Positions 1 to 64,000 of a stretch of DNA of 64,000 bases are shown in pieces (position 1 is the stretch's first letter; each line of letters opens with the position of its first letter). The notes under the pieces were generated by a model. The model saw nothing but the letters and a program-made list of their open reading frames with translations. It had not been told where the DNA came from and did not search any database. The position numbers and the translations under genes were made by a program. The DNA lies in assembly GCA_046726415.1 (NCBI GenBank), contig JBKPAK010000156.1, positions 25,335-89,334 on the forward strand, in the 5' to 3' direction. The DNA comes from Candidatus Methylomirabilota bacterium. Lineage in GTDB: Bacteria; Methylomirabilota; Methylomirabilia; Rokubacteriales; CSP1-6.

Positions 1-484
1 GACGGGGCGTCACCGTCGCCTCGCGAAACCGATAGAAGTCGCCCTCGTAGCTGAACGGCTCTCCCCGCCAGGCCTGCTTCATAATCTCGAGGGCCTCGCG
101 AAAGCGCGCCTGGCTCTCGCCGTACGGAATCCCGTAGGTGTCATAGGAGCGCACGACCCCGCTGCGGCCGATCCCGAACTCGAAGCGGCCCTCGCTGATG
201 TGATCCACGGTCGCCACTTCCTCGGCGATGCGCAGGGGATGATTCAGAGGAAGAACCTGGACGGCCGTCCCTACCCGCAGCCGCCGGGTGCGGGTGGCGA
301 TCGAGCTGGCGACCTGGAGTGAGGCCGAGATCACGGACCGGGTCGGCGTGAAGTGGATCTCGCCGAGCCATACGCAGTCGGCATCCCAGGCCTCGGCCCG
401 GTCCGCCAGCTCAAAGGCGTCCCGGAAGGCCGCGGCCTGGCTCGCTCCCTGACGCATTTCCTCGATGAAGATGCCGAAGTGCAT
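1..484 (-). CDS. LLM-class (luciferase-like) flavin-dependent oxidoreductase, runs off window start
   Basis: Manual translation MHFGIFIEEMRQG...WLGEIHF...RLRVGTAVQVLPLNHPLRIAEEVATVDHISEGRFEFGIGRS matches the LLM family. Confidence 0.85.
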   Translation of the reverse strand, partial: MHFGIFIEEMRQGASQAAAFRDAFELADRAEAWDADCVWLGEIHFTPTRSVISASLQVASSIATRTRRLRVGTAVQVLPLNHPLRIAEEVATVDHISEGRFEFGIGRSGVVRSYDTYGIPYGESQARFREALEIMKQAWRGEPFSYEGDFYRFREATVTPR

Positions 485-593
485 GACGTCTGCCTCCTTG
501 CCCAACCGTTCTCGCCTGCTCGTCCTCACCTTGCCGAGCGCCCCGGTGAGCGCTACTCTCCCCCGTCCGAGATCTTCGCCGAACGGAGGCCCC

Positions 594-1505
594 ATGCTGA
601 CTCGCATCGACCACGTGATGATCTGTGTCCCCGATCTGCAGCAGGGTATCGATGCCTACACCCGCATGGGATTCAACATCTACCCCGGCGGCGTCCATCC
701 TGGCAAGGGCACGCACAATGCCATCGCCTTCCACCAGGAGGACTATCTGGAGCTGCTCAGCGTGCGCGATCGGGATGAGTACCTGCGCGCCGCCGGCGCT
801 TCCGGCGGTCAGGGCGGCGGGTTGCTTCGATTTCTGGCCGAGGGTGGAGGCTTCCGCTACATCACCGTGCAGAGCGATGACCTGACCGCGGACGTGGCGG
901 CGATGCGCCGGCGCGGCGTCGAGGTGAGCGACGCGCGCGAGGGCAGTCGCCGAGCGCCGAACGGTCAGGAGCTGCGGTGGAAGATGGCGCTCCTCGGCCC
1001 GCGCACCCCGCTGCCCGTCCTCTTTGTGCAGCATCTGACTCCGCTGGACGAGCGACGCCGGCAAGTGCCCCGGGCGGGCGACCATCCGAACGGCGTGCTG
1101 AGGCTGGATCGCGTGTACATCGCGGTTGCCGACGTCGCCATGGCGGCCGAAATCTATAGCCGGGTGCTCGGAGTGGCCGTCCCCGCCCTCCAGCGCGGCA
1201 CGGTGATCAAGGCCGACATGGCGGTCTTCGGCCTGGGGCCAACCGGCCTGACGGTGGCGCAACCCGCCGAGGCCGGTCCTGCGGATGAGGCGCTCGCTCG
1301 GCGGGGACCGGGGCCGTTCCAGGTTCTGTACCGCACGCGCAGCCTGGAGGCGGCAGCCCGGTGGATGGCCGATCATGGCATGCCACCGCCTGCTCGCGGC
1401 ATGCGCAACACCGGCGAGCAGGCCATGCTCGTCGGACCGGAGCACGCCGGCGGAGCCTACATCGGATTCGTGGGGCCGACGTCGAAATCCACGCTGGCGA
1501 CGTAG
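594..1505 (+). CDS. VOC/glyoxalase-like protein (two VOC domains)
   Basis: MLTRIDHVMICVPDL...GGVHPGKGTHNA...DYLELL; second LDRVYIAVAD domain; ATG at 594. Confidence 0.8.
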   Translation: MLTRIDHVMICVPDLQQGIDAYTRMGFNIYPGGVHPGKGTHNAIAFHQEDYLELLSVRDRDEYLRAAGASGGQGGGLLRFLAEGGGFRYITVQSDDLTADVAAMRRRGVEVSDAREGSRRAPNGQELRWKMALLGPRTPLPVLFVQHLTPLDERRRQVPRAGDHPNGVLRLDRVYIAVADVAMAAEIYSRVLGVAVPALQRGTVIKADMAVFGLGPTGLTVAQPAEAGPADEALARRGPGPFQVLYRTRSLEAAARWMADHGMPPPARGMRNTGEQAMLVGPEHAGGAYIGFVGPTSKSTLAT

Positions 1506-1594
1506 CTCGGCCAAAGCCGGTATCTCCCGAGTCGCCGAGACGGGTTCTCGACCTCACGCCGGCGGCGAGTATGGCGAGGCTGAGCGCGACGTCA

Positions 1595-1700
1595 CCCGCA
1601 CGTCGGCCAGCACGTCGAGGATGCCGTCGGCCAGGCGCACGAATGTCCGGCCACAGGGACACGGCCGGTCGTCGAGCCGCACGCGGTCCGGATCGAAAGA
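1595..1700 (-). pseudogene. Short remnant of phenylacetate-CoA ligase-like (PaaK/AMP-binding) C-terminus
   Basis: DRVRLDDRPCPCGRTFVRLADGIL resembles the PaaK CPCGRT motif; no full ORF. Confidence 0.4.
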
Positions 1701-1791
1701 ACACGCGGTCGGCCGCACCGACACCCGCGCCGCGGAGCGCGAATCCGGCACGAGGGACTGACCCTCGGCGGGGTCAAGTCGCTCACCGTGC

Positions 1792-3342
1792 TCAGGCGCG
1801 CAGTTTGAAGCGCTGGATCTTGCCGGTGGCCGTCTTGGGCAGGTCGCTGACGAATTCGATCCAGCGCGGATACTTGTAGGGAGCGATCTTGTCCTTCACA
1901 AAGGTCTTCAGCTCCTCGGCCAGGCCCGCCGGGTCGCCGACCGGCTCCTTTAGGACGACAAAGGCCTTGGGTTTGACGAGGCGGTCGCTATCTTCCTGGC
2001 CGACCACGGCTGCCTCCAGGACCGCCGAGTGCTTCACGAGGGTGGCCTCTACCTCGACCGGAGAAACCCAGATCCCGCCGACCTTCAGCATGTCGTCGGC
2101 CCGCCCGCAGTACCAGAAGTAACCGTCGGCGTCCTGATAGTACTTGTCGCCCGTCTGGATCCACGGGCCGTAGAGCGTCTCCTTGGTTTTCTCGTGCTTG
2201 TTCCAGTAGTAGGCCATCGTGGAGTCGCCCTTCACCCGGAGATTGCCGATCTCCCCCAGCGCAACTGGACGCCCCTCGTCATCCACGATGATGGCCTCGT
2301 AGCCCGGCACGGGAAGCCCGGTCGAGCCGGGGCGCGCGGCGCCGGGACGGTTCGACAGGAAGATGTGCAAGATCTCCGTGGTGCCGATGCCGTCCACGAT
2401 CTCCACGCCGAAGCGCTCGCGCCATCGCGTGTAGATCTCCTCGGGCAACGCCTCCCCGGCCGAGATGCACAGGCGCAGCGACGAGAGATCGAAGCGCCTC
2501 TCCGCTTCCTTCACCGCCAGCATGCCGGCGTAGAGGGTCGGCACCCCGAAGAAGAGGGTGGGGCAATGGCGCGTGAGAATTTCGAAGACACCCTCCGGCG
2601 TGGGGCGGTGGGGAGACAGCACGCTCTGGGCGCCGACACCCATCGGGAAGTAGCCGGCGTTGCCGAGACCGTAGGCGAAGAAGAGCTTGGCGGCCGAGTA
2701 GACGCGGTCGGTGGGGCGGATGCCGAGCACCTGCTTCGCGTATGTCTCCTGGCAGATCACCATGTCGTGGTGAAGGTGGACGGCGCCCTTGGGAAAGCCC
2801 GTGGAACCCGAGGAATAGAGCCAGAAGGCGGGATCGTCGCGGGAGGTCGGGGCCGCCTCGAGACGGCTCGAGGCCTTGGCCAGTTCGTCCTCCCAGCAGA
2901 GATGGCGATGGTCCGTACCGCCGGCCACCAGCACGTGCTTCAGGAACGTGGCTTGGCCGAGCACGGGGCTGACCTGCGCCAGGAGCGGAGCCGAGATGAC
3001 GGCCACGCGGGCGCGGCTGTCGTTGAGGAAGTAGAGATAGTCCGCACCGCGCATGAGCGTGTTGACGGGAATCGGAACGGCGCCGAGCTTGACCGCGCCC
3101 CAGAACGCGGCGAGGAACTCCGGCGCGTCGAGGCAGATCATGAGGACCCGGTCTTCCATCTCGACCCCGAGATTCCTGAAGACGTTGCCGCCGCGATTGG
3201 CCAGATCGGCAACCTCTCCGTAGGTCAGGGTGCGGTCCTCGCAGAAGAACGCTGGAGCGCCGGCGCGCCCCTCCTCGAGGTGGCGGTCGACGAAATATGT
3301 GGCGACGTTGAACTGCGCGGGGAGACGCTGCGCTGCGTTCAT
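1792..3342 (-). CDS. Benzoate-CoA ligase family protein
   Basis: FWLYSSGSTGFPKG, KLFFAYGLGN, DGIGTTEILHIF, LPKTATGKIQRFKLR; adjacent to boxBC. Confidence 0.9.
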   Translation of the reverse strand: MNAAQRLPAQFNVATYFVDRHLEEGRAGAPAFFCEDRTLTYGEVADLANRGGNVFRNLGVEMEDRVLMICLDAPEFLAAFWGAVKLGAVPIPVNTLMRGADYLYFLNDSRARVAVISAPLLAQVSPVLGQATFLKHVLVAGGTDHRHLCWEDELAKASSRLEAAPTSRDDPAFWLYSSGSTGFPKGAVHLHHDMVICQETYAKQVLGIRPTDRVYSAAKLFFAYGLGNAGYFPMGVGAQSVLSPHRPTPEGVFEILTRHCPTLFFGVPTLYAGMLAVKEAERRFDLSSLRLCISAGEALPEEIYTRWRERFGVEIVDGIGTTEILHIFLSNRPGAARPGSTGLPVPGYEAIIVDDEGRPVALGEIGNLRVKGDSTMAYYWNKHEKTKETLYGPWIQTGDKYYQDADGYFWYCGRADDMLKVGGIWVSPVEVEATLVKHSAVLEAAVVGQEDSDRLVKPKAFVVLKEPVGDPAGLAEELKTFVKDKIAPYKYPRWIEFVSDLPKTATGKIQRFKLRA

Positions 3343-3385
3343 GGCTCTTGGTCCTCCCGGCCGCGTTGACCGAGGCCGCGACGAG

Positions 3386-3889
3386 CTAGCGCCGCCGCGC
3401 GGCGGCGCTTCGCCTCGCCGACTTCTTCTTCGCCGCCGTCCGTCGCGTCGTCCGTCTTGCCGCGACCCGGGGGCGGCTGGCCGCCGCCCGCCCGGCCTTG
3501 ACCGCCATGGCTTCGATCTCGACCCGCAACTCCGGCCGAACCAGTCGGGTCACCACCAGCAGCGTGTTCGGGGGATAGGTTCCCTCGGCGAAATAGCGGG
3601 GAAAGACGTCCTGGCGCGCCCGCATGAAGCCCGGGATGTCGTCGGCGCTGGTGAGAAATGTCTGAAGCCGGATGACGTCGCGCATCGTGCAGCCGCCGGC
3701 CTCGATCACCGCCCGCACGTTGTCGAGGGCGGCCCTGGTCTGCGATTCGACGTCGGACCCGGCCACCTCACCGCCGGTCATCCCCACCTGCCCGGCCACG
3801 ACCAGGATTTCCCCGGCCGGCGCGCTCATTCCGTGTGAGTACATCCCAAGCGGTGGTCCGAGCATCTCAGGTGTGATGCTCTTCGGCAT
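3386..3889 (-). CDS. RidA/YjgF family protein with basic C-terminal tail
   Basis: PPLGMYSHG...VAGQVG...PPNTLLVVTRLVRPELRVEIEA. Confidence 0.8.
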   Translation of the reverse strand: MPKSITPEMLGPPLGMYSHGMSAPAGEILVVAGQVGMTGGEVAGSDVESQTRAALDNVRAVIEAGGCTMRDVIRLQTFLTSADDIPGFMRARQDVFPRYFAEGTYPPNTLLVVTRLVRPELRVEIEAMAVKAGRAAASRPRVAARRTTRRTAAKKKSARRSAAARRR

Positions 3890-3948
3890 GATGCGGCCTC
3901 CCTTCATCGGATCGCCCGAATTGTAGCAATGCGGGACGCGCTCCGGGA

Positions 3949-4785
3949 TCAGGACGCAAGCCAGATACCGGCAAACACGACCACCGCCCCCACCATCTGC
4001 GTCGGGGCCAGCGACTCGCCCAGCAACAGCGCCGCGATGATCACCGCCGAGGCCGGCTCGAGATACGCGTAGATCATCGTCCGCGTGGGCCCGAGCCGAT
4101 GCACCGCGGCGCCCCACAGGGCCATGGCGACGGCCATGCCGAAGGTGGCGCCGTACGCGAGACCAGCCCAGGCCTCCCAGGGGACGGCTTCCAGGCGGAG
4201 CCGCGCGATTTGGGGCAGCGCGATCGGCACGATCAGGACCGACGCCATGGCCATGGTCATCGCCGTCGCCCGCACGCTTCCGAGCGTGGCCACGAGGGGG
4301 CCAACGGCCAGGCTGTACCACGCCCACGCCGCTGCCGCGCCCACCGCGAGCAGGTAGCCGGCCAGCGCGCCCGCCGCGACCGGAGCCCCCACCACGAGCG
4401 CCACGCCGAACAGGCCCAGCAGGAGGCCGGACCACTGGCGCGGTGCGAGGCGCTCGCGACGCACCAGCACCGACCACAGCGCGGTCATCAGGGGCGCAGT
4501 GGCCACCAGGATAGCCGTCTCGCCGGCGCCGGCGAGGGCGACGCCGGCCACGAGCAGCAGCTGAAAGGCCGTCTGGGCCAGCCCCGCCACCAGCACGTGA
4601 CGCCGGTCGGCAGACGCCACCCGCCGGGCCAGGCCGCCCCCACCGACAACGAGCAGCAGAACCGCGGCCAGCACGACCCGCAGGCCGGTGAAGCTCAGGA
4701 ACGGGATGTCGCGCAGAGCGACCTTGGCCGCCGGATAGATCCCGCCCCAGAGCACGACCGCGATCAGCGGTCGAGGATCGAGCAC
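3949..4785 (-). CDS. DMT/EamA family transporter
   Basis: About 10 hydrophobic helices, two EamA-like repeats, YLEPASAVIIAALLLGE. Confidence 0.85.
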   Translation of the reverse strand: MLDPRPLIAVVLWGGIYPAAKVALRDIPFLSFTGLRVVLAAVLLLVVGGGGLARRVASADRRHVLVAGLAQTAFQLLLVAGVALAGAGETAILVATAPLMTALWSVLVRRERLAPRQWSGLLLGLFGVALVVGAPVAAGALAGYLLAVGAAAAWAWYSLAVGPLVATLGSVRATAMTMAMASVLIVPIALPQIARLRLEAVPWEAWAGLAYGATFGMAVAMALWGAAVHRLGPTRTMIYAYLEPASAVIIAALLLGESLAPTQMVGAVVVFAGIWLAS

Positions 4786-4865
4786 CCGTCAGCCTCGGTC
4801 CGCGCACCGAGCATCGCGCATTCGTCCCCTTGGACCAGCGCATCGAGATCGCCGTCCATGGAGGC

Positions 4866-6283
<1,418 letters not shown>

Positions 6284-6284
<1 letters not shown>

Positions 6285-7963
6285 CACACTCTCCTTCGAT
6301 CGAACTCCGCCCGCTGGCCGCTGCCGTACACCTGCAGGGCGCCCTTCGGCCCCACGGCGTTCGCGCGCTGGAAGATCCAGTTCTGCCAGGCGGAGAGGCG
6401 TCCGAAGATCTTCGTTTCCAGGGTCTCGGGGCCGCCAAAGCGCAAGGACGCCTCCATGCCGGTGAGAGCGTCCGGCGAGAACGCGGCCCGTTCCTCGATG
6501 GCCAGCCGGACTTCGTCGTCCCAGTCGATGTCGTCGGGCGTGAAGGTCACCAACCCGGCTTCGCTGGCCGCCGCCGCATCGAGGTCTGCGCCAATGAGCC
6601 CGCGCAGCTTGTCGACGCGCTCCGGCTCGGCCAGGAAGCGGCTCGCCAGACGCGTGAGGCCATTGATCATCGGATAGGCGCCGAAGTTCAGTTCGGTGAG
6701 CCGCACGGTGGCCGGTGAGCGCGAGTCGCCGGACCGCCCGCCATCGAGCATGTAGGAGCGGTCGGCGGCGAGGACCAGCTCGAGGAGGGTCCCCGCGAAG
6801 CATGAGCTGGGCTCCACGAGGGCGAAGACCGAGCGCGACGACACGTCGATCCGCTTGAATACCCGCCCCAGAAAGAGTCGGATCTCACGGACCAGCCAGT
6901 GTCGCGCGTAGTCGCCGAGGAAGCGGTCGTAGGCCTCCACCGCGTCGACTGTTCCCACCGTCCGCACGATCCAGAGGCCGATCTCCTCTTCGTTCGTGCG
7001 CAGGTGCAAGATCAGGTCGTCGAGTTGCCGCGCGAGCGCCAATGGCCAGAAGGCGCAGCCGCCCTCGACCAGGCCGTCCGGCCCCGGCGGCGGAGGCACG
7101 GCCGGACCGCGCACCGTGATCTCGGCGACGCCGCGCTTGCGATCGACCTCGCAGGCGAGATGCTCGTAGGCGATGTGATCGCCGTCAATGGTCCGGGACA
7201 GCGGAGTCAGCGTCAGGCCGCGGGCCGCCGCCGGACGGTCGGTGCGGGCGGCCAACTCCCGCGCCCGCTGCCGCGCGACCTCTTCGAGCCGGGAGCGCGG
7301 GACGACCTCGTCGACGAGTCCCCACTCCACTGCGCGCTTGCCCTTGATCCCTTCCTCGACCGTGCAGAAGAAGTCTGCGCGGTCCCGGCGAACGTGGCGC
7401 TTGTCCACCAGCCTGGTGAGGCCGCCGGTACCCGGGAGCACCGCCAGGAGAGGGACCTCGGGCAGCGACACGGAGGTGTTGGCGTCGTCAGCCATGACGA
7501 TGTGGTCCGTGGCCAAGGCCAGTTCATACCCCCCACCCGCGCACGGACCGTTGATCATGCTGAGGTAGACTTGCCTGGACTGCGCGGTGGCCTCCTCGAT
7601 CGCGTTGCGGGTCTCGTTGGTGAACTTGCAGAAGTTCACCTTCCAGCCGTGCCCGGACTGACCCAGCATCCGGATGTTGGCGCCCGCGCAGAAGATCCGT
7701 TCCTTGCCGGAGGTCACGACCACCGCTCCCACCTCCGGGTGCTCGAAGCGCAGGCGTTGGATCGCGTCATACAGCTCGATGTCCACCCCGAGGTCATAGG
7801 AGTTCAGCTTCAACTCGTAGCCCGGTCGCAGGCCGCCGTCCTCGCGGACATCCATGGCCAGGGTGGCCACCGGCCCGTCGAAACTCAACCGCCAGTGGCG
7901 GTAGCGCGATGGTTCCGTGCGGAAGTCGACCGGTTCCCGTCTGGTCTCAGTGGTATCAGCCAT
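6284..7963 (-). CDS. boxC: 2,3-epoxybenzoyl-CoA dihydrolase
   Basis: YELKLNSYDLGVDIELYDA, KVNFCKFTNETRN, FGRLSAWQNWIFQR; crotonase fold. Confidence 0.95.
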
Positions 7964-7969
7964 CGTCCC

Positions 7970-8515
7970 TCACCCCAAAATGACCCACATCGCCTTGGCT
8001 GCCTTGTTCCCGACGTTCTCCCAACCGTGCGGGGTGCCGCCGTCCAGGAGGGCGCTGTCGCCCGTCTCCAGCAGATGGCGCTCCGAGTTGTACTGGAGGA
8101 CCACCTTGCCGTCGATCACGTAGAAGAGCTTCATCTGACCCGGCTTGATCACGACCTTGTCAGTGATGATTCCCCGCGACCGCGGCGCCAATGTGGAGAC
8201 CACCGCCCGCACCTTGCCATCGAAGAGCCCTGCGCCCAGCACGGCCCAGGTCTCGGACGCCCCCTCGAACGAGACCTTCGGGTAGTCGGCCTTGCGGGTC
8301 ACCGTGATCCGGCCGGCTGGCGTGTTGTCGAAGAGCGACGCGATGGGCACGCCGAGGGCGCCCGCGATCTTGCCCAGCGTGTGCAGCGAAGGGGTCAGCC
8401 GACCCGACTCGATCTGCGACACCATGCTCGGGGTCAGATCCGCCTTCTCGGCCAGCTGGCGCTGCTGCAGCTGCTGCTCCGCCCGGAGGATCTTGATCCG
8501 CTCGCCGAGCGTCAT
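7970..8515 (-). CDS. XRE-family HTH plus cupin transcriptional regulator
   Basis: N-terminal HTH (LAEKADLTPSMVSQIESG), C-terminal cupin (GDSALLDGGTPHGWEN). Confidence 0.85.
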   Translation of the reverse strand: MTLGERIKILRAEQQLQQRQLAEKADLTPSMVSQIESGRLTPSLHTLGKIAGALGVPIASLFDNTPAGRITVTRKADYPKVSFEGASETWAVLGAGLFDGKVRAVVSTLAPRSRGIITDKVVIKPGQMKLFYVIDGKVVLQYNSERHLLETGDSALLDGGTPHGWENVGNKAAKAMWVILG

Positions 8516-8528
8516 CGGATTCTCTCGC

Positions 8529-9545
8529 TCACGGGAGCTCTTCCTCGTCCCGCGGCGATTCCGCGAAACCGGCGATCCGTCGCAGCCCGCGGGCCACGAA
8601 CACGCGGGCGATCCTCTTTCGGTACGGGTGCGTGAAGTCCGTGTTGTCGAGCGGCTTGGCCGGGCCGGCGGCCATCGCCGCGACCCGCTCGATCAGCTCC
8701 GACGAGAGCCGCTCGCCGCGCAGCAGGGCCTGCGCCGCCGTCGCCTCGCGGGGCAGCGAGGCCACCGCACCCAAGACGATGCGCGCGTCGTGAATCACCG
8801 CGTCGTTCACGCGCGCCGCCACCGCCACCCCCAGGACCGGAAAGTCGAATGAACCGCGGCGGCGCAACTTGAGGTAGACGGACCTCCAGCCATCGGCCGG
8901 CGGCAACAGGATCTCCGTCGCGATCTCGTCGGCTCGCTTGGTCAGATAGGCAATGCCATCGTCGCGGTAGAGGGCCTCCAGGGGGACCGTGCGTTCGCCG
9001 GCGGGGCCCACCAGACGAAGGCGCGCGCCAAGACTCCAGAAGACGGGCGCGGTATCCGAGGACGACACGGCCCAGCAGCGCGGACTTCCCGGGGCCACCA
9101 GGCAGATGTCGCCGTCCTTCTTCATGCAGAAGCCGATGGCTTTCCGCCACTGGTACGTCTGGTTGTAGTAGTTGCAGCGCGTATCGACGCAAACATTGCC
9201 ACCGATAGTTCCCATGTTGCGCAACTGAGGCGACGACACCAGTCCGGCGGCGGTGGCCACGGCGGGATAGTGACGCACGACCTCCGGGTGGGAGGCCACG
9301 GCCGCGAGCGTCGTGCCCGCTCCGATGACGAGACCGTCGCGGGCGGATCCCCGGACGCCCGAGAGCGCGCGAATCGAGCGCAGGCCTACCAGCGTCTTCG
9401 GCTCGAACTGGCGCCGCTTCATGTTCGGATAGAGGTCGGTCCCCCCGGCCACGAGCATCGTCTCCGGTCCCGCGTCCCCCAACAGGCGCACCGCCTCGAC
9501 GAGGTTTCCCGGAGCCACGTACCGGAACGGCGGAAGCCGCAACAT
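8529..9545 (-). CDS. hcrB: 4-hydroxybenzoyl-CoA reductase beta-like (FAD/[4Fe-4S]) subunit
   Basis: AGGTDL FAD motif plus Cys insert TRCNYYNQ...GFCMKKDGDICLVAPGSPRC typical of HcrB. Confidence 0.8.
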   Translation of the reverse strand: MLRLPPFRYVAPGNLVEAVRLLGDAGPETMLVAGGTDLYPNMKRRQFEPKTLVGLRSIRALSGVRGSARDGLVIGAGTTLAAVASHPEVVRHYPAVATAAGLVSSPQLRNMGTIGGNVCVDTRCNYYNQTYQWRKAIGFCMKKDGDICLVAPGSPRCWAVSSSDTAPVFWSLGARLRLVGPAGERTVPLEALYRDDGIAYLTKRADEIATEILLPPADGWRSVYLKLRRRGSFDFPVLGVAVAARVNDAVIHDARIVLGAVASLPREATAAQALLRGERLSSELIERVAAMAAGPAKPLDNTDFTHPYRKRIARVFVARGLRRIAGFAESPRDEEELP

Positions 9546-9547
9546 GC

Positions 9548-11989
9548 TCAGGACCCGCTGGAGGCAAAAGGCCGTAGGGCCACCGCCTCGGCCGGCTGAC
9601 CGAAGGCCGATTCGACCACCAGTGGCTCCTTGAACGTGAAGACGGGGATGCGCTCAGGTCCGATGCGCGCCACCTTACCCTGGCGCCGGAGGTCGAGGCC
9701 CTTCATGATCATGTCCGGGGTGATCGGCACCTCGTCTAAGCGCACGCCCACGGCATGGTAGATCGCGTTGGCGATGGCCGGGATGACGGGCAGGAGTGGC
9801 CCCTGTCCCGCCTCCTTGGCCCCGAACGGCCCCTCGGGATCGTCGGTCTCCACCAGGAACGTATGGATGTTCGGGGTCTCCAAGGTGGTCGGGCTCTTGT
9901 AGTCGAGCATCGACGGCTGCTTGTGGAGTCCCTTGCGGAAGACCTGGCCTTCCATCAGGGCCTCCCCGATGCCCATGTAGATCGAGCCCTCCACCTGTCC
10001 CTCGACGAGCAGCGGATTGAGGGCGCGCCCGATGTCGTGGGCAATCCACACGTCGCGGAGTTCGATCTCGGCGGTGTCCTCGTCGACGGAGAGATCGACG
10101 ACGCAGGCCGAGTACGAATAGCACGGCGACGGCCCCACCCCGCCCCCCTTGTACTTGCCGGCGCGCTTCGGTGGCGCATAGGAGCCCGGGAAGGCGAGCA
10201 CGCCGTGCATGGCCTCCGCCAGCACCACCGCGTCGGCGAACGGCACCGCCTTGTCCCAGTCGTCGGGGACGCCTACTTTGCGGTCTCGCGCGACAAGGGC
10301 CCTCGACTCGACCTCGAGCTTCTGGGCCACGGCCGCGAAGATGGCGTCGCGCAGCCGCGTGGCCGCCTGGATGGCGGCCATCCCGCACATCAGGGTCACC
10401 CGAGATGAGTACGACCCGAGGTCGACGGGGGTGAGGTCGGTGTCGGCGGGATGCACGCGGATGTCCTTGGGATCGATGCCCAGGATCTCGGCCGGCAGAT
10501 AGGCCAGGATCGAGTCCGAGCCCTGCCCGATGTCGGTGGCGCCACAGAGGATGGCCACGCCGCCGCCCCGATCGGCGCGGAGGATCACCCCCGAGTGCGG
10601 CATGCTGTTCCAGTAGATGGCCGTGCCGGCGCCGGTCATGTATGACGAGCACGCCATCCCGACGCCACGCCGCTTCCGGCCGAGAGCCGGCCGCGCATGA
10701 CCAAAGCGCTGGCGCTTCTCGCGCCAGCCGGACGCTTCGACGACCTTGTCGATGCATTCGCCGAGACCGATGGTCGTCACCGTCAAATGGTTGGCCGTCT
10801 TGGTGAAGGGCTCGTGCACGATGCGCCGCCGCATCTCGGCGGGATCGAGACCGAGCTGCTCGGCGGCCTTGTCGATCTGGCACTCCAGGGCGAAGCGCGG
10901 CTGGGGTGTGCCATGGCCTCGCTTGGGACCGCACGGCGGCTTGTTGGTGAAGATGCGGGCGCCCTCGAACTTGTAGACCGGCATCTTGTAGGTGACGGGA
11001 TTGATCACGCCGGTGTAGAACGTCGAGGCGACCCCATAGGAGCCGTAGGCCCCGCCGTCAAGCCACGTCTTGATGTGACACCCCGTGATGTCGCCCTGAC
11101 CGGTGAAGCCGGTCTTGAGCCACATCAGCACGGGATGCCGCCCGCGGTGGACGTAGAAGACCTCCTCCCGGGTCAGCGCGATCTTCACGGGCCGCCCGGT
11201 GATCTGCGAGAGCCTGCAGGCGGCGATCTCATGCGCGAACGGGTCAAGCTTGCCGCCGAAGCCGCCGCCCACCGGCGCCGCGATCACGCGGATGTGCGCG
11301 GCCGGCAGGTCGAGGATTTTGGCCAGCAACCGGTGGACGTAGTGCGGCGTCTGCGTGGAGGACCAGAGCGTGAGCTTGCCGTCCGGGCCAAACTGCGCCA
11401 CCGCCGCGTGCTGCTCCATGGGCAGGTGCGTGTTGCCCTCGAAGAAAAAGACGTCTTCCCGGACCAGAGCCGAGGCGGCGAAGGCCGCATCCACGTCTCC
11501 GAACTGGAGGGCCACGTTCTTGTGGATGTTCGGACCGTCACCGTACTCGTGGATCCGCACCTCGGGATGAGCCAGCGATTCCTCAATGGACATGAGCGGG
11601 CGCAGGGGTTCGTATTCGACCTCGATCAGCTCGGTGGCGCGTTCCGCCGTCTCCTCGTCCACCGCGGCCACCGCCGCCACCGCGTCACCCACCATCCGGA
11701 CCTTATCTCGGCACAGGGCCTCCTCGTCCTGGGACACGGGGAGGATGCCGAATTTCACTGGCGGTAAATCGGCGCCGGTGATGACCGCATACACTCCCGC
11801 CAGCTCTCTGGCCCGCGATGTTGCGATGCGCGCGATGCGGGCGTGTGGATGCGGGCTGCGAAGGAGTTTGGCGAAGGCCAGGCGCGGCAGGACGAGGTCG
11901 TCGGCATACCTCGTGTCGCCGGTGACCTTGGCCCACGCGTCGATCTTGGGAAGCGGCTGCCCGATGACCGAGAACTTGGCGTCGCTCAC
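9548..11989 (-). CDS. hcrA: 4-hydroxybenzoyl-CoA reductase alpha-like molybdopterin subunit (xanthine oxidase family)
   Basis: GGGFGGK, RGHGTPQ, LGSYSSRVT, GPFGAKEAGQG; flanked by hcrB/hcrC-like genes. Confidence 0.8.
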   Translation of the reverse strand: MSDAKFSVIGQPLPKIDAWAKVTGDTRYADDLVLPRLAFAKLLRSPHPHARIARIATSRARELAGVYAVITGADLPPVKFGILPVSQDEEALCRDKVRMVGDAVAAVAAVDEETAERATELIEVEYEPLRPLMSIEESLAHPEVRIHEYGDGPNIHKNVALQFGDVDAAFAASALVREDVFFFEGNTHLPMEQHAAVAQFGPDGKLTLWSSTQTPHYVHRLLAKILDLPAAHIRVIAAPVGGGFGGKLDPFAHEIAACRLSQITGRPVKIALTREEVFYVHRGRHPVLMWLKTGFTGQGDITGCHIKTWLDGGAYGSYGVASTFYTGVINPVTYKMPVYKFEGARIFTNKPPCGPKRGHGTPQPRFALECQIDKAAEQLGLDPAEMRRRIVHEPFTKTANHLTVTTIGLGECIDKVVEASGWREKRQRFGHARPALGRKRRGVGMACSSYMTGAGTAIYWNSMPHSGVILRADRGGGVAILCGATDIGQGSDSILAYLPAEILGIDPKDIRVHPADTDLTPVDLGSYSSRVTLMCGMAAIQAATRLRDAIFAAVAQKLEVESRALVARDRKVGVPDDWDKAVPFADAVVLAEAMHGVLAFPGSYAPPKRAGKYKGGGVGPSPCYSYSACVVDLSVDEDTAEIELRDVWIAHDIGRALNPLLVEGQVEGSIYMGIGEALMEGQVFRKGLHKQPSMLDYKSPTTLETPNIHTFLVETDDPEGPFGAKEAGQGPLLPVIPAIANAIYHAVGVRLDEVPITPDMIMKGLDLRRQGKVARIGPERIPVFTFKEPLVVESAFGQPAEAVALRPFASSGS

Positions 11990-12495
11990 GTCGACCTCCC
12001 TGGCGTGACCACCGCGCGCGTGGAGTCGGCGGACATCCGCAGCGCCGCCAGCTCGACGGCCTCCAGGATCTTCGTGTAGCCGGTGCAGCGACAGAGGTTC
12101 CCGGCCAACGCCTGCCGGATCTCGTCGCGTCCCGGGGCGGGATTGTCAGTCAGGAGCGCTTCGGCGGTCAGCAGAATTCCCGGCGTGCAGTAGCCACACT
12201 GGGCCGCCCCCAGTTCCGCGAACGCCTGCTGGAGCGGGTGCAGCTCGGAGCCCTCGGCCATGCCCTCGACGGTCTTGATGGCCCGTCCGTCCAGGTCCGC
12301 GGGCAGCGCGAGGCACGACAGCACGGGCGCGCCATCGACCAGCACCGTGCACGTCCCGCACTCGCCGAGTTCGCAGCCATGCTTGGTGCCAGTGAGTCGG
12401 AGGTCCTCGCGCAAGACCTCGAGCAGGGTCTTGTGAACGGGGACGAGCACATCCTGTCTCTCCCCGTTGACGGTCAAGCTGAGGCGCGCCTTCAT
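11986..12495 (-). CDS. hcrC: 4-hydroxybenzoyl-CoA reductase gamma-like 2x[2Fe-2S] subunit
   Basis: TKHGCELGECGTCTVL, QCGYCTPG, NLCRCTGY. Confidence 0.8.
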   Translation of the reverse strand: MKARLSLTVNGERQDVLVPVHKTLLEVLREDLRLTGTKHGCELGECGTCTVLVDGAPVLSCLALPADLDGRAIKTVEGMAEGSELHPLQQAFAELGAAQCGYCTPGILLTAEALLTDNPAPGRDEIRQALAGNLCRCTGYTKILEAVELAALRMSADSTRAVVTPGRST

Positions 12496-12736
12496 CGGCT
12501 GGACCTCATCCTCGCATTAATTGTAGCTGAAGCCAGATTCAAGGATGCTGAACCAACACCCCCCTTGTCAAGTAGAGAGAGCCCCGCGCGTCAGGCCGCG
12601 TCAACCGCCCTGCGCGGGCGAGGACAGAGCCGAGAGACCGAGACGGAAGCGCCTGGCGAGGAGCACCGAGGTTGATATGCTGTCGGCCCTGGGAAAGGGC
12701 GAGGCCGGAGCGCCACGAACGGCGGGAGGACCGGGC

Positions 12737-13549
12737 ATGCACATCGATTTGCGCGGCAAGATCGCGATCGTGACCGGTGCGGGGCGCGGGATCGGCCGCG
12801 AGATCGCCGGAACGCTGGCCGGCGAGGGTGTCGCCACCATGGTGACCGACGTGCGTCAGGAATATATCGACGCCGTGGGAGGGGAGTTCGCCGCCCACGG
12901 CTGGGTCGGGCGCCAATATCTCTGTGACGTCCGCAACGCGGCACGGATCGCCGAGGTCGTTGGCGACGTGGTCCGCGCCTTCGGCCGGATCGACATTCTC
13001 GTCAACAACGCCGGGGTCGCGCTGGGAGCCTCGGTGGAAGACCTGACCGAAGAGGCCTGGGATCTCAACCACGACATCAACCTCAAGGGAACATTCCTGA
13101 TGTGCCGTGCCGTCATTCCGTTCATGAAGCGCCAGCGCTGGGGCCGCATCCTCAACGCCGCCTCCTTCGCCGCCATCGTCCCCATCGTGGGGAGCGCGGC
13201 CTATGCGGCCTCCAAGGCCGGCGTCCACTACTTCACGCGGGCCCTCGCCGGTGAGCTGGGCCCCTGGAACGTGACGGTCAACTGCTACGCTCCCGGGATG
13301 ATCCCGACGGAGATGAACCGGTTTTCCGAAGCGCCCGTCGAGCGCCAGCAACGACTCCTCGATACCCTGACCCTGCGTCGGTGGGGCGAGCCACGCGACG
13401 TGGCGAATCTGGTGGTCTTCCTGGCCTCCGATCGGGCCGACTACATCACCGGCACCATGGTCGAGGTGAGCGGAGGCAAGCTGGCCACCCAGATTCCGCG
13501 GCTGGCCTGGGAGGCGGCCGCCGCGGCGGGAGACGTCGATCTCGACTGA
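12737..13549 (+). CDS. SDR family oxidoreductase
   Basis: TGAGRGIG, NNAG, YAASK. Confidence 0.9.
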   Translation: MHIDLRGKIAIVTGAGRGIGREIAGTLAGEGVATMVTDVRQEYIDAVGGEFAAHGWVGRQYLCDVRNAARIAEVVGDVVRAFGRIDILVNNAGVALGASVEDLTEEAWDLNHDINLKGTFLMCRAVIPFMKRQRWGRILNAASFAAIVPIVGSAAYAASKAGVHYFTRALAGELGPWNVTVNCYAPGMIPTEMNRFSEAPVERQQRLLDTLTLRRWGEPRDVANLVVFLASDRADYITGTMVEVSGGKLATQIPRLAWEAAAAAGDVDLD

Positions 13550-14175
13550 TGTTCCAGATCGCCCTCACCGCCTTCGCCACGTTCTTTGTGACGGTCATGC
13601 CCCTCAAGGCTGCGCCCTTCTTCGCGGCGCTGACCGACGGCTGGCCCCACGCTGAGCGGCGCCGCGCGGCGGTGAAGACGATCGCCATCGCCACCGCGGT
13701 GCTCCTGATCTTTGGCATCGGGGGTGACGACGTCCTGCGGGTCTTCGGCATCAGCCTGGCCGCGCTTCGGGTGGGCGGGGGCATCCTGCTCCTGCTGGCC
13801 TCCATCGCCATCGTGTCGGGACCGGCGGCACACACTCTCGCGGACCACCAGACATCGGGCGCGGACGGGGAGAGGGCGGACATCGCGGTCTTCCCCATGG
13901 CCATGCCGGTGATCGCGGGTCCGGCGACGATCACCGCCGTGCTTGTGCTGGTCAGTCAACACCACGACAGCGTGTTCGCACAGGCCGTGGTGCTCATCAT
14001 GCTGCTGCTCGTGCTCGCGCTGACGCTCGGTCTGCTCCTCCTGGCCGACGGGCTCGAACGCATGCTCGGCAGCGCGATCCTCGGCATTGTGAGCCGCATC
14101 TTCGGGATCGTCCTGGCCGCCCTGGCCGCCGAGATGATCCTGCACGGCATCCTCCAGAGCGGAGCCTTCCGCTGA
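13549..14175 (+). CDS. MarC family membrane protein
   Basis: FGISLAALRVGGGILL, IAVFPMAMPVIAGPATI; TGATG overlap with SDR gene. Confidence 0.85.
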   Translation: MFQIALTAFATFFVTVMPLKAAPFFAALTDGWPHAERRRAAVKTIAIATAVLLIFGIGGDDVLRVFGISLAALRVGGGILLLLASIAIVSGPAAHTLADHQTSGADGERADIAVFPMAMPVIAGPATITAVLVLVSQHHDSVFAQAVVLIMLLLVLALTLGLLLLADGLERMLGSAILGIVSRIFGIVLAALAAEMILHGILQSGAFR

Positions 14176-14409
14176 GCGCGCGCTTCCCCGGGCTCCCTCG
14201 AAGACCCACGTCGCAAGATCGAAGATCGCGACGACTGCGCCGGGGGGCACCCGAGCACGGGTGAGCCTCGACGGCGCCCTGGGCCTCTATGAGAGCGCCC
14301 AGGACTCCCGGAGCGCCCGGCGGCCCAGCGGCGTCGAGGGCCGCGATGGCCTGCCACAGTACCCCGAGTGTCGGGGGCCGCAGGGCCCCGGTGGGCCCGT
14401 GTCCTCGGT

Positions 14410-15339
14410 TTACGCGAACGCCTTCCGGAGCGCGCCGGCGATTTCGTCGAGGGCCCCGCGCGCCTTGTCGAGCAGGCGGGTCATCCGCAGGAAACCATGG
14501 AACATGCCGGCGTAGCGCGTCACGGTCACCGGCACGCCCGCGTCGCGCAAGCGAGCCGCGTACGCCTCTCCCTCGTCGCGCAAAGGATCGCACTCCGCAG
14601 TAATGACGAGCGCCGGTGGGAGCCCGGTCAGGCTCGTCGCGCGCAGCGGAGAGGCGTAGGGCTGGGCGCCGTCTTCCGGCCGGGTCAGATAGTGGCCCCA
14701 GAACCACGCCATGCCCGCACGAGTCAGGATGGGGCCGGCCTCGTATTCGCGGTACGACGCCGTATCCCAGCGATGGTCGGTGACGGGATAGACGAGGATC
14801 TGCAGGCCCGGGAGCGCCGCTCCACGATCGCGCGCCATAAGGGAGACAACCGCCGCCAGGTTGCCGCCGGCGCTGTCGCCGACCACCGCCAGACGGCGCG
14901 CATCGATCCCCAGGCGAGCGGCGTGGGCCAGCACCCACTGCCACGCCGCGAAGGCGTCCTCCGAGGCCACGGGGTACTTGGATTCCGGGGCCAGCCGGTA
15001 GTCCACGCTAACCACCGCGCACCGGGCCGCATTGGTGAGCGAGCGGCACACGCCGTCATGCGTCTCGAGGTCGCCGATGACCCAGCCGCCGCCGTGATAG
15101 AAGACGACGCCCGGATGGAGACCCGGACCATCCGGTGAGTAGAGCCGCACCGTGATCTCACCGCCGGACACCGGCACGCGGTGATCCGTCACCGCCGCGA
15201 CGTCATCGAAAGGCCCGAGCACAGCGGTACGCGCGCGCATGACGTCCCGCGCCTCGGCCGGCGTCGATTCCTCCACGGGTTTGAGATTGAGGGCCGCCAT
15301 CGCATCGACGATCTTCTGAGCCTGCGGATCGAGCGGCAT
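14410..15339 (-). CDS. Alpha/beta hydrolase (HSL-family esterase/lipase)
   Basis: HGGGW, GDSAGG, DPLRDEGEAYA, HGF. Confidence 0.9.
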   Translation of the reverse strand: MPLDPQAQKIVDAMAALNLKPVEESTPAEARDVMRARTAVLGPFDDVAAVTDHRVPVSGGEITVRLYSPDGPGLHPGVVFYHGGGWVIGDLETHDGVCRSLTNAARCAVVSVDYRLAPESKYPVASEDAFAAWQWVLAHAARLGIDARRLAVVGDSAGGNLAAVVSLMARDRGAALPGLQILVYPVTDHRWDTASYREYEAGPILTRAGMAWFWGHYLTRPEDGAQPYASPLRATSLTGLPPALVITAECDPLRDEGEAYAARLRDAGVPVTVTRYAGMFHGFLRMTRLLDKARGALDEIAGALRKAFA

Positions 15340-15529
15340 CGTGGCCTCCTTCGTCGGCGCCCCGCGCTTCGTCTGATGGTCCGGCGCCAGCGAGCGGATG
15401 ATAGGTTGCCGGCGGCAAACCGGTCAAGGCACCGGACGCGGCGGGTTTGTGGTGCGCGATCCGGCGGGGCGATCTAGGGTCGAGGAGGGTCGTGGGCCAG
15501 TGTGGTGAGACTGACCCACGACCGGATGC

Positions 15530-15760
15530 TCAGCGCTTCTTGCGCTTCGAAATGCTGGCGGGCCACGCCGCGCGAGGCCCCTCGTCCGTCTGGAAAAGCG
15601 TGGTGCCCTTGGACACCTTGGGGTGCGCTCTCTTCTCGCGCCGGCGCACCTGCGGCGAACTCTTCGTCGCGGCGGGGGGCGCGCCGGCCTTCGGCGAACG
15701 CGCCTTCCTGGCGCGCGACGTCGCAGGCGACTTCATGGCCCTCTTCCTCGAGCTTCGCAT
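15530..15760 (-). CDS. Small Lys/Arg-rich hypothetical protein
   Basis: GAGAGGAG upstream; basic low-complexity 76 aa. Confidence 0.45.
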   Translation of the reverse strand: MRSSRKRAMKSPATSRARKARSPKAGAPPAATKSSPQVRRREKRAHPKVSKGTTLFQTDEGPRAAWPASISKRKKR

Positions 15761-15776
15761 GACGACACCACTCCTC

Positions 15777-16145
15777 TCATGCCGTCTGTGGACGGCGGCG
15801 CTCTTCGATGGCCTGACACTCGACACAGTAGCGCGCGGTGGGCATGGCGCGCAGGCGGGCGAGCGGGATCGGACGCGCGCAGGCCTCGCATATGCCATAG
15901 ATGCCGACGTCCAGTCGGACGAGGGCGGCCGTAACTTCGTCGAGCTGGTGCCGTTCGCGGCCCTCCAGGCGCGACAGGGTGTCGGCCACGTCCTGCACGG
16001 GCACATCCTCGAGCGGATCGCCCGGCTGGTCTTCCAGTGATGCCAGCTCCTCGCCAGTGATCGCGACCGTGCGCGCGAGCTGCGCCTGTGCCTGCAGAAG
16101 GCGCTTTCTGAACTCCTCGACCAGCGCGGGACCGGCCTCGCTCAC
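15777..16145 (-). CDS. TraR/DksA C4 zinc-finger protein
   Basis: YGICEACARPIPLARLRAMPTARYCVECQ. Confidence 0.85.
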   Translation of the reverse strand: MSEAGPALVEEFRKRLLQAQAQLARTVAITGEELASLEDQPGDPLEDVPVQDVADTLSRLEGRERHQLDEVTAALVRLDVGIYGICEACARPIPLARLRAMPTARYCVECQAIEERRRPQTA

Positions 16146-16594
16146 GGCGGACCTTCCCCGCCGGGCGGGCGCACCGTCATGACCGGACAGGGCGCCACGC
16201 GAACGATGCGGTCGGCGACGCTGCCGAGGAATAAGCGACTGAGCCCACCCCGGCCGTGGGTACCGATCACGATCATCTCCACATCCGGGTCCTCGGCGGC
16301 TCGGAGGATCTGGTCGACGGCCACCCCGGAGCGAATGTCGGCATGGGCCGATACGCCCTTCGCGCGGATCTCGGCGGCGCGGGCGGCCAGGGTTGTCTCC
16401 GCCCAGACCCGCTGCGCCTCGTATACCTGGCGCGGCTCGACCAGGCCGCGCATCCCCTCGTTGTAGAGGGGAGCTTCCACCGATACGTGAAGGAGCAGGA
16501 TCTCGCTTCCGAGTCGGCGCGCGAGCTCGATCGCCGCGTCTTCGGCCCGCTTCGCAGGCTCGGAGAAGTCCGTGGGCACGAGGATCTTCGCCAT
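16142..16594 (-). CDS. Universal stress protein
   Basis: MAKILVPTDFS...IVIGTHGRGGLSRLFLGSVADRIVRVAPCPVMTV. Confidence 0.9.
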   Translation of the reverse strand: MAKILVPTDFSEPAKRAEDAAIELARRLGSEILLLHVSVEAPLYNEGMRGLVEPRQVYEAQRVWAETTLAARAAEIRAKGVSAHADIRSGVAVDQILRAAEDPDVEMIVIGTHGRGGLSRLFLGSVADRIVRVAPCPVMTVRPPGGEGPP

Positions 16595-16750
16595 TCGTCG
16601 TCCCTTCGCAGGCGGTCGGCCGGGACACCCATGCCGCCAGTCCATCCGCCGCACGTATAGTACGGCACGTGGTGAGGTCGTGCAGCGGCGCGGCAAGTGC
16701 CGTTGAACCGCGGCCCCAGGCCGGGTAGGCTCATCTCGGGATTCCGAGCG

Positions 16751-17614
16751 ATGGCGAAACCTGTCTCGAGCAAGCGCGAACCCTCGTCGCGAGGCCCAGC
16801 TCTCGTTGAGCCCGTAGCACGCCCGGACTGGTTGATCGTGCTGCTGGCCGTAGCCGGTCTGATCGTCAGCGGCTATCTGGGCTGGTTGAAGGTCCGCGGG
16901 GGAGGCGCGCTCCTCTGCGAGGCCGGCGGCGGCTGCGATATCGTCCAGGCCAGTCGCTATGCCACGATCCTCGGCGTGCCCACCGCTCTGTGGGGTAGTG
17001 CCTTCTATGCCGCCATCGGCACGCTCGCCGGCCTCGGCCTGTCGGCCCAACGCTGGCTCTGGGCGTTCCTGCTCGCAGCGGGGGGCGCCGCCTTCTCTCT
17101 CTATCTGACCGTCATCGCGCTGCTGGTCATCGGCGCCGCCTGTCCGTACTGCCTGGCGTCGGCGTCGATCGCGGTCGCCCTGGTGGCGGTGATCCTGTGG
17201 CGCCGTCCGACAGTCAGGGGTCGGAGGTCGCCACTGCGTTGGTCGCGCATTCTCCCGCTCGGAGGCGTGGCCGCGCTGATCGCGGTCGTCGGCGGGGCGG
17301 CGGTCTTTGCCTCCTACCCCGGGGGGGCCTCGGCCTATCAAACAGGTCTCGCCCGTCACTTGGCCAAGATCAACGGTGTGATGTATGGCGCCTACTGGTG
17401 ACCCGCCTGCAAAGAGCAAAAGGCCCGGTTCGGGCCGGCCGCCAGCGAAGTACCCTACGTGGAGTGCGACGCGCGGAGTATCGGCGCACGGCCCGACCTC
17501 TGCAACGCCCTCGGCGTCCGCGCGTACCCCACCTGGATCATCGGCAACCAGCGCCTTGAGGGCGTGTTGACCTTGGAGGAGCTGGCCCGACTGTCCGGCT
17601 TCCCGGGAACATGA
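16751..17614 (+). CDS. VKOR-thioredoxin fusion, predicted selenoprotein (UxxC, TGA 17399-17401)
   Basis: VKOR motifs CEAGGGC and CPYC, then YGAYW-TGA-PAC-KEQK...VPYVEC...YPTWII in frame to stop at 17612-17614; hairpin at 17422-17436. Confidence 0.85.
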
Positions 17615-17683
17615 GCAACGCACGCGGGATCGTGGGGCTAGGGAAACGTCGGTGAATCGCCAGTTTCCGTCCGTTATGCTGGT

Positions 17684-18325
17684 ATGCCAGTAGAGACGTC
17701 CACCGTCGTCGCCAGTGCTGGCCGCCAGGCCATTGCCCGGCGTGGTCGCCTCCTGCAGTACCTCACCATCGGATGGAACACCGCGGAGTGCGCGGTGGCC
17801 CTGCTCGCCGGTCTCTGGGCGGGCAGCATCGCCCTCGTCGGCTTCGGCGTCGACTCCGCGATCGAGGTCACCAGCAGCTTGGCCGCGCTGTGGCGGCTGT
17901 GGAGCGACGCCAACGAGAAGCGCCGCGAGGCCGCCGAGCGTCGCGCGCTTCGCGTGATCGGCGTGTGCTTCCTGCTGCTCGCCGTCTACATCCTCTACGA
18001 GGCAGTCGTCGCGCTGGCAGTTCGACGCGAGCCCGAGGCGAGCCCAATCGGGATCGCGCTGGCGGCGCTGTCACTCGTGGTGATGCCACTGCTCGCCAGG
18101 GCCAAGCGCCGGGTAACTCGTCAGCTCGACAGCGGCGCTCTCGAAGCCGAAACGCGCCAGACCCTGATCTGCGCCGCCCTTTCCGCCATCCTCCTAGTCG
18201 GCTTGGGGCTACACGCCGCGCTCGGCTGGTGGTGGGCCGACCCCACGGCAGCCATCGCCATGGCTCCGCTCATCGCTCGCGAGGGCTGGGAGGCCGTTCG
18301 CGGTCGGACCTGCTGCCACTCATAG
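17684..18325 (+). CDS. Cation diffusion facilitator-like membrane protein (short form)
   Basis: GSIALVGFGVDSAIE, LGWWWADP; C-terminal CCH. Confidence 0.8.
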   Translation: MPVETSTVVASAGRQAIARRGRLLQYLTIGWNTAECAVALLAGLWAGSIALVGFGVDSAIEVTSSLAALWRLWSDANEKRREAAERRALRVIGVCFLLLAVYILYEAVVALAVRREPEASPIGIALAALSLVVMPLLARAKRRVTRQLDSGALEAETRQTLICAALSAILLVGLGLHAALGWWWADPTAAIAMAPLIAREGWEAVRGRTCCHS

Positions 18326-18389
18326 CGCCCAACGGTCAGACTGCTGCTACGTAGCGCCGACCGCATCGCGCCTCGCAGGGCCAACCGCC

Positions 18390-18980
18390 TCAAACTAGCC
18401 AACGCAGGAGGCGCCCAAGGCGGTGACCGTCGGCGGCCGCGCGGTCGAGACGCGGGGCAATGAACGAGTCAAGGCCAAAGCTGCGGCCGGCATCCGTGAA
18501 GAGGAAGATAACGGGCAGCATAATCAGCATGACGTAGGTCCACACCCACTCGTGGGGCACGCTCACGATCCCGATCGTGATGTTGAGCGCCATGCCGATG
18601 GCTACCAGCGAGCCGAGGCGGGTGAAGAGGCCGAGCATGAGGGTGGCGCCGATGAACGTCTCGGTGATGACCGTCATCCAGCCGAAAAACGTCCAGTTCG
18701 GAATCATCACGTTTACCAGGAAATCCCTGTAGGCCTGTACCGTCGGATACAGGACCTCCTGCTGCACCCAGTACCAGAGCCCGCCCCCCGACTTTCGCCC
18801 GAAGTCGTCTGACGGCACCTTCCACTTCGATTGCCGCCACCAGAGCACGCCGTAGAGGATCCGGACGAGCCCAACCGGCCAAAGGGGAGCCGTCGCCGAA
18901 AGCCACCCTACTCCGGCGCCCTCTCGACTCTGTGCGATCCCTCTTACTTCCGCTGGCAATTCCTTCATGGCCTGCTCCAT
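18390..18980 (-). CDS. DoxX/DoxD (TQO small subunit-like) membrane protein
   Basis: RILYGVLW, ETFIGATLMLGLFTRLG, AGRSFGLD. Confidence 0.7.
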   Translation of the reverse strand: MEQAMKELPAEVRGIAQSREGAGVGWLSATAPLWPVGLVRILYGVLWWRQSKWKVPSDDFGRKSGGGLWYWVQQEVLYPTVQAYRDFLVNVMIPNWTFFGWMTVITETFIGATLMLGLFTRLGSLVAIGMALNITIGIVSVPHEWVWTYVMLIMLPVIFLFTDAGRSFGLDSFIAPRLDRAAADGHRLGRLLRWLV

Positions 18981-19072
18981 CGTCGCCTCCCGAGGACCAG
19001 AGTGGCCCTCGCGTTCGACGATTCGGACACGCGCGCCAGGCCTCGCGGTTCAGCGCCTGGCGAGTCGTCCTC

Positions 19073-19747
19073 CTAAATGCCGCCTCGATAGAGGTCGCGC
19101 ACGAAGGCGAAGGTACGTGCGGGCCCACCTCCGACCGCCGTCATCTCAGCGTGCAGGCGCCGGAGGTCGGGCTCGGTGTCGACGTCGAACCACATGGGAA
19201 GAAGATGGATCCGAAGTTTCCGGTCACGCGCCCGCTCGACGGTCAGCGGCAGCACCCGCTCCGTGCTCCAAGGCATGTCTTCGAACAGCGCGGGCTGGGG
19301 AGCGCGCAGCCCGATGAGATAGTAGCCGCCGTCCTCGCATGGTCCCAGCACCACGTCGGCATTCCCGCCCTCGAGTCGCCTGGCAGCTTCGGCGACGTAA
19401 CTCATTGGCAAGGTTGGACTGTCGCTGTCGATGGCAATCGCGCCACAGTGGCCCTCCTCGAGCAAACCGGTGAGCAGATTCGAGAGCCGCTCGCCGAGAT
19501 CGGATCCCATTTGCGCGAGGAGGCGGAAAGTGGGCGGCGCCACCGTCGCCAGGAACTCCCTGCCCTCGGGAGGCGTGAACGCGATCACCGGCCGAACTTC
19601 GGACAGCGCGCCGAGCGCGTCGAGCCGGTCGAGGAGAAAGCAGCGGTAGAGCTCGGTGGCGCGCTCGGGCGTCAGCGCCGCGTGCAGCCGCGACTTGACC
19701 GGCCCGAGTCCAGGCGACTTGGCCATGACCGCCACCGCCGGCCTCAC
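19073..19747 (-). CDS. DUF2064/TIGR04282-like glycosyltransferase (CofC-like)
   Basis: MAKSPGLGPVKSRL, QMGSDLGERL, IDSDSPTLP, VLGPCEDGGYYLIG, WFDVDT. Confidence 0.85.
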   Translation of the reverse strand: MRPAVAVMAKSPGLGPVKSRLHAALTPERATELYRCFLLDRLDALGALSEVRPVIAFTPPEGREFLATVAPPTFRLLAQMGSDLGERLSNLLTGLLEEGHCGAIAIDSDSPTLPMSYVAEAARRLEGGNADVVLGPCEDGGYYLIGLRAPQPALFEDMPWSTERVLPLTVERARDRKLRIHLLPMWFDVDTEPDLRRLHAEMTAVGGGPARTFAFVRDLYRGGI

Positions 19748-19765
19748 GGCGCTAGGAACCCGCCA

Positions 19766-20758
19766 CTACAGACTCCACTTGACGCCGCAGCCCCGACACG
19801 GCTCCGGCGGCGTGGCGGTCTGGACGTCCTCGCGAAATGTCAGGTACCGATCGCCCCACCAGATCTCGGCCAGCGACTTGCGGAGGAGGTTGCCCAGGAT
19901 GATCCCGGCGTAGTGCTCGGTAATCCATGGGGCGATGCAGCATGGCAGCACGTTGCCGTGCACGGTCACGTAGACCAGGGTCCACGGACGCCGGCATGCG
20001 CTCCAGGGCCGGTCGTCGTGGGAAGGCTCTAGGCTGACCTCGGGCGTCGTCGCCCCCGAAGCCGAGAACACAATCCCCGCCTCTCGCGCCGCCGCCTGGG
20101 TCGTCTGGATGAGCGCGTTCTCGCGCTGATGGAGCCGGCCGTGAAGTGACTGGGCCTCGGTAGCGAGCCCGAGGCCGTTGTAGACGAGCCGCTGGAGGTA
20201 GATGGCTCGGGCGCCCATGCGCTCGGCAAGGATCACGAGGCCGGGGATCTCCTCGATATTCTCGCGAAGCCCCGTGAACCACAAAGAGACAGTGGGCGCG
20301 GTGGCCCGGCCGTGCCCGAGAGCGACGAACCGTGCGACGTTGGCGATGACCTTGTCGAAAGCGTCCACACCTCGGATCCGCGCGTAGGTCTCCCGCGTGC
20401 TCGCATCGAGCGAGACGCGCAACTCGTCCAGGCCCGCCTCGAGCAACTCCTGGGCGATGCGCTCCGATAGGGTGATTGCGTTCGAGTTGAAGAGCACGAC
20501 GGCACCGCGGTCCTTGAGGTGGGCTACCATGCGAGGAAGATCGCGATTGAGGAGCGGCTCACCGATGCCGTGCAGCAGCACCCGCTCCAGGAGCGGGAAC
20601 TGGTCGACCATGGCCCGGAACTCGTCCCACCCGAGGTCCTTGGCGGGCTCGCGGCCCCCGAAGGTGAGGATGCAGGTCTCGCAGAGCGAGTTGCAGCGGC
20701 TCGTCGTCTCGAGATAGAGCGAGCGCGGCAGCGCTGGGCGGAGGGTCAGGGCACTCAC
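19766..20758 (-). CDS. Radical SAM protein with SPASM/twitch domain
   Basis: CNSLCETC; CRRPW...VLPCC; CRGC. Confidence 0.85.
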   Translation of the reverse strand: MSALTLRPALPRSLYLETTSRCNSLCETCILTFGGREPAKDLGWDEFRAMVDQFPLLERVLLHGIGEPLLNRDLPRMVAHLKDRGAVVLFNSNAITLSERIAQELLEAGLDELRVSLDASTRETYARIRGVDAFDKVIANVARFVALGHGRATAPTVSLWFTGLRENIEEIPGLVILAERMGARAIYLQRLVYNGLGLATEAQSLHGRLHQRENALIQTTQAAAREAGIVFSASGATTPEVSLEPSHDDRPWSACRRPWTLVYVTVHGNVLPCCIAPWITEHYAGIILGNLLRKSLAEIWWGDRYLTFREDVQTATPPEPCRGCGVKWSL

Positions 20759-21432
20759 GAGACCTCGCGGGCGGAGCGGATCGCCACCGTCATGAATGCC
20801 CAGCCGGCCCGCACGCTGCCGGTCAGCGTGCCCGCGACCTTCGAACGCCCCCCCAGCCGCGGGGCGTGCGTCACGGGCACCTCGACGATGCGCGCGCGCA
20901 GGGCGGCCGCCTTGACGACCATCTCCACGGGCCAGCCGAAGCCGCGATCGCGCATGCCGAGGCGCCGCAGAACGTCGACATGGATCGCGCGCAGCGGGCC
21001 GATGTCACTGAGGCGCACGCGAAAGCGCCACGCCACGAACGCCGCCACCAGCCGCGTCCCCAGCAGCGCGTGCAGCGGATGATGGCCATCGAAGCGCCGG
21101 GCCCCGAGCACGAAGTCTGCACACCCCTTCTCGAGGGGCGCCAGCACGCGCGAGATTTCCTCCGGAAGCTGGCTGCCATCGCCGTCGAGGAACACGGCCA
21201 CATCGGTCTCCCCTCCGAGCGCGGTCACCCCAGCCCAGCACGCTGAGCGGTAGCCGCGGCGTGGCTCGCTCACCACGCGCGCTCCAGCCCGCGCCGCCTC
21301 GCTGGCCGTCGCGTCGGCGGACCCGTTGTCCACCACGATGATCTCGCTGATGCAGCTGCGCGGCACCCGCCGCACGAGCCCCCCAATCACCTCGGCCTCA
21401 TCGAGCGCCGGAATGATGAGAGCCGCCCTCAT
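20755..21432 (-). CDS. Glycosyltransferase family 2
   Basis: IIPALDEA, VVDNGSAD, FLDGDG, FGWPVEM. Confidence 0.85.
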   Translation of the reverse strand: MRAALIIPALDEAEVIGGLVRRVPRSCISEIIVVDNGSADATASEAARAGARVVSEPRRGYRSACWAGVTALGGETDVAVFLDGDGSQLPEEISRVLAPLEKGCADFVLGARRFDGHHPLHALLGTRLVAAFVAWRFRVRLSDIGPLRAIHVDVLRRLGMRDRGFGWPVEMVVKAAALRARIVEVPVTHAPRLGGRSKVAGTLTGSVRAGWAFMTVAIRSAREVS

Positions 21433-21487
21433 CGGTCTCGGGCTCCCCCGGCGCGGCCCAGGCGCGCGGCGGTCATGGCCGTTTCCG

Positions 21488-22495
21488 CTACGCGGGTGCG
21501 AACACGGTGGTGCAGGCGCTGCCCGTCTTGAGGAGCTCCCGCGTCTCGGCCGGAGCCCATTCGAGATCCACGCGCTCGCCGCGCACCAGGGGGCAGTACG
21601 GATCCGGCTTCGTCAGGTCCCCGGCCAGTTCGCGGCGTCCCGCGCAGCCGCCGTGGCAGATAGTCACGAAGGGGCAGCTCCGACAGGCATCCGGCAGCGT
21701 GCGTGCGCGAGCGAACTCTGGCGAGGCGAGGACGCCCTCCGCCCCGAGATAAGCAAGGTCGGTCAGGGCGAGATCGGATTTGCTCCAATAGACGCACGGG
21801 ATGACCGCACCCCATGGCGTCACCCGGACGGTGTGCCGCCCGCAGCCGGAGCCATTGGCGAAGGGCACGCCCAGCATCGCATTGAGAAGCGGCTCCGTGG
21901 TGTTCACCAGGCGCGTGGCGGAGAGCAGGCGGCGAAAGCCCTCCCAGTACTCGTCGAAGGTCAGCGTGAAGGCGTCGGTCTTCACGGGCTGGTAGACGTT
22001 CACGCGGTAGTTGGCCCCGGCCCGGAAGGCGACCTCGGCGATCTCCGGCAGCCGCCGGTAGTTCGTCTTCATCATGACGCTGAGGACGGTCACGGTCACG
22101 CCGAGCCGCTGGGCCCGCTCGACGGCAACCATGACGCGCTGCCAATTACCGCGCCCGCGGAAGGCGTCCTGCTCGGCCTCGGTCGGGAAATCGATCGACA
22201 CCTCGACCTCGCGGAACGAGCGGAGTGTCTCGTCCGACGAGCGGTCGATGGTGTAGCCGTTCGAGGTGAGTGACAGCTTGACCCCGCGCCGGGCCAGCGC
22301 GGCCACGATCGCCTCGTAGTCTCGGTGGAGACCGTTCTCTCCGGTGCCGAGGTTGATGGCTCGTACGGGCAGATCGTCGCAGATGCCGACGACCTCCTCG
22401 AGGGTGAGCTGATCGATCCTCTCGGTGTCCCGATAGCAGTGCGCACACGCGAGGTCGCACGCGTTGGTGAGGCCCACACCGACGTTCAGCGCCAT
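21488..22495 (-). CDS. Radical SAM/SPASM protein
   Basis: CDLACAHC; GCG, IPCVYW, CRSCPFVTICHGGC, DPYC. Confidence 0.85.
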   Translation of the reverse strand: MALNVGVGLTNACDLACAHCYRDTERIDQLTLEEVVGICDDLPVRAINLGTGENGLHRDYEAIVAALARRGVKLSLTSNGYTIDRSSDETLRSFREVEVSIDFPTEAEQDAFRGRGNWQRVMVAVERAQRLGVTVTVLSVMMKTNYRRLPEIAEVAFRAGANYRVNVYQPVKTDAFTLTFDEYWEGFRRLLSATRLVNTTEPLLNAMLGVPFANGSGCGRHTVRVTPWGAVIPCVYWSKSDLALTDLAYLGAEGVLASPEFARARTLPDACRSCPFVTICHGGCAGRRELAGDLTKPDPYCPLVRGERVDLEWAPAETRELLKTGSACTTVFAPA

Positions 22496-22498
22496 CCG

Positions 22499-23839
22499 CT
22501 ACCTCTGTGCCTGCGAGGCATCCGCAGGAGTTTCCGCGATCGTAGCACCCGGCACCCCTCGGATGTCATCCGGTTGTGAATTCCCCACCGCGTATCGGGG
22601 GCGCAGTCGCCGCGCGAGCCACCAGCCCAGCCCCAGGACTATCGGAGTGATCTCGACAAGGCGCGCCCACATCGGGATTGTCCATGGCTGATAGAGAAAG
22701 AATGCATAGGCGACCGCCACGGTGCCGGTGAACGCGGTCCACCAGACCGACGGCGTCACCGCCAGGAATGGCACCAGCCACAGCGCGTACCAGGGGAAGA
22801 CGTTGGGACTCAGGACCACGAGGCCGCCGATCAGCGGCACTGCACGACTGACCACAGTGACGGACACGCCCCACAGGGCGACGAGGCCGACCCACGCCGC
22901 CATGGCGACAAGGGACGCCACCGGCAGATCGACGATCGAACGCACCAGTCCGGGATTGAAGTACTCCTCGGTGACGTAGCGCGGCAGGGAACCAAGCGCC
23001 TGTCGACCGATGCCGACGTACGGCGCATAGCCGAGCGCGATGACCATGGTGAACGGCACCACCACCCGCAACCCGCCCTGCCGCACGAGCAGAGGCAGAA
23101 GGGCGGCGGGGTAGAGCTTGACCAGCGCTCCGAGGGCCAGGATCACGGCCGCCAGACCGTGGCGATGCTTGACAGCCGCGAGCGCGGTCGCGATGACCGC
23201 GGCGACGGCGAGCGCGTCGAGATGCGCGCTCCCCCACACTTCCACGAGAACGAGAGGATTCCACGCATAGATTGCCGTGCGCGCCAGGGGCAGCCCGAGC
23301 ACGCGCAGTAGGACCACGAGCAGGACGAGCCCGACGATCTCGGCGGCGCCGAGCACCACCTTGACGGCCAGGACGCTGTCAGGCGCCACCGCGTACACAG
23401 CGCGAAAGAACACCTGCGCCGCCGGCGGATAGATGGTCAGCCACGTCGGGTGATTCAAGCGCGGATAGATAGCTGCGTCGCGCAGCCGCGCGACCTCGGG
23501 CGAGACCGGCGGATGAGCGTAGGGACTGATCCCCGCGGCGGCGACCCGGGCGTCCCAGACATAGCGATAGGCGTCGGTGGAAAGCGTCGGCGGCGCCGGC
23601 AGCAGCGCGAACCGGCACACCGCCGCCACGACCAGGACGACCACGAATGCCCGGGCATCGTGGACCTCGCGCAAGGCGAGGAGGCCGGCCGCGTAGGCAA
23701 CGAAGGCCAGCCCGAAGAGGGTGAGAAAGGCGGCCGGCGCCTCCGCGAGGTTCGGTACGGTGGCGAAGCCGGCGCACGCCGCGATCAGAGCGACGGCCGC
23801 CACCACGACGACGAGGAGTCTCGACCGAATCATCCCCAT
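22499..23839 (-). CDS. Multi-pass membrane glycosyltransferase (GT87/DUF2029-like)
   Basis: LSTDAYRYVWD, TIYPP, YAWNPL, AHLD, PWYALW. Confidence 0.75.
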   Translation of the reverse strand: MGMIRSRLLVVVVAAVALIAACAGFATVPNLAEAPAAFLTLFGLAFVAYAAGLLALREVHDARAFVVVLVVAAVCRFALLPAPPTLSTDAYRYVWDARVAAAGISPYAHPPVSPEVARLRDAAIYPRLNHPTWLTIYPPAAQVFFRAVYAVAPDSVLAVKVVLGAAEIVGLVLLVVLLRVLGLPLARTAIYAWNPLVLVEVWGSAHLDALAVAAVIATALAAVKHRHGLAAVILALGALVKLYPAALLPLLVRQGGLRVVVPFTMVIALGYAPYVGIGRQALGSLPRYVTEEYFNPGLVRSIVDLPVASLVAMAAWVGLVALWGVSVTVVSRAVPLIGGLVVLSPNVFPWYALWLVPFLAVTPSVWWTAFTGTVAVAYAFFLYQPWTIPMWARLVEITPIVLGLGWWLARRLRPRYAVGNSQPDDIRGVPGATIAETPADASQAQR

Positions 23840-24094
23840 TCGGATACTGACGCCGGCCTCGGTGGCTCCCTGCCGCCGCTTCGAGAGGGGACAGCGGGCG
23901 CGTCGGCGTCGGGCGCAACGGACGAGATCGTGATGACGGGAATGGCGAACCGGTCGGCCCGCATGCCCCCTACGCTAGCAAATCGTGTGGCCGTGCACGA
24001 TCAGATGCCGAAGGTTCGTCGGGGGCACATAGCCCCTCCCATCGTTCGACCACGCCTCAAGGCACGCCGTCATTCCGCCCGCGGGGTGCCAAGC

Positions 24095-24790
24095 CTAGTG
24101 AATCCTCCGGATCGTGATCTGGGCGACAGGGTTGCGCCAGTCTCGCGCGCTGGCGTCGAAGTCGCCGATGCCGTGGATTCCGGCATGGATGTGGACGTAC
24201 CTCTCCTCGCCGCCGGCGGGCTGCCCGCCTCCGCCCGCCCCGCCGCACTCGGTGAAGTTCGGACCGGGGATGCTGGCACACAACTCGTCGTTCCGCTCGC
24301 TGCCCGCGTCGTAAGCCGGGGAGAAGTACGTCAGCACTTCGCTCCCCCGCGGCGCCCGTACGCCGTTGAGGGCGAAGAAGCCGTCGTTGGTGGGGATCAG
24401 CATCGCGGCAACGCTGATGTGATCAACACCGAAACCGGCGCCCACGAGGATCGTCTTCGACTGACCCGGCCCCACGAAGCCGGCCGGCGGATCACCGGAA
24501 TCAACGACGTCGCGCACTCCGCGCGTGGCCAGGAGCAGCGCGGCCAGCGGGCCGGTGACGCCTTCCTCGGCGAGGGTGGCCAGCTCCACACTGGCCGGCG
24601 CGCCCAGCGTGAACAGCGTCACGCCCTCGCGGTGGCTGGCCACCAGGACAGGCGTGAAGGTCTGGCCCCGGGTCAGGTTCGTCACCCTCACCTCGAACCG
24701 TCCACCGAAGTCCAGGGCCGAAACTTTATGCGTCGGGATGAGCCCACTCACCAGGATCAGACCAGCAGCGACCGACCATATGTGCCTCAT
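24095..24790 (-). CDS. Secreted spondin_N-domain protein
   Basis: Signal peptide; NLTRGQTFTP, LAEEG, MLIPTNDGF, YDAGSERNDE, VHIHAGI. Confidence 0.8.
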   Translation of the reverse strand: MRHIWSVAAGLILVSGLIPTHKVSALDFGGRFEVRVTNLTRGQTFTPVLVASHREGVTLFTLGAPASVELATLAEEGVTGPLAALLLATRGVRDVVDSGDPPAGFVGPGQSKTILVGAGFGVDHISVAAMLIPTNDGFFALNGVRAPRGSEVLTYFSPAYDAGSERNDELCASIPGPNFTECGGAGGGGQPAGGEERYVHIHAGIHGIGDFDASARDWRNPVAQITIRRIH

Positions 24791-24907
24791 GTGATCCTCC
24801 TCGGGTTCTCGAATGTGCGGATTGACCGCGAGGTGGATCTACCATTTCAGTACGAGGTAGGTGTCAAAACGCTGTGACGCAGATGTCAAATCTTGTGGTG
24901 GGAAGAA

Positions 24908-24963
24908 CGGATCAGCGGGTTGACGCTCACGGCCGAGGTCATCTGGAACCCGCTGACCCTCTG
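24908..24963 (-). repeat. Degenerate 56-bp copy of the soxZ-like domain at 27013-27068
   Basis: 52/56 identity by manual alignment. Confidence 0.8.
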
Positions 24964-25041
24964 CCGATCGTCGATCTCTTTGCCGGGCGCTGGCGCCGGC
25001 TGACGCCCGTGGGGCGCCAGCCGCGGCAAGACGCAAGCGCC

Positions 25042-26070
25042 CTATTCGAGCTTGCGGTAGTGCAGGCGCACCAGCTGGGCCGGGCTCTTGTCAGTCTGGA
25101 TGAGACCTGCGTCCATCCGGTCCTTGAACGCCCGCTCCAGATTCTCCGCCACGTCCACCTTGCGATCGAAACCGAGGGCGGCCGCGGAACTGGCGGCGGC
25201 CTGGACGGGCAGAGCGGCAGGGTAGTAGCCGCCCGCTTGCGTCGTGATCACCGCCCGTGCCGGATTCTCGGCGACCCACTGCTTGGCCCGCCGGAATGCA
25301 CGGACGATGGCCGCCGCCTTGTCCGGGTGACGGTCGACGATCTCGCGCTTGATGCCGAAGAAGCAGCAGTACTCCCGGTTGTACGGCGCCTGGTATGTCT
25401 GCGAGAACAGCACTTTGGCAATCTTCCTCTCGCTCAGGATGACCTGCTGGGGCTCGGTCACGCCGACCGCGTCGAACTTGCGCGCCTTGAACCCCTCCGC
25501 CACGTAGTCCCCGATTCGGGGCAGGGCGTCCCACGGCATCGGCCTCAGCGTGACATCCTTCGTCGGATCGACGCCGGAGGTCTTGAGCTCGGTGTTGACG
25601 AAGGTGAGGCCCTGCACGACGCGGAAGGGGGCAACCCACCACGGATTCATCTCGACCGTTTTGCCCTTGAGATCCGCCGCTGACGCGAGCGTGGAATCGA
25701 TCGGGACCATCACGTCCATGCAGCCGAAGTTCATCCCCTCGACGATGTAGTGCCCGATCTTGCCGGCCGCCATGTGATGGAGTTGGTCGACGTCAATGAA
25801 CCCGAAGTCCGCCTCGGTCAGCCCCTTCTCCGTCTTGACGTAGAGGAAATTCGTCTTGCCCTGCTCGACCGCGCCTCGGGTGTCGACGGGGAGGCCCTGA
25901 ACCGTCAACCCCTCCTCGGCGAAGAAGCCCTTCACGAGGGCCGCGTACAGCGGCAGCATTCAGGTACCCGCGCCATACCCCAGGGTGTATTTCTCCTGCG
26001 CGGATGCCGGGGCCATCCCCGCAGAGATGGCCAGGACGAGGAGTGTCGCGCAAACGCCCAACTGCTTCAT
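25042..26070 (-). CDS. ABC transporter substrate-binding protein (SsuA/NMT1 type), predicted selenoprotein (U37, TGA 25960-25962)
   Basis: GGAG plus ATG 26070 overlapping upstream stop; signal peptide MKQLGVCATLLVLAISAGMAPASAQ; YGAGT-TGA-MLPLYAALVKGFFAEEGL in frame; later GC and YCC; hairpin at 25927-25941. Confidence 0.8.
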
Positions 26071-26828
26071 GGCCGACTCCTTGACTGAAGGAGCTTGGTC
26101 ACTGCGGTGTGAGTGGCCAGGTCGTCCCAGTCACGCGCTCCGGTCTCGCGGACCACGACGTCGCCGCCACGGTCAATCAGATACGTGGTCGGCAAGCCAA
26201 GCACTCGGTAGGCACTTGCCGTGGACCACTCGGGGTCGAGCACGATGGGGAACGTCACCTTCACCTCCTTCAGGAACGCCTCCACCCCCGCCGTGGACAA
26301 CACGTCGAGGTTGATGGCGACCACCTCGAGGCCTTGATCCTTGTGGCGCTGGTACAGTCGCTCGATCGCGGGCATCTCGGTGCGGCAAGGAATGCACCAA
26401 GTCGCCCAGAAGTTCAGGACAACCGCCTTGCCCCGCTGGCCCGACAGGCTGAGGGCCACGCCGTCCAGCGAGCGGAGAGTGAAGTCAGGAGCCGGAAACC
26501 GCGCCGGTCCCACCGCGGGCGGGCTCCCCATGCGCTCCAGGGCGACGATCAGCCACTCGGGGCCACGCGATTGGAGGGTGAATCGAACGACATCGCCCGG
26601 CTGCAGATCCCCGAGCAGGCTCGGCCGCTCTAAGCGAAACGCCATGCGCATGGCCGGCATGACGCCGCGGATCGGCCCATGATCGAGGGTGATGCTCCCG
26701 CTCGAACCGTCGACGGCCACGACGGTCCCTTCTCCCTGGGCACTGGGCTCGGCGCTGGCAAGACCCGGCCGGGCAAGCAACAGGACGACAAGCACGAGGG
26801 CCGCGAGCAAGACCCGATCCCTGGGCAT
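26067..26828 (-). CDS. CusF-like metal-binding domain fused to TlpA thiol-disulfide oxidoreductase
   Basis: ITLDHGPIRGVMPAMRMAF; NFWATWCIPCRTEMP. Confidence 0.85.
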   Translation of the reverse strand: MPRDRVLLAALVLVVLLLARPGLASAEPSAQGEGTVVAVDGSSGSITLDHGPIRGVMPAMRMAFRLERPSLLGDLQPGDVVRFTLQSRGPEWLIVALERMGSPPAVGPARFPAPDFTLRSLDGVALSLSGQRGKAVVLNFWATWCIPCRTEMPAIERLYQRHKDQGLEVVAINLDVLSTAGVEAFLKEVKVTFPIVLDPEWSTASAYRVLGLPTTYLIDRGGDVVVRETGARDWDDLATHTAVTKLLQSRSRP

Positions 26829-26915
26829 GAATATCCCTCCCGAGGGGCCGACCGGATCATCGATCGACGGCGCCGGATTGTCAACCGGACCAACCCAACG
26901 CCCCGCGGAATCAGA

Positions 26916-27662
26916 TCACAGCCGGATCTGGTGCGAGGCCTCCCAGCGCTGTCCTTCGTTGTTGATGAACACGACGCGCAACGTGCCGCCGCGCGTGACC
27001 CGGAGGGGAAATCGGATCAGGGGATTGGCGCTCACGGCCGAGGTCATCTGGAACTCGCTGACCCTCTGGTCATCGAAGAAGACTAACGTCTGCTTCACGA
27101 AGAACTCCGGCGCCTCGCGGACATGCTTGCCGCCCTTCAGGATCAGCCCCGTGTAGGAGTTGTGGTCGACTTTGGCGCGCACCTGCACGATCTCGCCCGG
27201 CCTGATCGATTCCGGAAAGCGGATCCGAGGGTTGCCGAGACGGTCGCGGCTCATGTCCGGGGGACCGGCGCACCCGCCTTCCGTCACCCTGATCTCTTTG
27301 GTCGCGATGAAGCGCCCGTGTCGCGAGCATTCGGCCGTGACCTTGAGAACACCGCCAGCCCCGGAGCGCATATGAAACGCGACCCCAGCCTGTCCGTTGG
27401 CGGGCGTGAAGAGATACGTGCCCTTGTTCGGGACTGGATCGTTGTCCAGCCTGATCTCGATCGATCGGATGAAGTGGTCGGGCTCCATCGGGTGGTTGAC
27501 CGAGACTTGGAGGGGCACGGCCCCCGGATCTTCCGCCAGGGTCGGCGCGTCGATCACGGCACGATGCTCGCGCTCCAGAGCCGGCTGGGCGCGCGGGCGA
27601 CCTGGTGCCAGGAGCGTGAGAGCTCCCCCGAGGAGCAACACGCGGCGGGAGCGATCCATCAC
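26916..27662 (-). CDS. Tat-exported SoxY-SoxZ fusion-like sulfur carrier
   Basis: SRRVLL Tat-like leader; APTLAEDPGAVP; internal EGGC; SoxZ-like HNSYTGL, AVSANPLIRF. Confidence 0.75.
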   Translation of the reverse strand: MMDRSRRVLLLGGALTLLAPGRPRAQPALEREHRAVIDAPTLAEDPGAVPLQVSVNHPMEPDHFIRSIEIRLDNDPVPNKGTYLFTPANGQAGVAFHMRSGAGGVLKVTAECSRHGRFIATKEIRVTEGGCAGPPDMSRDRLGNPRIRFPESIRPGEIVQVRAKVDHNSYTGLILKGGKHVREAPEFFVKQTLVFFDDQRVSEFQMTSAVSANPLIRFPLRVTRGGTLRVVFINNEGQRWEASHQIRL

Positions 27663-27789
27663 ACGCTCATTATCGCAAAGACGATCAACGGGTTCGATGT
27701 CGAGCCGGGGGGCCTTGCCCGCCTGAGCACCTCCATCGCCGAGGCAAGGGACTGGCGTCTACGATCTCCTCGGTCGGGGTGTCGCGCAG

Positions 27790-28371
27790 TCAGTCCAGGG
27801 CGGCCAGCGTCACCTTGACAACGTCTTCGAGGACGGCGCGATCGGGCGATGTCTTGGCCATGACGGAGAGCCCCTGAGCACTGTTGGTCAAGAACCGCGC
27901 CAGGGCCCGCGGATTGCGCGTGGGGTCGATCTCGCCCGCCTTCTGGGCGCGGACCACCGCGCGATGGAAGGCGGTCTCGATCTTCGCCAGCACCGCGCCC
28001 ACCCTGCTGGCCGTCCCCCGATCGCGCGAGGCCAACTCCGCGGTCGAATTCGTCACCAGGCAGCCGCGAGGGCGTCCAGGCTCCAAGGCCAGGTCGACCT
28101 TGAGCCGGAAGAACCGGCGGATGGCGCCCTTCCCCGACCCCTGGCCCTCCAGAGTTGCCAGCAGCTTGGCGGTGACCACGCGGTCGTAGTGGTCGATGGC
28201 CGCGAAGAAGAGCGCCCGCTTGTCCCCGAACGTGTCGTAGAGACTGCCGCGCTGAATGCCCATCCGCGCCACGAGGTGCTCGATCGACGTAGCCTCGTAC
28301 CCTCGGGACCAGAAGACCTGCATGGCCCGGTCGAGGACCACGTCGCGATCGAACTCCTTGGGGCGACCCAC
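27790..28371 (-). CDS. TetR/AcrR family regulator (NemR/ComR-like)
   Basis: GRPKEFDRD...FWSRGYEATS...GSLYDTFGDKRALF; RGCLVTN. Confidence 0.9.
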   Translation of the reverse strand: MGRPKEFDRDVVLDRAMQVFWSRGYEATSIEHLVARMGIQRGSLYDTFGDKRALFFAAIDHYDRVVTAKLLATLEGQGSGKGAIRRFFRLKVDLALEPGRPRGCLVTNSTAELASRDRGTASRVGAVLAKIETAFHRAVVRAQKAGEIDPTRNPRALARFLTNSAQGLSVMAKTSPDRAVLEDVVKVTLAALD

Positions 28372-28392
28372 GCCCCATCGAGTACCAGTTTC

Positions 28393-28410
28393 GGAACGGT
28401 CGGTCAAGAA
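28393..28410 (-). promoter_or_regulatory. Putative TetR operator over -35 of tetR (TTCTTGACCGACCGTTCC)
   Basis: 16/18 match to the site at 28546-28563 on the opposite strand. Confidence 0.6.
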
Positions 28411-28545
28411 AATGTGATACGGTCCGCCCGTTCGCGCGCCCGCGATGGCCACCACCGCCGGCCGGGGGGAGGTTCACCGATCATCCGATCAGCACGATGG
28501 TCGTGATCTGCGCGATTCTGCGTCGCGCGCTGGGCTGAGGCGCCA

Positions 28546-28578
28546 TTCTTGATCGATCGTTCCAGATCATGCTATGGT
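28546..28578 (+). promoter_or_regulatory. Putative sigma70 promoter (TTGATC-N18-TATGGT) with overlapping TetR operator
   Basis: TTCTTGATCGATCGTTCC repeat; lies upstream of the Prx/OsmC/PrdB-like genes. Confidence 0.6.
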
Positions 28579-28657
28579 ACGTCGGCGCGCGGCCAGCTCC
28601 GCGACCGGAACGGAGCGCCGCAACCGACGCTCGGCGTCGGGCCGAAAGGAGCCCCCG

Positions 28658-28825
28658 ATGGCCTCACGGGTACAGTCCGTGGAACTCGTCTTCGCCCGCG
28701 GCATCTTCAACTGGGGCAACAAGTTCAACATCGCGATGCGCCTGGACACCGACGGCGCCGCATACCCGCGCGGGATGCAGTACCAAGACGCCCTCACGTT
28801 CTGGCGGCAAGCCCCAGCGGCGTAG
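28658..28825 (+). CDS. Small hypothetical protein (55 aa)
   Basis: AAGGAG RBS, GC3-rich codons, first gene after the promoter. Confidence 0.5.
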   Translation: MASRVQSVELVFARGIFNWGNKFNIAMRLDTDGAAYPRGMQYQDALTFWRQAPAA

Positions 28826-28848
28826 ATCCACTCACCCGGGAGGGTTCA

Positions 28849-29511
28849 ATGGCACTTCAGGAAAAGCTCGACGCGATGCGGGAAATGTCCAAGACGCGGA
28901 TCCCCCCTGAAGCCCGGGCGGTCATGGAGCGCAGCATCGCCGACCTCCGGGCCTCCGGGATCATGAACCGGGTCGCCCGGGTCGGGCAAACCGCTCCGCC
29001 CTTCACGCTGCCCAACGCCGACGGGCAGTCGGTCAGCCTGACGGAATTGACGGCCCGCGGCCCGGTCGTGCTGTCGTTCTACCGCGGCCGCTGGTGACCG
29101 TACTGCAACGCAGAGCTGGAGGCTCTGCAGCAGACCCTGCCCGAGATCACCGCCGCCGGCGCCACCCTCGCCGTCATCTCGCCCCAGGTGGCGCGCACGC
29201 CCCGCGAGACGGAGGAGCCCAAGCCGCTGTCGTTCGAGCTCCTGCGCGACTTCGGCAATAAGGTCGCCGAGGCGTATGGCCTGGTCTTCACCTTGCCCGA
29301 CGACCTGCGCGCGATCTACCTCAAGTTCGGCATCGACCTGGCCCTGGGTAACGGTGATGGCACCTGGCGGCTCCCCGTCCCCGCCCGGTTCGTGATCGAT
29401 GGCCAGGGCATCATCCGCGATGTCGACGCCGACCCCGACTACACCCGGCGCTCAGAGCCGGCCCGGACCGTGGAGATCCTCCGCGGCCTGCCTGGAAAGG
29501 AGCGAGCATGA
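28849..29511 (+). CDS. AhpC/TSA peroxiredoxin-like protein, predicted selenoprotein (UxxC, TGA 29095-29097)
   Basis: FYRGRW-TGA-PYCNAELEAL continuing in frame to LPVPARFVID...DYTRRSEP; hairpin at 29110-29128. Confidence 0.9.
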
Positions 29512-30032
29512 GCACCGTGCCCGATGGGCTGAACCCCAACATCCAGACCCGCGAGATCGTGTTCGATGCCGACGTCAACCTGGTCACGCCGTTTCTCAAG
29601 CTCGCCACGGTCAGCCGGGGCGGCGCCGGCCACATGACCTTCGCCTCCGACGAGGGACCCACCCTCGGCGGGCTGGGCTCGGCGCCCACGCCCCTCATGT
29701 ACTTCAGTGCCGCCCTCGCGTTCTGACTCATGACCCAGGTGTCCCGGTACGGGCACATGCTGAAGGTCACGGTGAACGGGATGCGGATGCGGGTGACGGC
29801 GCGCTACCGGGTCGACGGCTCGGTACTGAACGACACCATCCAGGGCCAGATGCTGGGCGCCGAGACCACCTTGGAGATCGACTCGCCGGACCCCCCGGAG
29901 CGCGTGGCCCGGGTCGTGCGCAACGCCGAGCGCGGCTGCTTCGTCATGCAGGCGCTCCAGAAGCCGGTGCCGGTCACCGGCCGCACCTTGCTGAACGGTG
30001 CGCCCCTGGAGGCGGCCACCGCTGTACCCTGA
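29508..30032 (+). CDS. OsmC/Ohr-like protein, predicted selenoprotein (U73, TGA 29724-29726)
   Basis: SDEGPTLGGLGSAPTP...AALAF-TGA-LMTQ...AERGCFV; both OsmC Cys positions accounted for; hairpin at 29739-29756. Confidence 0.9.
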
Positions 30033-30101
30033 GCGCGTCGGGCGCCGGCCAGGCGGAGGCCTTCCCGCAGCGCGCAATCGTGGAACCTCGAGGAGGAGAG
30101 T

Positions 30102-30630
30102 GTGGCGGGATTGACCGACCGTGCGGAATGGGACCAGCGGCGACACCTGGACAAGATCCACCCTCTTCCAGATTTCGGCCCGACCCCGTTCGTGCCCGGC
30201 CCCCCGCTCGGAGAGCGGCGGGTCGCCATTGTTACCACCGCCGGAATTCACCCGCGCGGCGTCCGCCCGTTCGAGGTGGGCTCGACGGATTACCGAGTCA
30301 TTCCCGGCGACACGCCGCCCGGCAATCTGGTGATGAGCCATACCTCGGTCAATTTCGACCGCACGGGCTTCCAGGAGGACGTGAACGTCGTCTTTCCCCT
30401 CGAACGACTGCGCGAGCTGCACAAGGACGGCGTGGTGGGCGCGATCGCCGGTCTCCACTATTCATTCATGGGCGCCTCGCCCATCCAGGCCTTAGAGCCG
30501 AATGCGCGTAAGCTGGCCGGCCTGATGAAAAACGAGGGGGTCGACGCGGTTCTCCTCGTTCCCGTCTGACCGAACTGCACGTGTGCCGTCGGCGCACTCG
30601 GGCACTTCATCGAACGAGAGGGTGTGCCGT
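30102..30630 (+). pseudogene. GrdB/PrdB-like reductase selenoprotein B (UxxC, TGA 30567-30569), C-terminally truncated
   Basis: RVAIVTTAG, DVNVVFPLERL, HYSFMG, DAVLLVPV-TGA-PNC...GHFIEREGVP; family-like sequence stops at about 30630; hairpin at 30581-30597. Confidence 0.75.
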
Positions 30631-31511
30631 CATGCTCGCCCTCGCCACTGTCCTGTTCGCCCCCATGCTGGCCTCTGGCGAGGCCTTCGGCCGCCCGGTG
30701 GCCGGCGCGGTCGCGCCAGCCAGCCTGTCGGTGCTGGTTGGCGCCTTCGTGTTCGCGATCGGGATGCAGCTCGGCGGGGGCTGCGGGTCAGGCACGCTCT
30801 ACCACGTGGGCGTGGGGAGCAGCAGGCTCGTTCTGACGCTGCTCTTCTTCGTGGTGGGCGCAGTGCTCGCCACCTTCCACATGCCCTTCTGGACGGCGCT
30901 GCCCTCGCTCGGAGAGATCTCGCTTGGGGAGCGCCTCGGCTCGGGAACCGCCGTCGCCCTCCGGCTCGCCGTCTGTGGACTCCTGGCCGTCGCGACACTG
31001 TGGGTGGATCGGCGGCGCGGGCTGCCGGCTTCACCGAGGACGTCCGCCCCGCCCGGTGGATGGTGGCGCATCCTTCAGGGCCCATGGTCGCTGGTGGCTG
31101 GAGGTGTCCTGCTCGCCCTGCTCAACCTCCTCACGCTTCTGGTCGCCGGTCACCCCTGGACGATCACGTGGGCGTTCGCCCTGTGGGGCGGAAAGGCCCT
31201 AGCCCTGAGCGGGTACGATCTCTCGGCGATTCCGTTCTGGACGGAGCCATTCCAGCAGCACGCGCTGGCCGCCCCGGTGCTCGCTGACGCAACCTCGGTC
31301 ATGGACATCGGTCTCGTGCTCGGCGCCTTCCTCGGGGGCGGACTGGCCGGCCGCGTCGCGCCCAAACCCCGCGTGCCGCTCTCCCGCCTGGCCGCCTCGG
31401 TCGTCGGAGGGCTGATTCCACGAGCCTCCATGGCTGGTTCTGGGGTGTAGCCGCTCTCGTGGGGACGCCCATCGGCGTGCACCTGCGCCGTCGCTTTGGC
31501 CTCGACGATTG
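30630..31511 (+). pseudogene. YeeE/YedE sulfur-compound transporter, N-terminus missing and internal deletion near 31416
   Basis: GMQLGGGCGSGTLY present; second GC motif absent; tail SLHGWFW...RFGLDD lies in a shifted frame. Confidence 0.7.
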
Positions 31512-31620
31512 ACATGGAGATGGCGGCGTTCCGGCGCTCTTCGGGCCGTCGGCGGGAATTGACGGACCGGTCGGCGGGTTATTCCTGGCAGGAGAAGTTC
31601 GCGCTGGCAGGAGGAGAATC

Positions 31621-31878
31621 ATGCTGCAACGGCTCGTGCTCATCATCTCGGTATCGCTCGCCGCGGCCGTGCTCGTCGTCGCGCCGGGTGTCTGGCGGCC
31701 GAGCCGTGCGCCGGAACTGACAGACCCTCAGATGGTGGCGACGCCCGTAATCCTCGGGTGCATCCCGTTGCCCGCGGGCGCGGCCGGGGAGGAGCAACCG
31801 CAATCGCAAGGCGAGAGCTGCCTCGAACGCACGCATGCCGACTTCCGGACCGATCGAATCGCCATCCTCGAGTGCTGA
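31621..31878 (+). CDS. Small membrane-anchored hypothetical protein
   Basis: AGGAGA RBS, N-terminal hydrophobic helix, 3 Cys. Confidence 0.5.
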   Translation: MLQRLVLIISVSLAAAVLVVAPGVWRPSRAPELTDPQMVATPVILGCIPLPAGAAGEEQPQSQGESCLERTHADFRTDRIAILEC

Positions 31879-31889
31879 CGGTGCTGCCG

Positions 31890-32366
31890 CTACCGGGCGG
31901 CGAGCGCGGTATCTACGATGGCCTTGAAGATCGGATCCAGCTCGCGCCCGATGGCCTGGACCTCGAGATGTGCGTACCGGCCAAACACGACGGAGGGCGG
32001 GGCGTAGGTCACGGTGGCGGTCCCGTCCGCGTTCTCGTACGCGTAGATGCGGATCGGTGGCTCGAACCCCGCCGCGGGATCGGCCGAGAGCAAGCGGACC
32101 GCGTAGTCGTTGCGGAACACCGTGAAGACCTGGTTCCCGAGGAAGGAGACGCCGCGCGCGGCGGCGCCCTTCTGGGCGTTGGCGTGACAGACGAGCGCCA
32201 TGTTCTGGTCAGTGATCGCCTGCTCGATGGCTCCGGTCACGCGGGCGAACGGTGCGCGCGAAACGCTGGTCACGCGGCCGTCCTGCGCGAGCACGGGACC
32301 CGGGGAAGCGACGAACACGGCGGCGCGAAGGCGATCAGGCGAACGAGCACGCTGTCCTCCTCTCAA
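31890..32366 (-). CDS. DUF302-domain protein
   Basis: VFRNDYAVRLLSADPAAGFEPPIRIYAYE...TYAPPS; start uncertain. Confidence 0.7.
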   Translation of the reverse strand: MRGGQRARSPDRLRAAVFVASPGPVLAQDGRVTSVSRAPFARVTGAIEQAITDQNMALVCHANAQKGAAARGVSFLGNQVFTVFRNDYAVRLLSADPAAGFEPPIRIYAYENADGTATVTYAPPSVVFGRYAHLEVQAIGRELDPIFKAIVDTALAAR

Positions 32367-33572
32367 GTCAGGGGTAGCTCGCGCCGGAAGACCTCGAACG
32401 CCGACCGGCGTGTCGCCTCCATGGCCTGCCGGATCTCCTGCGTGCCGGCCCCCGCGCCGGATGCCAGCAGCGACTCGAAGAAGCGCGTGTAGAAGTGGTC
32501 GGGGTACACGGTCACGGTCGCTCGCAGGCGCAGGTCAGGACGATCGATGCGGTGGCGGTAGGCGAACTCACTCTTACCGCCCGGCGGGATGCGGGTGTCG
32601 AAAATCTCCCCGGAGAGGTCCAGAACCACCTCGCGGGCGATCCGGTGCTCCTGCACGCTGCCTGACACGACCGTGCCCGAGCGGTCCACGAGCGCGACGC
32701 GAAAGACGACGTGAGGCGTCACGTACGTCGGAAAGTGGTGGCCCACCCCGATGCTTCGGATCTGGACGGCGGCGCGCACCTCGTCTCCGGGCTGATAGCG
32801 GCGCCGATCGGTCGTCACCGCGACCTCGATGCCCGCCTTGACCATCTCTGGGTCACGGATCCCCCGCCACAGATGGCGGCGGTCGGGCATGTGAAGTCTT
32901 GGCACTGTTGTCCTCGCCGGGCGGCCGGGCTCGCCCTCCACTCCTCGTACGTGTTCTCGAGCGGCTTGCCGTTGAGGGTCAGGTCGTCCGGGCCGAACTG
33001 GTGGCACGAGGAACAGAACTCGGACCGGCGGAACTCGGGGACCCGCACGGCGCCGGCGTGCGGCACCGGTCGGCCCGGCGAATTGTTGACGGTCCCATCC
33101 CGGCGGGGCGGGCCGTATCGCCGGTTGTTGCGGACGTGGCACCCCGCACACACGAGCCCTTGCTGGTACAGGCGGCGGTCGAAGTCCGGGTTCGCCACCA
33201 GCGTGTCGCCGAGGGTTCGCACCGGGTGCTGCTCGGTGAGGGGCGCGTGGCAGGTCAGGCACAGCCGGGCCGTCGCGGGATCCGTCCGCCGCATCTCGGC
33301 GAGCTGCCCACTGACCCCCGGCCCTATGCTGCGCGCGTGCAGGGTTGTCTTCCAGTCGGCGAGCTGCACGGGGTGTCAGATCCCGCAGCTCGCCGGATCC
33401 AGGGAGCGTTCCAAGGGCTGAAGTGCAAGGGCGCCGGGCCCTGAGGGGGCACAGGCAACCGCCAGTGGCGCGCCAGAAACTCGCGATCGCGTTCGGTTAC
33501 CTGCGCTCCCTCCAGCCCCACCCCGGCGGCGAGGAGCGCGATGCCCAGGCAGGCCAATGCCCAGCGTGCCAT
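32363..33572 (-). pseudogene. Multiheme cytochrome c (c554-like), disrupted; paralog of the heme domain of 49015-50631
   Basis: CLTCH, CAGCH and CSSCH intact; first motif CGI-TGA-H; last motif broken by a 1-bp deletion near 32895; frameshift near 33417. Confidence 0.75.
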
Positions 33573-33579
33573 CCCGTTG

Positions 33580-33668
33580 AAAAACACCGTGCGAGAGGCC
33601 CCTATTCCGGCGGGCCGGCAGGCCGATCAGGGCCCCCGAGGAATATCGAGACGGCCTCGACGGTTGAA
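33580..33668. promoter_or_regulatory. Divergent pair of ECF (SigR-like GGAAT-N18-GTT) promoters
   Basis: Minus 33580-33608, plus 33640-33668. Confidence 0.7.
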
Positions 33669-33686
33669 TAGGTTGACAGTCGTAGG

Positions 33687-34289
33687 TTGACAGTCGCGAC
33701 GGGAGAGCAGTCGATCCTCTGGAAGAGCCGGTCCGAGAGCGCGGACGAGTTCGAGCAGGTGGCCCTCGTCCACCTGGACGCGCTCTACCAGACCGCGCTG
33801 CGGTTGACACATAACCGGGCGGAGGCCGAGGACCTCGTGCAGGAGGCGTACCTGCGCGCCTTCCGGAGCTTCCACCGGTTCAATCCCGGCACCAATTGCC
33901 GGGCGTGGCTGTTCACGATCATGAGAAATGTGTTCCTCAACCAGCTGCGGCATGCGGGGCGGGAGGTTCTGGACGCTGACATGACGATGCTCGATACGGC
34001 CACGGAGAGCGCGACGACCGCCCAGCCCCTGCGCGAAAACCCCGAGGAGGAGTTCCTCCAGACGGTGGTACACGGCGATGTCGACCGCGCCCTCCGCTCC
34101 TTGCCGCTGGTCTTTCGCGAGGCCATTGTCTTGGCGGATCTCGAGGGCTTGAGCTACAAGGAGGTTGCCGAGGTCGTCGGCTGCCCCATCGGTACCGTTA
34201 TGTCGCGCCTATCCCGCGGCCGGCACCTGCTCCGCCAGGCGCTGGGGCAGCTAGCTCGCGAGCACGGATACGTGGAGAAGCCGGAATGA
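33687..34289 (+). CDS. ECF sigma factor (SigR/SigH-like)
   Basis: AEAEDLVQEAYLRAF, GTNCRAWLFTI, SYKEVAEVVGCPIGTVMSRLSRGR. Confidence 0.9.
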   Translation: MTVATGEQSILWKSRSESADEFEQVALVHLDALYQTALRLTHNRAEAEDLVQEAYLRAFRSFHRFNPGTNCRAWLFTIMRNVFLNQLRHAGREVLDADMTMLDTATESATTAQPLRENPEEEFLQTVVHGDVDRALRSLPLVFREAIVLADLEGLSYKEVAEVVGCPIGTVMSRLSRGRHLLRQALGQLAREHGYVEKPE

Positions 34290-35068
34290 TGTGTACGGAG
34301 GTCGAAACCCGGCTGCATCCCTACGTGGACGGCGAGCTCCCGGTCAGCGAGACGGCGGCTATCGATGCTCACCTGGCCGGGTGCCCGGAGTGCGCCATCC
34401 TCGCCCGCCGCGAGCGAGACTTCCGCACCCTCCTGCGCCGGCAGCCGCGAGAACGGGCCCCCGAGGAGTTCCGCCGCAGGCTGGCGGCGCGCATCCGGCG
34501 TGAGGCTCGGCGCAAGTCGGCCCGGCCGTGGGTCCTGATCCCGGCGCTGGCGGCAGCGGCCGCTGTCCTGGCCATCGTGATGCTGCCGGCCCGGCAAACC
34601 TCCGCCCCCCTGATGGTCGATCTGGTCGACAAGCACATGGCCTACGCGCAGCTCGATCGACCCGCGGAGCTCGTGTCCGGTGACCCGGCCGAGGTGGCGA
34701 CCTGGTTCCTCCAGCGAGCGGGACTCCGCGTGACGGTGCCGGACTACTCGCCCGCGGGGATTCGCCTGGTCGGCGGCCGGCTCGCCGAGGCGCACGAACG
34801 CAAGGCCGCCTATCTGATCTACGAGAAAGGCAGCGTCCTGCTCTCGGTGTTCATTGTCCCGACGGGTGATGAGACCGCGGCCCTTCGCGGCGAGGACGTC
34901 AGCTTCCGCGGGCACACCTACGTGAAGAGCGAGCGGAAGGGATTCCGGACGGTCGCGTGGACGGAGAACCAGGTGCTCTTCGGCCTGGTCTCCAGCCTCG
35001 ACTATGAGGCTCTTCTCGAATGCGCGGACCGCCTGCGCTATGCGCGGACGCGCCAAGCTCGGTTGTAG
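34286..35068 (+). CDS. Membrane anti-sigma factor with zf-HC2 zinc site
   Basis: C...HPYVDGEL...HLAGCPEC, one TM helix. Confidence 0.85.
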   Translation: MMCTEVETRLHPYVDGELPVSETAAIDAHLAGCPECAILARRERDFRTLLRRQPRERAPEEFRRRLAARIRREARRKSARPWVLIPALAAAAAVLAIVMLPARQTSAPLMVDLVDKHMAYAQLDRPAELVSGDPAEVATWFLQRAGLRVTVPDYSPAGIRLVGGRLAEAHERKAAYLIYEKGSVLLSVFIVPTGDETAALRGEDVSFRGHTYVKSERKGFRTVAWTENQVLFGLVSSLDYEALLECADRLRYARTRQARL

Positions 35069-35072
35069 GGCG

Positions 35073-36170
35073 ATGGTACCGAACAGAATGGTCTCGCTCC
35101 TCGCGGGCGGATTGCTCGTGGCGGTTGCCGCGAGCGAGGCGGTCGAGCTCCGCACCGACACCTCGAAGGCCCTCGTGCCGCTCGACGAAATCATCTCGGG
35201 AGGCCCTCCACCCGACGGCATTCCGGCCATCGACCGGCCGCGCTTCGTCAGCCCGGACGAGGCCTCGGCGTGGCTGGTGGCCAAGGAGCCGGTGCTTGCG
35301 CTCGGGGCCAAGGGCGACGCGCGCGCCTACCCGCTGCAGATCCTCATGTGGCATGAGATCGTCAACGATGTCGTGGGTGGTCTCCCCGTCACCGTGACCT
35401 TCTGCCCGCTCTGTAACTCCGGCATTGTCTTCGAGCGGGTGGTGAACGGGGCAACGCTCGACTTCGGGACCTCCGGCAAGCTCTACAAGAGCGACCTCGT
35501 GATGTACGACCGTCAGAGCCACTCCCTGTGGTCGCAGATGGAGGGCCGGGCCATCGTCGGCACGCTCGCGGGAACCCAGCTCAGGCTGGTGCCCGCGAAC
35601 ACCCTGTCCTTCGAGGAGTGGCGCTCCGCCCACCCCGCCGGGAAGGTGCTCTCCCGCGAGACCGGTCACATGCGCAGTTACGGCGTCAACCCCTACGAGG
35701 CGTACGACCAGCCCCAGCTCCGGCCCTTCCTCTTTCACGGGCGCCCGGATCCTCGCCGGCCGCCCAAGGAGCGCGTCGTGGGCGTGAAGAGCGGGGACGT
35801 CGCCAGAGCCTATCCGTGGCCCGTCATCGTCGAACGCAAGGTCGTTCACGATCGGCTCGGCGACGTCGCGCTCGTCATCCTCTACCAACCGGGAGCGTTG
35901 TCGGCACTCGATGCGCACGAAATCAAGCGGTCTCGCGCCGTGGGTGCGACCGCCGTGTTCAGTCCGTTGGTGGAGGGACGTGCGTTGAGCTTCGAGGCGA
36001 TCCCCGAGGGCTTCCGCGACCGGGAAACCGGGTCGATATGGAACCTGCTCGGCCACGCCCGCAAAGGCGCCCTGGCGGGCCGGCGTCTGAGCCCCATCCC
36101 TCACGTCGACGCCTTCTGGTTCGCCTGGGCGGCCTTCAACCCGTCGACGTCCATTTACGGCGACCCATGA
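35073..36170 (+). CDS. DUF3179-domain protein (Cys form, CPLC)
   Basis: GGPPPDGIPAID, WHEIVND, TFCPLCNS, FGTSGKL, FWFAW. Confidence 0.85.
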   Translation: MVPNRMVSLLAGGLLVAVAASEAVELRTDTSKALVPLDEIISGGPPPDGIPAIDRPRFVSPDEASAWLVAKEPVLALGAKGDARAYPLQILMWHEIVNDVVGGLPVTVTFCPLCNSGIVFERVVNGATLDFGTSGKLYKSDLVMYDRQSHSLWSQMEGRAIVGTLAGTQLRLVPANTLSFEEWRSAHPAGKVLSRETGHMRSYGVNPYEAYDQPQLRPFLFHGRPDPRRPPKERVVGVKSGDVARAYPWPVIVERKVVHDRLGDVALVILYQPGALSALDAHEIKRSRAVGATAVFSPLVEGRALSFEAIPEGFRDRETGSIWNLLGHARKGALAGRRLSPIPHVDAFWFAWAAFNPSTSIYGDP

Positions 36171-36763
36171 CGCCGGCGAGCGAGCTGCTGGCCCTCCTCG
36201 AAGCGCTGGAGCGCAAGGGCACCAGCGTCATCGAGCTCGTGCGCGATGGCCAGCCCCAGGAGCCGTGGCGGCTCTACCCAGCAGAGAGCGGGATCTTCGA
36301 TCGGCGCACGCGCTACCAGTTCTACTACCACAGCCACGGCGCCGCCCTCGAGGCCGGGCACTTCCATACCGTGCGCTTGTTCGCCGATCGGACGGTGCAC
36401 CTGGTTGCGATCTCGAGGGCGCCCGACGGCTGGCCGCAGGCGTTGTTCACGCTCAACCTGTGGGCGATCGGCGATGCCTACGAGAGCGCCGCCGCCCTCA
36501 AGCACTACGCCACGGGCTTCCGGCTCCGCAAACAGGTCGGGCCTTTGCCGCTCGTCCGCTTCGTCAACCTCGTCTTCCAGGCATTCTTGCCGGAGATCGA
36601 GCGACTTCAGGAGGAGAAAATCGAGACGCTTGCCCAACACCGTGCGTCCCATCCGGACCACAATGTCTTCGAGGACCGTTCGCTCGAGATCTTGAGTCGG
36701 GTGGCGATCGACGTGCGGGCGCGCGCTGGCAGCGTGACCCTGGCCACGTGCAGTTCCCGATGA
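36167..36763 (+). CDS. Conserved hypothetical protein (DUF6969-like)
   Basis: ATGA overlaps on both sides; QFYYHSH, GHFH, HLVAIS, LFTLNLW. Confidence 0.65.
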   Translation: MTPASELLALLEALERKGTSVIELVRDGQPQEPWRLYPAESGIFDRRTRYQFYYHSHGAALEAGHFHTVRLFADRTVHLVAISRAPDGWPQALFTLNLWAIGDAYESAAALKHYATGFRLRKQVGPLPLVRFVNLVFQAFLPEIERLQEEKIETLAQHRASHPDHNVFEDRSLEILSRVAIDVRARAGSVTLATCSSR

Positions 36764-37335
36764 AGAGCGCGCTGGCGATGTCCCGCGCCGCCCGTCAAAC
36801 TCTGTTCGCCCTGCTGCTGGCTAGTCTCTCGCTCGCCGCGCCCGGCGCCGCCGTGAACCTCGATCAGCTCATGCGGGACTTCCGCGTGACACCGGTGGGG
36901 TTGAAGCTCGCGCCAACCTTCACCCTGGCGACTCTTGGCGGAAAGCCAGCCACGCTCACCGCACAGCGCGGCCGCCCCGTCCTGCTCTACTTCTGGGCCA
37001 CCTGGTGACCACACTGCACGAGGGAGTTACCCTCGTCCATCGAGCAGCTGCACCGCGATCTCGTGGCCCGCGGCCTCTCCATCTTGGCGGTGAACATCCA
37101 GGAGAGCCCGTCGACGGTGGCCGCGTGGGCCCATGAGCGCAACGTCACCGTGCCGATCCTGCTCGACCCCGACGGGGAGGTGACGCGCCAGTACGGCGTG
37201 ATCGCAACCCCGACGACGTTTCTCATCGACCGCGAGGGGCGGCTGCTCGGCCGCGTCGTGGGACCGCGCGCCTGGGCCTCGCCCGAGGGCAAGGCGTTGA
37301 TCGCCGCTCTCCTCGAGGCTCCATCGCGCCCGTGA
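36760..37335 (+). CDS. TlpA-family thiol-disulfide oxidoreductase, predicted selenoprotein (UxxC, TGA 37006-37008)
   Basis: LYFWATW-TGA-PHCTRELP...YGVIATPTTFLIDREG; hairpin at 37018-37036. Confidence 0.9.
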
Positions 37336-37357
37336 TGGATTCACAGGTCGCCAAGGA

Positions 37358-38482
37358 GTGATAGAGGGCGCCGCGATGACGTCAGCAGCTCCGTTCTTTC
37401 CGGTGACATGCCATCCACTGCTACGCCGACGGCAGTTCCTTGCGAGCGGTGTCGGTCTCCTGGGCTCCACCGCCCTTGGCGTTGGTCATGTGCACGCGTC
37501 CGACGCAACGGCTATCATCAGCGCCCACGCCACGGTACCCGATCCGTGGGCGGTGGCTCACGGCCTGCGTGCCATGGGTCCAGCCTTTGCGATCAAGGGA
37601 GGCCAGCGCGGAGTTGATTTCCTGCTCGAGCGGTACGTGACAGAAGTCACCGTGAACGGGCGAACCATGCTCGCGTTCCCCCGCGACATCGAGATCCACC
37701 CGAATAGCTTCCTCAAGACGATGCTCGAAGCGGGGGTCCCGACGAGCTACCGCTTTACCCACAAGCGGCGGCAACGAACGCTCGCGGAGCTCGTTGATGG
37801 GGCGCGACTTCTGTTTAGACCGCACGAAATGGCGGAACCTAACCAAATCCCATGGAGTCTGATCGCGTTCAGCCGTACTACCTCGTCCGTGCGGCGGCGA
37901 TGGACCAACGCGTGGGGCGAGACGGTAGACCTGGACGCGTCGGTCGACGGGGCACTCCGGTCGCTGGAGAACGCCTCCGCACCCATCGCCGCTGCAAGGC
38001 GCGACGGTCGGCCGCTCGTGGCCAAGGCGCCCGTGCACAGCTTCACGTGCGGGGGCACACACATGCTGTACGGCCTCCTGTCCGCCGTCCACCATGGCTT
38101 CGGCGGCAGTGGCACATGCGTGCGCGTGCAGCAGCAGACCGCGCTGATGATCTGGCGCATGGGGGGCGCGGACGTCGACCTCATCAGCCGCTTCTACCGC
38201 GGCTATGTCCGCTCGCCGCGTAACCAATGGGAAGAGCTGGATTCGAAGCTGAAGTTGATAGGCCACGCTGAGGAGTACGTCGCCTTTGCGACTGCCCGCG
38301 GCGTCATGACCTTGTCGGCTGACCAGCAGGCACTGCGGGCTGCCGGCAAGAAGCTCCTCCTGGAGCTGCTCGCCGACGTGCGACATCGCGACCTCACGAC
38401 GGTTCGGACCCTGGCCCCGCAGACCTACCAGCAATTCGTCGGCGACACGTGTCACGCGCAGCACGGGCTGACGCTCACGTGA
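37358..38482 (+). CDS. Tat-exported hypothetical protein
   Basis: RRRQFL leader; FTCGGTH, KLIGHAEE, GDTCHA. Confidence 0.65.
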   Translation: MIEGAAMTSAAPFFPVTCHPLLRRRQFLASGVGLLGSTALGVGHVHASDATAIISAHATVPDPWAVAHGLRAMGPAFAIKGGQRGVDFLLERYVTEVTVNGRTMLAFPRDIEIHPNSFLKTMLEAGVPTSYRFTHKRRQRTLAELVDGARLLFRPHEMAEPNQIPWSLIAFSRTTSSVRRRWTNAWGETVDLDASVDGALRSLENASAPIAAARRDGRPLVAKAPVHSFTCGGTHMLYGLLSAVHHGFGGSGTCVRVQQQTALMIWRMGGADVDLISRFYRGYVRSPRNQWEELDSKLKLIGHAEEYVAFATARGVMTLSADQQALRAAGKKLLLELLADVRHRDLTTVRTLAPQTYQQFVGDTCHAQHGLTLT

Positions 38483-38498
38483 CCCCCCAGGAAACATC

Positions 38499-38873
38499 TT
38501 GGTGCACACCGGCACGCCGGAGGTGTCTGTGGCCTCCCGTCCCGCGCTACCGACGGTGGAAATCGGCTTGACTCGGGAGTGCCGCCGCTGCCTTCGCCAC
38601 GAGCGCGACGGGGGCGGCTTCCAACTCGTTGGGCCGGACGGACCCGAGACGCGGTGCCTGCCCTGTTCGGTCTGTCATCCTCCGCTCCTGCGTCGGTCCC
38701 TCGCGATCGCCTCGATCGTCGGCTCCGTGCTGGTGGCCATCAATCAGGGTGATGCGCTTCTCGCGGGGACGTGGTCTGCGGCGTTGTTCTGGAAACTGCC
38801 CCTGACCTACGCGGTGCCGTTCATCGTGGCGACGTGGGGCGCCCTGGGTGCGAGCCGAGTATCGCGGCGATGA
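38499..38873 (+). CDS. NrtS-like small membrane protein with N-terminal CxxC...CxxC
   Basis: RRSLAIASIVGSVLVAINQGD...LTYAVPFIVAT. Confidence 0.55.
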   Translation: MVHTGTPEVSVASRPALPTVEIGLTRECRRCLRHERDGGGFQLVGPDGPETRCLPCSVCHPPLLRRSLAIASIVGSVLVAINQGDALLAGTWSAALFWKLPLTYAVPFIVATWGALGASRVSRR

Positions 38874-39109
38874 GGCGCTCGAAGGAAGACGGTGGAGCGG
38901 GAAGCGATAGCCGCGCGGACGGCCGCCAGCGAGGCCCCTCGGCGTGAACGACTCATTCTGGCTCACCCCGTTGTTCCCACCGCGCGACGGCGGCCGGTCC
39001 GCCGTCCGGACCGGTGAGGCCGGGCCCCGCCGACGCAAACGGTTTCACGACGAGCGGTACGCGACTACATCGCTCCTCAGTCGGCGCTGGAGCTGACGAT
39101 CCCCGCTGC

Positions 39110-39919
39110 CGCGAGGGGGGCGTGGGATCGCCGGCACAGCGAAAGCCGATGAGGATATGGCGACTATCCGCAGGCCGGCCGTGGCGGAAGGCCGGGCGAC
39201 ACCAGGCCGGGGTCGTCGTCCCATGGGCAGCCCTTCAGGACGCGGCGTCCGCCCTCGAGCGTCGACGCCGTCCACTGAAAGACGTTGCCAACGGCGTCCA
39301 GCACGCCATACGGACTCGCGCCGCCAGGGTAGCGCATGACGGGGGTCGTCCCGAGGGTCTTGGCTTGCCCGCTGTTCGCACGGGAAGGATCCGAGTTGAT
39401 GCCCCAGGGAAAGATCTGCCCGTCGCTGCCGCGGGCCGCTCTCTCCCACTCGCGCTCCTCGGGAAGGCGGCGCGCGCGCCACTGGCAGTATGCCTCGGCA
39501 TCGCCCGCGCTGACGAGCACGACCGGGTGGTCGTCCCGCCCCCCGGGGGGCTTGCCCTCGCGCCACAGGTACCTGGTGACCTCGCGATCATAGTCGTGAA
39601 CGAGGAAGCCCTGATGCTCGTAGTCCTACTTCGTGATGCCGGGCCGCCGGTGGCCCGTGGCGCTGATGAACGACGCGTAGGCGGCCTGCGTGACCAGCGT
39701 CCGATCGATGCAGAAAGTGAGGACGAACACGCGTTGGCGAGGAAGCTCCCGATCGAACCATCGGGCCTGCCGCGTGGCCTCGGTCGACAGCCCATTCGCG
39801 ATGGCCCGCTCGCGCGCATCACTGCCCATCCAGAAGAACCCGGCGGGCACCTGGACCATGTCGCCGGGACACTCCAGGGTCGCGATGGCAGAGGCGAAGG
39901 CGACAGCCAGCAGCAGCAT
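39110..39919 (-). pseudogene. Formylglycine-generating enzyme (SUMF1/EgtB/PvdO) family, disrupted
   Basis: VPAGFFWMGS, HPVVLVS, RLPEEREWERAARG, SPYGVLDAVGNV, IGFRC; in-frame TAG 39626-39628 and frameshift near 39200. Confidence 0.75.
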
Positions 39920-39933
39920 GGCAATCCCACAGC

Positions 39934-40067
39934 ATCAACCCCAGAGGGACAGCTCGCATTCCCTGATCAAGACCCGCCTCTCTCCTCATCCTCCCGGCCG
40001 ACGGTTTACCATGTGCATCGCGGTCCGCGATTGTCACGGGAATAACTGCGTCGCGACGTGTGTTCTA
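39934..40067. promoter_or_regulatory. Divergent pair of ECF GGAAT-N18-GTT promoters
   Basis: Minus 39934-39962, plus 40039-40067. Confidence 0.7.
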
Positions 40068-40114
40068 GATAGTCGCAACATGCGCTCAATGCTTCCGCAT
40101 GGAGGGATCGTCCG

Positions 40115-40969
40115 ATGCTCGCGCCCCGGGTCGCGTTCGGCGAGCTGCGCGAAGTCTGGTTCCAGCTCACGGGCACTCTCTGCAACCTCGCGTGCCGCCA
40201 CTGCTTCAACGCGAGCGGTCCCCGCGCCCCCTGGCTCAAAAGCCTCGACCCTGGAACCGTGCGCCGCTCTATCGCGGAGGCCGAGAGCCTGGGCGTGCGC
40301 GAGTTCTACTTCACCGGGGGAGAACCCTTCCTCCACCCCGAGATCCTGCCGTTGATCGCCGACGCGTTGAAGGTGGCCCCGACCACCGCGCTGACGAACG
40401 GCACGCTCATCGACGACGCCCTGGCGGATAGGCTGGTCCGCGCGGCCGCCGCCGCGCCATATTCCCTGGAGATTCGCGTGAGCCTCGATGCCGCCACCGC
40501 CCGGGAGAACGACGCGATCCGGGGACGAGGGAGCTTTGCGAAGGCGCTCGCTGCCGTTCAACGTCTGGCCGCTCGCGATCTCTACCCCATCGTCACGGCG
40601 ACCGAGATCACGGCGTCGGCGTCCGGACCACCACTCTATGAGCGGCTCCGCGCGCTGCTGCTGGAGACCGGCGTGACCAGGCCGCGGATCAAGATCCTCC
40701 CCGTCCTGCCGACGGGGCGGTGCGACGGGCGGAGCGCCGCGCGGTATGTCACCACGGCCGACCTCCAAGGGTTCGACACCTCACGGCTACAGTGCACCCA
40801 GAGCCGGGTGGTGGCAGAGGGCGGCGTCTACGCGTGCCCGATCCTGGCCGGCCTCCCGGGCGCCCGTCTGGCCAGGGACAGTCTGGCCGAGGCCCTCGGG
40901 CCCACGCCGCTTTACCACCACGCCTGCTACACGTGCTACGAGACGGGCATCGCGTGCAGGAACTTCTGA
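40115..40969 (+). CDS. Radical SAM protein
   Basis: CNLACRHC, FTGGEPF, LTNG; C-terminal LQC...YACPIL...CYTCYETGIAC. Confidence 0.85.
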   Translation: MLAPRVAFGELREVWFQLTGTLCNLACRHCFNASGPRAPWLKSLDPGTVRRSIAEAESLGVREFYFTGGEPFLHPEILPLIADALKVAPTTALTNGTLIDDALADRLVRAAAAAPYSLEIRVSLDAATARENDAIRGRGSFAKALAAVQRLAARDLYPIVTATEITASASGPPLYERLRALLLETGVTRPRIKILPVLPTGRCDGRSAARYVTTADLQGFDTSRLQCTQSRVVAEGGVYACPILAGLPGARLARDSLAEALGPTPLYHHACYTCYETGIACRNF

Positions 40970-41751
40970 GCGTCCGGCGCGTCGCGCTGCTCGGGGGGAT
41001 CTACAGCAACTACCTCGCCCTAGAGGCGGCCATTGCCGATGCGCGCGCCCGGGGCGCGGAGGCCATCGCCTGCCTGGGCGACCTCGGCGGCTTCGGCCCG
41101 TACCCCGACCGCGTCTTCCCCATCCTGCGCGACGCCGGGGCGGTCTGCGTGCAGGGCAACTACGACCTCGCCCTCGCCCACGGGGCGCCCGACTGCGGCT
41201 GCGGCTACACCGACCCCCGCGACAACCACTTTGCTCGGATCTCGTACGAGTACACGGTGCGCAACACCTCGGCCGAGCACCGACGCTGGCTTGGCACGCT
41301 ACCGCTCACCCTCCGGATTGGCCTCGGCAGCCTGCGCGTCCTGCTCTGCCACGGTTCGCCACGCCAGATCAACGAGTTCCTCTGGGAGACGACCACCCCC
41401 AGCGGCCTCCTCGAGCGCTTCTGCCGTGAGGCCGAGACGGACGTGCTGTGCTTCACGCACACCGGGATCAAGTGGCATCGGGCGCTCCCCAGTGGACGCC
41501 ACGCCATCAACGTCGGCGCGCTGGGTCGGCCGGAAAACGACGGCACACCCAGCGTCTGGTACGCCCTGCTCACGGCGCATCCGGATCTCTCGGTTGAATT
41601 CATTCCCGTCCGCTACGATCACGAGACCCTAGCGCGAGAGATGCAGCGCGAAGGCCTTCCCCCGGAGTTCGTCGAGACGATTCGCTCCGGGTGGTGGACC
41701 TGCTGTCTCGAGTCGATGCCCGTCAAGGAGCGCGCCCGGGGCCGCTACTGA
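40966..41751 (+). CDS. Calcineurin-like metallophosphoesterase family protein, Cys-rich
   Basis: CLGDLGG, QGNYD, DCGCGY, CHGSP, THTG, WWTCC; start codon uncertain. Confidence 0.8.
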   Translation: MSVRRVALLGGIYSNYLALEAAIADARARGAEAIACLGDLGGFGPYPDRVFPILRDAGAVCVQGNYDLALAHGAPDCGCGYTDPRDNHFARISYEYTVRNTSAEHRRWLGTLPLTLRIGLGSLRVLLCHGSPRQINEFLWETTTPSGLLERFCREAETDVLCFTHTGIKWHRALPSGRHAINVGALGRPENDGTPSVWYALLTAHPDLSVEFIPVRYDHETLAREMQREGLPPEFVETIRSGWWTCCLESMPVKERARGRY

Positions 41752-41791
41752 GACCAGTGGCGCAGGATCCTCGGAACAGGGTGGTGGCCGG

Positions 41792-42091
41792 CTATACTCC
41801 CTCCGCCTTGGCGCGATACGCGAACGCCTCGACGAGCGCGTCGTCCTGCTTCACGCGCGAGTCGATTTCCACGCCAAGACCGTCCGCCATCCGGCAGCGC
41901 AGCGCGTAGTACGCCGTGACCATGACGATCTCGAAGATCTCCTCGTCGCCGAAGCCCACCTGGCGCAGCGCCATCACATGGTCTCGCGTCGCCTTGCTCG
42001 GGGTGAGGGCGAGGACCTCGACGTAGGCGAGCATGGCCCGGTCCGCTTCGGGCAGGGCCAAATCGCGCCAACTGTGCGCGAGGGTGAGCAA
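41792..42091 (-). pseudogene. C-terminal half of an AhpD/CMD-like protein
   Basis: ADRAMLAY...LTP...LRQVGFGDEEIFEI...RMADGLGV; N-terminal CxxC half absent. Confidence 0.6.
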
Positions 42092-42164
42092 CCTTCACGG
42101 TGGGTTGTCGGTCGCGGACCCCGCCATCCCCCCAGCGACCAAGGCCGCGAGCATCCCCGTCTGT

Positions 42165-43227
42165 TCAGAGGCCGAGGACACCGGCGGCGCGGGCGGTGCC
42201 AGCCACGCGCGCGCGGATCTTCTCGAAGGCCGTCTCTCGCGACGTCGACATGTCGTCGCCGAAGGGCGAGAAGCCGCAGTCGTCGGTCGTCCCCAGTCGG
42301 TCTGGCCCGAGGTACTCGGCCGCTTCGAGGACTCGATCGCGGACCGCTTCGGGGGTCTCGACCTTCGGATCGATGGGATCGGTCACGCCAACGAAGACCC
42401 GCTGATCCCGCTTTGCGTGCGCCCGGATGAGGCTGAGCACCCGGCGCCGGTCGCGCTCGCTCGCCAGCTGGATATAGAAGTTCCCCACTCCAAGTCTGAA
42501 GAGATCCGGCAAGAGGTCGGCGTAGTCCACGTCTGCGCTGTGGGTCGAGTCCCGGTCGCCGCCCGGGCACGTGTGAATCCCGATTCGCGCGCGCTCCTCG
42601 GCGGTGCAGACGTCGAACACGCGGTTGTTGAGGTCGAGGAACGCGTTCAGGAGGCCCTTCGACGGGTCGAGCTTGACGGCGAGCCGCCCCTCGGTGAAGT
42701 CGATCTGGACGCAGTGGGCACCCTGGTCCAAACATCGCCGGATGTCGGCCCGCGCCTCACGCACGAGGTCGTCGAGGAACTCCTCTCGGGGGTAGCCTCG
42801 GATGCCGTCCCGAGGGTACAGAAGACTGAGCGCCGATGCGGCGATGACCGCCTGCTTGACGGGAACGCGCGCGTACTTCCTTGCTGCCACCAGATAGGTG
42901 TCGGCATAGGTTCGGTACCTGAACGGCCCGGTCGTCAGCCGCGGCAACTGCCGCGTGTGTCGGTCGGCGATGTGATCGTGACGCCGTCCGGGGCCAGGTG
43001 CGCCAGGCCGGCGATCGGGTAGGTGGCAAAGCTCGGCTTGGTCTGCTCGCCGTCCGTGATGACGGGCGACCCCGTCGCCTCGAAACGCTCGATGGTGTCC
43101 CGGACCGCCCGATCGTAGAGCGTGTTCAGGGCCTCGCGCGAGAGGCGACCGGCGTTGAGGCCTCGACGCCGAGGATGAGTTCCGGTGGTCGTGGGATGCT
43201 GCCGATGGGTTCGGTCGGGATTGGCAT
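42165..43227 (-). pseudogene. Cobalamin-independent methionine synthase II family, frameshifted
   Basis: MPIPTEPIGSIPRP, VITDGEQ, QIDFTEG, HTCPGGD, DDCGFSP spread over different frames. Confidence 0.75.
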
Positions 43228-43314
43228 GGTGCCGCTATCTCTCCCCGTTCTCCGGTCGTCAGGTTCGCGTATCCCGTCTCCAAACTGGCGTCACCGTCAC
43301 CTGAACCCTCTTCG

Positions 43315-43818
43315 TCAATGGCGTTTCTCGGCCAACTTCGGAAGGGAAAACACGAAGTCCTGGCCGCTCATCGGCTTGTGGCACTGGAAACACGGCTTGG
43401 CGTCGAAGTTGGGTGGCCGCTGGCCGGCGGCGGTGAAGCGCGCGTACTCCCATTCGCCGTTTCTGAGCGTTTCGGGATACTCCGCACCCCAGCCTCGTCG
43501 CTTTTCCATGACGAAGATCCCTACGAGGTCTGGCGTCCGCACCATGTGACCACTGGTGTCCCTCACGGGCTCGCCCCTCTCGTCGACTTTCGCCTTGTAG
43601 ACCTCCATCGTGAGCACCGTGCCGTCGGGCAGGGGCTGCCCGAGGGCCCCGAGGCGGGCTGCCTCGGGAGAAGCATAGAGGTCACGCACGGTCTTGTTGT
43701 CGGGACGGTCGATGGTGGCGTAAAGGACATGGCTCTTGTACCCGGACGGGAAGCTGACCTTCTCGGGGCCGGCCGTCGTCGACGTCGTGAGGGCGAGCAG
43801 CACAACAGCCGTCAGCAT
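43315..43818 (-). CDS. Cytochrome P460/c'-beta family protein
   Basis: Signal peptide; LPDGTVLTME, FVMEK, GEWEYARF, C-terminal CFQCH, DFVFS. Confidence 0.8.
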   Translation of the reverse strand: MLTAVVLLALTTSTTAGPEKVSFPSGYKSHVLYATIDRPDNKTVRDLYASPEAARLGALGQPLPDGTVLTMEVYKAKVDERGEPVRDTSGHMVRTPDLVGIFVMEKRRGWGAEYPETLRNGEWEYARFTAAGQRPPNFDAKPCFQCHKPMSGQDFVFSLPKLAEKRH

Positions 43819-43845
43819 GATTCTGAGGATCGCCGTCCACCTCGT

Positions 43846-44271
43846 CTAGGGCATGTCGACGTTCATGCCGACCTGCACCCAGCTCCACGAGAAGATACTC
43901 ACGTCGTAGGTTGCGGCCCCCGCGGCACCGAGACATCGAAGTATACTCGCCCGCCAGGATTGATCTCGTTCGGGCGCCAGGCGATCAGCTGCCCAACCTG
44001 CCGCGCAGAGGGATCGTACCCGTTGACGAGGACGCGGACCTTTTGCGCCGTGAACCCCGAGGTGTTGGTGACGTACCCGTCGATCAGGACGTGGCCGCCC
44101 GTCCGGGTGGCCTGCCACTGGATCCGGAAGTACTGCTGCCAGCAATGACGAGCGGCTGGAGGTTGCCGGGCTGCCAGGTTGGGGCGCTGTCAGGGTCGCG
44201 CATCCGGCAATGGTCACGAGCACGCCCCCGAGGCTCCCGCTCCGAAGGACCGCGCTCATTCGCTGACGCAT
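43846..44271 (-). pseudogene. Lipoprotein of unknown function, frameshifted
   Basis: Lipobox IAGC; plausible domain WQQYFRIQW...IDGYVTN in a shifted frame. Confidence 0.45.
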
Positions 44272-44329
44272 CTCCGTCCTCCTGGTGCGGGTGCCGCGCC
44301 CATCCGCTCAGCACAGAGCCTCCCGCGGG

Positions 44330-44360
44330 ACGGGGCGGAGGGTCATGGCCTCCGCCCCGT
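44330..44360. terminator. Perfect 12-bp GC hairpin downstream of the NPCAAK gene
   Basis: ACGGGGCGGAGG-N7-CCTCCGCCCCGT; no U-tract. Confidence 0.5.
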
Positions 44361-44382
44361 GGGCGCTACGACGGGGATGGCT

Positions 44383-44892
44383 TCACTTCTTCGGGCCGCA
44401 GGGGTTCTTTGCGGCGCATGGATTTTTGGCCGCGCACGGGTTCTTGGCGGCGCAGGGATTCTTCGCCGCACACGGGTTCTTGGCCGCGCACGGGTTGGCT
44501 CCGCCGGCCTGAGCGATGTACACGTAGGCGGCGCGGCGCGCCCCCGTCTTCTCCACGTAGGAAACAGTCACATCCGATCCCGCCTTCACATCGGCGAGCT
44601 GCCTCCGCTCGGGGCCCTGGCGGACCTGCGTTCGCTGATCGACGGTGAGCGCCAGGGGGCCTGCCGCCGTCCTGACCTGGAGCGCACCGGAACTGACGCC
44701 GGTCACCTTGGCCTTCGCCATCTTGGCGATCCCGGGGACAGAAGCCGCTCCGCCCGCGCAGGGGTTCTTGGCACAGGGGTTCTTGGCGGCACAGGGATTT
44801 GCCCTCTGTGCCATCACCTCGGTGGCCGGAGCGAGGCTCAACGCAACGGCAACCGACACGGTCGCGATGAGTGGACGAATCATGGGGTTCAC
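44383..44892 (-). CDS. Secreted protein with NPC(A)AK Cys repeats flanking a small beta domain
   Basis: Signal peptide; 3 N-terminal and 6 C-terminal NPC units; GGAGG RBS. Confidence 0.85.
   Translation of the reverse strand: MNPMIRPLIATVSVAVALSLAPATEVMAQRANPCAAKNPCAKNPCAGGAASVPGIAKMAKAKVTGVSSGALQVRTAAGPLALTVDQRTQVRQGPERRQLADVKAGSDVTVSYVEKTGARRAAYVYIAQAGGANPCAAKNPCAAKNPCAAKNPCAAKNPCAAKNPCGPKK
44389..44496 (-). repeat. Six 18-bp coding tandem repeats (NPCAAK)
   Basis: Units vary mainly at synonymous positions. Confidence 0.9.
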
Positions 44893-45500
44893 CTCCTTTC
44901 CATCCTCCGCGTCGGAGGAGAATCGGCCCGGTCTGGCCGGGCCAGGTTCGAAGTGTTTGGGGCAGGGGCATCGAGGAGCACCTGAACGAGCGCCTGAGCC
45001 GGGGGGCCACTCCAGTCCTTTCTCCCGGAGCCTCCCGCCCGGACCCTCGCAGACCGATCGATCAGGAAGTGCGTGGGGGTGAACCGCACCCCGTACGTGC
45101 GGGCCACCTCGCCCCTAGCGTCGATGGCGATGGGGAACGTGAGCTTCATGTCGGCCACGTAGGCCTTCACGCGCTCCTCGGGCTCCGACAAGTTCACTCC
45201 GATGACTCGGAGGCCTTGTTCGCGCCTCGCCCTCCACAGCGCCTCCAGGGAGGGAAACTCCCTCCGGCAGTGGGGTCACCATGTCCCCCAGAAGACGATG
45301 ATCGCGGCCAAGCCGGCCGGAGAGGAGACGCTGACCGGGTGGCCCTTCAGATCCGGGAGCGTGAAGTCCGGCGCTCGGATGCCGCTGTCGAACCGCACGA
45401 GGCCGAAGGCCTCGAACGGGTCCGGTGAGCCCGCGAGAGCTTGGCCGGCGAGGTAGAGCAGCGCGCCGAGCGTCAAGACGGAGGCTCGCGCTCGCCTCAT
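44889..45500 (-). CDS. TlpA-family oxidoreductase, predicted selenoprotein (UxxC, TGA 45276-45278)
   Basis: IVFWGTW-TGA-PHCRREFP...YGVRFTPTHFLID in frame; hairpin at 45249-45265. Confidence 0.9.
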
Positions 45501-46238
45501 GGCTTCTGGCCCTTCCCGAACGTCTCGCGGATGTACCGCAGCACGCCCCTAATCTCGTCGTCGGACAGGACGTGGCCATACGGCTGCATGGTGTCGTGGC
45601 CGGCCGACGGTCGCGCCGACCCGCCCGTGCTTGATTAGGGCAAGGAGGTAGTCGTCGGAGAAGCGATCCATGAACAAGGGATCGTGGTAGTCGGCCGGAG
45701 CCGGCTGAGCGTCGCTCACGAAGTGAGGTGGCGCGGGCTGCTGGGGGCTCGCGCGTGGCCCGTCCCCGCGCCCCCGCTGGCCGTGACACGGCGCGCAGGA
45801 GTCGTCGTAGATCTCTCGGATCTCCGGCGACTGTGGTGCCCCGGTCCTGAAGGCGCGCTCGAAGGCAATGAGTTGGCGGATCTGCGCGTCCTCGAAGAGG
45901 TGCCCGAACGAGGGCATGGCCAGCGACTCCAGCGGCGAGTCCTTGACTTCACGCTTGAGGACGGCGAGCTTGCCGTACTTGATGACCTCGAACAGGTACT
46001 GGTCGGTGAGCCGCGACATGTAGTTGGTGTCACTGAACACTTGGGGGCGGGGCATCGTGTTGAGCCACGAGGGCCCCTTGCCGTCCCCCGTCGCCCCATG
46101 ACAGGCGAAGCAGATCTCCTTGTAGACGCTCTCGCCGAGGGCGAGATCGCCGCGCGGGACACTCTCGGGCCCACCCAGCGATGCGGTCACGAGCACGGCG
46201 ATCCCGCCCACAGTCGCCACCCCTCCCCACCGGCGCAT
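45497..46238 (-). CDS. Diheme c-type cytochrome (frameshift near 45600)
   Basis: CFACH, CAPCH, AMPSF; C-terminal MQPYGHVLSDDEIRGVLRYIR in a shifted frame. Confidence 0.75.
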
Positions 46239-46305
46239 CCCTCTCCTCTGGCTCGGCTCATCACGGGGACCCGGGACGTGGGCCGGGTCCCTACTCGGGA
46301 TCCTT

Positions 46306-46848
46306 CTAGCGCAGGCCGAGCTTCTTCTCCTGCTCGATCCGCTTCTGCTCCCACTCCTTCATCGCCTTGTACCGCGCCGGCGTCAGCGAGGTCACGTACG
46401 CTTCGAGGTCGATGTACTCCTGAGAGTTCGGATCCATCGGCTCACGGCCGAGGAATACGGTGTTTCACATGTCGTTGAGGATGCCGATCGTCGCCACGTA
46501 CCCCGGTCCGGCGATGCGCGGGTAGTGGTCCGCTGCCCCGCGAAGGTCCGGGATGGGAATGGGCATCCTGGTCCCGTCGACCATCGTTGCCGTCCCGCCG
46601 ATGGTTCCGCCTCGCGGGTGACAGCCAGCGCACCCGAGATCGTTGAACAGCTTGCGCCCACGAGCGATGGAGGCGTCGATGGAGTCGCTCGGCTTGAGCG
46701 TCTCCGTGTACACGCCCGGCGTGATGTCCTTCTTCTGCTGGGCCTTCTGCTGAGCGAAGGCGATACCAGATGTGCAGCACGGAGAGAACGGACCGCTCCC
46801 GGCCGCGAGGATCATTGCCGCGAGACTCAGGGCCATCCACTTCCTCAT
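46306..46848 (-). CDS. SoxA/TsdA-like monoheme cytochrome c, predicted selenoprotein (U128, TGA 46465-46467)
   Basis: Signal peptide, CAGCH, DLRGAADHYP...ILNDM-TGA-NTVFLGREPMDPNSQEYIDLEAYVTSL; 52 further codons to TAG; hairpin at 46437-46451. Confidence 0.8.
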
Positions 46849-46881
46849 CTCGACTCACCTCCTTCTGTTCCGGAGTGAGCT

Positions 46882-47883
46882 TCACCTTGACGCTGGAGCC
46901 CTGACGGCGGTCGCAGGACCCGTCACCGCCGTGGCCAGCTCTTTCCAGCGCCAGCCGCCATCCTCGCTCACGAACACGAGCCCGCCCGTCCCGGCGTAAA
47001 CTGTCCCGGGCCGGTGGGGATTCGCACTCACGAACGTGATCGTGAGCGTCAGGACATCCTCCCCGACGGGGGTCCAGGCAGTGCCACAGGGCTGAAGTCG
47101 GTGAACGCCTCCGACGGTGCCGGCGAATCGCTCGCCTTGCGGCGTGACGAACAGGGAGAGGACAGTCAGGCTCCGCAGCGCCTCACTGAGAGGGCGCCAA
47201 GTCCTTCCTCCGTCGGCGGTGACGAACACGCCCCCTCCCGCGGTCCCCGCGTACAGGGTCTCGGGCCTCGCCGGGTGGAACGCGAGCGCCCTCACGCGCA
47301 GATCCGTCAATCCCTGGTTCACGGCGTGCCAGTGGCGCCCCTCGTCTTCACTCCAGGCCACGCCTCCGAACCCGGCGGCGAAGAGCCGCGTAGGACGGGA
47401 CGCATCCAGGCGCAGGACCCGGAGGTCTCGCGATGGGAGCCCGGCGTTGCGGGGGGTCCAGCTAGCTCCCCGATCTTGGCTCCACAGCATTCCCTCATTG
47501 GTCGCCGCGTAGAGCACCCTCGGATTGTTCGGGACAACCACGAGACTCCGGACGTTCTTGCCCGCGATGGACCCCCCCGCGCGCCGCCAGGCCTCTCCGC
47601 CGTCCTGGGAGACAAAGACACCAGAATCGGTTCCCGCATACAGCGTGCGCGGGGACACCGGGTCGACGGCGAGGGCCAAGACGCTGAGATCCTCGAGGCC
47701 TCGGGAAGCTGAGGACCACCGGTGGCCTCCGTCGACACTCCTGTAGACGCCGCTCCCGAAGGCCGCCAGGTAGAGCGTCCCGGGCTCCGTCGGATGCGGG
47801 ACGAGGGCGACGACCACGCCCGCGAACGGTCCACCGTGCATCACGATGTGATTCGACGACGCGGGCAGAACAACCACGAGCAC
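46882..47883 (-). CDS. Secreted BNR/Asp-box beta-propeller protein
   Basis: Repeated SxDGGxxW boxes and LYAGT motifs; start uncertain. Confidence 0.8.
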   Translation of the reverse strand: MLVVVLPASSNHIVMHGGPFAGVVVALVPHPTEPGTLYLAAFGSGVYRSVDGGHRWSSASRGLEDLSVLALAVDPVSPRTLYAGTDSGVFVSQDGGEAWRRAGGSIAGKNVRSLVVVPNNPRVLYAATNEGMLWSQDRGASWTPRNAGLPSRDLRVLRLDASRPTRLFAAGFGGVAWSEDEGRHWHAVNQGLTDLRVRALAFHPARPETLYAGTAGGGVFVTADGGRTWRPLSEALRSLTVLSLFVTPQGERFAGTVGGVHRLQPCGTAWTPVGEDVLTLTITFVSANPHRPGTVYAGTGGLVFVSEDGGWRWKELATAVTGPATAVRAPASR

Positions 47884-48021
47884 TGCCGTCGAAAGCGCGA
47901 GAAGCGCCAGCCAGCTGCGGGGACTCGAGGAGGCGCACGAGGAACGACGGAAGGGCGCGTCGGCGCCCGACTTCCCGATCCAGGCGAACGGGTTGAGCAG
48001 CGGTTTCCCCTCCTAGATCTG

Positions 48022-48149
48022 TCAAACACCCGGATCCGGCGCCTTATTCCAGGCGCTCACCGAAGCGGTCCGACCGGAGGGGCACTCCGCCTCGGCGCAG
48101 CCCAACGCCAAGGTTCGCTCTGGAATAAATCGCAAGCCGGAGGGTTTTT
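48022..48149. promoter_or_regulatory. Divergent pair of ECF GGAAT-N17/18-GTT promoters
   Basis: Minus 48022-48050, plus 48122-48149. Confidence 0.65.
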
Positions 48150-48410
48150 CTAGGTCTATAGGGGAGGTCTGCCGATGAACCGCGTCGGTGTTGCGCTCAC
48201 CCCGACGATCATCCGGGTTCCTCAGCCCGCAGCGGCCAACGAGCGCCGCTCCGAGGTCGGCCGGGGGCCACCTCGCTGGTCTGGGAGGAACGCTACTCCC
48301 GAGCCCCGACTGCCCGGACCTCGCGTAGGGGCCTCACTCTTGCGGAGGTACCCGGCCCTGCGTCCCGTGGACCTTCGCCCTCTCCATGCTCCTGCTTAGA
48401 GGAGGGAAAC

Positions 48411-48815
48411 ATGAAGCCAACGCTCGGACTGGCCACGATCCTGATTCTGGCCCTGATTTTCAAGGGGGCCCCGCCTGTTGACGCGCAGATCAACCCCTGC
48501 GCGGCGAAGGCGATCAATCCGTGCGCGGCCAAGACCTTGAACCCCTGCGCGGCTAAGACCCTCAACCCCTGCGCCGCCAAGACCTTGAATCCCTGTGCGG
48601 CCAAGACCCTCAACCCCTGCGCCGCCAAGACCTTGAATCCCTGTGCGGCCAAGACCCTCAACCCCTGCGCCGCCAAGACCCTCAACCCCTGCGCCGCCAA
48701 GACCCTCAACCCCTGTGCCGCGAAGGTCTTACATGCCGACTGTGCCAAGACCTTGAAAGCTGATTTGGCGAAGACTATCAGTCCTTCGTCAGCGCAGAGC
48801 CCCACGTGCAAGTGA
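48411..48815 (+). CDS. Secreted Cys-repeat protein (10 x [LI]NPCAAK[TAV])
   Basis: GAGGAGG RBS, signal peptide ending VDA-Q, ten octapeptide repeats. Confidence 0.85.
   Translation: MKPTLGLATILILALIFKGAPPVDAQINPCAAKAINPCAAKTLNPCAAKTLNPCAAKTLNPCAAKTLNPCAAKTLNPCAAKTLNPCAAKTLNPCAAKTLNPCAAKVLHADCAKTLKADLAKTISPSSAQSPTCK
48489..48728 (+). repeat. Ten 24-bp coding tandem repeats
   Basis: Consensus near CTCAACCCCTGCGCCGCCAAGACC; no spacers. Confidence 0.95.
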
Positions 48816-48934
48816 AATCGGGAGCGACACTGACCTGAGCTGGAGAGCGCGGTGTCCCTGGGGCGGCCCTAGGGACACCCTCCCGAAAATCCAATTCAGG
48901 TGTGCGGACCGCGGTGGCCACCGGCGCTCCCCAC

Positions 48935-50631
48935 GCATCCTGCTGCTCGGACTGCTGGCCCTCCTCGTCGCGGGCGCGGGCGATGCACGCGAGGATCTCT
49001 TCCGCAAACTCGCGGTGGAGCAGCTCACCCCTCCGCGCCCCGTGCACGACTTCGCGTCGCCCACGCCTGAGGGCGCTGTTGTCAGGCTCAGCGACTTCCG
49101 CGGCAAGGTGGTGTTCCTCAACTTCTGGGCGAGCTGGTGCCCGGCGTGCCGTGAGGAGATGCCGAGCATGGAGCGCCTCTACCGCGAGTTCAAGGACCGG
49201 GGCTTCGTGATCCTGGCCGTCGACCTCCAGGAGGGCCGCCAAGCCGTGGCGGCGTTCATGAAGCAGCTCGGCCTCACGTTCCCGGCGCTTCTCGACGAAG
49301 ACGGCACGGTGAGCGGTCGCTACGGCGTTCGCTTCATCCCGACGACATACCTGGTCGGCAAGGATGGTGAGCTCCTGGGCCGCGTGGTCGGTCCGAAGGA
49401 CTGGGCGAGCCTTCCGGCCCGCCAGCTCATCGCCTCCCTCCTGGCCCCGGGCCTGCTCACGGCCCTGGCTCCCGCCCAGGGAGCGGTGCCGCCTCGGGCG
49501 GATCGCGACATCGAGGAGTTCCTCGCCCCCCACTGGCGGTCGCCCATTCTGCGGCAGGGCAAGCCGCCGGCGAAGTTCGGCCCGCTCGAGGCGTCGCTCG
49601 ACCCCAAGAGCTGCGGCGTCTGCCACCCCGCCCAGTACGCGGACTGGCAGACGAGCCTCCACGCCAGCTCGATGGGGCCCGGCGTCATGGGGCAGCTCCT
49701 CGACATGATGCGCTCTGACCCTGAGGCCGCCGTTGACTGCCAGCGCTGCCACAGCCCGCTCAGCGAGCAGCAGCAGGTGGGCCGCAACCGCGAGGGCCAA
49801 GGCGTGTTCGTCGCCAACCCTGTGTTCGACCCTGCCTTGCAGGCAAAGGGACTCGTCTGCGCGGCCTGTCACGTGCGCAAGTGGGAGCGCTTCGGGCCGC
49901 CCAAGCGTGGCGGCGGTCCTGGGTCGGCCCTGCCGCGAGAGCAGCTACCGCACCATGGCGCGACGCGGACGCCCGCCTTTCTCAAGTCCGAGTTCTGCCA
50001 GAGCTGCCACCAGTTCCCCGAGGACGGCTTCGCCCTGAACGGCAAGCTCCTGGAGAACACCTACGAGGAGTGGAAGGCGAGCCCCTACGCCCGGCAGGGC
50101 GTGCAGTGTCAGGACTGCCACATGCCGGACCGCCGCCACCTCTGGCGCGGCATCCACGATCCCGAGATGGTCAAGCGGGGCGTGACCATCGATCTCAAGA
50201 CCGCGCGGAACCGGGGCGGGGTCGAGGCCACCCTGAGCCTGACCAACAGCGGCACCGGCCACTACTTCCCGACCTACCTGACGCCCAAGGTCTTTCTCAG
50301 GATGGACCTCGTCGACGCCACGGGGCGCCAGCTCAAGGGCAGCGCCAGGGAGGCCGTCGTGGGGCGGGACGCCACGCTGGACCTCTCCCGCGAGCTCTAC
50401 GACACTCGGGTGATGCCCACGGCGAGCTTCGCGATGAGGGAGTCGTGGAAGGTGAACCGCCCGGGCCTCAAGCTCCGCGCACGGGTAGTAGTGGAGCCCG
50501 ACCACTTCTATACGGAGTTCTTCCGGGCGACGATCCCGCAAGCCGAGCGTGGGAAGATGCAACTCCAGGAGGCGCTTCGCCGAACGCTGCGCTCCTCGTT
50601 CACGATCTTCTCTCGGGAGGTACCCTTGTGA
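48935..50631 (+). CDS. TlpA domain fused to pentaheme c554-like cytochrome
   Basis: NFWASWCPAC; CGVCH, CQRCH, CAACH, CQSCH, CQDCH; hydrophobic leader in frame upstream of GTG 49015; true start unclear. Confidence 0.8.
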
Positions 50632-50740
50632 GGCCCCTGGGCCGTGCTTAGGGCCGCCCTTGTCGTCTACCCGTGGGTGTTCACGCTGCCGCCACACGGT
50701 CCCTGTTGGACTCCGGGGCGCCGCAGGGCACCTCCGATGT

Positions 50741-50774
50741 CACGGGGAGGGCGCCCGGGCACCCTCCCCGCGTG
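50741..50774. terminator. Long GC hairpin between convergent genes
   Basis: CGGGGAGGGCGCC...GGCACCCTCCCCG. Confidence 0.5.
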
Positions 50775-50787
50775 TCTGGAGCACAGG

Positions 50788-51141
50788 CTAGGGAGACTGA
50801 ACACAATTCGCGTACGCGAGCTCAGGCGGTCGGGGCCTCCAGAAGTTGGCCGTCGTCCAGCCGTGGGGGTTGCTCTGCACGGTCCGGATGGCCTGCCGGC
50901 GACGCATAGGCGCCACCGTTCCCCCTGCGGTGTCGATGGCGCTTTCTTCCTTCGCCAGCGCGGCCATCAAATCTTCGTGAGCCTTGTTCGCCTCGGGCGT
51001 CACGCCAGTCACACAGATCGACTCGGTCGCCTTGAGGTAGTTCCGGGTCTCGACCTCCGAAGCCCGGGCGCGCTCAGAGGGGAAGAGGAGAACCATGGAG
51101 CAGACCGTCAGGCCGGCTCCGTACGCTACCAGTGTCTTCAT
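50788..51141 (-). CDS. Secreted hypothetical protein
   Basis: Signal-like N-terminus, 117 aa. Confidence 0.55.
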   Translation of the reverse strand: MKTLVAYGAGLTVCSMVLLFPSERARASEVETRNYLKATESICVTGVTPEANKAHEDLMAALAKEESAIDTAGGTVAPMRRRQAIRTVQSNPHGWTTANFWRPRPPELAYANCVQSP

Positions 51142-51151
51142 GGGTGTGCCC

Positions 51152-51259
51152 TCACAGCGCCTGAGGATCGCTCAGATGGTCCGCGAAGGTCGGCCCGGCC
51201 ATACTGAGCGAGCCCGTCGCTAGGAACAAGCCAAGGACAATCGCGATGAGAAGTCGCAT
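51152..51259 (-). CDS. 35-aa signal-peptide-bearing small protein
   Basis: GAGGAGG RBS; MRLLIAIVLGLFLATGSLSMAGPTFADHLSDPQAL. Confidence 0.5.
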   Translation of the reverse strand: MRLLIAIVLGLFLATGSLSMAGPTFADHLSDPQAL

Positions 51260-51376
51260 CGTGCCCACCTCCTCGTGAGTCTTCCCCGTCCGGCCCGCCG
51301 ACGTTGGGCTGCCGCGCGGCAATGGCACGCGGCACGGCAGAGACGACCGACCAGGCAATGCTGGAAAACTCGCTCC

Positions 51377-51458
51377 CAGAACCGATGAGCGTGGGCGTTT
51401 ATTCCTCCGATGTCGTTGCCAACTAATGGGGAATGCCCAGACGAGGTCGGGTGTTCTA
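51377..51458. promoter_or_regulatory. Divergent pair of ECF GGAAT-N18-GTT promoters
   Basis: Minus 51377-51405, plus 51430-51458. Confidence 0.7.
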
Positions 51459-51509
51459 GATATCTAGAGCGTGGCGATTCAGCGGCCAGTGTCCGCGACG
51501 GGGACGGCG

Positions 51510-53963
51510 ATGGTACGACCTGCGACGATCGCTCTGCTGGCGGCGGTTGCCTGGTGCGCCAGCGCGGCTTCCCCGGTGTATCCGCCCGACGCAGGGGCCG
51601 AGTCCGACGTGCCCTATCGATCGTTCGGAACGATGCCACCGCGCCGATGGAGTTCCGCTCCACGGGTCTGGTGGTCACCCTCCACGCGGAGCCGTGGCAT
51701 TTCGAGGGTGAGGGATCGGTCCACGGCCAGGCAGGCCGTCGCCGAGTATCCAGCCGAGCGAGGCGGCCGCGGGGGCCGGACGGTCGGCTCACTGGGGTTC
51801 CTGGTCGGTTCGAACACGGCCTCCGGAGCCGGTCAGGCACGCTGGCACCGCGTCACGTCCGTACAGAGCATCGCGACGGACCAGCACACGATCCGAGTCG
51901 TCGCCGCCACCGATGATCCTTCCGGCCGGCGGCTCCATATCGAGGTGGGATTCCCGTCTCCGGCGACCATGACGGTCCAGATCGTTCCCGATCCGACGAC
52001 CGGCGTGATCGAAGTCGCCGAGGGGTTCCGGTCGGAGCCGGACGAGGGCTACTTCGGGCTCGGGGCTCGCTTCGGCCCGCTCGACGCGCGCGGATCAGAG
52101 GTGCATGCCCGCGTACAGGGACAGCTCGACACGATCGACCGCGGGGGCAATCATCTCCCGGTTCCGTTCTTCGTGAGCAGCCGCGCCTGGGGCGTGGCCG
52201 TTCACGGTCCCCAGGAGAGCGTCTTTCAGCTCAACACGGTCCGGCCCGACGCCGCCATCGTGAAGGTCATCGGACAGACGCTCCGCTTCACCCTCTTCAC
52301 GGGTCGCGCCCCGCTCGACGTCGTCGCCGAGCATGCGAGAACCACGGGCCTGCCGCCGCTTCCGCAGCTGTGGGCCTTCGGAGTCTGGAAGACCGTGCTG
52401 GGTGGCGAGGCGCGCGTGCTCGCCGACGTCGAGCGCAGGCGAACCGTCTCCCGGTCACGGCCCTGTGGGCGTATGACCTCGTGGACGAGGCGCGACATCT
52501 CGGCTGGAAGCGCTGGGTCTACTGCGCGGTCCCGCCGGGACCCTATCAGAACCCGCGCGGTCTCATCGCCCGTCTCCGGGGCATGGGCTATCGCACCCTC
52601 GGCTATCTCAGTCCGGAATTCCGCGCAGACGAACCACTCTTTGGCGTGGGGGCCGCGCGCGGGTACTTCGTCCGCGACAAGCAAGGCCGCCCTTATCTGA
52701 CCGGCGGGATGCAGGGATCTCCGGCGGCGTTGCTCGACTTCACGAACCCCGAGGCAGTCCAATGGTGGCAGGGACTGGTGACCTCGGTACTAACCGATCT
52801 CGGGCTCGACGGCTGGATGCAGGATGGCGGAGATTGGGCGCCAGAGGACGGACACTACCACTCGGGTGTGCAGGGCACGGCGGCCAGGAACGGGTACCCC
52901 GGCGCCTACGCGCGCGCCACGCACGAGGCCGCCAAGCGCGTGAGGCCTGACTACGTCAGTTTCATGCGCGCGGGCTTCGCTGGCTCCCAGACCCATGCTC
53001 CGCTGACCTGGCCGTGCGACAACGCCTTCAGCTGGAGCCACCGAAACGGGATGCCCGCGGCCTTGCGCGCCGCCCTGAGCGGCAGCGTGTCGGGATTTCC
53101 CTTCTGGGCGCCGGACATCGGGGGCTACTACGGATGCGGCGACGGCGGAGCCGACGACCAGGAGCTGTGGATCCGCTGGGTGCAACTCGGCGCGCTGCAC
53201 CCGGTGATGCGGGACCACCTCGGAGACAAGTGCCGGGCCGCCATTGACGTCTGGAGCACGCCCGAAACCGTCGCGGCGTTTCGCCAGTACGCGACGCTCC
53301 ATCAGCAGCTGGTTTCGTACCTGTACGGCCTGGCGCGTCAGGCTGTGGAGACCGGCCGACCACTCATGCGGCCGGTGGCGCTCATGAGCCCGAGTGACCG
53401 CCGCGCCGCCCGGGACGAGTTCACCTACCTGCTCGGCGACGACCTGCTCGTGGCCCCCGGTCGTCGAACTCGGAGCCCGGCACCGGTCAGTCTTCCTTCC
53501 CGAGGGCGAATGGGTCGACTGGTGGGAGGGCCTGCGCCACCGTGGGCCGGCCATCGTCACCGTCGCCGCACCGCTTGACCGCATTCCGCTCTTCGTTCGT
53601 GCCGGCGCGATTATCCCGCTGGCAGGCGGTGCCAGTAGTCTCATCCGCGACAGCGGACGCTCGCCGGACCTCCTCACACTCAAGATGCATGCGCCCTCCG
53701 AACTGACCGCCGAGTCCCACACCACCCTGTTTGACGGCAGACGCGTGCGCGTCCGCTTGACGCGGAGCCGCCTGGTCGACGTCGAGCTGACCGGTGGGCC
53801 GAGCCGCCAGCCGTTGCGGCTCGTGGTCGCCGGGGCGCCGGTGCCGGCCAATGTCCGCGTCGCCGTGAGTGGCCTCCTCAATCACGGAGAGCGCTTCGAG
53901 GGCTGGTGGCACGATCCGCAGACGACGGAGACGACGATCGTCGTGCCCGGAGTCCTGGAATGA
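51510..53963 (+). pseudogene. Glycoside hydrolase family 31, frameshifted near 52440 and 53460
   Basis: YFGLGARF, PVPFFVSS, LLDFTNPEAVQWW, GWMQDGG, PDIGGY, YLLGDDLLVAP, IPLFVRAG. Confidence 0.8.
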
Positions 53964-53974
53964 GCCCGGCAGGG

Positions 53975-54772
53975 TCAGAAGCGAGCGGCGAGTGCCTGCA
54001 TCTCGCCCTCCGGCAGCGCGCCCACCAGCGCATAGACGGAGCGCTCGTCCGTCCACAGCACGAGCCCTGTGCGCTCGCTACCGCCAGCGAGGGTGATCCG
54101 CTCGGCACGGGGACGGGGAAGATCGCCACGCAGCGGACGGGTGAGCTGATAGAAGGACAGCGTCCGGTCGCCGTGCAGACGGTACGTCCAGCGGACGCCG
54201 CGCGTAGTGCTGAGCTGGCAAAAGCTCCCTCCGACGAGGGAGGCGGTGCCTGCCTCGAGGCGCGGGGCGTGGCCAAGGCCGCCGATCCGATCGGCGAAAC
54301 GCGTGAGGATCACCGCAGGGTCGCCGGAGAAGACGTCGGCGGGACCGCCCGCGCGATGAAGAGAACCGACGTGGTCGGTCACGAGCTCATGGAGGAGCTG
54401 GGCCCGCGTGCTCGACGACGGCATCCGCTCGAGCCAGACACCGAGCACCAAAATCGCGGCCACGGCGGCGGCGAGCGCGGTCGCCCATCCTGCCGGTCGC
54501 ATCCTCGAGAAACGGCGGTGGCGGGGGCCTCCTGGCTCAGGTGCGCGCTCCGCCTCGAGGCGATCGATCACGCGCGGCCAGAGGTCGGGCGGCGCTCCGG
54601 GCGAAGCGGCGGTCTGCTGGCGCACGAGCGCCTTGACTCGCTGATCGGCCTGCCGCTCGCGCCGGCACGCGGGGCACCGCTCCAGGTGGGCGACCAGATC
54701 GCTGTGCCCGGCCGCGTCCAGCTCGCCGTCCGCGAAGGCGTACAGCGCCAGTCTCGTCTCGTCACATCTCAT
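53975..54772 (-). CDS. Membrane anti-sigma factor with zf-HC2 site
   Basis: MRCDE...FADGEL...HLERCPAC, TM helix. Confidence 0.8.
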   Translation of the reverse strand: MRCDETRLALYAFADGELDAAGHSDLVAHLERCPACRRERQADQRVKALVRQQTAASPGAPPDLWPRVIDRLEAERAPEPGGPRHRRFSRMRPAGWATALAAAVAAILVLGVWLERMPSSSTRAQLLHELVTDHVGSLHRAGGPADVFSGDPAVILTRFADRIGGLGHAPRLEAGTASLVGGSFCQLSTTRGVRWTYRLHGDRTLSFYQLTRPLRGDLPRPRAERITLAGGSERTGLVLWTDERSVYALVGALPEGEMQALAARF

Positions 54773-55330
54773 GGAGTCGTCTCGTCGGGCATCGAGGATC
54801 GCAGTCCAGCACGGCTGACAGGCACCGTCGCAGCGCCTGACGCGCTCGGTACAGACGGGACATGACCGTCCCCACCGGGCACCCCAGGATGTCGGCAATC
54901 TCCTTGTAGGAGAGTCCCTCCACGAAGCTCAGGTAGACGACGGACTGCCACGCCTGGGGCAGGGCGTCGAGCGCCGCCTCGACGGCGCCGGCGGTGGCGC
55001 TCATGGCCGCGTGTGTCTCCGGGTCCGGGGGCCGCCACGTCGTGGCGTCGCCGGTGGCGACGTGGATGGGCCGGATCTCATGGAGCAGTACCTCCACGGG
55101 TCTCCGGATTCCTCGTCGGCGCCAGTCCAGGATCGTGTTGAGGATGCGGAACAGCCACGCCCGGTAGTCCCCGTCCCGCGCTCGAACTGTTCGAAGGCCC
55201 GGTAGGCCTTGAGGCAGGTGTCCTGGACAAGGTCCTCCGCGACTGTGCCGCGTCGCACGCTCCGGACGGCGAAGCGGTACAGGGCGTCCAGGTGGGGACG
55301 CGTCAGCGCCTCGAACTCTTGGTGCGACAT
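54762..55330 (-). pseudogene. ECF sigma factor, frameshifted near 55172
   Basis: AEDLVQDTCLKAY then shifted YRAWLFRI...SYKEIADILGCPVGTVMSRLYRAR. Confidence 0.8.
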
Positions 55331-55341
55331 CGGCCGCCCCG

Positions 55342-55423
55342 TAGAACGTCCCTGGCGGCGATTTATTCCCGGCGCCCCTTCGGCCGTGGTCAAGGGAAAT
55401 GGCCCGGCGCGGTACGCGTTCTA
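55342..55423. promoter_or_regulatory. Divergent pair of ECF promoters (GGAA[TA]...GTTCTA)
   Basis: Minus 55342-55369 just upstream of the sigma gene, plus 55395-55423. Confidence 0.7.
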
Positions 55424-55466
55424 GCCAGAGACATCGATGTGATCTCGGCGCCAGCACGGAGGAGAT

Positions 55467-56479
55467 ATGCGATCAGTGGCCCTGTTCGTAACGGGAGTCC
55501 TCGCCAGCCTGGCCATCGTCCTGGCCATCGGGTGGCCGGATCCAGGTCGGCGGAGGCGGATCTCAGCCGATACAAGGCCAACTTCCAACCCCTCCCCGAC
55601 TCACCCCCGATCCCGCCGGACAACCCGATGACGCCCGAGAAGATCGAGCTCGGGAAGATGCTCTACTTCGACCGGCGCCTCTCCAAGACGGGCGCCACGA
55701 GCTGCGCCTACTGCCACGACCTCGCCTATTACGGCGCGGAGCCCGTGGCCAAATCGCTCGGCATCGAGGGGAAGGCGCACCTGCGCCACTCCCCGACCGT
55801 CCTGAACTCGGGGTTCCTCCGCGGTCAGTTCTGGGATGGTCGCGATCCGGACCTCGAGATTCAGGCGCTGTCGGCCATCAAGTCGTCGGTGGCGATGGGA
55901 GAGGATCCCGCCCGGGCCGCCCAGCGCCTGAACGCCATTCCCGAGTATCGCGATCGCTTCCGGAAGGTCTTCGGCTCTGACGCCACCGCCGAGGCCATCG
56001 GCAAGGCCATTGCCGCCTTCGAGCGGACGCTGAATACGCCGGACTATCCCCTGGCCCGGTACCTGAACGGCGACGACAACGCCCTGTCCGCGGAACAGAA
56101 GAAGGGCATGCAGCTCTTCGTAGACAAGGGGTGCATCGCCTGCCACGGAGGACCGAACTTCTCGCGCGGCACCCTGGCCCGCATCGTCGTGCCGGGCGCG
56201 GCCGACGACTTCGGTCTCATGCGCGCGACCAAGAAGGAGGACGATAAGCACCTCTTCCGCGTGCCGACGCTCCTGAACGTGGCCATGACGGCTCCGTATA
56301 CCCACGCGGGCTCGATCAAGACGCTCGACGAGATGGTGCGCTTCATGGGCCGCGAAGCGGCCCGAACCTCGCTGACCGACGGAGAGGTGAAGCAGATCGT
56401 CGCCTTCCTGCACAGCCTGACCGGTCGGTTGCCGGATATCGGGCCGCCCCCGGTGCTGCCCGTCGCACCGCACGAGTAA
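55467..56479 (+). CDS. Diheme cytochrome c peroxidase (CcP/MauG family), frameshift after signal peptide
   Basis: LGKMLYFDRRLS, SCAYCH, QFWDGR, CIACH, FRVPTLLNVAMTAPYTHAG. Confidence 0.8.
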
Positions 56480-56490
56480 ACCCTCGCCTG

Positions 56491-56523
56491 CTCACGGGGC
56501 GGAGCTGCCTCCGCCCCCGTGAG
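56491..56523 (+). terminator. GC hairpin after the peroxidase gene
   Basis: CTCACGGGGCGGAG-CTGC-CTCCGCCCCCGTGAG. Confidence 0.5.
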
Positions 56524-56646
56524 GCGTCATGACCGGCCGGCTCTCACTTCTTCGCGCCGCAGTCCTGGGCCGCCTTCACCCGGGCGCCCCATCGTCATCG
56601 GTGTCCTTCGAGGAGGACGCCGTCTGGAGCTGAGCGGTCGCGTTCC

Positions 56647-57126
56647 GTGAGGCAGCCCGGTCGCCGACGTGCGCTCGCGGTTGCTGCCTGGCTAGTTTCG
56701 GGAGTCACGGGCGCCATCGTCTTCTGGTTGGTGCAGCTCGCGGCCGGTGAGGGCACGATCCCGCAATTCATCGGCGAGCCGATCGCGAGCGCTGGCGGCT
56801 ACGCCCCCGTTCTGGCTCCGGCGATCGACTGGGCCGTCCACCTTGGCGTCGGTCTCGCCTACGCCGGCTTCTTCGCGCTGATCGCGAGCCTGTTTGCCCG
56901 GGCGAGTTTCCTCGCCCGAGTCACAGCCACACTCGTCCTGGTGATCGGCCTGGGCTGGGTGACGGCCGTGATCGCGCCACCGGCCATTAGCGTGACAGTC
57001 AGCGTCCTCAGTGGACGGGCCTGGCCCTTGGAGCTGTTGCCGCTCAATACAGAGATCGGGCTTCCCCCGTGGAACCACCTCCTGATCTTCTCGCTCTGCT
57101 GGCTCGTCCGGGCGGTCATCTCCTGA
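56647..57126 (+). CDS. Hypothetical membrane protein
   Basis: About four hydrophobic segments with conserved-looking His. Confidence 0.55.
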   Translation: MRQPGRRRALAVAAWLVSGVTGAIVFWLVQLAAGEGTIPQFIGEPIASAGGYAPVLAPAIDWAVHLGVGLAYAGFFALIASLFARASFLARVTATLVLVIGLGWVTAVIAPPAISVTVSVLSGRAWPLELLPLNTEIGLPPWNHLLIFSLCWLVRAVIS

Positions 57127-57227
57127 CGGCTCGTCACCACGGCACATGACGTCAGCCCGGGCTCGTAGCAGACGACGTCGACGGTCGCGAGTGTGGACAG
57201 GGCGGCGATCCAGCGGCGCCGCGCGGG

Positions 57228-57716
57228 TCAGGCGTGTGCCGCCATCCGCTCCTCCAGCACCTCGCGAACATCCGGGGGCATGGCCGTGAGAGCGAGCGCG
57301 ATCAGCACCCCGCCGTCCGCCGCGGGCTCGATGGCGACGACCTTGCCGTAAACCTCGCTGCCCGGGAAGAGGGCGTGGATGTGCACGAAGTCCGCGATAT
57401 CGAACCCATCGTGGTCGATGGCCACGTAGCTGTAGCGGCCGTTGGCCTCGCGTCGCATCACCACGGCGTTGTCCACGCCGAACTCCCGTACGATGCGCTT
57501 GAGATCGGCCAGCACCCGCCGGTAGGCTGGCGTTGCCTTGTGCTCGGGTCGGCTGAGCGTCGTGATGGCGCGGACATCGAGCCAGGCGGCGCCGCGTTCG
57601 GCGAAGAACTCGAGCGTGGCAGCCAGGTTTTGAATCTCGTAGGCGCGACTGTCCCGCTCGTACTGCGCCGCCAGCGGAACGACGGCGATGACGAGGATCG
57701 CCAGGAACAGCGCCAC
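57228..57716 (-). pseudogene. Fragmentary sensor-domain membrane protein
   Basis: TM plus periplasmic-like domain joined to an unrelated-looking tail. Confidence 0.35.
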
Positions 57717-57871
57717 GTTCTTGGTGACGATGGAGCCCAGGATCCTCCCGGGGGCTCCGGGTGCCTTCCCGGGTCGATCCGGCGTGGCTCGGTCGAGGAG
57801 CCTTTCGATGACTCGCCCCCTGCGCCGTGGTGTGCGCCACTTCCTTGGAAGACTCGTGTCCTACGCACACC

Positions 57872-57998
57872 TGAAACGCTTCGACGGCCTGGTTTTATTC
57901 CTGGTACGCACCCGTGGCATGCGTCCTGTCGGCCCGCCCAGGGCCTCGCGTTCAAGGTGACCGGGGGCCGGAATATCTCGCCGGCGTCGCGTGTTCTT
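57872..57998. promoter_or_regulatory. Divergent pair of ECF GGAAT-N18/19-GTT promoters
   Basis: Minus 57872-57901, plus 57970-57998. Confidence 0.6.
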
Positions 57999-58109
57999 GG
58001 TGGCTAAGCGGATGCCCGGCCCCGCACGAAGCGTGACCGAGAGCCAGGAACCACCGAGGCGCCTCGCTCGACCGACTGGACCCCGCTCCGGTACCATCGC
58101 GAGCGGGCG

Positions 58110-58310
58110 GCCTGAGAACGACCGCACAGCCTCAGCGGGGCTTTCACCTGGAGATCGGGAGTAATTGCGTACCGACGTCTTGGGGTCGACAACCACCACC
58201 CCGCGCGGGGCGTCGCGCTCCAGGAGGTCCACCGTGCCCACGAGGTCGCGGTCGAGAACCTCACCCCGTCCGGGTCGGCCAGCGGAACCCGGAAAGGAAG
58301 CCCCGCGTGC
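58110..58310 (-). pseudogene. PD-(D/E)XK nuclease remnant
   Basis: PFRVPLADPDG / DLVGTVDLLERD...VVVDPKTS in broken frames. Confidence 0.45.
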
Positions 58311-58380
58311 TCATCCCTTCCTCCGCGCCGGGCCTGCCCACGGACGGCAGCGGCTACGTCACTGGCCCGCCGGCTGTCGT

Positions 58381-59934
58381 TCATCTGGCCTTGAGCTTCA
58401 CGTCTTCGTAAGGCGCGGAGAACCCGTGCCCGGCGATGAGCCCGAGTCCCGACTCCTCGAGGCGCGGGCCGACGCCGTGGAGAAAGGCGAGCTCCCAGAT
58501 CGGCCCGAACATCGCCCGCTCGTAGACGAGCTGCTGCAACCGGTGAAGGATCACTTCCCGCTTCGTTCGGTCGAGCTCTGCGACCTGCTCCCGGAAAAGG
58601 CCGTCGATGTCCGGATAGCTTCCGTACGCGTAGGTGCTGCCCGAGACGGCGAAGGCCTCCAGGCGGCTCGCGGCGTTCCCGAAGTCGCCGCTGAAGACGT
58701 GAACGATGTTCTTCAACTTCTTCTCCGAGAGCGAGTTGAAGAAGGCCGCCCGCTCGAGCGGACGGAGTCTGAGCCGGATCCCTGCCCCCTTGAGATCGGT
58801 CATCAGGGCCTCGGCCCATGATGTGACCTGTAGGTCACAGAAGTAGTCGCCGGCGTCGAAGCCGTTCGGGTACCCGGCCTCGCCGAGGAGTTGGCGGCCC
58901 CTGGCCGTGTCGTGCGGATAGACAGGCGGTCGCCAGTAGAAATCGAGGCTCGACAGGACGATACTCCCCGTGATCCGCGAGAGTCCGAACGTCGCGGCCT
59001 GGTTGAGGCCCTGGCGGTCCAGCGCCAGGTTGGCGGCGAGGCGGACACGCTTGTCGTGCCAAGGTGACTTCGGATCCCACTGGTCGGCGAAAACCAGGAA
59101 ATGCGTCGAAGGGTACGTGGGCTTCATCGTGAGGCCCGGCGTGCGCCTGAGCTCCTCGCCCAGCTCGCCACTGATGAGATACGCGATATCCACCTCGCCG
59201 CGCTTGAGCGCCGCCAGCCGCGTGGCCGGGTCGGGGATCACCCGCAACACGAGCCGCTTCACGTTCGGCGTCTTGCGCCAGTACTGTTCGAAGGCCTCGA
59301 GCACGAGCTCCACCCCGGGCGTGAACGAGACGAAGCGGTACGGCCCCGCTCCCACCGGCGCCTTCTTGAAGCCGTCCTCGCCAACCTTCTCGACGTACTT
59401 CTTGGGGACAACCCAGCCGGCCCCCGTGGCCCGCGTGCCGTAGATGGTCATGAAGTCGGGCCAGGGCTCCTTGAGCCGGAACCGCACGCGCCTGGGATCC
59501 GGCGTCTCCACCGCCGCCACCTTGTTCTTGAGCGGTTTCGCGAAGATGCCCCGGTAGCGTTCGAACGAGAACTTGACGTCCTCGGACGCGACGGGATCGC
59601 CGTTGTGGAACCTGGCCCCGTCACGCAGGACGAACTCGTAGACGAGCCCATCGGGCGACGCGGTCCACGACTCGGCCAGACTCGGCGCGAGACCCTTTCC
59701 GGGCATGGGCTTCACCACGGCATCGTGCATCGCGTAGAGGATCATGAACACCGTGCCCTGGATTATCTCCGCGGGATCGAACCAGGACGGCACCAGCGAC
59801 GCGTGCGCACCCCACACCACCTGCCCTTCGGGAGCCCCGCTGACCGGGGCGGCAGACGCGAGCGCGACGAGCGGAACGAGGAGCACGATGATCAGGCCGA
59901 GCGATCCATTGACTCGACTCATGGCTGCCCTCAT
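58381..59934 (-). CDS. ABC peptide/nickel substrate-binding protein (family 5)
   Basis: PSLAESW, FHNGDPVASEDVKFSF, PVGAGPYRF, DKRVRLA. Confidence 0.9.
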   Translation of the reverse strand: MRAAMSRVNGSLGLIIVLLVPLVALASAAPVSGAPEGQVVWGAHASLVPSWFDPAEIIQGTVFMILYAMHDAVVKPMPGKGLAPSLAESWTASPDGLVYEFVLRDGARFHNGDPVASEDVKFSFERYRGIFAKPLKNKVAAVETPDPRRVRFRLKEPWPDFMTIYGTRATGAGWVVPKKYVEKVGEDGFKKAPVGAGPYRFVSFTPGVELVLEAFEQYWRKTPNVKRLVLRVIPDPATRLAALKRGEVDIAYLISGELGEELRRTPGLTMKPTYPSTHFLVFADQWDPKSPWHDKRVRLAANLALDRQGLNQAATFGLSRITGSIVLSSLDFYWRPPVYPHDTARGRQLLGEAGYPNGFDAGDYFCDLQVTSWAEALMTDLKGAGIRLRLRPLERAAFFNSLSEKKLKNIVHVFSGDFGNAASRLEAFAVSGSTYAYGSYPDIDGLFREQVAELDRTKREVILHRLQQLVYERAMFGPIWELAFLHGVGPRLEESGLGLIAGHGFSAPYEDVKLKAR

Positions 59935-59997
59935 CGCCCTCGAACCCGAGGGCGCGACCGCACCGGTTGAGAAGGTCTCGGCTCTTGTCCTCAGGCG

Positions 59998-60290
59998 CTA
60001 GTGTTCGAGCTCCGTGCCCATGGCCTCGTTCACGCGGTTGGTGAAGTTCGCGGGATTCGGGTGGCCGCGCGATGGTCGTCGTGGGAACCCCTCAGACGCC
60101 GAGGTAGCGCCAGCGCGTGTCGTAGTCGCGGGCCAGGTCGGCAGAGGGCCCTCCCACCGGATGCTGCCCTTCTGGATGAGGTAGGCTCGCCGCGTGATCT
60201 CGAGTGCGATCTTCACGTTTTGCTCCACGAGGACGATGGCGACGCCCTCTGCTGGATCTTCGTAATGGTGTCGGCGATCGCCAATACCCA
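59998..60290 (-). pseudogene. Mosaic of LivF-type ATPase C-terminus and CMD/AhpD C-terminus remnants
   Basis: IVLVEQNVKIALEITRRAYLIQKG...YLGV; ANFTNRVNEAMGTELE. Confidence 0.55.
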
Positions 60291-60707
60291 TTCGCCGCCC
60301 TCGGCGGCGGGAGCATGCGCTTGACACTGGGAATGATCGGCGGACTCCGGGCCTTTCGTGAGCTTCGCGAGCAGCTCCGACGTCACCCCCGGGAACTGAT
60401 CGAGAACGATGGAGCTCGCGACGACAAGGGCCGCGACGATGAGAAGCGTGAGCGTGACCCTCTCTCCGGCCATGCGGCACGCGAGTTGTTTGCACCGCCC
60501 GCGTTCGCGCGCGTAGAGCACGAAGCCGGTGCCCACGCCGAGGATCCCCGCCGGAATGAGAATCCACCGGTACTGCATGGTCACCGCCATGAAGGCGCCG
60601 CTGCCGAGCCCCAGCACGATGATGGCGAGCGGCAGCAGACAGCAGAGCGACGAGAGCACCGCGCCGGCCCAGGCTGCGACCCCGGCGCCGAACGACCCGG
60701 GTCTCAT
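60213..60707 (-). CDS. MerT-like mercury transporter; C-terminus runs into LivF remnant
   Basis: SSLCCLLP in TM1, QYRW, cytoplasmic CKQLAC, three TM helices. Confidence 0.7.
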   Translation of the reverse strand: MRPGSFGAGVAAWAGAVLSSLCCLLPLAIIVLGLGSGAFMAVTMQYRWILIPAGILGVGTGFVLYARERGRCKQLACRMAGERVTLTLLIVAALVVASSIVLDQFPGVTSELLAKLTKGPESADHSQCQAHAPAAEGGEWVLAIADTITKIQQRASPSSSWSKT

Positions 60708-60913
60708 CGGGATCGGCCTCGCGCAGCCTGGTAGCGATAGGCCGCCAGGGCGACGAAGCCGACGACGAGGGCGAGCAGCACCAGATCCGCCCGGCCGGTC
60801 CACGCGCCAAGACCCACCGCTCCCAGGAGCACGACCGCGGCCGGCGTCAGACAGGCCAGACACGCGAAGATCGCGCCGAGCACGCCCAGGGTGAACCAGC
60901 GATCACGCCACAT
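60704..60913 (-). CDS. MerF-like small transporter
   Basis: ACLACLTPAAVVLLGAVGLGAWTGRADLVLL; ATGA overlap with merT-like gene. Confidence 0.7.
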   Translation of the reverse strand: MWRDRWFTLGVLGAIFACLACLTPAAVVLLGAVGLGAWTGRADLVLLALVVGFVALAAYRYQAARGRSR

Positions 60914-60922
60914 TGGCCCCGC

Positions 60923-61213
60923 CTACAACGCTTCCGCGGCGAACGCCCCGTACTCGAACGTGAGCCGGTATCCGCGGCCGCAACACTCGATGAGGTCGCC
61001 AGCTTGGGCCCCGTCCGGCAGGGTCAGCAGGCCCTCGCAGTCCGGGCAGCTCACGCGATGGGCGAGCGTCGCCACCCACTCGCCCCGCTCTTCCCTGAGC
61101 CGGAGGAGATGACCCGCGCAGTTGGGGCACTCCACCAGACCGCCGGCCCGAGTCGCCTGAGGGAGCTCCACCATCTCGCCACAGTCTGGACAGCGAACCT
61201 TCGTCATCGTCAC
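60923..61213 (-). CDS. Tandem Zn-ribbon (LysW-like fold) protein
   Basis: CPDC, CPNC, CPDC, ECC. Confidence 0.7.
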   Translation of the reverse strand: MTMTKVRCPDCGEMVELPQATRAGGLVECPNCAGHLLRLREERGEWVATLAHRVSCPDCEGLLTLPDGAQAGDLIECCGRGYRLTFEYGAFAAEAL

Positions 61214-61449
61214 ATGCCCAGGAGCCGCTGCAGGCGGCCTCGATCGAATCCCACGATCACTTGGTCGTCGACGGTGATGACCGGCACGGCCATCCGTCCC
61301 GTCTTCGCGACCAGCTCCTCGCGGGCGGCAGGATCCTCGGCCACGTTCTTCGCGCTGAACACCACCCCATGGGACGAAAGAAACTCTTTCGCCGCGTGGC
61401 ACGACTGTCAGGCCGTGGACCAGTACACGGTCACCTGTCGGTTGGCCAT
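61210..61449 (-). CDS. Glutaredoxin/NrdH-like protein, predicted selenoprotein (U14, TGA 61408-61410)
   Basis: [26 protein letters not shown]...AVPVITVDDQVIVGFD; hairpin at 61375-61391; absent from the ORF track. Confidence 0.9.
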
Positions 61450-62102
61450 CAGTGCCCTCCCTGGAGGAGCCCTCCGAAGATGCGCGTCCCCAGCTTGAAT
61501 GCCTCGGCCACCGTCGCGCCCGCCCCCGGCACGTCCGGGTTTGCCGCTCGCCACACCCGCAGATGCTCTTCCGACCGGAAGAAGTTCAGCGTCGTTCAGA
61601 GTGATGTGGCGACGCGGCGCTGGTCCTCCGAGCGAGTCCCTACCCACACCATGGCCGCCTCTGACTCGAGACCCGCCCCATCGGGCCCGGCCTCCAGCGT
61701 CAGGGGTGTCTGGCAGTGGTGGCACTGGGAGCGGATGTGAAGCGGTTGGCCGAGCATGGGGGCCATGCCGAGCGCGTCGATCGCGCAACACGCGTATCGC
61801 TCCGCCCCGTCGGCGAATCGCACCATGAAAGCCGTCGGAAGCGCGGAGAACGGATACGCGATCTCCACGCGGTCCCCCTGGAGCTGGAGCAGATCCTCAT
61901 CGTCCAGGGCGACCAGCGTCTCCCGGACGACCGCAGGGGCATGGCTCGGGAGAGCGGCGGTGACCTCCTCCAACGAGACCGCACCGCTCCGATCGCGAAA
62001 GGCTCGGAGGACGTCCGTCTGACGGGCCTCTCGGCGAGCGGTCCACCGGGCCTCCAGCGCGGGGTCGACCAGCTCCTCCGCGGTCTTGATCTCAAGTTCC
62101 AT
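61449..62102 (-). CDS. MerB-like organomercurial lyase, predicted selenoprotein (U169, TGA 61596-61598)
   Basis: [42 protein letters not shown]; read-through stop overlaps next ATG (TGATG); hairpin at 61567-61582. Confidence 0.85.
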
Positions 62103-62142
62103 GGCCTCCCCCCCAGGGACTGCCGTTACGTCATGTGGCGTG

Positions 62143-62173
62143 ACGGTAAAGCCTGTAGTAACTAGAGACTCAA
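62143..62173 (-). promoter_or_regulatory. MerR-family promoter TTGAGT-N19-TACCGT with dyad CTGTAGT-A-ACTAGAG
   Basis: 19-bp spacer and inverted repeat at 62153-62167 between divergent merR-like and merB-like genes. Confidence 0.8.
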
Positions 62174-62201
62174 GAGAATTCTTGGCGTCCGGGAGGGTGG
62201 C

Positions 62202-62723
62202 ATGGACACCGCGTCGGCCCGCCTCGCCATCGGAGTCCTGTCGAAACGAACAGGGGCCAGGGTGGAGACCATCCGGTACTACGAGCACGTCGGGCTCCTA
62301 CCCGCACCCGCCCGCAGCGTCGCTGGCTATCGCCTCTACGGGACCGAACACCTCAAGCGGCTCACGCTCGTCCGTCGGGCTCGCGCCCTCGGATTCTCGA
62401 TTGCCGAGGTCCGGAAGCTCCTCGACCTGGCGGATCATCGCCCGCGTCCCTGCGCCGAAGCCCGCGCCCTCGCCGCCGCGCACTTGGCCGATGTCCGCGC
62501 CAAGATCGCGGACCTGCAAGCGATGGAGCGGGTTCTGGAGGAAACCGTCGCCCGGTGCGCCGAAGGTCGGAGCGCTCGCTGTCCGCTCATCGATGCTTTC
62601 TACCGCGATGGCGCGGCCCCGGTCCGGGAGGGCGCAGCCGCTCCGACTCGGAGGCGGGCCCGCAATCCGCGCGGGCCACATGCGATTCGCCTTCCTCGTC
62701 GTCGCCGGTCGCTGACAGAGTAG
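62202..62723 (+). CDS. MerR-family heavy-metal-responsive regulator
   Basis: ETIRYYE, GYRLYG, LGFSIAEV; three Cys (RPCAE, ARC...RCPLI). Confidence 0.9.
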   Translation: MDTASARLAIGVLSKRTGARVETIRYYEHVGLLPAPARSVAGYRLYGTEHLKRLTLVRRARALGFSIAEVRKLLDLADHRPRPCAEARALAAAHLADVRAKIADLQAMERVLEETVARCAEGRSARCPLIDAFYRDGAAPVREGAAAPTRRRARNPRGPHAIRLPRRRRSLTE

Positions 62724-62727
62724 GTCC

Positions 62728-63752
62728 GTGCCGGCCAACCTCACGCCCGAGTACAGGGCGGCGGAGGCCGCGTTCCGCAAGGCGCGCGACCCTGGGGAGC
62801 GCCTCGAGTGGCTGCGGGAGATGCTGCGCGTGATCCCGAAGCACAAGGGAACCGATCATCTCCAGGGCGACATCAAGCGGCGCATCAAGGAGCTCTCGGC
62901 CGAGCTCGAGCGACCCAAGGCGGGCGGGGCTCACGGCGGGCCGGCGCTCGTGGTCCGTCCCGAAGGCGCGGCGCAGATCGCGCTGCTCGGGCCGCCGAAC
63001 GCCGGCAAGTCGTCACTTCACCGGCGCCTCACGGGCTCCGACGCGCAGGTCGCGCCCTACCCATTCACGACGCAGTATCCCGAGCCAGGAATGATTTCCC
63101 ACGAGGGGATTCACTTCCAGCTCGTTGACCTTCCCGCCGTCTCGCCCGAGCACCCGGTACCGTGGCTCGCCAGCGCGCTCCAGACGGCAGACGCGTGTCT
63201 GCTCGTCACGGATCTCGACGATCCCGCGGGCCCCGAGGAGATGGCCGCTGTGCACGTCATCCTACGCGAGCGGCGCGTGACGTTGACCCACCAATGGGAG
63301 TCAGGCGGTGCGCCAGCGGAAACGGCAGCAGAGGGCAACGAGGACCCCTTCGCCCTGCGGCTCCCGACGTTGCTCGTTGCCAACAAGGCCGACCGCGTCG
63401 GCGATGCCGCGGGCGAGCTGCGGGCGCTCCTCGAGCTCACCGAGCTGCGCTATCCGGCCTTCGTCGTGTCGGCGGAAACCGGACACGGCCTCGGCGACAT
63501 CGGCCCCTGGCTGTTCACGCATCTCGGCATCGTGCGGGTCTATACCAAGGTGCCGGGCCACCCGCCCAACCGCGAGCGGCCCTTCGCCCTTCGGCGAGGC
63601 CAGACCGTGGAGGACGTCGCCCGGCTCGTGCACAAAGACCTCGCGCGCTCGCTGCGGTACGCGCGCGTCTGGGGCACATCCGGATTCGACGGACAGCAGG
63701 TTGGAGCGAGCATCCGGTGGCGGACGGTGACGTCGTCGAACTGCACGCCTGA
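62728..63752 (+). CDS. OBG/DRG-like GTPase with TGS domain (frameshift near 63708)
   Basis: VPANLTPEY, IPKHKGTDHL, GPPNAGKS, YPFTT, DLP, NKAD, RVYTK, DGDVVELH. Confidence 0.85.
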
Positions 63753-63840
63753 CCCCGCCCTCTTGGCCTCGGGAGGCGCAGGCCGCGGCCGTGGGGTCGC
63801 GTCGGCGGCCACGTCATGTGCACCCAGCGCCAGGTCCAGG

Positions 63841-63999
63841 CTACCTGGCGCTCGCCCGTGCCGCCTGGTCCGCCGCGATTGTCTTGAGCGAATCCCGTTC
63901 CACGACGAGCACATGTTTGGCCACCGCCCGATAGGTCCACTGGCCAGGCGCGGTCTCGGCGTTGAACTGCTCGTCGGTCAAGCCGATCAGGGAGCCCAC
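63841..63999 (-). CDS. C-terminus of DinB-like protein (partial)
   Basis: LTDEQFNAETAPGQWTYRAVAKHV. Confidence 0.45.
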   Translation of the reverse strand: MGSLIGLTDEQFNAETAPGQWTYRAVAKHVLVVERDSLKTIAADQAARASAR

Positions 64000-64000
64000 G

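Follow-up and report, generated by a model that had tools for sequence, protein, structure and literature searches.

Ten predicted selenocysteine-coding genes, nine of them apparently intact, within 45 kb of a Methylomirabilota-type bacterial genome

Ten genes with in-frame TGA codons

The window analyzed here is a 64,000-nucleotide stretch from a Methylomirabilota/Rokubacteria-type bacterium with a 7.6-Mb genome of 68% GC. Within 45 kb of this window lie ten genes predicted to encode selenocysteine (Sec, U) at an in-frame TGA; nine look intact and one, the GrdB/PrdB-like gene with a TGA at 30567, looks decayed (Table 1). All ten TGAs listed in a preliminary description of this DNA were present at the positions and on the strands given there (10/10), and each, when read through, sits inside a single continuous family-like protein, with Pfam domains spanning or abutting every one of the ten sites. 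The six UxxC motifs it reported (UPAC, UPYC, UPNC, UPHC twice and UQSC) were recovered, as were the Cys paralogs WCIPC (residue 144, ORF 26070-26828, minus strand) and WCPAC (residue 41, ORF 49015-50628, plus strand). Its remark that read-through stops overlap the next start codon is only loosely true: the TGA at 25960 is directly followed by an ATG that gene callers take as a start, but the true overlaps are between neighboring genes, such as the ATGA sequences at 26067-26070 and 29508-29511. GC3 was 0.80-1.0 for the 90 nt past the TGA at 9 of the 10 sites, with 30567 as the exception. The proteins had also been called largely exported, which fits about half of them, as 5 of the 10 (VKOR, binding protein, two TlpA, cytochrome) were judged by eye to have a signal-peptide-like N-terminus or a membrane/periplasmic topology. 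The operon contents suggest themes of envelope thiol-disulfide exchange, peroxide defense, sulfur-compound redox chemistry and organometal handling.

Table 1. Predicted selenoprotein genes, neighboring genes and candidate SECIS hairpins in the window.
Feature	Coordinates	Strand	Sec codon and motif	Other features
VKOR-thioredoxin fusion selenoprotein	16832..17614	+	17399-17401, YW[U]PAC	
NMT1/SsuA-like periplasmic binding-protein selenoprotein	25042..26070	-	25960-25962, GAGT[U]MLP	signal peptide
CusF-TlpA fusion, Cys form	26070-26828	-		Pfam; WCIPC; upstream of Sec binding protein
SoxY-SoxZ fusion	26919-27662	-		Pfam; upstream of Sec binding protein
Prx-like (AhpC/TSA) selenoprotein	28849..29511	+	29095-29097, GRW[U]PYC	Pfam AhpC-TSA 98 bits
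OsmC-related selenoprotein	29508..30032	+	29724-29726, ALAF[U]LMT	Pfam OsmC
GrdB/PrdB-like gene, 3'-truncated	30102..30635	+	TGA 30567-30569, VPV[U]PNC	
YeeE/YedE-type sulfur or selenium transporter gene, Cys form	30632..31450	+		N-terminally short; Pfam Sulf_transp positions 28-270 of 310
TlpA/ResA-like exported thiol-disulfide oxidoreductase selenoprotein	36748..37335	+	37006-37008, ATW[U]PHC	
TlpA-like exported selenoprotein	44889..45500	-	45276-45278, GTW[U]PHC	Pfam AhpC-TSA 97.5 bits
Diheme cytochrome c	45552..46220	-		Pfam Cytochrome_CBB3 x2; adjoins Sec cytochrome in 4/4 relatives
SoxA/TsdA-like monoheme cytochrome c selenoprotein	46306..46848	-	46465-46467, LNDM[U]NTV	signal peptide; Pfam Cytochrom_C
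Candidate SECIS hairpin, cytochrome gene	46433..46454	-		stem UCGGC/GCCGA, loop CGUGA
BNR/Ycf48-like beta-propeller	46885..47883	-		Pfam; first gene of cytochrome operon; syntenic in 4/4 relatives
MerF-like transporter	60707-60913	-		Pfam Transport_MerF; downstream in MerB-like operon
Four-Cys zinc-ribbon protein	60926-61213	-		Pfam Zn_ribbon_LysW; downstream in MerB-like operon
Glutaredoxin-like selenoprotein	61210..61449	-	61408-61410, STA[U]QSC	Pfam Glutaredoxin 62.5 bits
MerB-like organometallic lyase selenoprotein	61449..62102	-	61596-61598, TSL[U]TTLNFF	Pfam MerB 109 bits
Candidate SECIS hairpin, MerB-like gene	61567..61582	-		UCUUCC-GGUC-GGAAGA
MerR-family regulator	62202..62723	+		Pfam MerR-DNA-bind, MerR_1, MerR; divergent from MerB-like operon

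The genome is competent to decode Sec

The components of Sec synthesis and decoding that the preliminary description proposed to look for are all present in the genome: selA (592 bits, cut-off 268), selB (374 bits, cut-off 242), tRNA-Sec(UCA), which selA and selB adjoin on contig C313, and a Sec-containing selD (336 bits, cut-off 125) with its own in-frame TGA. Genome-wide reassignment of UGA, or its non-specific read-through (as Trp, Gly or Cys, for example), would likewise yield full-length proteins that were not selenoproteins, and nothing specific favors it. However, of the 82 ORF calls in the window 58 terminate in TGA, with Sec sites accounting for only 10 of these, and TGA is still the commonest ordinary stop; we therefore conclude that it is not reassigned. 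In addition, in-frame TGAs land on conserved Cys positions, and among the 447 candidates of a genome-wide scan Cys was found at +3 in 34 and at -3 in 13, compared to about 1% at other offsets. Given these patterns and the presence of tRNA-Sec, selA, selB and selD, we assign either reading a negligible probability.

Alignments of Sec/Cys pairs revealed Cys or TGA at each site among homologs, TGAs recurred in the matches of relatives (40 searched each time), and the protein sequence past the TGA is conserved in the cytochrome, MerB-like and binding proteins. All the refutation tests set out in the preliminary description favored its reading. We are confident that the ten TGAs truly encode Sec, in a genome equipped to decode it, and that the operon set and roles proposed below are broadly as described; in every case Sec would replace a functionally critical Cys. 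Standard gene callers do split such genes, as had been expected, since public calls truncate the proteins at the TGA: among the matches listed, 120/120 cytochrome homologs end at it, and 73 of the 120 public clusters listed for the binding protein start just past it, at Met38.

Density and genomic setting

By a genome-wide read-through scan, the 45.4-kb stretch is the densest in the assembly, in agreement with the earlier claim, with 12 candidates versus a genome mean of 2.67 and a second-highest count of 7. Chance is excluded as the origin of this density because the Poisson probability of such a count is 2.4e-5 per window scanned, or ~0.004 after multiplication by the ~167 windows. Such genes number at least about 50 genome-wide. 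Part of this count may reflect strain duplication: the draft assembly comprises 352 contigs, its contamination is 4.66%, and it contains three copies of the Prx-OsmC pair (92-95% identity).

The same contamination of the draft bin, together with near-identical extra copies of two genes on other contigs, is what one would cite for an assembly or binning artifact, or for a horizontally acquired mobile island, in place of a native chromosomal neighborhood. Against these origins, a single 89-kb contig carries all ten sites, and a same-genus genome (G001), with which gene order is partly common, carries SoxYZ, Prx, GrdB-like, OsmC and MerB-like genes on one contig within ~27 kb. In addition, window GC is flat (0.66-0.69), no tRNA was found in the window, and no integrase or transposase was found among the 76 ORFs scanned. 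We consider either origin improbable. The word island, used previously, is best not taken to mean a mobile element; the genes are distributed over about six separate, unrelated operons.

Thiol-disulfide and peroxide genes

The VKOR-thioredoxin fusion (Pfam VKOR, 83 bits, plus Thioredoxin; start uncertain, 16697-16832) has a TGA in 10 of its 15 matches among relatives. Three matches span the site without a TGA (G001, G008 and G036), and the two of these orthologs that were read both have Cys there (WCAHC in G001, locus L037; WCPAC in G008, locus L038). The TlpA protein at 37006 (Pfam AhpC-TSA, 103 bits; Redoxin, 97 bits) is encoded by the final gene of an ECF-sigma/anti-sigma/DUF3179/DUF6969 operon (33687-37335), and 28 of its 34 matches have the TGA. 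We propose that the VKOR-thioredoxin fusion and the two TlpA selenoproteins would pass reducing equivalents in the periplasm, with the selenolate of each UxxC pair making the nucleophilic attack.

In the Prx-like gene, which has two more copies in the genome, the TGA is kept in a syntenic same-genus ortholog (one locus, L049). The ATG of the OsmC-related gene overlaps the Prx stop (ATGA), and its product matches NCBIfam NF041052 with 164 bits (cut-off 95); 12 of 13 matches carry the TGA, the exception being a C-terminal fragment. Under a divergent TetR regulator, these two selenoproteins may reduce peroxides.

A truncated GrdB/PrdB-like gene

The GrdB/PrdB-like gene is cut off 22 codons past its TGA, and the coding signal shifts to another frame within ~25 codons. 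The Pfam GRDB profile ends just before U, the match to PrdB covers only profile positions 26-170 of 238 (88.8 bits versus a cut-off of 300), and homologs run on for 90 or more residues. A tblastn search of the genome did not recover the lost 3' part at any other location, and this gene is probably a remnant. Among relatives, the TGA is present in 32 of 33 GrdB-like matches. The abutting YeeE/YedE-type gene has weak matches to NCBIfam YedE/FdhT and TsuA.

Candidate SECIS elements

Synonymous sites are constrained where a SECIS hairpin is expected: 18 of 23 amino-acid-invariant codons use a single codon at +3 to +11, compared to 17 of 60 elsewhere (Fisher P = 5e-5). For the cytochrome gene these values were 6/8 in codons +3 to +11 and 13/36 outside, and synonymous suppression was also seen at the hairpin region of the MerB-like gene. 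The 20-nt core of the MerB-like hairpin (AACTTCTTCCGGTCGGAAGA) is identical in 8 of 10 orthologs (45-77% protein identity); the other two carry a single GAA-to-GAG change that converts a U-A pair to U-G, and the hairpin is intact in 10/10. We found no compensatory base changes in the candidate hairpins (0/6 and 0/15 pairs) and, in a genome this rich in GC, hairpin free energies past the TGAs were no better than those past regular Cys codons.

These unremarkable energies, and the GrdB/PrdB-like gene with its lost frame and missing C-terminal 68 or more profile positions, would suit a reading in which the TGAs are ordinary stops in fragmented or decaying genes whose continuity is residual homology. 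In the other nine genes, however, the TGA persists beyond genus and family boundaries within flanking protein under selection, homologs have Cys at the site, and GC3 is still high downstream; with the Sec machinery complete as well, ordinary stops are a very improbable explanation.

The MerB-like operon

The MerB-like protein aligns by profile with MerB2 (5c17, 8.5e-18) and MerB (1s6l, 1.3e-14), falls below the NCBIfam cut-offs for MerB (60.5 bits versus 193) and SaoL (61 versus 140), and has Cys106 and Asp109 in the motif CCAIDAL. A TGA is present in 25 of 28 matches from relatives; in an alignment of 12 loci it occupies the same column in ten, and the other two have Cys. The glutaredoxin-like gene, whose ATG has one base in common with the MerB-like stop, scores 84.4 bits against the YruB family, under the cut-off of 88.55, and its TGA is conserved beside MerB-like genes at three loci (L025, L027, L028). 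Zinc-ribbon homologs in L025 and L027 have 2-3 TGAs at Cys positions.

We propose that the MerB-like selenoprotein could cleave a carbon-metal bond using Cys106, Asp109 and Sec169, that the metal would be passed to the glutaredoxin-like selenoprotein and the four-Cys zinc ribbon, and that MerF and a MerT-like protein would provide the membrane route. A canonical mercury-resistance role is doubtful because the best MerA match in the genome, at 349 bits, falls short of the cut-off of 454.

The binding-protein operon

Pfam NMT1_2 covers residues 24-275 of the binding protein, spanning U37, and Cys occupies the U37 position in 13/13 full-length homologs. The one match among relatives, an ortholog in G038, has the TGA at position 37 (1/1) and another at 117, on the window's Cys117. 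The gene is translationally coupled to the upstream CusF-TlpA gene (ATGA overlap), which also lies upstream of the ortholog in L017. Sec37, Cys117 and Cys235-236 may bind a soft ligand, be it Cu(I) or a species of sulfane sulfur or selenium, with the protein acting alongside SoxYZ and CusF-TlpA.

The Sec cytochrome operon

The monoheme cytochrome has a CAGCH motif at residues 73-77. All of its orthologs among relatives keep the TGA (4/4), the 52 residues past U are near-identical across 5 genomes, and non-Sec homologs have an invariant Cys at the site (20/20). The family profile matched SoxA (1.5e-14) and TsdA (1.5e-11), placing U128/Cys on TsdA Cys96 and SoxA Cys222, and the top 7 Foldseek matches of an AlphaFold model (pLDDT 83) were all TsdA. 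The TlpA gene at 45276 is syntenic with a same-site TGA at three loci (L019, L021, L022).

On one reading, Sec is not the sixth ligand of the heme iron, a position taken by Met127 or by no residue, but a nearby catalytic residue, as in the pentaheme selenoenzyme MccSep, in which, per an excerpt of PMC13510729, Cys ligates the heme and Sec is separate. Met127 directly precedes U, is invariant in 5 close Sec orthologs and, in a weak single-sequence alignment, coincides with the region of peroxidase E-heme domains that holds the Met ligand. However, across 20 wider homologs the residue preceding Cys is variable (F, V, R, N, G, L and others) and the Cys128 position is the sole invariant candidate ligand besides His77, and the profile alignment places the site on the ligand Cys of both TsdA and SoxA (E-values 1e-11 to 1e-14). 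We regard a non-ligand Sec as possible but rather unlikely. With Sec as a ligand, the operon would encode a SoxA/TsdA-like enzyme in which Sec is both sixth heme-iron ligand and heme-tethered nucleophile, with which a sulfur substrate would form an Se-S adduct. The diheme cytochrome c, presumably the partner in electron transfer, would be the exit route for electrons, and the TlpA selenoprotein of the operon could hold the site reduced.

Comparison with known systems

The view that known selenoprotein families are involved throughout holds for five families, but the table of 119 families in a 2026 review lacks four forms: the SoxA/TsdA-like monoheme cytochrome whose Sec occupies the position of the heme-ligating Cys, the NMT1/SsuA-like binding protein, the MerB-like lyase whose Sec occupies that of the second catalytic Cys (C159 site) and the VKOR-thioredoxin fusion. 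In the binding protein, cytochrome and MerB-like protein, Sec is at a ligand or catalytic Cys and not in a CxxC redox pair. An excerpt of PMC6879331 describes TsdA heme 1 as ligated by His53/Cys96 and the SoxAX active-site heme as His/Cys-. Whereas TsdA and SoxA use a heme-ligand Cys, the window's cytochrome has Sec in the aligned column of the family profile, and its heme iron is probably bound by selenium in place of sulfur.

Ten in-frame TGA codons in a selenocysteine-decoding genome

The preliminary description of this region had proposed ten in-frame TGA codons encoding selenocysteine (Sec, U), six of them in UxxC motifs, alongside two Cys-encoding paralogues (WCIPC and WCPAC). We found all ten codons, on the strands and at the positions listed in the table, together with the six motifs and both paralogues. 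Read through its TGA, every frame encodes an uninterrupted protein, and identifiable domain sequence flanks the codon on either side. GC3 is 0.80-1.0 downstream of nine of the TGAs (genome 68% GC); at 30567, the coding signal moves to another frame within ~25 codons after the TGA.

Coordinates of the Sec genes and other features discussed, with the motif at each TGA and the proportion of matches in 40 relatives that carry the TGA
Feature	Coordinates (strand)	TGA	Motif	Matches with TGA
VKOR + thioredoxin-like (VKOR-Trx)	16832-17614(+)	17399	YW[U]PAC	10/15
NMT1-like binding protein with signal peptide	25042-26070(-)	25960 (U37)	GAGT[U]MLP	1/1
AhpC/TSA Prx-like	28849-29511(+)	29095	GRW[U]PYC	
OsmC-like	29508-30032(+)	29724	ALAF[U]LMT	12/13
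GrdB/PrdB-like	30102-30635(+)	30567	VPV[U]PNC	32/33
TlpA/ResA-like	36748-37335(+)	37006	W[U]PHC	28/34 (one TGA-positive match is from a genome, G011, flagged unpublished)
TlpA/ResA-like	44889-45500(-)	45276	W[U]PHC	
Monoheme cytochrome c	46306-46848(-)	46465 (U128)	LNDM[U]NTV	4/4
Glutaredoxin (Grx)	61210-61449(-)	61408	STA[U]QSC	
MerB-like	61449-62102(-)	61596 (U169)	TSL[U]TTLNFF	25/28
MerB-like operon	60707-62102(-), MerF to MerB-like; divergent MerR gene 62202-62723(+)			
Zinc-ribbon protein	60926-61213(-)			
Same-strand run with binding protein	18393-27662(-)			
DUF3179 protein	35004-36167(+)			
FGE-sulfatase (formylglycine-generating-enzyme-like)	39167-39919(-)			
CMD/AhpD-like ORF (not counted)	41792-42151(-)	42095		
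GH31 glycosidase	51708-53575(+)			

The host assembly (7.6 Mb, 352 contigs, 98% complete, 4.66% contamination) encodes the Sec machinery: selA (592 bits), selB (374 bits) and selD (336 bits), all three above their curated cut-offs, and tRNA-Sec. Both selA and selB adjoin tRNA-SeC(UCA) on contig C313, the sole tRNA-SeC among 47 tRNAs, and selD itself contains an in-frame TGA. As TGA terminates 58 of the window's 82 ORF calls, and just 10 of these are Sec sites, UGA is not reassigned. Close homologues carry source names that assign the organism to Methylomirabilota/Candidatus Rokubacteria. Residue-level pairing with Cys (or Sec) at the UGA site in homologues was obtained for four genes; in the other six, a UxxC or family motif sits at a known Sec site.

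The OsmC-like protein reaches the NF041052 cut-off (164.4 bits versus 95), and the VKOR domain scores 83 bits against PF07884 (cut-off 27.5), with 'LLCEAGGGC' and 'CPYC' in its translation, which we take to be the VKOR loop Cys pair and the membrane CxxC, respectively. The glutaredoxin scores 62.5 bits against Pfam Glutaredoxin (cut-off 22.9) and falls just short of the YruB family TIGR02196 (84.4 versus 88.55). DUF3179 is listed as a selenoprotein family (UxxC/T) in a 2026 review (PMC13188914); the window's DUF3179 protein has the Cys form ('FCPLC'), and its gene shares an operon, under an ECF sigma/anti-sigma pair, with the TlpA[U] gene with TGA at 37006. The GH31 glycosidase gene consists of two overlapping ORFs (51708-52697 and 52481-53575), which suggests a frameshift.

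Conservation of the TGA codons in relatives

Each protein was used to search 40 relatives, the closest belonging to the same genus and the most distant to the same order, and in-frame stops were recorded for every match. The TGA recurs across the matches, and conservation of the protein sequence continues beyond the TGAs. Three MerB-like matches lack the TGA, namely two full-length forms with Cys and an N-terminal fragment. Among the five VKOR matches without it, three span the site, and the two of these that were read both have Cys (WCAHC, WCPAC); the single OsmC-like match without TGA is a C-terminal fragment. When the column was checked residue by residue, TGA was found in 10/12 MerB, 5/5 cytochrome and 4/6 VKOR loci, with Cys in the rest. 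By synteny, TGA occurs at the same site for the TlpA gene at 45276 (3 loci), Grx (3 loci) and the Prx-like gene (1 locus).

Codon choice is constrained downstream of the TGAs

Every TGA is followed, at a distance of 8-23 nt, by a hairpin whose small loop contains G. As the folding energies (60 nt folded; best single hairpin) were within the range of ordinary Cys codons (controls of 600 and 150 codons), we dropped hairpin energy as a SECIS test and used a synonymous-site test instead. In pooled MerB, cytochrome and VKOR orthologues, amino-acid-invariant codons used a single codon in 18/23 cases at +3 to +11 after the TGA, compared to 17/60 elsewhere (Fisher P = 5e-5). In the MerB-like gene, a 20-nt core, AACTTCTTCCGGTCGGAAGA, is identical in 8/10 orthologues that share just 45-77% protein identity, and the sole difference in the remaining two is one GAA-to-GAG change. 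This core folds as UCUUCC-GGUC-GGAAGA, with a loop and spacing that resemble the E. coli fdhF SECIS. No compensatory base changes were found in the MerB and cytochrome hairpins because their stems barely vary.

A monoheme cytochrome with Sec at a predicted heme-ligand position

The cytochrome is a single-domain protein of 180 residues whose sole CxxCH motif is CAGCH at residues 73-77. The preliminary description expected standard gene callers to split Sec genes, and this is what we observed: all 120 of the listed public homologues of the cytochrome end at residue 127, that is, at the TGA. These listed homologues derive from Rokubacteria, Methylomirabilia, Entotheonellia, Deltaproteobacteria, Nitrospinota and Binatia. 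Longer non-Sec relatives, recovered by an exhaustive HMMER search, have Cys at the U position in 20/20 aligned sequences. Across this alignment, the sole invariant columns are Gly64, the CxxCH, Pro110, the Cys at the U position and Leu148, and the residue preceding that Cys varies.

The family profile matches SoxA (1h31, E = 1.5e-14) and TsdA (4wq7, E = 1.5e-11), and the family Cys/U128 column aligns with SoxA Cys222 and with TsdA Cys96, the latter numbered by counting from His53 in the alignment output. According to PMC6879331, the axial ligands of TsdA heme 1 are His53 and Cys96, Cys96 is essential for activity, the SoxAX active site is likewise His/Cys-ligated, and conjugation of thiosulfate to the ligand cysteinate has been proposed. 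In an AlphaFold model of the window protein (pLDDT 83), the top seven Foldseek matches are all TsdA, with E-values of just 3e-3 to 1e-2. The operon encoding a BNR propeller, cytochrome[U], a diheme cytochrome and TlpA[U] is kept in 4/4 relatives. Our best reading of these data is that the cytochrome is a single-domain SoxA/TsdA-like enzyme in which the heme-bound nucleophile is predicted to be Sec.

Like SoxA and TsdA, the window protein has a CxxCH-bearing class I cytochrome c domain and a conserved residue ~50 positions later, at the position of their distal ligand Cys, and the best structural match of its model is TsdA. Unlike them, it has Sec in place of Cys at the ligand position, and one heme domain in 180 residues, where TsdA is diheme and SoxA pairs with SoxX; SoxX was not seen. 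The separate diheme cytochrome encoded next to it is loosely reminiscent of TsdB, but its best match is the uncharacterised cytochrome 6h5l_B, not TsdB, and it is a diheme cytochrome of another type.

A further point of comparison is MccSep/ExtKL, a pentaheme polysulfide reductase of Geobacter (PMC13510729). It too is a selenoprotein among the c-type cytochromes, and it acts on sulfur compounds at a heme with a Cys ligand. MccSep has Cys on the iron, a separate Sec and five hemes, whereas the window protein has one heme and Sec at the ligand position. The main alternative to a Sec ligand is that the heme ligand of the window protein is Met127, immediately before U128, with Sec acting as a neighbouring catalytic residue as in MccSep. 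Given that this arrangement would place the ligand at the variable residue of the family and the Sec in the column that aligns with TsdA Cys96, we regard it as the less likely of the two, and we retain Sec128 as the predicted ligand.

Sec at the second catalytic position of a MerB-like protein

The MerB-like protein scores 109 bits against Pfam MerB (cut-off 27) and reaches neither NCBIfam model (NF009710, 60.5 versus 193; NF033555, 54 versus 200). Its family profile matches MerB2 (5c17, 8.5e-18) and MerB (1s6l, 1.3e-14), placing U on the second active-site Cys. Cys106 and Asp109 (C106-A-I-D109), together with U169, do not vary across 10 orthologues. We take the catalytic residues of MerB to be C96, D99 and C159, in which case Cys-x-x-Asp and the second Cys are catalytic and U169 occupies the C159-equivalent site.

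The operon diverges from a MerR gene and runs MerB[U], Grx[U], zinc ribbon, MerF and MerT-like. The protein resembles MerB in retaining 'CAID' and the position of the second catalytic Cys, and its gene lies beside MerR, MerF and MerT-like genes. No MerA was found in the window, and none in the genome above cut-off, so this is not a standard mercury-resistance operon; it resembles more closely the idea of a 'Sec-assisted organometallic' system. The protein is also unlike SaoL (NF040728), a Sec-containing MerB-like family, for which it scores 61 bits against a cut-off of 140. The SaoL motif is 'CU' (PMC13188914 Table 1), whereas the window protein has CC in CCAIDAL and its Sec 63 residues later, at a different Cys.

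The four-Cys zinc-ribbon protein of this operon has the all-Cys form in the window (CPDC...CPNC). Homologues in two loci of relatives (L025:962-1231(-) and L027:3182-3463(-)) have TGA at 2-3 of the Cys positions (CxG-U, U-PN-U), which would bring the operon in those relatives to three selenoprotein genes and as many as five Sec. The host assembly contains another MerB-like[U]-Grx[U] pair on a different contig (C199:6327-7185), where the MerB part consists of two overlapping matches that may reflect a frameshift.

A Sec-containing NMT1-like binding protein

In 13/13 full-length homologues of the binding protein, which share 45-52% identity with it, the U37 position is occupied by Cys within the motif GxTC[H/M]. 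Cys235 and Cys236 never vary among them, and Cys117 almost never does. One orthologue (L017:716-1741, 59% identical) has TGA at position 37 and a second TGA at position 117, which is Cys in the window. Among the 120 public clusters listed, 73 have Met38 as their first residue and 2 begin just past residue 117; a further 20 extend upstream, and the other 25 begin elsewhere.

An ATGA overlap couples translation of the gene to that of a CusF-TlpA fusion, and a SoxY-SoxZ fusion precedes it; neither an ABC permease nor an ATPase gene lies beside it. The relation to solved structures is remote (E ~2e-4), and we infer that the ligand may be a soft sulfur, selenium or copper species. Like the selenoproteins SaoX, SaoB and BtuF, this protein combines a periplasmic substrate-binding-protein fold with Sec. 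Unlike SaoX, it scores just 22.3 bits against NF040735 (cut-off 300), with residues 194-273 alone covered, and it differs from all three in having T-U-M/H near the N-terminus, a conserved Cys117 and Cys235-236, and no adjacent ABC permease/ATPase. The long same-strand run that follows encodes a Spondin_N-like protein, a 446-residue membrane protein, two radical-SAM enzymes (one SPASM), a GT2 glycosyltransferase, a DUF2064 protein and DoxD/DoxX.

The GrdB/PrdB-like gene is truncated

The TGA at 30567 occupies the canonical Sec position and the UPNC motif is present, yet the ORF matches the PrdB profile just to position 170 of 238 and does not reach TIGR01918 (43.9 versus 65.45). Homologues run at least 90 residues past U, and the same-genus orthologue reads ...IEREGVPTAQISLIREHT... 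and then continues, whereas the window copy diverges directly after ...IEREGVP, at the start of a YeeE/YedE-type gene that is itself N-terminally short. The missing C-terminal part was not found elsewhere in the genome by tblastn, and the gene order is Prx-OsmC-GrdB'-YeeE in the window versus Prx-GrdB-OsmC in the same-genus genome. We read this gene as a rearrangement remnant that is probably dead. The same-genus copy (L049, G001:C8:63500-70500) is full length and requires several frame changes, which may reflect a pseudogene or indel errors in that assembly.

Sec gene density in the window and across the genome

Scanning the whole genome in a crude way for TGAs with coding signal on both sides returned 447 candidates. 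As this coding-score scan yielded many false positives, we set aside a family-blind count of Sec genes and used family-supported tallies and the excess of Cys at particular offsets. Cys occurs at +3 in 34 candidates and at -3 in 13, with ~1% at other offsets, an excess that corresponds to ~35-40 true UxxC/CxxU selenoproteins, even though 2 of the window's 6 escaped the scan. By family, an in-domain TGA is present in 17/33 AhpC-TSA hits (3 in the window), 6/17 CMD, 7/7 UGSC, 4/4 full-length GrdB, 3/4 glutaredoxin and 1/8 thioredoxin hits, as well as in 2 short GrdB-like, 3 OsmC, 2 MerB-like and 1 SelD copies. Including VKOR, the binding protein and the cytochrome, the genome holds ~49-50 family-supported Sec genes; GrdA, SelW-like, ArsC-like and DsbA-like candidates were identified by motif alone. 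The assembly has three copies of the Prx-like[U]-OsmC-like[U] pair (those outside the window at C257:11922-12970 and C193:23210-24254), with 92-95% identity between the OsmC proteins, reflecting either recent duplications or co-binned strains, and for this reason part of the genome tally may consist of strain duplicates.

The region had been described as a 'selenoprotein island'. This description holds for density: its 45.4 kb contain 12 scan candidates, the maximum in the assembly (next highest 7, mean 2.67), and an even spread of 50-100 Sec genes would place 0.3-0.6 in 45 kb. It does not hold in the sense of a mobile island. Base composition is flat, the window contains no tRNA, integrase or transposase, and part of its arrangement is common to the same-genus genome; we therefore conclude that it is a native hotspot of approximately six operons.

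Other candidates in the window were not counted. The TGA at 42095 precedes, in frame, a short CMD/AhpD-like ORF that matches just the last 73 profile positions and had no orthologue in 25 relatives; this TGA is probably not a Sec codon. Sequence downstream of the candidate at 57228(-) is not protein-like, and those at 46751(+) and 45426(+) were taken, on coordinates alone, to be antisense to real genes. In the FGE-sulfatase gene, the in-frame stop (39626-39628, between 'PGITK' and 'DYEHQGF') is TAG, not TGA; the split may represent a pseudogene, a sequencing error or something else.

Comparison with known selenoproteins and selenoproteomes

Table 1 of the 2026 review (PMC13188914) contains 119 prokaryotic selenoprotein families. 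Among these are the Prx-like, OsmC-like, GrdB/PrdB, Trx, Grx, thiol:disulfide interchange and Redoxin families, as well as DUF3179, YeeE/YedE, SaoL, SaoX, SaoB, BtuF, ExtKL and an octaheme cytochrome. Four forms found here are not in that table: the VKOR fusion, an NMT1/SsuA-like binding protein of the window type (with one or two Sec), the monoheme SoxA-like cytochrome, and MerB with Sec at the second catalytic Cys. They could figure in the original papers of Haft or Deng, in supplements or in BSepDB lists. The review reports a Methylomirabilota MAG recently predicted to have 63 selenoprotein genes (Deng et al. 2026), the previous record being that of the Olavius delta-1 symbiont with 57 (63 according to BSepDB). 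The selenoprotein richness of the phylum is therefore already in print; our literature search for a Rokubacteria selenoproteome found none. As far as we could check, the new elements are how densely the genes are packed in this region and the four Sec forms, first among them the putative heme-ligand form.

Taken together, we consider it about evenly balanced whether the full account is correct, namely that the cytochrome represents a widespread family, truncated throughout in public gene calls, with His/Sec axial heme ligation in a SoxA/TsdA-like site, that the window adds three further Sec forms to those tabulated, and that the genome total may match or exceed 63, the size of the largest bacterial selenoproteome published. 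A search of the literature for a natural Sec heme ligand returned just MccSep and engineered P450s; Sec-ligated P450s have so far been made by engineering alone (PMC11273360). If our reading is true, the His/Sec cytochrome would be their natural counterpart, and a natural selenolate-ligated heme would offer a native system in which to compare Fe-S and Fe-Se ligation. It would also show the SoxA/TsdA mechanism, in which a heme-tethered nucleophile is proposed to form a covalent adduct with thiosulfate, operating with a better nucleophile and leaving group.

As the cytochrome homologues end at the UGA and 73 of the 120 listed binding-protein homologues start after theirs, functional domains have been lost from databases, and this loss spans Rokubacteria/Methylomirabilota, Entotheonellia, Nitrospinota, Binatia and Deltaproteobacteria. 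Our analysis depicts a soil and groundwater lineage that puts selenium heavily into extracytoplasmic redox, sulfur and organometal chemistry, which bears on selenium demand in these habitats and on the upper size of bacterial selenoproteomes.

Operons of up to six selenoprotein genes are known (SAO, six genes; Tso, three; PMC13188914), and no SAO or Tso marker family reaches its cut-off in the window. Like the largest selenoproteomes reported there, this genome has a high total count, and it belongs to a phylum with a 63-selenoprotein MAG. As in SAO and Tso, Sec genes in the window share operons (Prx-OsmC-GrdB', cytochrome-TlpA and MerB-Grx); unlike those systems, its ten Sec genes are distributed over approximately six functionally different operons within 45 kb.
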